DNA from: Microbotryum violaceum
Lineage: Eukaryota
Assembly: GCA_001244265.2 (NCBI GenBank)
Contig: CDLV01000018.1
Span: 682,001 to 746,000 of the forward strand
DNA: 64,000 nt
Direction: 5' to 3'
Shown: positions 1 through 64,000 of the stretch, piece by piece
Layout of the letters: each line of letters begins with the position of its first letter
Numbering within the stretch: the stretch's first letter is position 1
Notes under the pieces: model-generated
Seen by the model: the letters and a program-made list of their open reading frames with translations, nothing else
Told to the model about the DNA's origin: nothing
Database searches by the model: none
Program-made: the position numbers and the translations under genes

Positions 1-29
1 CGCATGCCACCGGTGATCCTCAGTGGGAT

Positions 30-599
30 TCACTCAGTGACACCGTCACGAGCAATAGAAAGTGAGGCAGGGGGCAAAATATCTACATCCTTAAGGGCAA
101 GGATAAAGTCGTACACCCCAGAGATGTGTTTCGTCTTTCCAATGTACTGGATGCGACGACGGAGGACCGTGCCATAGGCAGCGATCTGCTCATCGAATAG
201 GCAGAGGCCCTCGGGGTCGGAGAAAAAGCCCGTAAGGGTGTCGAGATCGGCGGCCTTGGGAAAGCGGAGGCCGCGCTGACCCTTGATGACGCATGGCATT
301 GCGCCGGTAAGGCCAGGGTAGTATTTGTCAAGCGCGAGGAGGACTTGCTCGACCGAGGTTGAGGGTGGGGTGTTGATGATGACACAACTCTCGATGTTAT
401 GCATCAGTGGATGGGCGGCGACGGCAGTCGAGGCGTTGGCGGTGGCGTTTCCGTGCTTCGCAGCGGAGCGGGCGCCGACCGCGGCGGAGTATGATTTGGT
501 GGTGGTGGCGGGGGCTTGGCCGGGAGGATCGGGAGGGTCAGGGCGAAGAGGTGGTATAGCAGCATGGCTGGCGTTGTTGGTGTTGTTGTTGTTGTCCAT
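30..599 (-). pseudogene. Probable degenerate ORF1 (gag-like) 5' part of a non-LTR retrotransposon; continues off the left edge after an in-frame stop
   Basis: N-terminus PPLRPDPPDPP...TKSYSAAV resembles L1-type ORF1 N-termini. The frame continues as IPLRITGGM after the TGA at 30-32. No RT domain is visible to confirm. Confidence 0.4.
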
Positions 600-849
600 T
601 CAATAGGAGTTTCTTCGTTACGTCGGTGTCTTTGATTGCGGTAGGAGACGAATCTTGTCAGCTCTGGACCGGGTCCACAATGAACGCGCCGCCGGGCTTC
701 GAGTAACAATAAAGACAACGACAACGACGACAACGATGAAGCTTCAGCAGGGCCTTGAAGACTCCTGAATAGACACGCTCGCAGCGAGATTTACGGTCCC
801 GCGTTACTCTAACTAGTCAAAAAAAAGTGCGAGTTAAGGAATCTACCTA

Positions 850-981
850 GAATCCGGCCCTCCGGGGGCCGCCTGTGGTGGGTGTACCAGCACACTGTTG
901 TGTCTGCCGCACCTGCCTGTGGTGTCCATGTTCCGACCAGAAGTCATATAAAAGCTCTGTGGCAACTTTTGTATGTGTTCG
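850..981 (-). repeat. ~130-bp diverged inverted repeat, partner at 2250-2375; possible Helitron 3' terminus
   Basis: TGTCTGCCGCACCTGC...AGAAGTCAT...AGCTCTGTGGC..CTTTTGTAT is the reverse complement of 2250-2375. On the minus strand it ends in the hairpin GGCCCCCGGAGGGCC followed by CTAG (847-850). Confidence 0.7.
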
Positions 982-1064
982 CACCAGTCGAAACACGAAG
1001 CTACAGCGTTTTCGAGAGGCGATGGTAAGCAAGCGAACGGGCAAGAACTGACTGAACCAGCTGC

Positions 1065-1561
1065 AGGTCCGATACATCCCATCATCATTTATCATCATCA
1101 TCATCATGTATTCGGAAAATCAAAAAAAAACCAAAACGGAAGCAGATCATCATAGAGAGCTCCTTGCAACTGATCAAGCAAAAAAGGGAAGAAACAGGGA
1201 AGAAATCTAAGATGCTAGGAAGAAGGAAAAAGAAAGCGGTGGCAGGTCGAACACACAAAAGCAAGAGGGCCAAGGAAGGCCAAGGGACTACAGCGTAGGC
1301 TGGAATAGAAAGAAAACATTTAAAATCCACCGACCTCGACACCGACTTTGATTCTCGCGGCTTCGCAAACCAATTCCAGTGCTTCCAACTCGCTCGAAGG
1401 CGCCGAGCCTACTCCGGACGTCTCGAGCGCAAGCTCCTCCGAGTCTTCACGCGACGCGACTTCGTTGACCATCTCCCAAGCGACTTCGGCAGTCCATTCT
1501 TCACCTGCTTGGAAGCCACGGAGCTCCTTCTCGTATTCTCGCCAGTCGGCGAGACCCCAGC
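1065..1561 (-). pseudogene. Diverged duplicate of the last ~79 codons and 3' flank of the gene at 5018-7921
   Basis: Aligns to 4782-5253. Reads WGLADWREYEKELRGFQAGEEWTAEVAWEM...KVGVEVGGF* versus WGLADWRAYEKELRGFQAGEEWTAEVAWEV...KVGVEIGGS*. Confidence 0.9.
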
Positions 1562-1850
1562 ATAGAGGCGATTAAACACGCGAATCACGGGCGGTCCTGC
1601 CAGTGCCGTGCCCACTTGAGTTTGGTCGAAGAGAGCGACAGTGCGTTATTGTACGACCGCGCATTCTCGCGGAATGCTTTAGCTTCTATGTAGGCGGGTT
1701 GCACAGTTCAGCATGTGGGTCTACTGCAGACGCTTGTTGTTGGACGGAGCCACTGACCGCTGTCCGAGCCTTGAAGTAGCTGTCGATACTCGGTATTAGC
1801 ATTCAAGACTTGGCGAGGTTGCGGTGGCCCTCCGACCTGCAGTGGCCACT
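1562..1850 (-). mobile_element. Helitron RepHel N-terminal fragment (relic) with a GT-AG intron at 1686-1757
   Basis: Spliced translation EYRQLLQGSDS/EAKAFRENARSYNNALSLSS, then (different frame) GPPVIRVFNRLY. This matches the recalled Helitron N-terminal pattern LL.G.D..SK.FR.NIR.YN.ALSF.S...GP..FRI.G.LYH. Confidence 0.6.
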
Positions 1851-2249
1851 TTGGCACCGGTGCATGCCACTGACTGGTGCCATGGTGCCGAGGGTTTCTC
1901 TTTGAATGAGTGTCACGAAGACTCGATGAGAGTGGAAGGGAAAAAGAAAAGGTTCGAGGGAGTGGCGTGTGCTTATTTACTGGGTGTAATCTGTTGTTCA
2001 GCCCCTAGTAATGCAGTGCTGCTGGTCCGCTGCCGGAATGACAGTGACACGGCCGGGGCGCCGCATCACGTGACAGAGTCAGACGCCGGCGCCCCGGCCC
2101 TCGGCCCGCGCGTCAGGCGGAGCTCTACTGTAGAAGCAATGTCGTGCAAAGGCCACGGTCGTGCAATACAATACAGGTTTAAACGTTGTTTCCCCTCAAC
2201 GAAAAAGTGAAGGAAATTACTGGGGAGGCTCTAGCTTCGTTCGACCGGC

Positions 2250-2375
2250 CCGAAAAATACAAAAGTCGCCACAGAGCTTGCACATGACTTCTGATCGGAA
2301 CATGAACAACACGTGCAGGTGCGGCAGACACAATAGTATGATGCTACATTGACCAGATGCGGCCCGGAGGCGGCA
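2250..2375 (+). repeat. Partner of the inverted repeat at 850-981
   Basis: Direct reverse-complement similarity. Confidence 0.7.
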
Positions 2376-2890
2376 ACATAGTCAAAAACAGCGATTTTAG
2401 GTGCATTCCTTTATTCACCTTTTTTTTCCGTAGAGGTAGTAAAAAGGCCGAAAAGGCCTTTTTGACTGGGCTTTCGGGGGCCCGCGCGAAACTTCGGCTT
2501 CTTCCCTTGCTGTCTACCCAAGTCTGAAGCGTACCTCGAGTCGGCGACAACGGGGAAACATGTCGACTGCGACGCCGCCGTCGGCGTCTGAATTTAGACA
2601 GCATTTGGAGGTCTTGTTCGGTAAGTCGTTCGAACGCAACATAATGGTGACACGATCATCCGGACTCGGTGGTAGCGGCCCCACGAGTCACGCCGAATGC
2701 ACGAGCATGCTCGGCGCGCAGAACTTCGGCTGACGATTCAACTCGCTTCTTCGCAGGGCCGATGATCATTGGAGTTTTTTGCGAGCTATGGTTATTCGGC
2801 ATCATCTTCGGACAAGTCTGTGTTTACCGATTGCGATACCCTGGAGATCCAGTACACCTCAAGTGAGTCGCAGTCTGCGATAACCCGCTC

Positions 2891-2997
2891 CGCGTGGAGG
2901 GTGCGATTCAAGCGAAGCGCGACGGGTACCCCCTGTCGCGACCCGACCGCGTGGAGGGTGCGATTCAACCGACGGGTACCCCCCTGTCGCGACCCGA
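2891..2997. repeat. Two-copy ~55-bp tandem repeat
   Basis: CGCGTGGAGGGTGCGATTCAA...CGACGGGTACCCCC.TGTCGCGACCCGA occurs twice. Confidence 0.85.
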
Positions 2998-5017
2998 TTT
3001 CCGATACTGAGTGAGGCTTTTCTTTCAGACTTCTCGTGGCCATAATGTCAGCTGGAGAGTTTTTCAAAACGGTCTTGAACGTCAAGGCGGTATACAGTGA
3101 TGTGAATACCGCCACCTCCTTCGTCTCTATGCTCGTGCTCACTTTGAGCCTCCTCCCCTCAGTTTCTTTTCGGGCAGGTCAAGGAACTCTTTGAATCGGT
3201 GCCTTGGTACGTCCTCGTAACGCCTATCGTCGGACAGCTTCCAATTCTAGCATCGCAAATCTACTTGTGTTTCCGAATCTGGGTGGTTAGTCCACTTCGT
3301 GCCGCTGGTTAACCATTGCACTCAACCGAAGATCGAGCAATGGTTACCCTGATCCTTACCTCGACAGGTATCGGGCCGAAAACTTCCCACTGCGATCGGG
3401 GTAACTGTGACCCTGTTGCAGCTCGCTTTCAATATCGCGTATGTTATTCGTCGTGGTAAGGTGTGACAGCTCAACTGCAAGAATGGTGACATTGCCGGCT
3501 AACCCGTTCGTTTCGCGTACCTCGGCATCACTCCTGAACGATCGGAGTAGTCATGGCTCGGCGTCTCGGCCTCAACCCCGGAAGTCAAGTCAGCCGACTG
3601 ATGCCGCCGTGGGCTTTCTCTAATGCCGTAAGTTCTCCAACGTCCTTTCTTCAAGACATCCTGCGAATTTACACTGTCATAAACTGATTTTACAACGAGT
3701 CGTGAACGAATCATTGCAAATAGACCGCCGACGTGTGCCTTTCCTTCACACTCGCTTACTACTTGCTACAAACACGGAAGCAATCAGCTAGCTATCGGTA
3801 AGATCACCTTGAATAGACTCAAAATTCAGATTCACTCCCGATGACAGCGATCAACCTTCTGCTGTTTCTGTCTTTGACGCAACTCCAGGCTCAACTACAT
3901 CTTGATGCGGCTCGCGTCACTGGCGATCACGACTTGTCTACCCCCTGCATGCATCTCCATCACTCTCGCCTTGCTCGAAATACTTGAGACTCGCAGATTG
4001 GTGAGACAAGCATGTTAATGACGGCCAAAAGCAGATGGGCTGAACATGATTAGCAGATCGGCTGAACATGATTGATTTCAACCGGCTTGATCGTCTTCTC
4101 CGCCGACAGGTTTGGATCTTCTTCGGTCAAATTCTCGGAAGTACCTATACGCTCTGCATCGTTTATGCTCGTAAGTCCACCGAAACTTTTTGACTGCCAA
4201 CTTCAACCTCTAATAACTAAGGATCAATCTATCTTGCCACCTCAAAAAACCACCTCAGTCAATTCACGCGAAGCGTTAGCACAAAAAGCAACGTTTTGCG
4301 CTTCGAGTAGATCATCACGTATGACTCGTAGTACTCGTGTACCGGCGACGACTCTCTCTGTGCGCTTCGATGATGCGGAACCGAGTATTGGTCGTAGGTC
4401 GGAGAGGAAGGTAGAGATTTCGACGGGCGAGAATCGGGGAATGAGTTTGATGGAGGTCGATGGGGAGAAAGTAAAGGAGGCTGACATGGATGCGCCGATT
4501 GGTGGGGCTCGAGCGAGTGCGACGAAGAAGAGAGTTTCGCTTGTATGCCCGGACGAGTAGTAGTCGGGCCGAGAATCAGGGAGAGGGGAAGGGACCGAAA
4601 ACCGTTATAATACGGTTTACTTTTAATGCTGATTGGTCAAGGATGTACATGAGAGCGTAGAGCGTTGCACTTTTCAAGTCGGCCCGCTGAAATCGATAAG
4701 TTGGAAGTCAAATACCTCGGATCCATGAGGCACCGCTCGTAGCGAAATTTACGGTCCCACTTCTTTCCGTCCTTCCAAAATAGGTCCGATACTATTCATC
4801 ATCATGTACTCGGAAACCGAAAGACTATGCTATCAAAACGGAACACCACAGAGAGCTCCTTGCAACTGATCAAGCAGAAAGGGGAAGGAACGGGAAAGGA
4901 ATCTAAAATGCTAGGAAGAAGGAAAAAAGAAAGCGGTGGCAGGTCGAACACACAAAAGCAAGAGGGCGAAGGAAGGCCAAGGAACCACAGCCTAGCCTCG
5001 AATGAAAAGAAAAACAA

Positions 5018-7921
5018 CTACGAACCACCGATCTCGACACCGACTTTGATTCTCGCTGCTTCGCGAACCAATTCCAGTGCTTGCAACTCGCTCGAAGGCG
5101 CTGAGCCTCCTTTGGACGTCTCGAGTGCAAGCTCTTCTTCACGCGATGCGACTTCGTTGACCACCTCCCAAGCGACTTCGGCAGTCCATTCTTCACCTGC
5201 TTGGAAGCCACGGAGTTCCTTCTCGTATGCACGCCAGTCGGCGAGACCCCAGCGTTCGTGGGGAAGCGAGAAGCGGTGGCAGCGCGAGGCCAAAAGGTGC
5301 AGAAGGATCAGGTCGGGAAGTGTCGCCAAGGCGTGGCGCAGGGTCGGGCACACCAAAGGCTTTGAAGCGAGCTTGTCCTCTACGACGGTTTTCTCGGGAA
5401 ATGCGTTGACAGAAGTCGTAGGGAGAACGAGAGGTTCGTGCGATCGCATCAAGTCCATCGGCTTCAGAGGCGTCATTGGCTCAGCGTTCTGATCCTGACA
5501 ACTCAATTGCGCCGAAGACTCGTCCTTCTTGTGAAGATCGTCCTTGACGCCGTTTTCGCGAATCGCGTTCAAAATTGCATCGGTGTGATTGGACGCCCGG
5601 ACGACGACGACCATCGCGCTCAAAGCTTGCATAGCCTCCCTCATCGCCGAGTGCGCGAGAGCTGCTTCCGTGCTGTCAGCCGGTCCATCTTCATCTTCAT
5701 CGTCTGAAGACTCGGCATCGAACCGTCGACCTGTTCTGCAGAGACCACAGGCGAGTTCGTGCGAACAGGATCCCGACATATGGGGAGGTAAGATCGGCGT
5801 CGAGCTGGGAGCCGAGAGGTGCTTGATGAAGGCGATCAAGCGCGCCTCGAGCAACTCGAGTTCGCACAAGAGACGGATAAAAGCAATGTCGTTAGCAGGG
5901 GTCGAACACGTCAAGTTCGAAACAACGCTAGTGCCGTTGGGGTTCGTGGCGGCGTAGGAGCTTGATGGCGTCGACGCCCCATCGCCCGAAACCGTTCCGA
6001 AGGGCGGCGAGTCGCCTGGCCCCACTGAAGCTTTCTTTGAAGCGGACTTGAAAAGACTTTTGCTCGGGACGATCTGAGCGCCGGGGATCTTGGCCTCGGC
6101 GCCAGGGGTCGCAGGTGCCTTCGCAGAGCCGTCCACGGAGCCGGGAACAGCGACGGCGATCTTCCTCGCAGCAAGATCCAACATTCCTTTCCATACAGCA
6201 TGGGTTCCTACACTGACGAGCCACTTGTCGGCATCGCCACCGCACTCAAGGCGAGCAACGAGTTTGGCAGTCGCTTCGAGCACGCCCGTCAATTCTCTCA
6301 GCCAGAGCGGGCCGAGTGCGAGGCCGTTTGCATCGACGCCATGACCGTGACCGTGACCGTGCTTCGTCGAGTTCGTCAAAGAAGCCGGCGCAGGTGTGGC
6401 TCGACCCATTGACAAAGATCGCAGTTGGCTCGTCGCACCCTTCGAAGCCGTCGACTTAGTACCCGCGCCTTCGTGCTCGACCCCGAGCATCGACATGGTC
6501 GACGACAAGTGCCCATTGACGACGCTTGACTCGTCCGAGGGGATCCTCGCCTTGGCGCAGATGCCCGAGACAATGATGCGCAAGCTCAAGATGATAGGGT
6601 TCATAACACGCGTCATGACTTCGGCGAGCTTGTCGGCCCAGGGGCGCAACGTCTCGCGAACGAACGCAGGCATGCCGGGGAGTTGGCCAGCAGCGAGTAA
6701 AGAGCGACGTACTTCGTAAGCGCAGCGAACGATGGTCAGGTTGAATCGTAGCGAGGGCGAGAGGTTGTCGACCTCCTTGGGAGTCAAGGGCGGAGGAGGC
6801 ATGAGGTCGGGTGGGAGCAAGAGCGTAGTGAGTCGCGTAAGGAACAGCGACAACGACTTGAGCACCGAAGATCGCAACAGCGTTCGCAGCAAATAAGCGT
6901 CGTGGATCGCAGCATGCAATTCCCTAAGAAGGTCGAGGCAAGAAAAAGTCAGCCTGGTCGTCACGAACCTGGGCCTATGCGAAAAAAACACGAGCAAAAC
7001 TCACTGTACGACCAATTCACCACACTGCCTCGCCATCGTGACCCTGGGTGCAGGCCTGCCGTTGAGAACGACTTCGCTCGCACCGCCGGGAGCCGTTGCA
7101 GAACCCGGAACGAAAACCTTGTTGACAGCCTCACCGAGCTTGAGTCCAACCTTGCCGACATAGCTCTCCTCGAGTTGGTGCAACGCGGGCGTGACTGCAG
7201 CCGAGCTCAAGACCGTCGTCGACGATGTTGTACCGCCAGCGCTGGTGGAGGAAGTCACCGCGGAGGAGGTGCCCAGAGGGGTCTGGGAGCCATGAAGGGT
7301 CGGGGAGTGCTTGCCGGGCTTGCGGCCGAGAGGAGGGTGCGAGGTCGAGTGGCTGATGGCTAAGCCCCCAACACCAGCAGGACCCATGTGGAGGCTGGGT
7401 AGGGTCTTGCTTCGAGAGGTCTCCTTGTGCAACGAGCGACCATGTTCGTGACGATCACCCGAGACGGCACGGCGACGACTCTTGGACGACGACGACGAAT
7501 CTCCATGACGACCCGAGTGGCCATTACTGCCAAAGCTCTTTTGCAAGGGCGTCAGCCCAATCGAGTTGTCGCTCGAGGATCGGGGAGCAAGGGCACTCGC
7601 GGCTATGGCGGCTGAAACGGGGACGGGGTTGATCGCCGTCGACGGGGTGAGACTGCCATTCGCTCTGAACGAGGACGAGCGACAGAGAACGGCGCCGAGC
7701 GGACCAAGCGAGGACAAGACCTTTTTCGACTTGGTGTTTTCAACACTCGGTGGGTTCATGAGCAGGCCGATGGAGGGCAGCTCCGGTGTCGAAGGCACTG
7801 TGCCAGGGAGGGCGGCCGATTTTGACCCTTCAGTGGACGGGGTGGAGGGCGCCGGGCGCGAAGGCGAGTTGGTGCGCGAGAGGCTGAGATGCGGCAGTGT
7901 GACCTTGAGACCTCCGAGCAT
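5018..7921 (-). CDS. Hypothetical protein, ~940 aa, Ser/Pro-rich N-terminus; exons 7921-7005 and 6923-5018
   Basis: ORFs 7001-7921 and 5018-6997 are joined in frame (CA|G = Gln) by an 81-bp intron at 6924-7004 with GTGAGT donor, GCTGAC branch point and TAG acceptor. Confidence 0.8.
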
Positions 7922-9825
7922 GGTGGCGACTGGCGACTGCTCGAGGTAGAAAATGGCTCGTTGTAGTCGGCCAGTGTGAAGAGCGAAGTGGTAGGGTATT
8001 AAGCTTCAAGCGTTACGGCGGTTGTGGAGGAAAGGCCAGTGCGAACGGCACGGGCGGCGGAGGGATTCAAGGCGAGTGAAGGGCAACCATGCGTTGGATA
8101 CGATCCAGATGGTGCGATGAGATGTAGGGTAGGGTATGGTGTGATCTGGTTTTGAAACACATGAGCGAGGAGGGTCAGCGTACGGGTGTTTGGGAGCGAA
8201 GCGCGGAGTGGACGTCGTCGAGCTCGGTCGTGCTCGGGTGTGGTCGATCTCGGTCGATCACCGGTCACCAGTCGCCACGTCGGCCCGCTGCCTGCCCGCC
8301 CGGCTTGCCGCGCCAAGCTGGCAATAGGCGGGCGAGCGGGCGAGCGAGGCAAAGCGAGGCAGAGCGAGGCACAACCCGCACCGTGAAAAGACAACACACA
8401 CAACACACCGCCCGCTCTCGAGTACGCCGGCACACACGACCACGGCAGAGGAACACACAGCAACTGACCTCGGAAAAGAGATCTTGGGGGAATAGAAAAA
8501 GGCGGGATGTAGGCCAAGTTACGGCGGGCGGTCGACGTTGATCGCGGACGAGCAGTCCTGTACGACCGAAGACGACAACGACGACGCAGACAGCGACGAG
8601 AGCTGAGAGACCGCCAATTTGGACGACGAACACAGGTAAGGCGGCTGACGACGGTCGTGTTTTCCCATTCAACGGCGGGATAAAGCAAGCGATGAGCAGT
8701 AGCAGGAAGAGGGCGTGGCGCGGCTTAGGCGGTTGATTCTGCGAAGTGGCCAATGAATTATTGAGCGAAGGCGCGAGCCGCACCTTTTACTAGCCGGGCC
8801 GGCGAATGTGATGAACTCGTTCACATCGTCGCGCATTTCCATTGATCGTCGGGTTGCCTCTGGACAAGATTTTACAAGAGTAGGGCGTGATCAGTGTAGT
8901 GCTATATCTCCTTCTGTGGCGCTCACCTCGTGTTCGAGATACACAGGTTTTTAGATCTTTTCCGTCGTTGCAGTGGCCGATGATCGCACGTCCGTTCTCG
9001 GTGATAATAGGGGCGACTAGGCGAGATTTCGGAACGTCAGGATTGGCGCTCACATCGATAGGCTCAGGGTCATCACCAGGCGCTCACCCTTTGAGAATAT
9101 AACCCGAGCTGAGTGTTTAGAAAACGTGCACGTTCCAGCTGGACTTTTGAATAAAAACTCGAGCTCTCAGCTCCGGCCGGACTCCTTCAAGTTGCCGACG
9201 ACCGTTCACCTACCGGCATGTGCTCTGGTTTATGTACGTTGGCGAATTGGGTGATTGCGCTCTAGGGCTCTTTCCGCTACAGGTTTGCATCGTCGTCTTG
9301 CATTTGCCACATTAATAGGGGCAACTCGCCGATCAAGGCACAGTTCCGTTGCATTTTTACACCATTCCGCCACTGCACGCCGTACTGAAGACGAGCTTCC
9401 GCTTCGTTCAAGTGCGTGAGCTATCTCAGTATATACTGAACAGTGCTTCGCGCCCTTTTCCGACTCGAGAAAGGATGAAGAGTCAGAAGTGATTGGTGCC
9501 TGTGGCATCGAGATTAACTCCGTCCGAGATCGACAGTGGTGTTCGAGGAACCGAAGTAGCCGTACCAGAGCGAAAAGACACGCTCGCTTGTGACATGCCT
9601 CTATCAGGATTTGAAAGTGTTGCGTATACGGCGGACTATTGTTTATAGACCGAACCCACATAGCAGCGAGTGCGCTGACAAAACTCGTCGCCGAGCGACG
9701 CGCGCTGAGTGACGTTGCGCTGCTTGCTCCCTCTGTTCGTCTTTGCTCTTCAACCCTCGTTCATCAGTCGACTGGCTACCCGCGCCCACCCCTGACTTCT
9801 ACGAATCTACGATCATCTTATTACG

Positions 9826-12298
9826 ATGCCCCCTCGTCGTGAGTGTTTTCTGCTTCCCGGTGACTCCCAAGTGTGCGCTGTGCGCTGTGTGGGTCCCGTC
9901 ATCCAACTCTCGCTCGTTGTCGCACGTTCGCACCTCCCACCGCTATGCAACCCCGATGCAGAGCCACGATGCAGAGCCACGATCATTCAGAATGCCTTTC
10001 TCGAGTGTTTTGCATCGTACCCGCACTTCTGGGCCCGGACCAATCAACGTTCCTCAGGTCTCTCCTCTTTCCCATCATCGCATGGTCGCTCCACCGGCAT
10101 AGTCACTACGTCCTACTGACCCTGCACCATCTCTTCCCGAATGTCGATTCGTATTCCAAGGCCGCAACTCTGTCTCCTCCGTCGGCGCTGCTGCTGCTCC
10201 GAACGGTACGACGCCAGCTACACCCCGTCGTACAGGTCGTGCATCATCTACCATACCCGTCGACCTTACTTCCGTTTCTTCCACAAAGCCTACTTCACGA
10301 GCGGGCGTAACGGCGAAACGAGTCTCTTCTACCTCGGCCAAGCGAGCGAGGTCCAGATCGATCTCGGTCGCATTGAGCGTCGCGGAACAGAGTGAGCAAG
10401 AACAAGAACAAGAAGAAGAGGATGACGACGTCGATGCTACACCACGAGCGAAAAAGATGAAGGTTTTTATCGAACCTAAAATCAAACCTGTACGAGCCCC
10501 CGTACAAGGTATGAATCAAATCCCGAAACGATACGATCCTTTCCCTGCTTACTCGGTTTTCGATTTCGAGGTAAACATTCAAGAAGTTCAACAATTGGAC
10601 TTGCCTAAGACGGTGTTTGTTTTTGGGAATGGTGATTTTGGACAACATGGTTTGGGAATTGAGAATGGTATGATGGAGATCGTTAGGCCTAGGTTGCATG
10701 CGACGATTGAAAAGATGATTGCTGGCGAGGGAGGAGAGGCGTGGAAGAGAGGTGTTGCCAGTCTAGAGTGTGGTGGAATGCACACGCTTTGCGTGGATGG
10801 AGAGGGAAAGATTTGGTCTTGGGGGTGAGTCGAGTCGAATCCTTTCCCCCGCATGGCCCGCATGGGATCGATGGAAATGTAGATGTTGACCTGTTTCGTG
10901 TGACTTGCCCGCAGTATCAATGACAACGCCGCGCTCGGCCGAGTCACCGCCGGCCTCGAACAAGAATCAGAAGAACTCGAAACTCAACCCCTCCCCGTCG
11001 AAAATCTCGATTACTCACGCTTCAAGGCCGTCAAAGTCGCCGCAGGAGATTCCGTCTCGCTCGCCGTATCGGAGAATGGCGAGTTGAGGTGCTGGGGTTC
11101 GTTCAGGTACTCTGAGGGTATCCTGGGTTTTGACGGTAACGACGAAAAGAGTAAGAGTCAGCTCAAACCGCTAGCGTTGAAGAACTTGGAGGCCGTGTCG
11201 ATCGTGCAGGTTGTCACCGGCGATGACCACTTTGTCGCGTTGACGACCAAGGGAACGGTTTTCGCTTGTGGAAATGGGGAGCAATGCCAGTTGGGCCGCA
11301 AGATTATTCAACGTGGGTTCAGAGTCCCAAAGGTTGCAAGTGACGATTACAACTGCTCAATACTGAATCATGTCTCTTTTTGTGTTGGATTAACAGGCCA
11401 CAAGACTCATGGCCTCACGCCCGAACGTCTCGCCCTCAAAAACATCGTCGTCGTCGGTTCGGGATCCTACCATTCGTTCGCGGTCGATGCTAAAGGTCAA
11501 GTATTTGCGTGGGGGCTCAACTCGTTTCGCCAAACTGGTGTCGACGAGGACGACGGTGGATGGCAAGAGATTATTACGACGCCGACGATCGTCAAGAGTT
11601 TACATCCGTCGTTGCATCGCGGTGCACGCGTCGTGCAGATTGTAGGAGGCACACACCACACTCTATTTTTATTTTCGAATGGAGAGGTGTGGGGCTGTGG
11701 GAGATGCGATGGGTCCGAGATTGGGTTAGGCAAGGATCATCCCAAAATGAAGGAGATGAAAGAGCGCGAGGACGAGGCGCTCAAGAGGAGGAAGGAGTTT
11801 GAGAACAGCGTTAGACCCAAGATTGCGCAACGACCTGTCGCAGATGACGACGCAGGTAACCCAGGACGACCGATGACCGAGATGGAGATTAACCTCAAGG
11901 CGCAGGAAGAAGCGGCGCAGACGGTCCCCTTGCCGAATCGATTCATCGATGAGCCGACCAAGATTGAATTTGATACGGATGCGCAGGAGGAAGAGAACAT
12001 TGATGGACCGGTGCAGATTGTGCAGATCGCCGTGGGGACGAGGGCCAACTTTGCCGTTTCAAGGCATGGGTTCTTGTACGCCTGGGGATACGGCAACGTC
12101 GCGCAACTTGGATTGGGTGATGAGGAGGAGGCCGACCGACCGACGAGGGTCGTCAGTCGCGCGATGAAGGGCTTCAAGGTTTTGCATTCCGCTGGGGGCG
12201 GTCAACACTCCGTCTGCGTCGCTGTTCGAGGAGACGGCGCGAAGCCGAGCGTTCATGACGATGCTCCCGCGGTGGCACCGGCTGCCCCGGCTGCGTAG
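9826..12298 (+). CDS. RCC1: RCC1-family Ran guanine-nucleotide exchange factor (Pim1/Srm1/Prp20-like); exons 9826-9838, 10161-10824, 10915-11312, 11397-12298
   Basis: RCC1 repeats FVFGNGDFGQHGLG, CGGMHTL, WSWGINDNAALGR, WGSFR..EGILGF, GNGEQCQLGR, WGYGNVAQLGLG and GGGQHS. Introns are canonical GT-AG and keep the frame. The first exon is least certain. Confidence 0.88.
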
Positions 12299-12716
12299 GT
12301 GTGATTTTGTAAGGTCACTGAACAAAGTTGCGTAGAGGATAGAATTTGTATATCAAAATTTGACAATCAACATCATTGATAAGCGGACTTTTTGTGAGAT
12401 GATCCCTGGGGTGGAGCGAGCGAACATTCAACTCGTCCGCTTCTCCGAGACGTCAGCGACCAGTCACGATGCTCGGGATGGCTTCTTCGATGAGAGATGC
12501 CTGGCTTCGCCTCGGCTACTCGCAACGGCGCTAGTTGCATGGCTTGTACTCGTCTGCAAGTCACTTTCATGTATGGATTTAGAACAATCCGGGAGATCTT
12601 ATCAGAAGCCAAATCAAAGTCTCCGCTTCTATAACCGAAGCCTTTCCTATGATTACAACAAGACGAGAATCCAATGTTCGTGAACGTTCATACTTCTCCA
12701 TTGTGAGGTGCTCCTT

Positions 12717-13635
12717 TCACCCCTTGTTACTCCGCCCCTTGGTCCCCTTGTTCTGCTTCGCATACTTGGCCTTGACCGCCTTACTCCCCGTAGCCCTCTC
12801 CTTCTTCTCCGCAGAGGACATCTTCATTCTCGCCACGGGCTTGTTCTTCACTCGACGTTTATGCGTCGAACTGGTCGTGGTTGGAGTGGAGGTGGATCTG
12901 GGAGGTGGTGGCGGGGGAAGGTCGCGGTCGAGTGGGAGGGCGGGGGAAGGGGAGCGAGAGAGGGAGAAGGGTTCGATCGCGACTGTTGTGACGAGGTCGG
13001 TCGATTCAAAGGTCGTTGTAGGCGCGGGATCAGGGGTATTGGGGTCGAGACCGTCGTCGTCATTCTCGGATTCGGAGAAGGCTTCATCGTCGGAGCCACC
13101 GGCGTCTGGGTGGGAGAAGGTGATACATTTTCAGAGAGGGCTCTCGGGTCTAGTCGAAGCTGCACGGGGACTGACCCCCATACATAACCTTTGCATTCCT
13201 GACGTTTTGAGCGGCTCGTTCCTTTCTCTCATCTCGAATCTGTTCGCGTCGCGTCGGGGATAGAGCTGATCAGTCACCCATGAACCCCAAGCCAACTCTC
13301 CGTTGTAGCTCCCCGATCTCTTACATTCCTGCGCATCTCGTTCAATTCCTGCCTCTCGCGGTCGATCGCCTTGTTACGCACCGCCGCCTCGCGCGCCTTT
13401 TTACGCTTACTGAAGCCCGTCAAGAACTCTCTGTGAACAACACAATACGATTATAGCTCAGTGGTATATATGTATACCGCACCCCTTGGACTCTGCACAC
13501 TCACTTCCTCGCGTCAGGGTCGAAGACTACCTCCTTGACCTTCTTGACTTTGGCGGGCCTTCCGGATTTGTTCAACACCGGGTGAGAGATGGTGCCCACG
13601 GGGGTGTTGGACTTGCGTTTGGTGTGTTTGGGCAT
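12717..13635 (-). CDS. RRP17: Nucleolar rRNA-processing protein, Rrp17/Nop25 family; exons 13635-13505, 13430-13325, 13239-13176, 13105-12717
   Basis: Spliced product contains VKEVVFDPDARKEFLTGFSKRK, an acidic middle and a basic C-terminus. Three GT-AG introns restore one open frame. Confidence 0.82.
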
Positions 13636-14099
13636 CGTGGTGGAGGGTGGGGGGAGGGAGGGAAGACTGCGGTGCACGGACGAGGCGCAGCGTAAGCGAC
13701 GATGACGGGATAGACGGCGACGGCGTCCGTTGAGCAGGTGTGAGCGGTGTACACCTCTTTGTCCCTTGGCTTGATGATCGCACCCGGATAACTGAGCGGG
13801 GGAGACTGAGCGCCGACGAGGATGAACTAGCAGTGACAGCACGAGAGGCGTGAGCAAGACAACAGTCGAGCACGAGATCGACTTCAACCAGTCCGCCCGC
13901 AGCGCTGCGAAGCGCAATCAATTCGACTCGTCGGCTTATTACACTCTGTTAACTCGTTATTACACCCGAGCTCACCGCAGAACAGCGAATGAGAAACCGG
14001 AGGAATCAAAGGCAAAAAGGATCTCTCCAACGGGTAGGCAACAACAACAAGCAGAAAAAAAGTGAAAAAAAAGTGAAACAAATAATTTTCTTCCGTTTG

Positions 14100-14111
14100 A
14101 AAAAAGAGAAA
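14100..14111 (-). terminator. RNA polymerase III T-tract terminator of the tRNA-Gly gene
   Basis: TTTCTCTTTTTT immediately 3' of the tRNA on the minus strand. Confidence 0.7.
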
Positions 14112-14182
14112 TGCGCCGACTGGGACTCGAACCCAGGTCTAGACAATGGCAATGTCCAAGTATACCCCTAACCCACCGGCGC
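14112..14182 (-). tRNA. tRNA-Gly (anticodon GCC), intronless, 71 nt
   Basis: GCGCCGG/TCGGCGC acceptor stem, anticodon arm GGACA-TTGCCAT-TGTCT, T arm CTGGG-TTCGAGT-CCCAG, discriminator A. Confidence 0.96.
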
Positions 14183-14244
14183 AGATGAATTAAAAGGCGT
14201 AGTTTGGCCATATGATTCTTGCGCAACTCCCAAAACGTAAAAAA

Positions 14245-14395
14245 TCGCACTTTTGCGGGCGGTTTGTGTTATCATCGTAGTCTTCCATCTAGTTTTTCCG
14301 TAGGCCAAAACAGGGGGAACAGGAACTGGGGCAATATGATGAACGTTTTCTACAAAAAAAATAAATAAATAAATAAATAAAAAATAAATAAAAAA
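14245..14395 (+). mobile_element. LINE family C copy C1: last ~109 nt plus an A/(AAAT)n tail; first element of the array
   Basis: Matches the 3' end of copies C2-C4 (...GGGCAATATGATGAACGTTTTCTAC). Tail at 14354-14395. Confidence 0.9.
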
Positions 14396-14396
14396 T

Positions 14397-15287
14397 TACA
14401 CGGCTGTTCAACGCATGTTCGGACTTCCGAAGCTCAAGGCCAGTCTACGCGATCAAGAAGGAGCGGGGAGGACGATCGAAATATTCACCGGGCTGGTCTT
14501 GGAGATGATCAGCAGCGGGAGGTGGGGGATGCAGAAGTGGGGACGAAGATGGAGGGTGTTGTGAGGAGGAGGATCATCTTGGAGGAGAGGTTGAAGCTGA
14601 GGGCGGGAGGAGCTTGGGGAGGAGAGGGCAGTAGAGGCTGGGTTCGACTTTCCCCCACCACCACCACACACACACACCAAATTCTCGTGACATCATTTTC
14701 TCCTACTGTACACTAAATAGATCGCTTTCATCTTTCATTTGTTACAGGTTCACCGTTGCGGATCATGGACCATCTCGCGATTTGGCGTCGACTCGGTGTG
14801 GCTCGCGCTCTTCGGCTTCGGGGTTCTGAGTCAAGGGAGGGATCAGCGGACACAGGCAGAAAGTCGGCTTTGAGGGGCCAGGGACTGCCGATGGGGGAGG
14901 TTTTGAGGGACCTTCACCGCGTCTTGTTGTGACTGAGCAGAGACTTGGAGCGTCGAGGGTCGTGGTGGTTGCGCAGTCGTGCTCTTGTCTTCGTCTCGAC
15001 CGAGTGGGAAGTGGCTGTGGGGTGGGCCTTCTGTCGTTAGTACATTTCTTTTCTTTCTTTTTTTCTCTTCATCTCTCTTTCTCTCTCTCATTAGTCTCCT
15101 GGGGGGAGCAACCGCTTGGCTAGGGCATTTGAATCCGAATCTCGGATTGGTGGACTTGGCTCGTTTCTCGCACTTTTGCGGGCGGTTTGTGTTATCATCG
15201 TAGTCTTCCATCTAGTTTTTCCGTAGGCCAAAACAGGGGGAACAGGAACTGGGGCAATATGATGAACGTTTTCTACAAAAAAAAAAA
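14397..15287 (+). mobile_element. LINE family C copy C2: ORF2 C-terminal remnant, 3' UTR and poly(A)
   Basis: YTAVQRMFGLPKLKASL...IEIFTGLVLEMISSGRW...LEERLKLR aligns with family A YTALQIEHGLPRLRARL...IRAFIALALDTLSNRRW...LKERLELR. Poly(A) at 15277-15287. Confidence 0.85.
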
Positions 15288-15292
15288 GAATG

Positions 15293-16081
15293 ACGCCGCA
15301 GGGAAGCGAGGCCCCTGCGGAAGGTATACCCCGCCCTTGTCTCCAGCCGCGCGCCGGTGTTGACGGCCACCCGCCCGCGCTGCACCCGACCGAGGCGTGT
15401 CCAATGGACTGTCACATGCTCCGTGACTTTCCCCGGAAATCTCTGGATTGTGTGTTTTTGTGCGAAGTAGGCCTGTTTCGCAGTTGCAGTCATTGGAATG
15501 GGGGTGATCTGGGGTCGTGCGGTCGCGAGGGGGGCCGACTTTGGTAACCGAAAAGGGGTTTGGAATCCGCGGTGGAGATCCAGCGCAGACGGGTACAAGG
15601 GGTATGTGATTGCTGCGGTCGCAGGGGTTACATTCCCCCTTTGGACCACGTGAATCATTTGGATTGAGCGGGATGTTTGTGCCATCGGAGGCCTTGTTCG
15701 ACGCGTCTCAAAGAATTAAGGGGCTTCAAGGAGTATGGCGGTCTCAGGGGGGGCTGAAGTCAAAAGATCGAAGAAGGTTCAACTATACGACTATAATCGG
15801 ATTCGCCTGTACAACACATGTACCATCACCAACGACTCATCCATCTTTTCCCGATTCCTTGTGTATAATCTTCAACCTTCCTTTCATTCGTCTCTGGGAG
15901 GGAGCAACCGTGGGTGGGGGGACTTGAACTCGGATGTATCGGGTTGGTCTGTTCTGCTAGTTACAACGCATCAAGCGGCGGTTGTGGTCATCATCGTGCA
16001 TGCTGGGTAGCATCTCCTTTAGTTCCGTAGGGGGTTTTCTCGTCTTGCAAATTAGCGATGAGTTTCATACAAAAAAAAAAA
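15293..16081 (+). mobile_element. LINE family A copy A1: 3' UTR fragment plus poly(A)
   Basis: Near-identical to 30448-31234; ends GATGAGTTTCATAC-A11. Confidence 0.92.
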
Positions 16082-17107
16082 CTGACCTGGAACGTCAACA
16101 GGGGCTTCAATACCCCTGAACGACGTCGTCTGCTTCTTTCGTATCTCACTTCGCTCACACCTCCCCCTTCTGCTATCCTTCTCCAGGAACATAATGTTCC
16201 TAAAGCACGGCAACCTCACATACGCCACGAGTACGCCCAGTCCCACCAGGGCGAGGCCTACTTTTCTCAACACTGCCTCACTTTGATTCTAAGCTCTTCT
16301 CCTCTTCTCGGTGGTCATCGTCGCACGCGTCAGTCTCTTGGCGGGCGCTTACTCGTGACCACCTTCGATGTGCGGGGTTCGACGGACGTCGTCGAACTCA
16401 ACAATATCTACGCTCCGGTTCAACCCGCCGAGCGCCTCCTCTTCTTCACCTCCCTTCACTTTCCGGCGACCGTCTCCTCTCATATTCGGTTCATCGCGGG
16501 AGATCTCAACGACTGCCCTATTCCCGCGGTGGATCGAGCGCAACAGGTGGACCGCCCGAACACCCACCACTGGCCTGTGCTTATGTCTCGGCTCGACGGG
16601 GCGTACACGGATGCCATTCGGCTCATGCACCCACTGTCGCCGGCGACCACGCGCCCACATCTCAGCAAGGACGGCCAGCTCATTTCGCGCGCGCGCATCG
16701 ACTTTGTTCTGGTGCAGCGGCGACACGAGCGACGGGTCGTTTCTGCTTCTACTCTGTACAATATCTCTCGATCCATGTCGGATCATCGACCGGTTACGGT
16801 CACATTTAGGCTGCGCGCAAGTGGTGCCGAGGTCGAAGAGGAGCTCTGCCTTCCCCAGGCGGCTCATTTTCTGACCCGCATCAACTCGTCGACCTTCAGA
16901 CACGCCGAGTTTAAGGAGTTCGTCACTCGTCTCCTTGAGCAGGCACCGTCTGGGGATCCGGTCGCGGACCTTCAGCGCGTACTCTCGGAGTCTCGGGTCC
17001 AAGCTCTCGAGCTGTCTCGGCGTCTGTTTCGGGAGCGCAACGCCCTCGAAATGATGCTGGTATCTCGACTGCAGGACATTGAGTCTCGTCGGGTGCTGAG
17101 CCCCTTC
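16082..17107 (+). CDS. LINE A ORF2, APE endonuclease portion (5' of the copia insertion)
   Basis: Within ORF 16058-17152; joins 26853 in frame once the copia and one TSD are removed. Confidence 0.9.
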
Positions 17108-17303
17108 TGTTGTTGTAGGAGCGTCTCTAGTTACGTGGCGTCTGATAGATGACCTATTGTGAGATAGTGGGTCGCTAAAGGTCAATCGACTGTAACAGAG
17201 CGACTAGGCGAGATGTGATATCGAGTGCGTGGTGATGTATTTCAACTAACCTATTGTGAGATAGTGGGTCGCTAAAGGTCAATCGACTGTAACAGAGCGA
17301 CTA

Positions 17304-17468
<165 letters not shown>

Positions 17469-17471
17469 CTA

Positions 17472-26494
<9,023 letters not shown>

Positions 26495-26667
26495 TTACGT
26501 GGCGTCTGATAGATGACCTATTGTGAGATAGTGGGTCGCTAAAGGTCAATCGACTGTAACAGAGCGACTAGGCGAGATGTGATATCGAGTGCGTGGTGAT
26601 GTATTTCAACTAACCTATTGTGAGATAGTGGGTCGCTAAAGGTCAATCGACTGTAACAGAGCGACTA

Positions 26668-26796
<129 letters not shown>

Positions 26797-26852
26797 CTAA
26801 GACCATAAGTCCCTCTGGACCGCAGACCCCACTAATTTCCCACAACACCTTC

Positions 26853-29849
26853 GATATTATCGACTGGACGAACACCCACGACGCTCTCACCAAACTTGTG
26901 AACGAGCGAGCAAGGCAGTCCCGGATCAGGGCGCACGTGCCCGAGATTGCATCCGAGGAACGTCTCAGTCGTCCGGTACATGCCAAACTGGCTGCTCGGT
27001 CCCGGGATGTGAAGTTTCAGAGTATCCGGCTCGCTGATGGCGAGCTCACCACTGACATGGAGCGCACGCTCGAGCACACCCATTCTCATTTCCAGCAGCA
27101 CTACCTTGTCGAAGCGAAGGATCCGGAACAGGTCGTGACGATGCGGGATGAGCTCTTGGGACCCATCAGATCAGCAAGACCTTGTGACGACCCGCTTTCC
27201 GACGCTCGCTTCCTTCGGCGGTTCTCGAATTCGCACGCCGACATTCTGGCCGAGCCCATCAGCGAGGCCGAGGTGCTCGCAGCGATTCGAACCACGCACG
27301 AAGGTCGATCTCCGGGTCCTTCAGGGGTCCCCTATGAGATGTATCGAGCCTGCCCCCTGCTTTGGGCCCCTCTCTTGACTCGAGCCTACAACGAGCTGAT
27401 TACTCGAGGCTCCCTTACTCCACAACAGAGCCAGGCCAATGTGCGCCTCTTGTTCAAACACAACAAACCTGGTGCAGCGCGGTGCGACCTCAAATCGTAT
27501 CGTCCGATCACCTTGCGGGAATGCGACTACAAGATCTTCACCAAGGTCTACGTGGCTCGTCTGAACCGGATCCTCCCCGATGTTCTTCCGGCCGGACAGC
27601 ATGGGTTCGTCAAGGGGCGAAGACCAGCGGACGCGGCTTTGCATCTGCGGCTCCTGATCGATGAGATTAGGGGTCGTGGGGCAGAGTTCCCGACAGCAGC
27701 GCTCCTCTCCCTGGATCAGAGCTCGGCTTACGACATGGTCGAGCATGACTGGGTCTTTGCGGTGTTTGAGGCTCTCGGCGCGCCGGAATCTTTCCAGCGC
27801 GTCTTGCGGATGCTCTACAACGGCGAGACGTCCACAGCGCGGTACATTGTCAACGGTTTCCTTACCGAGACGGTGCGACTCCTGTGCGGTCTTGGCCAGG
27901 GCGATCCTCTCTCTTCTTCTGTCTGGGATGTGGTATTCCAACCCTTCCTTGATTCTCTCAGTCGACGCAACATTGCGCTGACTATCACTCTTCCGGAGCT
28001 GGCTCATCGTCCGCAGACTCGATGCATCACCAATTTGGCGTTCGCGGATGACGCCGTCGTCGCTGTTGCTGGGCCGGAAGCTATTGCTTCGCTCGAGGCG
28101 TTAGCTCGGGATTGGCGACTCGCGACGAACGGACGTCTAAACACCGACAAAACTGTGGTGATGCCATTGGGCGCGACGTTGTGGGATCGCGCGGACTTGT
28201 CCAAACTGTCGTTCGTGGCACCGGACGAGTCTCTTCCCTGGATCGGTCTCCAGTTTGCGCCTGACGGCAACAACAGGCTGGGATTCCATGATCTTGAGCG
28301 AAGGGTTGATCGAGTGATTCTATCGGTGCGCGACCGATGGATGACGCACCATACCCGGGCTTTCTATCTTAACCGCTACGGCATCTCCAAGGTGCTGCAC
28401 TCTCTCTCCGCCGACATCCCGCCATCCGACGTGATCAAGTCGATCGAGCGCAAGCTTGCTGACTTTGTGAAGGGAGGCCCGCGGCGCAGCGACTACAAGC
28501 AATCGGTCGTCTTCACGGCACGGGCACGAGGCGGTCTCAGCGTCGTGAGCATCCAGGATGTGGTGGATTCAGTCTCGGTACGGATCTGGGATGTGCTGGC
28601 CGGCGGGTCAACTGCGATTTGGGGCGATCTGGCTCGGAGTTCCATCCGGCGAGCGCTTCCGACCTTTGACTTTGCTGCGGATCTGTGGACGTGGAGGAAC
28701 GCCGACGCACCCCGGGAGCTACATCCCCGCTGGCGAGCGGTGCTCTCGGTCGCTGAACGCTACCCTGCCGTCGTCGATCCTGCCAAACTTTCGGTCTCCA
28801 ATCTTCTTTCTCTTTCCCCCCTCCAACCGGGTCTGCATGACTCGCGGGCGTTCTCGGAGCAGGATAAGCGTTTGGCGAAGCATTTCAGTTTCGAACGCAC
28901 CATCGCCGACATCTATGCTCGAGCTCAATACCCCGCAGCTCCAACGGTGCCCTGGACCCCTGAGAAGCATCCCCAAGGCGACGGCTCGGAGCTGTCCAAC
29001 CTTTGGCAATGGAAGCGCGATCAAGTCCAGGCGTGGATCCAGGTCGCAGGCGATCGCTTCATCCCGCCGCTTCCGCCTCCTGTTCCCGTCCTCGCACGTC
29101 GACCACCCGTCATTCGTGTCGTTGGAGCACCTGGAGCCCGGGCCGGCGGTCCCCTCGAGCACATCTTGCCCAGAGCGACTCCGGTCGGCATGCCTGATCA
29201 AAGACTTCCCCTCCCCTCCGCCCCCTTGCTTGCTAATCAGTGGAGAATGTTGAGCTTGGACAGACCCTACACCATTGCGCGACTTCGACGCGTCATCAAC
29301 CATCGACGTTTCGACGACACACAACGCCCTGGATCACTCGCCACACCCAAAGAAAGGCGACTCTTCTGGGGGTGGTTCCACACCGGGCCCGCCACGGCCC
29401 GCGAGCGCGAGGTGCACTTCAAGCTGGCGTACCACTTCACGCCAACGCGGAAGCGCCAGTTTGTGCAGCGGCATGGCGACTCGGCCTGCTGCCTTGTGCA
29501 GGCATGCAGCCTGGCAGGGGTGGAGGATGACTTTACTCACTTTTGGCATGATTGCCCTGACTCTTCTCAATTTTGGCAAGCAGCTAGGTCCATTATCTGC
29601 GACGCGCTGGGGGTCGTGTCGATCCTCGACCTCGACTACACGGCACTTCAGATCGAGCACGGCCTCCCTCGACTGCGCGCTCGCCTTCCGACGTCGAAAA
29701 AGCGTCCAATCCGCGCCTTCATTGCGCTGGCGCTCGACACTCTCAGCAACCGACGCTGGGATCTCCATCGCCACGCCAGAGCGATGTCGAGCATGGACAA
29801 GGAGATGGCGGGACTGAAGGAGAGGTTGGAGCTCAGATTGGCGCGATGA
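26853..29849 (+). CDS. LINE A ORF2, reverse transcriptase and C-terminal zinc-knuckle portion
   Basis: Open frame containing QGDPLSS, LAFADD and CCLVQACSLAGVEDDFTHFWHDC. Confidence 0.93.
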   Translation, partial: DIIDWTNTHDALTKLVNERARQSRIRAHVPEIASEERLSRPVHAKLAARSRDVKFQSIRLADGELTTDMERTLEHTHSHFQQHYLVEAKDPEQVVTMRDELLGPIRSARPCDDPLSDARFLRRFSNSHADILAEPISEAEVLAAIRTTHEGRSPGPSGVPYEMYRACPLLWAPLLTRAYNELITRGSLTPQQSQANVRLLFKHNKPGAARCDLKSYRPITLRECDYKIFTKVYVARLNRILPDVLPAGQHGFVKGRRPADAALHLRLLIDEIRGRGAEFPTAALLSLDQSSAYDMVEHDWVFAVFEALGAPESFQRVLRMLYNGETSTARYIVNGFLTETVRLLCGLGQGDPLSSSVWDVVFQPFLDSLSRRNIALTITLPELAHRPQTRCITNLAFADDAVVAVAGPEAIASLEALARDWRLATNGRLNTDKTVVMPLGATLWDRADLSKLSFVAPDESLPWIGLQFAPDGNNRLGFHDLERRVDRVILSVRDRWMTHHTRAFYLNRYGISKVLHSLSADIPPSDVIKSIERKLADFVKGGPRRSDYKQSVVFTARARGGLSVVSIQDVVDSVSVRIWDVLAGGSTAIWGDLARSSIRRALPTFDFAADLWTWRNADAPRELHPRWRAVLSVAERYPAVVDPAKLSVSNLLSLSPLQPGLHDSRAFSEQDKRLAKHFSFERTIADIYARAQYPAAPTVPWTPEKHPQGDGSELSNLWQWKRDQVQAWIQVAGDRFIPPLPPPVPVLARRPPVIRVVGAPGARAGGPLEHILPRATPVGMPDQRLPLPSAPLLANQWRMLSLDRPYTIARLRRVINHRRFDDTQRPGSLATPKERRLFWGWFHTGPATAREREVHFKLAYHFTPTRKRQFVQRHGDSACCLVQACSLAGVEDDFTHFWHDCPDSSQFWQAARSIICDALGVVSILDLDYTALQIEHGLPRLRARLPTSKKRPIRAFIALALDTLSNRRWDLHRHARAMSSMDKEMAGLKERLELRLAR

Positions 29850-31236
29850 AGTAGATGTCCCTCCCTCCCTATCCAAGCAAAAACCAAACCCCCAAAAAAT
29901 CACAAGTCCCTTTTCCCTCCTTCTCAATCTCCAAAATGTCTCCCAAACACGCCAGAATACTGAACCTGTTTTCTCTCGCTCTTTTTGCCATTCCTCCTCA
30001 TAGGCTTCCGTACTCCCCAGGAGCCTCGGGTTCTTTGCGCCGGCGGGCATTGTCGCCCTTGGTTCGAGCTTCTGCCACATCACGATGACACACAGCGAAA
30101 ACGGATCCCCTTGGCCCTCTCCTGGACTATACCGTGAGTTTTCCACTCCTCTCAAGGGCCGGGTCTGTCTTCTCTTTCGGTCGAGCGACCCCGTGATCTC
30201 CTGTTCAAGGCCGGCACAAACTGCCTGCGTGGCTCGCCTCTCCTTGCTTTGCTGCTCGCTCGGAGTCGCGGCCCCGCGGCGGGTGACTCGGGTACCGAAC
30301 CGCCATACACATCCACACTCGAGCGAGGTCCCACCCAATGACATCACCGTCGTGGGCCTCATGCTCCTTCTTTCCCCAGTATCTGCGGTGATTGGGAACC
30401 ACCTGCACGTACAAGGGGACTCGAGTGTGCGTTCCGAGATTGGGAGTACGCCGCAGGGAAGCGAGGCCCCTGCGGAAGGTATACCCCGCCCTTGTCTCCA
30501 GCCGCGCGCCGGTGTTGACGGCCACCCGCCCGCGCTGCACCCGACCGAGGCGTGTCCAATGGACTGTCACATGCTCCGTGACTTTCCCCGGAAATCTCTG
30601 GATTGTGTGTTTTTGTGCGAAGTAGGCCTGTTTCGCAGTTGCAGTCATTGGAATGGGGGTGATCTGGGGTCGTGCGGTCGCGAGGGGGGCCGACTTGGTA
30701 ACCGAAAAGGGGTTTGGAATCCGCGGTGGAGATCCAGCGCAGACGGGTACAAGGGGTATGTGATTGCTGCGGTCGCAGGGGTTACATTCCCCTTTGGACC
30801 ACGTGAATCATTTGGATTGAGCGGGATGTTTGTGCCATCGGAGGCCTTGTTCGACGCGTCTCAAAGAATTAAGGGGCTTCAAGGAGTATGGCGGTCTCAG
30901 GGGGGGCTGAAGTCAAAAGATCGAAGAAGGTTCAACTGTACGACTATAATCGGATTCGCCTGTACAACACATGTACCATCACCAACGACTCATCCATCTT
31001 TTCCCGATTCCTTGTGTATAATCTTCAACCTTCCTTTCATTCGTCTCTGGGAGGGAGCAACCGTGGGTGGGGGGGACTTGAACTCGGATGTATCGGGTTG
31101 GTCTGTTCTGCTAGTTACAACGCATCAAGCGGCGGTTGTGGTCATCATCGTGCATGCTGGGTAGCATCTCCTTTAGTTCCGTAGGGGGTTTTCTCGTCTT
31201 GCAAATTAGCGATGAGTTTCATACAAAAAAAAAATA

Positions 31237-31881
31237 CCCCACCACCACTACACACACACACACACCAAATTCTCGTGACATTATTTTCTCCTACTGTACA
31301 CTAAATAGATCGCTTTCATCTTTCATTTGTTACAGGTTCATCGTTGCGGATCATGGACCATCTCGCGATTTGGCGTCGACTCGGTGTGGCTCGCGCTCTT
31401 CGGCTTCGGGGTTCTGAGTCAAGGGAGGGATCAGCGGACACAGGCAGAAAGTCGGCTTTGAGGGGCCAGGGACTGCCGATGGGGGAGGTTTTGAGGGACC
31501 TTCACCGCGTCTTGTTGTGACTGAGCAGAGACTTGGAGCGTCGAGGGTCGTGGTGGTTGCGCAGTCGTGCTCTTGTCTTCGTCTCGACCGAGTGGGAAGT
31601 GGCTGTGGGGTGGGCCTTCTGTCGTTAGTACATTTCTTTTCTTTCTTTTTTTCTCTTCATCTCTCTTTCTCTCTCTCATTAGTCTCCTGGGGGGGAGCAA
31701 CCGCTTGGCTAGGGCATTTGAATCCGAATCTCGGATTGGTGGACTTGGCTCGTTTCTCGCACTTTTGCGGGCGGTTTGTGTTATCATCGTAGTCTTCCAT
31801 CTAGTTTTTCCGTAGGCCAAAACAGGGGGAACAGGAACTGGGGGCAATATGATGAACGTTTTCTACAAAAAAAAAAAAAAA
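31237..31881 (+). mobile_element. LINE family C copy C3: 3' UTR fragment plus poly(A)
   Basis: Matches 14653-15287; poly(A) at 31867-31881. Confidence 0.92.
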
Positions 31882-40068
<8,187 letters not shown>

Positions 40069-40070
40069 TT

Positions 40071-43000
40071 ACGCCCTCGAGATGATGCTGGTATCTCGAC
40101 TGCAGGACATTGAGTCTCGTCGGGTGCTGAGCCCCTTCGATATTATCGACTGGACGAACACCCACGACGCTCTCTCCAAGCTTGTGAACGAGCGAGCAAG
40201 GCAGTCCCGGATCAGGGCGCACGTTCCCGAGATTGCATCCGAGGAACGTCTCAGTCGTCCGGTACATGCCAAACTGGCTGCTCGGTCCCGCGATGTGAAG
40301 TTTCAGAGTATCCGGCTCGCTGATGGCGAGCTCACCACTGACATGGAGCGCACGCTCGAGCACACCCATTCTCATTTCCAGCAGCACTACCTTGTCGAAG
40401 CGAAGGATCCGGAACAGGTCGTGACGATGCGGGATGAGCTCTTGGGACCCATCAGATCAGCAAGACCTTGTGACGACCCGCTTTCCGACGCTCGCTTCCT
40501 TCGGCGGTTCTCGAATTCGCACGTCGACATTCTGGCCGAGCCCATCAGCGAGGCCGAGGTGCTCGCAGCGATTCGAACCACGCACGAAGGTCGATCTCCG
40601 GGTCCTTCAGGGGTCCCCTATGAGATGTATCGAGCCTGCCCCCTGCTTTGGGCCCCTCTCTTGACTCGAGCCTACAACGAGCTGATTACTCGAGGCTCCC
40701 TTACTCCACAACAGAGCCAGGCCAATGTGCGCCTCTTGTTCAAACACAACAAACCTGGTGCAGCGCGGTGCGACCTCAAATCGTATCGTCCGATCACCTT
40801 GCGGGAATGCGACTACAAGATCTTCACCAAGGTCTACGTGGCTCGTCTGAACCGGATCCTCCCCGATGTTCTTCCGGCCGGACAGCCTGGGTTCGTCAAG
40901 GGGCGAAGACCAGCGGACGCGGCTTTGCATCTGCGGCTCCTGATCGATGAGATTAGGGGTCGTGGGCAGAGTTCCCGACAGCAGCGCTCCTCTCCCTGGA
41001 TCAGAGCTCGGCTTACGACATGGTCGAGCACGATTGGGTCTTTGCGGTGTTTGAGGCTCTCGGCGCGCCGGAACCTTTCCAGCGCGTCTTGCGGATGCTC
41101 TACAACGGCGAGACGTCCACAGCGCGGTACATTGTCAACGGTTTCCTCACCGAGACGGTGCGACTCCTGTGCGGTCTTGGCCAGGGCGATCCTCTCTCTT
41201 CTTCTATCTGGGATGTGGTATTCCAACCCTTCCTTGATTCTCTCAGTCGACGCAACATTGCGCTGACTATCACTCTTCCGGAGCTGGCTCATCGTCCGCA
41301 GACTCGATGCATCACCAATTTGGCGTTCGCGGATGACGCCGTCGTCGCTGTTGCTGGGCCGGAAGCTATTGCTTCGCTCGAGGCGTTAGCTCGGGATTGG
41401 CGACTCGCGACGAACGGACGTCTGAACACCGACAAAACTGTGGTGATGCCATTGGGCGCGACGTTGTGGGATCGCGCGGACTTGTCCAAACTGTCGTTCG
41501 TGGCACCGGACGAGTCTCTTCCCTGGATCGGTCTCCAGTTTGCGCCTGACGGCAACAACAGGCTGGGATTCCATGATCTTGAGCGAAGGGTTGATCGAGT
41601 GATTCTATCGGTGCGCGACCGATGGATGACGCACCATACCCGGGCTTTCTATCTTAACCGCTACGGCATCTCCAAGGTGCTGCACTCTCTCTCCGCCGAC
41701 ATCCCGCCATCCGACGTGATCAAGTCGATCGAGCGCAAGCTTGCTGACTTTGTGAAGGGAGGCCCGCGGCGCAGCGACTACAAGCAATCGGTCGTCTTCA
41801 CGGCACGGGCACGAGGCGGTCTCAGCGTCGTGAGCATCCAGGATGTGGTGGATTCAGTCTCGGTACGGATCTGGGATGTGCTGGCCGGCGGGTCAACTGC
41901 GATTTGGGGCGATCTGGCTCGGAGTTCCATCCGGCGAGCGCTTCCGACCTTTGACTTTGCTGCGGATCTGTGGACGTGGAGGAACGCCGACGCACCCCGG
42001 GAGCTACATCCCCGCTGGCGAGCGGTGCTCTCGGTCGCTGAACGCTACCCTGCCGTCGTCGATCCTGCCAAACTTTCGGTCTCCAATCTTCTTTCTCTTT
42101 CCCCCCTCCAACCGGGTCTGCATGACTCGCGGGCGTTCTCGGAGCAGGATAAGCGTTTGGCGAAGCATTTCAGTTTCGAACGCACCATCGCTGACATCTA
42201 TGCTCGAGCTCAATACCCCGCAGCTCCAACGGTGCCCTGGACCCCTGAGAAGCATCCCCAAGGCGACGGCTCGGAGCTGTCCAACCTTTGGCAATGGAAG
42301 CGCGATCAAGTCCAGGCGTGGATCCAGGTCGCAGGCGATCGCTTCATCCCGCCGCTTCCGCCTCCTGTTCCCGTCCTCGCACGTCGACCACCCGTCATTC
42401 GTGTCGTTGGAGCACCTGGAGCCCGGGCCGGCGGTCCCCTCGAGCACATCTTGCCCAGAGCGACTCCGGTCGGCATGCCTGATCAAAGACTTCCCCTCCC
42501 CTCCGCCCCCTTGCTTGCTAATCAGTGGAGAATGTTGAGCTTGGACAGACCCTACACCATTGCGCGACTTCGACGCGTCATCAACCATCGACGTTTCGAC
42601 GACACACAACGCCCTGGATCACTCGCCACACCCAAAGAAAGGCGACTCTTCTGGGGTGGTTCCACACCGGGCCCGCCACGGCCCGCGAGCGCGAGGTGCA
42701 CTTCAAGCTGGCGTACCACTTCACGCCAACGCGGAAGCGCCAGTTTGTGCAGCGGCATGGCGACTCGGCCTGCTGCCTTGTGCAGGCATGCAGCCTGGCA
42801 GGGGTGGAGGATGACTTTACTCACTTTTGGCATGATTGCCCTGACTCTTCTCAATTTTGGCAAGCAGCTAGGTCCATTATCTGCGACGCGCTGGGGTCGT
42901 GTCGATCCTCGACCTCGACTACACGGCACTTCAGATCGAGCACGGCCTCCCTCGACTGCGCGCTCGCCTTCCGACGTCGAAAAAGCGTCCAATCCGCGCC

Positions 43001-44518
43001 TTCATTGCGCTGGCGCTCGACACTCTCAGCAACCGACGCTGGGATCTCCATCGCCACGCCAGAGCGATGTCGAGCATGGACAAGGAGATGGCGGGACTGA
43101 AGGAGAGGTTGGAGCTCAGATTGGCGCGATGAAGTAGATGTCCCTCCCTCCCTATCCAAGCAAAAACCAAACCCCCAAAAAATCACAAGTCCCTTTTCCC
43201 TCCTTCTCAATCTCCAAAATGTCTCCCAAACACGCCAGAATACTGAACCTGTTTTCTCTCGCTCTTTTTGCCATTCCTCCTCATAGGCTTCCGTACTCCC
43301 CAGGAGCCTCGGGTTCTTTGCGCCGGCGGGCATTGTCGCCCTTGGTTCGAGCTTCTGCCACATCACGATGACACACAGCGAAAACGGATCCCCTTGGCCC
43401 TCTCCTGGACTATACCGTGAGTTTTCCACTCCTCTCAAGGGCCGGGTCTGTCTTCTCTTTCGGTCGAGCGACCCCGTGATCTCCTGTTCAAGGCCGGCAC
43501 AAACTGCCTGCGTGGCTCGCCTCTCCTTGCTTTGCTGCTCGCTCGGAGTCGCGGCCCCGCGGCGGGTGACTCGGGTACCGAACCGCCATACACATCCACA
43601 CTCGAGCGAGGTCCCACCCAATGACATCACCGTCGTGGGCCTCATGCTCCTTCTTTCCCCAGTATCTGCGGTGATTGGGAACCACCTGCACGTACAAGGG
43701 GACTCGAGTGTGCGTTCCGAGATTGGGAGTACGCCGCAGGGAAGCGAGGCCCCTGCGGAAGGTATACCCCGCCCTTGTCTCCAGCCGCGCGCCGGTGTTG
43801 ACGGCCACCCGCCCGCGCTGCACCCGACCGAGGCGTGTCCAATGGACTGTCACATGCTCCGTGACTTTCCCCGGAAATCTCTGGATTGTGTGTTTTTGTG
43901 CGAAGTAGGCCTGTTTCGCAGTTGCAGTCATTGGAATGGGGGTGATCTGGGGTCGTGCGGTCGCGAGGGGGGCCGACTTGGTAACCGAAAAGGGGTTTGG
44001 AATCCGCGGTGGAGATCCAGCGCAGACGGGTACAAGGGGTATGTGATTGCTGCGGTCGCAGGGGGTTACATTCCCCCTTTGGACCACGTGAATCATTTGG
44101 ATTGAGCGGGATGTTTGTGCCATCGGAGGCCTTGTTCGACGCGTCTCAAAGAATTAAGGGGCTTCAAGGAGTATGGCGGTCTCAGGGGGGGCTGAAGTCA
44201 AAAGATCGAAGAAGGTTCAACTGTACGACTATAATCGGATTCGCCTGTACAACACATGTACCATCACCAACGACTCATCCATCTTTTCCCGATTCCTTGT
44301 GTATAATCTTCAACCTTCCTTTCATTCGTCTCTGGGAGGGAGCAACCGTGGGTGGGGGGACTTGAACTCGGATGTATCGGGTTGGTCTGTTCTGCTAGTT
44401 ACAACGCATCAAGCGGCGGTTGTGGTCATCATCGTGCATGCTGGGTAGCATCTCCTTTAGTTCCGTAGGGGGTTTTCTCGTCTTGCAAATTAGCGATGAG
44501 TTTCATACAAAAAAAAAA
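40071..44518 (+). mobile_element. LINE family A copy A3, 5'-truncated downstream of the endonuclease domain
   Basis: Near-identical to A2 from 17040 onward, with an empty site where copia copy 1 sits in A2; poly(A) at 44509-44518. Confidence 0.95.
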
Positions 44519-44520
44519 TA

Positions 44521-45163
44521 CCCCACCACCACTACACACACACACACACCAAATTCTCGTGACATTATTTTCTCCTACTGTACACTAAATAGATCGCTTT
44601 CATCTTTCATTTGTTACAGGTTCATCGTTGCGGATCATGGACCATCTCGCGATTTGGCGTCGACTCGGTGTGGCTCGCGCTCTTCGGCTTCGGGGTTCTG
44701 AGTCAAGGGAGGGATCAGCGGACACAGGCAGAAAGTCGGCTTTGAGGGGCCAGGGACTGCCGATGGGGAGGTTTTGAGGGACCTTCACCGCGTCTTGTTG
44801 TGACTGAGCAGAGACTTGGAGCGTCGAGGGTCGTGGTGGTTGCGCAGTCGTGCTCTTGTCTTCGTCTCGACCGAGTGGGAAGTGGCTGTGGGGTGGGCCT
44901 TCTGTCGTTAGTACATTTCTTTTCTTTCTTTTTTTCTCTTCATCTCTCTTTCTCTCTCTCATTAGTCTCCTGGGGGGGAGCAACCGCTTGGCTAGGGCAT
45001 TTGAATCCGAATCTCGGATTGGTGGACTTGGCTCGTTTCTCGCACTTTTGCGGGCGGTTTGTGTTATCATCGTAGTCTTCCATCTAGTTTTTCCGTAGGC
45101 CAAAACAGGGGGAACAGGAACTGGGGGCAATATGATGAACGTTTTCTACAAAAAAAAAAAAAA
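44521..45163 (+). mobile_element. LINE family C copy C4 (duplicate of C3)
   Basis: Same 5' junction as C3 (AAAATACCCCACCACCACTACAC). Confidence 0.92.
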
Positions 45164-47521
45164 CCTCGTCAAGCGAGAGTGGCGCTTGACGAGCCCTTCA
45201 CCCTCCTCGAGGTTGAAGCGGCGTTGAAGAAGACGGATTCGGGGCGATCACCGGGGCCCTCGGGCATTCCGTACGAGCTCTTCAAGGCGCTGCCAACCTA
45301 CTTTGCTCCCAAGCTGTTGGATTTATTCAACTCGATTTGGGAGGGGGGTAAAATGACGGCGTCCTTGGCAGAGGGGCTGGTGCGGCTTTTGCCCAAGAAC
45401 AAACCGGGGGCCAATCTGAAATCACTGGGGGCATATCGACCGATCACACTGCGCGAGACGACCTACAAGGTCCTCAGCAAGGTCTTGGTGGCGCGACTCA
45501 ATGGGGTGCTCGGCGAGCTTTTGCCGCCGGCGCAACACGGGTTCATGCCATCAAGACGTTCAGCGGACGCGGGAAGTCATCTCACTCTCCTTCTCGAAAA
45601 ACTCAAGTCGCTAGGCACTGAAGTTTTCCCCGAGGGCGCCCTCTTGTCCTTGGATCAGCAGAGCGCGTACGATCGGGTCGATCACGCATGGATCTTCGAC
45701 GTCTTCGAGGCCTTTGGCTTTGGTGAGCGTTTCATTTCCCTGCTGCGCGCTCTGTACGATCTCGAGACTCTGGGGGTGCGCTACCTCATCAATGGGTTCC
45801 CCACGGAGTTGGTGCGGTTGCTGTGTGGTCTCGGTCAGGGGGATCCCCTCTCGTGCCCGGTTTGGAACATCACGTTCCAGCCCTTCCTCGACGCCCTCGT
45901 TCGGCGCGGGATCGCGCTCGACCTGCAGAAGGTGTGGCCAGGGGGCCGCGTGCGCAGCTTACGCATCTGGCGTTTGCCGACGATGCTGTGGTGGTAGTGG
46001 AGTCACCGGCGGCATTGTCGAAGCTGGAAACGCTGTCGCAGACGTGGTACGAGGCAACCAACGGGAAGACCAACACGGACAAGACGCTGGTGCTACCACT
46101 CGGACCGAACTGGCTTCGGGACGAGACTGCGCAGGCGCTGCCAACGGTGCAGGAGGGGGAGAGCTTCAAGTGGTGCGGCTATGCCTTCTTTCGCCACGGT
46201 GACTCGAAACTGTTTTGGACCCATGTTCTTGACAGGATCAAGGCCAAGACCCGCGCCGCTGAAGACCGGACACTTTCGCCGAGTGGGAAGGTCTTCTATG
46301 CCAACGCTCACATCATCTCGACGGTCCTCCACGTGCTGTCCTTCGACATACCGCCTCAATGGTTCATTAAGGCGGCGGAGACAGCACTTACGGATTTTGT
46401 TTGGGGAGGAGCAGGGCGAAATACCGTCGCTCGCGATTTCGTGTTCCAGGCTCGGGAGGACGGTGGCTTGGGCTTGATTTCAATCGGCGACATCGTTCAT
46501 TCGGTGGCGCTTCGATTTTGGGATGCTGTGGCGGGCTCGAACGAGGCGATCTGGGCGCCCCTAGCTCGCGAGAGCTGGAGGTCCCTCGTCGCTGCGACCC
46601 GCGATTTCAGTCCGTGGGGTTCTTCAGCAGCACGGCTCGGGTCGAGAAGCTGTATCGCGACTCGACGCGCTGGGGGGCAGTCGTTGCAGCTGCCAGGGTC
46701 ACAGTTCCAACCATCAAGTCCGAACTCCTTACGCTCCCCGAATTGCTCTCGCTTCCGCCTCGCCTCCCTTCACTCTATGCTGAAGGTGCCAAGCACGCAT
46801 ATGACGATGCGGACGCAGTGGCGAAGTTTGCGCAGATCGCGGACCTGTACTGGAGGGACGAAGGGAAGGGCTGGGCTCTGGTTGGTCATCGACGCGGGTT
46901 CTGGCAGCACTCTAAGGAACCCGCCCTACAGCACGAGCACGTGTGGTCGCGCGTGGGTCAGTTGCTCAAGGCGAAAGCCTTGCTGCCCAAGACCGCGTTG
47001 CGACCTGCTCGGATACCTCTCAAGGAGGCTCCCCGTCCTCGGTGCTTCAACTTCTTTGGGCTCACCCGACCGTTCACTATTCGCAAGCTTCGTCGGCTTG
47101 TGAACGTGGTTCGGTTCCCAGGGAGGGAGGATCGTGTCAAGCGTTTCCGTGATGGGACTTCTCAGAGCGATAGGAAGCGCTTCTGGAGATGGCTTCATGA
47201 CCGGTTCGCGTCTGCTGTGGAGCAGGACACCCACTGGCGGCTCATGTACGACGTGACACCGACGCGCAAGAGGCAGCATACTCAGGGTCATGCCTCTTCG
47301 CCGACGTGTCTGTTCTGCGGCAACGATGCAGCGGTCATCGAGACGGTGTCGCACTATCCTCGAGTGCGCGTACTCGACCAGCTTCTGGGGTGGGGTGCTT
47401 CGCATTCTGTTCGACAAGCTGGGCATCGAGGATACCGACGTCGATCCGTCGACGTTCACTCCGGAGCAGCTGACTATGGGGCTCCCCCTTTTGCGGGATC
47501 GTGGGAGAACGACCTCGAAAT

Positions 47522-52291
<4,770 letters not shown>

Positions 52292-53601
52292 GAAATGGAT
52301 GTGGGTTCGGCTGGCTTGCGCGATCGGCTTCCAGCGGCTGCACCTGCTCCGCTGGCGCGTTCATCAGCGGTTCGAGCTGGACAAGGTCGTGGCCCCTCCC
52401 TCGCTCCCCAGTGCACTCAGAGCGTTTGAGCGAGATTTTCTCTCTCGAGCGGGTTTTGTGCCTGGGGCTCGAGATTGGGAGGTGTGATGACCGAGTTAAG
52501 TCCTTCCTTCCCATTTTCCTCCCCTCCTTTCCTCCCTTCTTTTTCGGAGGTCGACTCTTCTTTTAGAAGCTGACTGTCTTGAAACTTGTTGCGCAGTGGA
52601 AGGCTGTGCACCTCTCCCTCTCTCTCTCTACTTTGCGCAGTATGGGTTTTTTGTTCTTGAATGGATCGGCAAGCCAGGTCGATTGTCTTTGCGTTGGAGG
52701 CTTCGTGAAGTTTTTCCCTCTCCTTTCCCCCCTTTTTCCCTTCCCTTCCTCTTCTCGTTCCTGTTGCTCGGTTGTTGACTACGCTTCAGCCACTTCTCCT
52801 TTTACTCCTAAGCCGTGTGTTGGATTCCGTTGAATGGTTCGTTCGTTCGCGTTGGTCAAGATCTACGGCATGGCTCGGGAAGGAAGGTCGCTCGTTTCTG
52901 GTCAATATCCTCGCGTCAACGCGAGGCTCGTTTCGTTGTACTGGATCGCTTTTCTCTCGGCCCGACGGCTCAACAGCCAGCACTCGAGATTCAGCCAAGG
53001 GAGGACATCAGGCGCTGTCGGGGTGACGAGTAGCTGGGGCTTGGCTGCGGCCTGTTAGTCCCTGGGGACCTCTACCTCCGGCTTCGACCCCCTACCTTGG
53101 CCCCTCGGGTGTGTTCCCCTCCTCTCTGTCTTAGTATTCCTGGTTCTCCGTATCCCCAGTCGTGACTTTCTGTATATTCTCCCCTTCTTTCTCTAGGCGC
53201 TCTTGCCTGGCTTTCGAGTATCTTCGCTCCCGCTCTTGGGACGTGAAGCGGCAGCAGTACTCACCGCCCGTTGGAGTCCGCGTTAGGTGCTCGGCGGGTT
53301 TTGATCTGCGCAGCGCTCTTTGCGCGCAGGGGTTTGACTTTCACCCAACTGCTTGCCGTCGTTGCTTTATAACCTCCTTTAGCTCTTTTTGTAGCGGTCC
53401 CAGCCAACCCGAAGGATTGCAATTTATGAGCCCCAGTCAAAAAAAAAAAATTACGCCCTCGAGATGATGCTGGTATCTCGACTGCAGGACATTGAGTCTC
53501 GTCGGGTGCTGAGCCCCTTCGATATTATCGACTGGACGAACACCCACGACGCTCTCTCCAAGCTTGTGAACGAGCGAGCAAGGCAGTCCCGGATCAGGGC
53601 G

Positions 53602-58369
<4,768 letters not shown>

Positions 58370-61300
58370 GGGCGCACGTTCCCGAGATTGCATCCGAGGA
58401 ACGTCTCAGTCGTCCGGTACATGCCAAACTGGCTGCTCGGTCCCGCGATGTGAAGTTTCAGAGTATCCGGCTCGCTGATGGCGAGCTCACCACTGACATG
58501 GAGCGCACGCTCGAGCACACCCATTCTCATTTCCAGCAGCACTACCTTGTCGAAGCGAAGGATCCGGAACAGGTCGTGACGATGCGGGATGAGCTCTTGG
58601 GACCCATCAGATCAGCAAGACCTTGTGACGACCCGCTTTCCGACGCTCGCTTCCTTCGGCGGTTCTCGAATTCGCACGTCGACATTCTGGCCGAGCCCAT
58701 CAGCGAGGCCGAGGTGCTCGCAGCGATTCGAACCACGCACGAAGGTCGATCTCCGGGTCCTTCAGGGGTCCCCTATGAGATGTATCGAGCCTGCCCCCTG
58801 CTTTGGGCCCCTCTCTTGACTCGAGCCTACAACGAGCTGATTACTCGAGGCTCCCTTACTCCACAACAGAGCCAGGCCAATGTGCGCCTCTTGTTCAAAC
58901 ACAACAAACCTGGTGCAGCGCGGTGCGACCTCAAATCGTATCGTCCGATCACCTTGCGGGAATGCGACTACAAGATCTTCACCAAGGTCTACGTGGCTCG
59001 TCTGAACCGGATCCTCCCCGATGTTCTTCCGGCCGGACAGCCTGGGTTCGTCAAGGGGCGAAGACCAGCGGACGCGGCTTTGCATCTGCGGCTCCTGATC
59101 GATGAGATTAGGGGTCGTGGGGCAGAGTTCCCGACAGCAGCGCTCCTCTCCCTGGATCAGAGCTCGGCTTACGACATGGTCGAGCACGATTGGGTCTTTG
59201 CGGTGTTTGAGGCTCTCGGCGCGCCGGAACCTTTCCAGCGCGTCTTGCGGATGCTCTACAACGGCGAGACGTCCACAGCGCGGTACATTGTCAACGGTTT
59301 CCTCACCGAGACGGTGCGACTCCTGTGCGGTCTTGGCCAGGGCGATCCTCTCTCTTCTTCTATCTGGGATGTGGTATTCCAACCCTTCCTTGATTCTCTC
59401 AGTCGACGCAACATTGCGCTGACTATCACTCTTCCGGAGCTGGCTCATCGTCCGCAGACTCGATGCATCACCAATTTGGCGTTCGCGGATGACGCCGTCG
59501 TCGCTGTTGCTGGGCCGGAAGCTATTGCTTCGCTCGAGGCGTTAGCTCGGGATTGGCGACTCGCGACGAACGGACGTCTGAACACCGACAAAACTGTGGT
59601 GATGCCATTGGGCGCGACGTTGTGGGATCGCGCGGACTTGTCCAAACTGTCGTTCGTGGCACCGGACGAGTCTCTTCCCTGGATCGGTCTCCAGTTTGCG
59701 CCTGACGGCAACAACAGGCTGGGATTCCATGATCTTGAGCGAAGGGTTGATCGAGTGATTCTATCGGTGCGCGACCGATGGATGACGCACCATACCCGGG
59801 CTTTCTATCTTAACCGCTACGGCATCTCCAAGGTGCTGCACTCTCTCTCCGCCGACATCCCGCCATCCGACGTGATCAAGTCGATCGAGCGCAAGCTTGC
59901 TGACTTTGTGAAGGGAGGCCCGCGGCGCAGCGACTACAAGCAATCGGTCGTCTTCACGGCACGGGCACGAGGCGGTCTCAGCGTCGTGAGCATCCAGGAT
60001 GTGGTGGATTCAGTCTCGGTACGGATCTGGGATGTGCTGGCCGGCGGGTCAACTGCGATTTGGGGCGATCTGGCTCGGAGTTCCATCCGGCGAGCGCTTC
60101 CGACCTTTGACTTTGCTGCGGATCTGTGGACGTGGAGGAACGCCGACGCACCCCGGGAGCTACATCCCCGCTGGCGAGCGGTGCTCTCGGTCGCTGAACG
60201 CTACCCTGCCGTCGTCGATCCTGCCAAACTTTCGGTCTCCAATCTTCTTTCTCTTTCTCCCCCCTCCAACCGGGTCTGCATGACTCGCGGGCGTTCTCGG
60301 AGCAGGATAAGCGTTTGGCGAAGCATTTCAGTTTCGAACGCACCATCGCTGACATCTATGCTCGAGCTCAATACCCGCAGCTCCAACGGTGCCCTGGACC
60401 CTGAGAAGCATCCCCAAGGCGACGGCTCGGAGCTGTCCAACCTTTGGCAATGGAAGCGCGATCAAGTCCAGGCGTGGATCCAGGTCGCAGGCGATCGCTT
60501 CATCCCGCCGCTTCCGCCTCCTGTTCCCGTCCTCGCACGTCGACCACCCGTCATTCGTGTCGTTGGAGCACCTGGAGCCCGGGCCGGCGGTCCCCTCGAG
60601 CACATCTTGCCCAGAGCGACTCCGGTCGGCATGCCTGATCAAAGACTTCCCTCCCCTCCGCCCCCTTGCTTGCTAATCAGTGGAGAATGTTGAGCTTGGA
60701 CAGACCCTACACCATTGCGCGACTTCGACGCGTCATCAACCATCGACGTTTCGACGACACACAACGCCCTGGATCACTCGCCACACCCAAAGAAAGGCGA
60801 CTCTTCTGGGGTGGTTCCACACCGGGCCCGCCACGGCCGCGCGAGCGCGAGGTGCACTTCAAGCTGGCGTACCACTTCACGCCAACGCGGAAGCGCCAGT
60901 TTGTGCAGCGGCATGGCGACTCGGCCTGCTGCCTTGTGCAGGCATGCAGCCTGGCAGGGGTGGAGGATGACTTTACTCACTTTTGGCATGATTGCCCTGA
61001 CTCTTCTCAATTTTGGCAAGCAGCTAGGTCCATTATCTGCGACGCGCTGGGGTCGTGTCGATCCTCGACCTCGACTACACGGCACTTCAGATCGAGCACG
61101 GCCTCCCTCGACTGCGCGCTCGCCTTCCGACGTCGAAAAAGCGTCCAATCCGCGCCTTCATTGCGCTGGCGCTCGACACTCTCAGCAACCGACGCTGGGA
61201 TCTCCATCGCCACGCCAGAGCGATGTCGAGCATGGACAAGGAGATGGCGGGACTGAAGGAGAGGTTGGAGCTCAGATTGGCGCGATGAAGTAGATGTCCC

Positions 61301-62670
61301 TCCCTCCCTATCCAAGCAAAACCAAACCCCAAAAAATCACAAGTCCCTTTTCCCTCCTTCTCAATCTCCAAAATGTCTCCCAAACACGCCAGAATACTGA
61401 ACCTGTTTTCTCTCGCTCTTTTTGCCATTCCTCCTCATAGGCTTCCGTACTCCCAGGAGCCTCGGGTTCTTTGCGCCGGCGGGCATTGTCGCCCTTGGTT
61501 CGAGCTTCTGCCACATCACGATGACACACAGCGAAAACGGATCCCCTTGGCCCTCTCCTGGACTATACCGTGAGTTTTCCACTCCTCTCAAGGGCCGGGT
61601 CTGTCTTCTCTTTCGGTCGAGCGACCCCGTGATCTCCTGTTCAAGGCCGGCACAAACTGCCTGCGTGGCTCGCCTCTCCTTGCTTTGCTGCTCGCTCGGA
61701 GTCGCGGCCCCGCGGCGGGTGACTCGGGTACCGAACCGCCATACACATCCACACTCGAGCGAGGTCCCACCCAATGACATCACCGTCGTGGGCCTCATGC
61801 TCCTTCTTTCCCAGTATCTGCGGTGATTGGGAACCACCTGCACGTACAAGGGGCTCGAGTGTGCGTTCCGAGATTGGGAGTACGCCGCAGGGAAGCGAGG
61901 CCCCTGCGGAAGGTATACCCCGCCCTTGTCTCCAGCCGCGCGCCGGTGTTGACGGCCACCCGCCCGCGCTGCACCCGACCGAGGCGTGTCCAATGGACTG
62001 TCACATGCTCCGTGACTTTCCCCGGAAATCTCTGGATTGTGTGTTTTTGTGCGAAGTAGGCCTGTTTCGCAGTTGCAGTCATTGGAATGGGGGTGATCTG
62101 GGGTCGTGCGGTCGCGAGGGGGGGCCGACTTGGTAACCGAAAAGGGGTTTGGAATCCGCGGTGGAGATCCAGCGCAGACGGGTACAAGGGGTATGTGATT
62201 GCTGCGGTCGCAGGGGGTTACATTCCCCCTTTGGACCACGTGAATCATTTGGATTGAGCGGGATGTTTGTGCCATCGGAGGCCTTGTTCGACGCGTCTCA
62301 AAGAATTAAGGGGCTTCAAGGAGTATGGCGGTCTCAGGGGGGGCTGAAGTCAAAAGATCGAAGAAGGTTCAACTGTACGACTATAATCGGATTCGCCTGT
62401 ACAACACATGTACCATCACCAACGACTCATCCATCTTTTCCCGATTCCTTGTGTATAATCTTCAACCTTCCTTTCATTCGTCTCTGGGAGGGAGCAACCG
62501 TGGGTGGGGGGACTTGAACTCGGATGTATCGGGTTGGTCTGTTCTGCTAGTTACAACGCATCAAGCGGCGGTTGTGGTCATCATCGTGCATGCTGGGTAG
62601 CATCTCCTTTAGTTCCGTAGGGGTTTTCTCGTCTTGCAAATTAGCGATGAGTTTCATACAAAAAAAAAAT

Positions 62671-64000
62671 TGGCAGCACTCTAAGGAACCCGCCCTACAG
62701 CACGAGCACGTGTGGTCGCGCGTGGGTCAGTTGCTCAAGGCGAAAGCCTTGCTGCCCAAGACCGCGTTGCGACCTGCTCGGATACCTCTCAAGGAGGCTC
62801 CCCGTCCTCGGTGCTTCAACTTCTTTGGGCTCACCGCGACCGTTCACTATTCGCAAGCTTCGTCGGCTTGTGAACGTGGTTCGGTTCCCAGGGAGGGAGG
62901 ATCGTGTCAAGCGTTTCCGTGATGGGACTTCTCAGAGCGATAGGAAGCGCTTCTGGAGATGGCTTCATGACCGGTTCGCGTCTGCTGTGGAGCAGGACAC
63001 CCACTGGCGGCTCATGTACGACGTGACACCGACGCGCAAGAGGCAGCATACTCAGGGTCATGCCTCTTCGCCGACGTGTCTGTTCTGCGGCAACGATGCA
63101 GCGGTCATCGAGACGGTGTCGCACTATCCTCGAGTGCGCGTACTCGACCAGCTTCTGGGGTGGGGTGCTTCGCATTCTGTTCGACAAGCTGGGCATCGAG
63201 GATACCGACGTCGATCCGTCGACGTTCACTCCGGAGCAGCTGACTATGGGCTCCCCCTTTTGCGGGATCGTGGAGAACGACCTCGAAATGGATGTGGGTT
63301 CGGCTGGCTTGCGCGATCGGCTTCCAGCGGTTGCACTTGCTGCGCTGGCACGTCCACCAGCGGTTCGAGAAGGACCGCGTCGTGGCCCCTCCTCGATCCC
63401 CAGTGCACTTAGAGCGTTCAAGCGAGATTTTCTCTCTCGGAGGTTTTGTTCCTGGGCTCGAGATTGGGAGGTGTGATGACCGAGTTAAGTCCTTCCTTCC
63501 CATTTTCCTCCCCTCCTTTCCTCCTTCTTTTTCGGAGGTCGACTCTTCTTTTAGAAGCTGACTGTCTTGAAACTTGTTGCGCAGTGGAAGGCTGTGCACC
63601 TCTCCCTCTCTCTCTCTACTTTGCGCAGTATGGGTTTTTTGTTCTTGAATGGATCGGCAAGCCAGGTCGATTGTCTTTGCGTTGGAGGCTTCGTGAAGTT
63701 TTTCCCTCTCCTTTCCCCCCTTTTTCCCTTCCCTTCCTCTTCTCGTTCGTGTTGCTCGTTGTTGACTACGCTTCAGCCACTTCTCCTTTTACTCCTAAGC
63801 CGTGTGTTGGATTCCGTTGAATGGTTCGTTCGTTCGCGTTGGTCAAGATCTACGGCATGGCTCGGGAAGGAAGGTCGCTCGTTTCTGGTCAATATCCTCG
63901 CGTCAACGCGAGGCTCGTTTCGTTGTACTGGATCGCTCTCGGCCCCGACGGCTCAACAGCCAGCACTCGAGATTCAGCCAAGGGAGGACATCAGGCGCTG
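62671..64000 (+). mobile_element. LINE family B copy B3, independent 5' truncation, runs off the window end
   Basis: Matches 38293 onward, with a cluster of substitutions near 63330-63460. Confidence 0.92.

Follow-up and report, generated by a model that had tools for sequence, protein, structure and literature searches.

Which landmark directs LINE retrotransposons into a long one-way array beside a tRNA gene is the question raised by a locus of the anther-smut fungus Microbotryum violaceum (contig CDLV01000018.1, positions 682,001-746,000; this whole 64-kb stretch of DNA, as analysed here, is called the window), where truncated copies stand tail-to-head in a single direction. The tRNA gene and the poly(A) tails of the LINEs themselves are both candidates with a precedent. 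In dictyostelids, TRE5 elements integrate 44-54 bp and NLTR-B elements 39-64 bp upstream of tRNA genes and are transcribed in the direction opposite to the tRNA gene (PMC5911963); TRE elements are present at 61% of tRNA genes and ORF1 binds TFIIIB (PMC5006619; PMC5911963). Equally, empty alleles together with assays of marked elements have shown that Zorro3, a member of the L1 superfamily, integrates into poly(A) tracts (PMC7175516; PMC3956500), as it does in Saccharomyces cerevisiae too (PMC7175516).

The tRNA gene and the left boundary of the array

The tRNA-Gly(GCC) gene (Table 1), followed directly 3' on its own minus strand by a T-run terminator, is the sole Rfam match across the entire window. 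The first-pass annotation had placed the end of unique sequence about 62 bp upstream of the tRNA +1, and the spacer indeed measures 62 nt; the left boundary of the array is the A6 at 14239-14244, the junction reads cgtAAAAAA/LINE and the first repeat base is 14245. The plus-strand LINE and the minus-strand tRNA gene are divergent, with the 5' end of the LINE facing the 5' end of the tRNA gene and a start at -62 at this one locus; strictly, the first LINE piece alone lies about 40-65 bp upstream in opposite transcriptional orientation. The adjoining 14.2 kb contain four A/T runs of 8-9 nt, longer than the A6 at the boundary and none with a LINE, one of which is an A8 on the opposite side of the tRNA-Gly gene.

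Of the 23 matches listed from public sequencing runs, 22 contain part of 12800-16300. Among the matches listed, the contigs of four runs end within the tRNA gene (14105-14182), no contig joins the tRNA gene to the array or omits a piece, and no joints fall inside the array, which makes them uninformative on empty alleles. Loose ends of public-run contigs past an A tail and a B tail run, as 30-nt stubs, into other sequences elsewhere.

Composition of the array

Positions 14245-64000 hold 11 LINE pieces of three families, A, B and C, all on the plus strand and all 5'-truncated (Table 1). The number of truncated copies given by the first-pass annotation thus stands as a number of pieces; as independent insertions they count only eight, the rest being products of a tandem duplication. 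That no LINE lies inside another LINE was found to hold for all pieces in the window. The description of the array as all plus applies to the LINE pieces and fails for the block as a whole, because five Ty1/copia elements on both strands occupy 23,950 of its 49,756 bp, so that the block is neither all plus nor LINE-only.

Table 1. Positions in the window of the tRNA gene, the LINE pieces and the copia elements
Feature	Positions	Strand	Description
tRNA-Gly(GCC)	14112-14182	-	ARAGORN (14111-14183); Rfam RF00005, 53.4 bits; sequence reading
Unique spacer, 62 nt	14183-14244		between tRNA +1 and array; ends cgtAAAAAA
LINE-B 3' fragment B''	14245-14397	+	125 bp plus 44-nt A/(TAAA)n tail ending TAAAAAATT
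LINE-B 3' fragment B'	14398-15287	+	890 bp: last ~50 aa of ORF2, 3' UTR, A11 tail
LINE-A 3' fragment A''	15293-16080	+	~789 bp; 5 extra nt (GAATG) before; poly(A) end
LINE-A copy A_long (A1)	16081-31235	+	two parts, 16081-17107 and 26853-31235; 5410 bp without copia insertion
copia C1	17108-26847	-	TSD CCTTC; split by C2; LTR pair with 0 mismatches
copia C2	20081-24949	+	inside C1; TSD GAACT; 379-bp LTRs, TG..CA ends
LINE-B 3' fragment B	31236-31881	+	~640 bp
LINE-C copy	31882-40070	+	parts 31882-33482 and 38160-40070; 3512 bp; split by copia C3
copia C3	33483-38154	+	282-bp LTRs; TSD CTCCC
LINE-A copy A2	40071-44519	+	4449 bp; recombinant
Duplicate LINE-B fragment	44520-45163	+	0/642 mismatches vs 31238-31881
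Duplicate LINE-C copy	45164-53452	+	parts 45164-47521 and 52297-53452; 0/3509 mismatches; split by copia C4
copia C4	47522-52291	-	TSD GAAAT; LTRs 379 and 282 bp
LINE-A copy A3 (A')	53453-62670	+	parts 53453-53601 and 58375-62670; split by copia C5
copia C5	53602-58369	-	TSD GGGCG
LINE-C fragment C''	62671-64000	+	own truncation point; continues past window end

The earlier division into three related families was borne out. In family A, the Pfam domains Exo_endo_phos (2.2e-08, 16031-17152) and RVT_1 (3.1e-21, 26718-29849) share a single frame of 1340 aa when the copia insertion is excised; A_long, whose truncation falls where the APE domain begins, has an intact 1340-aa ORF2 (APE + RT) and a 3' UTR of about 1.39 kb. 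Family C shares 35-65% protein identity with family A, its copy at 31882-40070 spanning part of the RT domain through the tail, and family B, a third family represented by its 3' end, has 98% identity with the final 50 aa of the proteins P0012/P0007. In comparisons with solved structures, ORF2 matched human L1 ORF2p best (1.3e-23) and R2 at 2.8e-15, while the APE domain gave no match at 1e-3. LINEs of Microbotryum have been assigned to the L1 clade (PMC3956500), and A, B and C are probably L1-like, APE-type LINEs. Ten of the 11 pieces end 3' in A-rich tails with a run of 8-15 A, and C'' leaves the window before its tail. The copies in the window all stop short of ORF1, even the longest of them beginning only at the APE domain. 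In other Microbotryum species the gene models P0023 and P0030 each fuse two same-orientation LINE pieces, which hints at comparable arrays elsewhere in the genus.

Junctions between LINE pieces

All LINE-to-LINE junctions in the window (10/10) have the same anatomy, in that a poly(A) of 10-15 A is followed by 0-5 other nucleotides, among them GAATG, TT and T, and then by a 5'-truncated LINE, in agreement with the spacing first reported. Each of the eight independent pieces has an A-tract on both sides, the preceding run being A6 for the first piece and A10-15 for the others. Within the array, the A/T runs of at least 8 nt are without exception LINE tails on the plus strand (10/10), and none was found inside its LINE or copia bodies. 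B'' is flanked on both sides by TAAAAAA and A', which shares its truncation point with A2, by A(n)TT, a possible TSD; both pairs are as expected of TSDs formed within A-tracts.

One orientation for all eight independent insertions (P = 2 x 0.5^8 = 0.008), each exactly at a tail, exceeds chance. The arrangement is therefore unlike random insertion, as had been claimed; the copia elements in the same array insert in LINE and copia bodies, in both directions, so that the bodies are accessible to insertion.

Tandem duplication and divergence of the copies

Part of the array is the product of recombination, an 8.6-kb tandem duplication having arisen via unequal crossover between two A copies. The products comprise 44520-45163, 45164-53452 and part of 40071-44519. 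Between the duplicated units the B copies as well as the C copies are identical, and the copia C4 site in the duplicate LINE-C copy differs from the C3 site in the other. A2 agrees with the distal A3 in its 5' part and with A_long in its 3' part, and the crossover lies between 42192 and 43169: A1 differs from the identical A2 and A3 at 14 sites (alignment columns 970-3084), and A1 and A2 together differ from A3 at alignment columns 4064 and 4067. With three of the 11 pieces being recombination copies, eight independent LINE insertions remain, and the count behind the earlier inference of tRNA targeting is weaker. These eight differ in truncation point and neighbours and consequently cannot be copies of one another.

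Pairwise divergence among the copies is 0.13-1.43%, without trend along the array; B'' matches 15168-15287 at 99.2%, and C'' diverges from the other C copies by 1.43%. Polarised against homologous proteins, the proximal A_long and the distal A' each have derived amino-acid states, and of their 14 coding differences nine are synonymous and five non-synonymous. A_long and A' hence differ by source element, not by age. The first-pass annotation had proposed that new copies push older ones outward, and the age gradient away from the tRNA gene that this predicts was not found.

Two possible discriminators were rejected: the age gradient, with no divergence trend and with A_long and A' both derived, and a TSD-based ordering of insertions, since targeting of tails and targeting of the tRNA gene give identical junctions.

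Ty1/copia elements in the array

The five Ty1/copia elements, two on the plus and three on the minus strand, have perfect 5-bp TSDs (5/5) and sit in LINE bodies, one of them nested in another. Their Pfam domains follow the copia order, with Retrotran_gag_2, a protease-like barrel, rve (integrase) and RVT_2, and C2 carries a 1383-aa gag-PR-IN-RT ORF. The elements are young, with 0-1 mismatches between the LTRs of a pair. Five copia elements in about 26 kb of LINE DNA stand against none in 14 kb of genes, and an LTR length polymorphism of 97 bp occurs even inside single elements; apart from this density and polymorphism, nothing unusual distinguishes the five from known Microbotryum Ty1/copia elements. 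Copia-like elements are the commonest transposable elements in M. lychnidis-dioicae (PMC4469406).

What directs the insertions

We favour, at about an even chance of being correct, an array built by Zorro3-like, poly(A)-tract-primed insertion, in which each freshly added tail would serve as a target in its turn, and the whole would be enlarged by recombination and by copia elements. Reverse transcription of the A, B and C LINEs would begin on T-runs opposite A-tracts, and the first copy may have been seeded in a short A-run situated by chance 62 nt upstream of the tRNA-Gly gene. In the GC-rich DNA of the locus the resident poly(A) tails of 10-15 nt would be by far the best targets, so that later copies would insert there, and insertion into tails in the same orientation, usually with 5' truncation, would yield a pure head-to-tail array. 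Unequal crossover between two A copies would then have duplicated the 8.6-kb block and, last, the five copia elements would have entered the array, two steps that are read directly from the sequence while the overall order of events is the probable one. The tRNA gene would only mark the seeding place and the closeness to a gene at which insertions are tolerated. The tail junctions (10/10) together with the A-run at the left boundary favour the targeting of tails, as does the difference between the LINEs, inserted at tails on the plus strand in eight of eight cases, and the copia elements in bodies on both strands. What counts against it is that the A-run of the presumed seed is now only 6 A long and longer runs nearby are LINE-free, and that the divergent start at -62, resembling TRE5 and NLTR-B, would be a coincidence, with a rough probability far below 1% for each seeding event, uncorrected for the choice of this window. 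Neither an empty allele nor another such array was encountered.

Zorro3 of Candida albicans is likewise fungal, APE-type and L1-like, with A-tracts flanking its insertions, a likeness of anatomy, and its targeting is seemingly intrinsic to the element (PMC7175516; PMC3956500). Zorro3 copies are, however, dispersed and often full length, the accounts of its integration reporting no head-to-tail arrays (PMC7175516; PMC3956500), whereas here three families insert in each other's tails and every copy is 5'-truncated.

Recognition of the Pol III complex on the tRNA gene by A, B and C, for example of TFIIIB via ORF1, with insertion about 60 bp upstream and displacement of older copies outward, would equally account for a one-way array, and is in our estimate unlikely. 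The start of the array 62 nt upstream in opposite orientation falls within the range of NLTR-B and near that of TRE5, and the eight independent insertions, which stem from three related families, all sit at one tRNA gene, longer A-runs nearby being unused. As in TRE5-A of Dictyostelium discoideum and NLTR-B of Polysphondylium pallidum, APE and RT are combined and the arrangement is divergent, the first piece lying here at -63; moreover, tRNA targeting arose at least six times in dictyostelids (PMC5006619), so that a further origin in a compact genome is not far-fetched. In contrast to TRE5, a single tRNA locus is seen in the window, ORF1 is absent from the window and the junction falls within an A-run; an array starting at an A-rich site was what the first-pass annotation itself had named as refuting its proposal. 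No age gradient was seen, proximal and distal copies all being less than 1.5% apart, and every junction feature is explained equally by targeting of tails; the two predict the same junctions and are not separable at this locus. Among the elements in a review table of Pol III-targeting elements, the non-LTR cases are from dictyostelids only (PMC5911963), and the main text of a Microbotryum transposable element paper has no occurrence of 'tRNA'. A metagenome scan with a single-protein query gave two LINE loci at 26-27% identity and no tRNA genes, too distant to bear on targeting. The first-pass annotation had suspected that targeting of this kind would be new for fungal LINEs, and our literature search agrees, finding no report of a tRNA-targeting non-LTR element in fungi.

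A single or a few TPRT events could also have laid down several pieces at once by template jumping, the reverse transcriptase abandoning one LINE RNA short of its 5' end and resuming at the poly(A) of a second, so that truncated copies would be written head-to-tail in one insertion. The 0-5 extra nucleotides at the junctions (GAATG, TT, T) resemble non-templated additions, the copies are all very young and similar, and Zorro3 insertions in S. cerevisiae display template switching of the reverse transcriptase (PMC7175516). Still, eight templates yielding about 26 kb of LINE sequence at once would be extreme, the tails are uniformly short (about 10-15 A), and the A(n)TT on both sides of A' looks like the TSD of a separate insertion, a weak sign of 2 nt; the different source lineages of A_long and A' are allowed by template jumping, not predicted by it. 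On balance we consider it improbable. An origin without any targeting, by recombination or segmental duplication of a few copies or by random insertions selected beside a safe tRNA gene, has in its favour the 8.6-kb duplication by unequal crossover and the arrays of Cnl1 in Cryptococcus, which expand and contract, possibly via recombination (bioRxiv 10.1101/2021.08.11.455996). It is contradicted by the anatomy of the junctions, with eight of eight insertions in one orientation and all at tails against the untargeted pattern of the copia elements, and is largely refuted; we hold it to be very improbable.

Long chromosome-end arrays of non-LTR copies are formed by Zepp in Chlorella and by HeT-A/TART in Drosophila. 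The array equally resembles the subtelomeric Cnl1 arrays of Cryptococcus neoformans (5-80 kb), which consist of many non-LTR copies and fragments and are dynamic via transposition and recombination (bioRxiv 10.1101/2021.08.11.455996). Cnl1, in contrast, is located at chromosome ends and is described as CRE-type (PMC7175516), and the LINEs here are probably L1-like; unlike in chromosome-end arrays, their poly(A) ends are directed away from the gene-bearing side. Neither (TTAGGG)3 nor (CCCTAA)3 telomere repeats occur within the 64-kb window, and the array continues past position 64000.

Implications

If the tRNA gene were the target, the locus would represent an independent origin of the TRE5 type, the first among fungal non-LTR elements, in which repeated hits at one tRNA gene yield an outward-growing array. 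Pol III-directed LINE integration would then extend from social amoebae to fungi, and a tractable second system would be at hand for studying how elements that use target priming recognise a transcription complex. If the poly(A) tails are the targets, as we favour, a simple priming preference would build self-reinforcing one-way LINE arrays in a GC-rich compact genome, arrays that later grow by unequal crossover and turn into landing pads for LTR elements. The locus would then also be useful for the annotation of Microbotryum repeats, where gene models wrongly merge LINE pieces.

Organisation of the repeat block

All of the window from position 14245 onwards is repeat sequence; positions 1-14244 are ordinary DNA with genes. 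The sole tRNA gene of the window detected by ARAGORN and Rfam is a tRNA-Gly(GCC) gene, the acceptor stem of which is consistent with the Rfam boundaries, and the last unique sequence, cgtAAAAAA, is situated 62 nt upstream of the tRNA +1 position. Self-comparison and a Pfam scan assigned almost half of the block to non-LINE sequence, namely five Ty1/copia LTR retrotransposons (23,950 of 49,756 bp) that had been unmentioned in the first-pass annotation. They carry a 1383-aa ORF (gag-protease-integrase-RVT_2) and LTRs that are 282 or 379 bp long and end in TG..CA. Perfect 5-bp TSDs in all five cases and 0-1 mismatches within LTR pairs identify them as bona fide, very recent insertions, located in both orientations in the bodies of LINEs or other copia elements. 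The two LTR lengths differ by a 97-bp internal tandem duplication and are unequal inside the single elements 47522-52291 and 53602-58369. Five near-identical copia insertions (17108-58369) per about 26 kb of LINE DNA compare with none in the adjoining 14 kb of genes.

Read after the copia elements had been taken out, the array consists of 11 LINE pieces of three L1-like families (A, B and C), all on the + strand, with every LINE-LINE junction composed of poly(A), 0-5 other nt and a 5'-truncated LINE. The copia-free array and its junction sequences bear out the three families, the spacing from the tRNA gene and the tight junctions of the first-pass annotation; 'all on the + strand' holds for the LINE pieces but not for the block, as three of the five copia elements are on the - strand.

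Features of the window and LINE pieces in array order
Feature	Position	Length	Strand	Remark
RCC1-like gene	10103-12298			in gene-bearing flank
tRNA-Gly(GCC)	14112-14182		-	Rfam; ARAGORN gives 14111-14183
LINE piece 1, B''		125 bp	+	plus 44-nt A/TAAA tail
LINE piece 2, B'		890 bp	+
LINE piece 3, A''		789 bp	+
LINE piece 4, A_long		5410 bp	+
LINE piece 5, B		about 640 bp	+
LINE piece 6, C		3512 bp	+
LINE piece 7, A2		4449 bp	+
LINE piece 8, B			+	second copy
LINE piece 9, C			+	second copy
LINE piece 10, A3 (A')		4445 bp	+
LINE piece 11, C''		at least 1330 bp	+	continues past window end
copia	17108-26847		-	interrupted by next element
copia	20081-24949		+	nested in 17108-26847 element
copia	33483-38154		+
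copia	47522-52291		-
copia	53602-58369		-

Removal of the nested copia pair plus one TSD copy restores ORF2 of A_long to an uninterrupted 1340 aa with Exo_endo_phos endonuclease and RVT_1 reverse transcriptase domains (Pfam), the closest solved structure being human L1 ORF2p (1.3e-23; R2 2.8e-15). Families A and C share 35-65% protein identity and no DNA similarity, and family B represents the 3' end of a third family, comprising its last ~50 codons and 3' UTR (98% identity to the public-collection proteins P0012/P0007). All nearest proteins in that collection are from Microbotryum, with the best, from M. silenes-dioicae, 99% identical, which places the host among the anther-smut fungi. The APE-coding 5' kb of A_long (16081-17107) is single copy in the window; identity to its best homologue, P0001, is 99% across the RT part and 90% across the whole ORF2, and the lower similarity of the APE-coding part suggests, from sequence comparison, mosaic subfamilies. 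C'' mismatches the other C copies at 19 positions, 18 of which lie within its first ~125 bp (62671-62795; alignment columns 2402-2524); the cluster could stem from a patch of another subfamily, from conversion or from template switching. At 14538, 14615, 15250, 15528, 15623, 15746 and 15915 the contigs of all four public sequencing runs have one extra G compared with the window, and at 17143 one base fewer, which looks like homopolymer indel error of the long-read assembly, so that the frameshifts in A2 and A3 may be artefacts.

The unique flank holds a direct repeat (1145-1561/4841-5253, 419 bp, 89% identity) and an inverted repeat (866-1007/2228-2365, 142 bp, 81% identity), with A8/A9 runs nearby. 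Beside the tRNA gene, contigs of one public run (X17) omit 13117-13210 (GT..AG ends) and 13430-13505 (CT..AC ends), which resemble introns spliced from the transcript of a gene adjoining the tRNA and expressed; X17 thus behaves like an RNA run, and its summed depth across LINE-B (14.3-15.3 kb) is very high.

Tandem duplication within the array

The copia-free sequence contains a tandem repeat with a period of 8609 bp and an extent of 13 kb, in which B (0/642 differences) and C (0/3509) are identical between units and share their truncation points. A2 and A3 agree with each other against A_long at 14 sites (alignment columns 970-3084), and at columns 4064 and 4067 A2 agrees with A_long and A3 differs, a pattern that identifies A2 as a recombinant whose 5' part derives from the distal copy and whose 3' part derives from A_long, with the exchange between window positions 42192 and 43169. 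The block B-C-A was duplicated through unequal crossover of two A copies. As the copia sites differ between units, the copia elements are later than the duplication, and an assembly duplicate is ruled out. The count of eleven in the first-pass annotation stands for pieces; independent LINE insertions number eight, the rest deriving from the tandem duplication.

Origin of the array

Eight independent insertions share one orientation (P = 0.008), and each insertion point coincides exactly with the boundary between a poly(A) and a 5' end, in a target consisting nearly entirely of LINE bodies. Copia serves as an internal control, with both orientations and insertion into LINE and copia bodies. The orderliness of the array exceeds chance, and some form of targeting has built it.

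An even chance may be given to poly(A)-tract targeting plus recombination, whereby each new copy would be primed by the T-run that faces an A-tract already in place, initially the A-run at -62 and later the poly(A) tails of residents. Zorro3, an L1 LINE of Candida albicans, inserts by this route, as reported from empty alleles, from marked elements and from its transfer to S. cerevisiae in the accessible portions of two studies (PMC7175516; PMC3956500). The A-run at the array start supports A-tract targeting, as does the finding that all ten A/T runs of at least 8 nt within the array are LINE tails. The seed, on the other hand, is merely 6 nt long, and four longer A/T runs in the adjoining 14 kb, one an A8 directly across the tRNA, are unused, which favours the alternative that each new copy enters at one constant distance upstream of the tRNA. 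Also in favour of this mode, distance and orientation of the array agree with those of NLTR-B (39-64 bp upstream of tRNA genes) and of TRE5 of Dictyostelium (44-54 bp), both in opposite transcriptional orientation to the tRNA gene, as stated in the available text of PMC5911963 and PMC5006619. The flanks, TAAAAAA on both sides of B'' and A(n)TT on both sides of A', are predicted by either mode, because under tRNA targeting the upstream A-run takes the role that the previous tail has under A-tract targeting.

Insertion guided by the tRNA gene predicts age increasing away from it, but same-family pairs, 0.13-1.43% apart, display no age trend along the array, and the outward pushing of older copies proposed in the first-pass annotation lacks its expected gradient. 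The 14 coding differences between A_long and A' (nine synonymous) include derived amino-acid states on both sides; these differences therefore stem from different active source elements and not from insertion age. An array start at an A-rich site had been named in the first-pass annotation as evidence against tRNA targeting, and the array begins in an A-run. Both modes fit the array, tRNA targeting being on balance the less likely, and the original observation is partly confirmed. Template jumping, by which some adjoining pieces would be written in a single event as concatemers, would suit the 0-5 extra nt at junctions and is reported for Zorro3 in yeast (PMC7175516), but seems improbable here; the remaining probability falls to explanations besides these three.

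Gene models of M. saponariae and M. silenes-dioicae that join two same-orientation LINE pieces (P0023, P0030) hint at similar arrays in other Microbotryum, a further point for A-tract targeting. A further model, P0005, joins LINE RT and copia RT (Pfam RVT_1 and RVT_2); all three are artefacts that annotation produces in nested repeat regions of this kind. In a metagenome scan with one protein query, two LINEs were found with a tRNA nearby in neither, which at 26-27% identity are too distant to bear on families A, B and C. Three organisms among the public runs carry the stretch; their contigs stop inside the multi-copy tRNA gene, and among the records listed none bridges or skips an array piece.

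Relation to known elements

Array-forming elements include Zepp in Chlorella and the telomere elements of Drosophila. In fungi, Cnl1 arrays of 5-80 kb in subtelomeric regions are described in the accessible part of a preprint (bioRxiv 10.1101/2021.08.11.455996). A literature search on Microbotryum non-LTR elements and tRNA found nothing on targeting, and 'tRNA' is absent from the main text of the main Microbotryum TE-dynamics paper. For fungal non-LTR insertion upstream of tRNA genes, the matches found treat, in their available text, dictyostelid LINEs and yeast and dictyostelid LTR elements, and non-LTR entries in the table of a Pol III-targeting review, as far as accessible, are dictyostelid only (PMC5911963). 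Under A-tract targeting, the locus would be a clear example of an already known type of targeting; tRNA targeting, if true, would mean a fungal LINE aimed at Pol III genes, which has no counterpart in the literature found.
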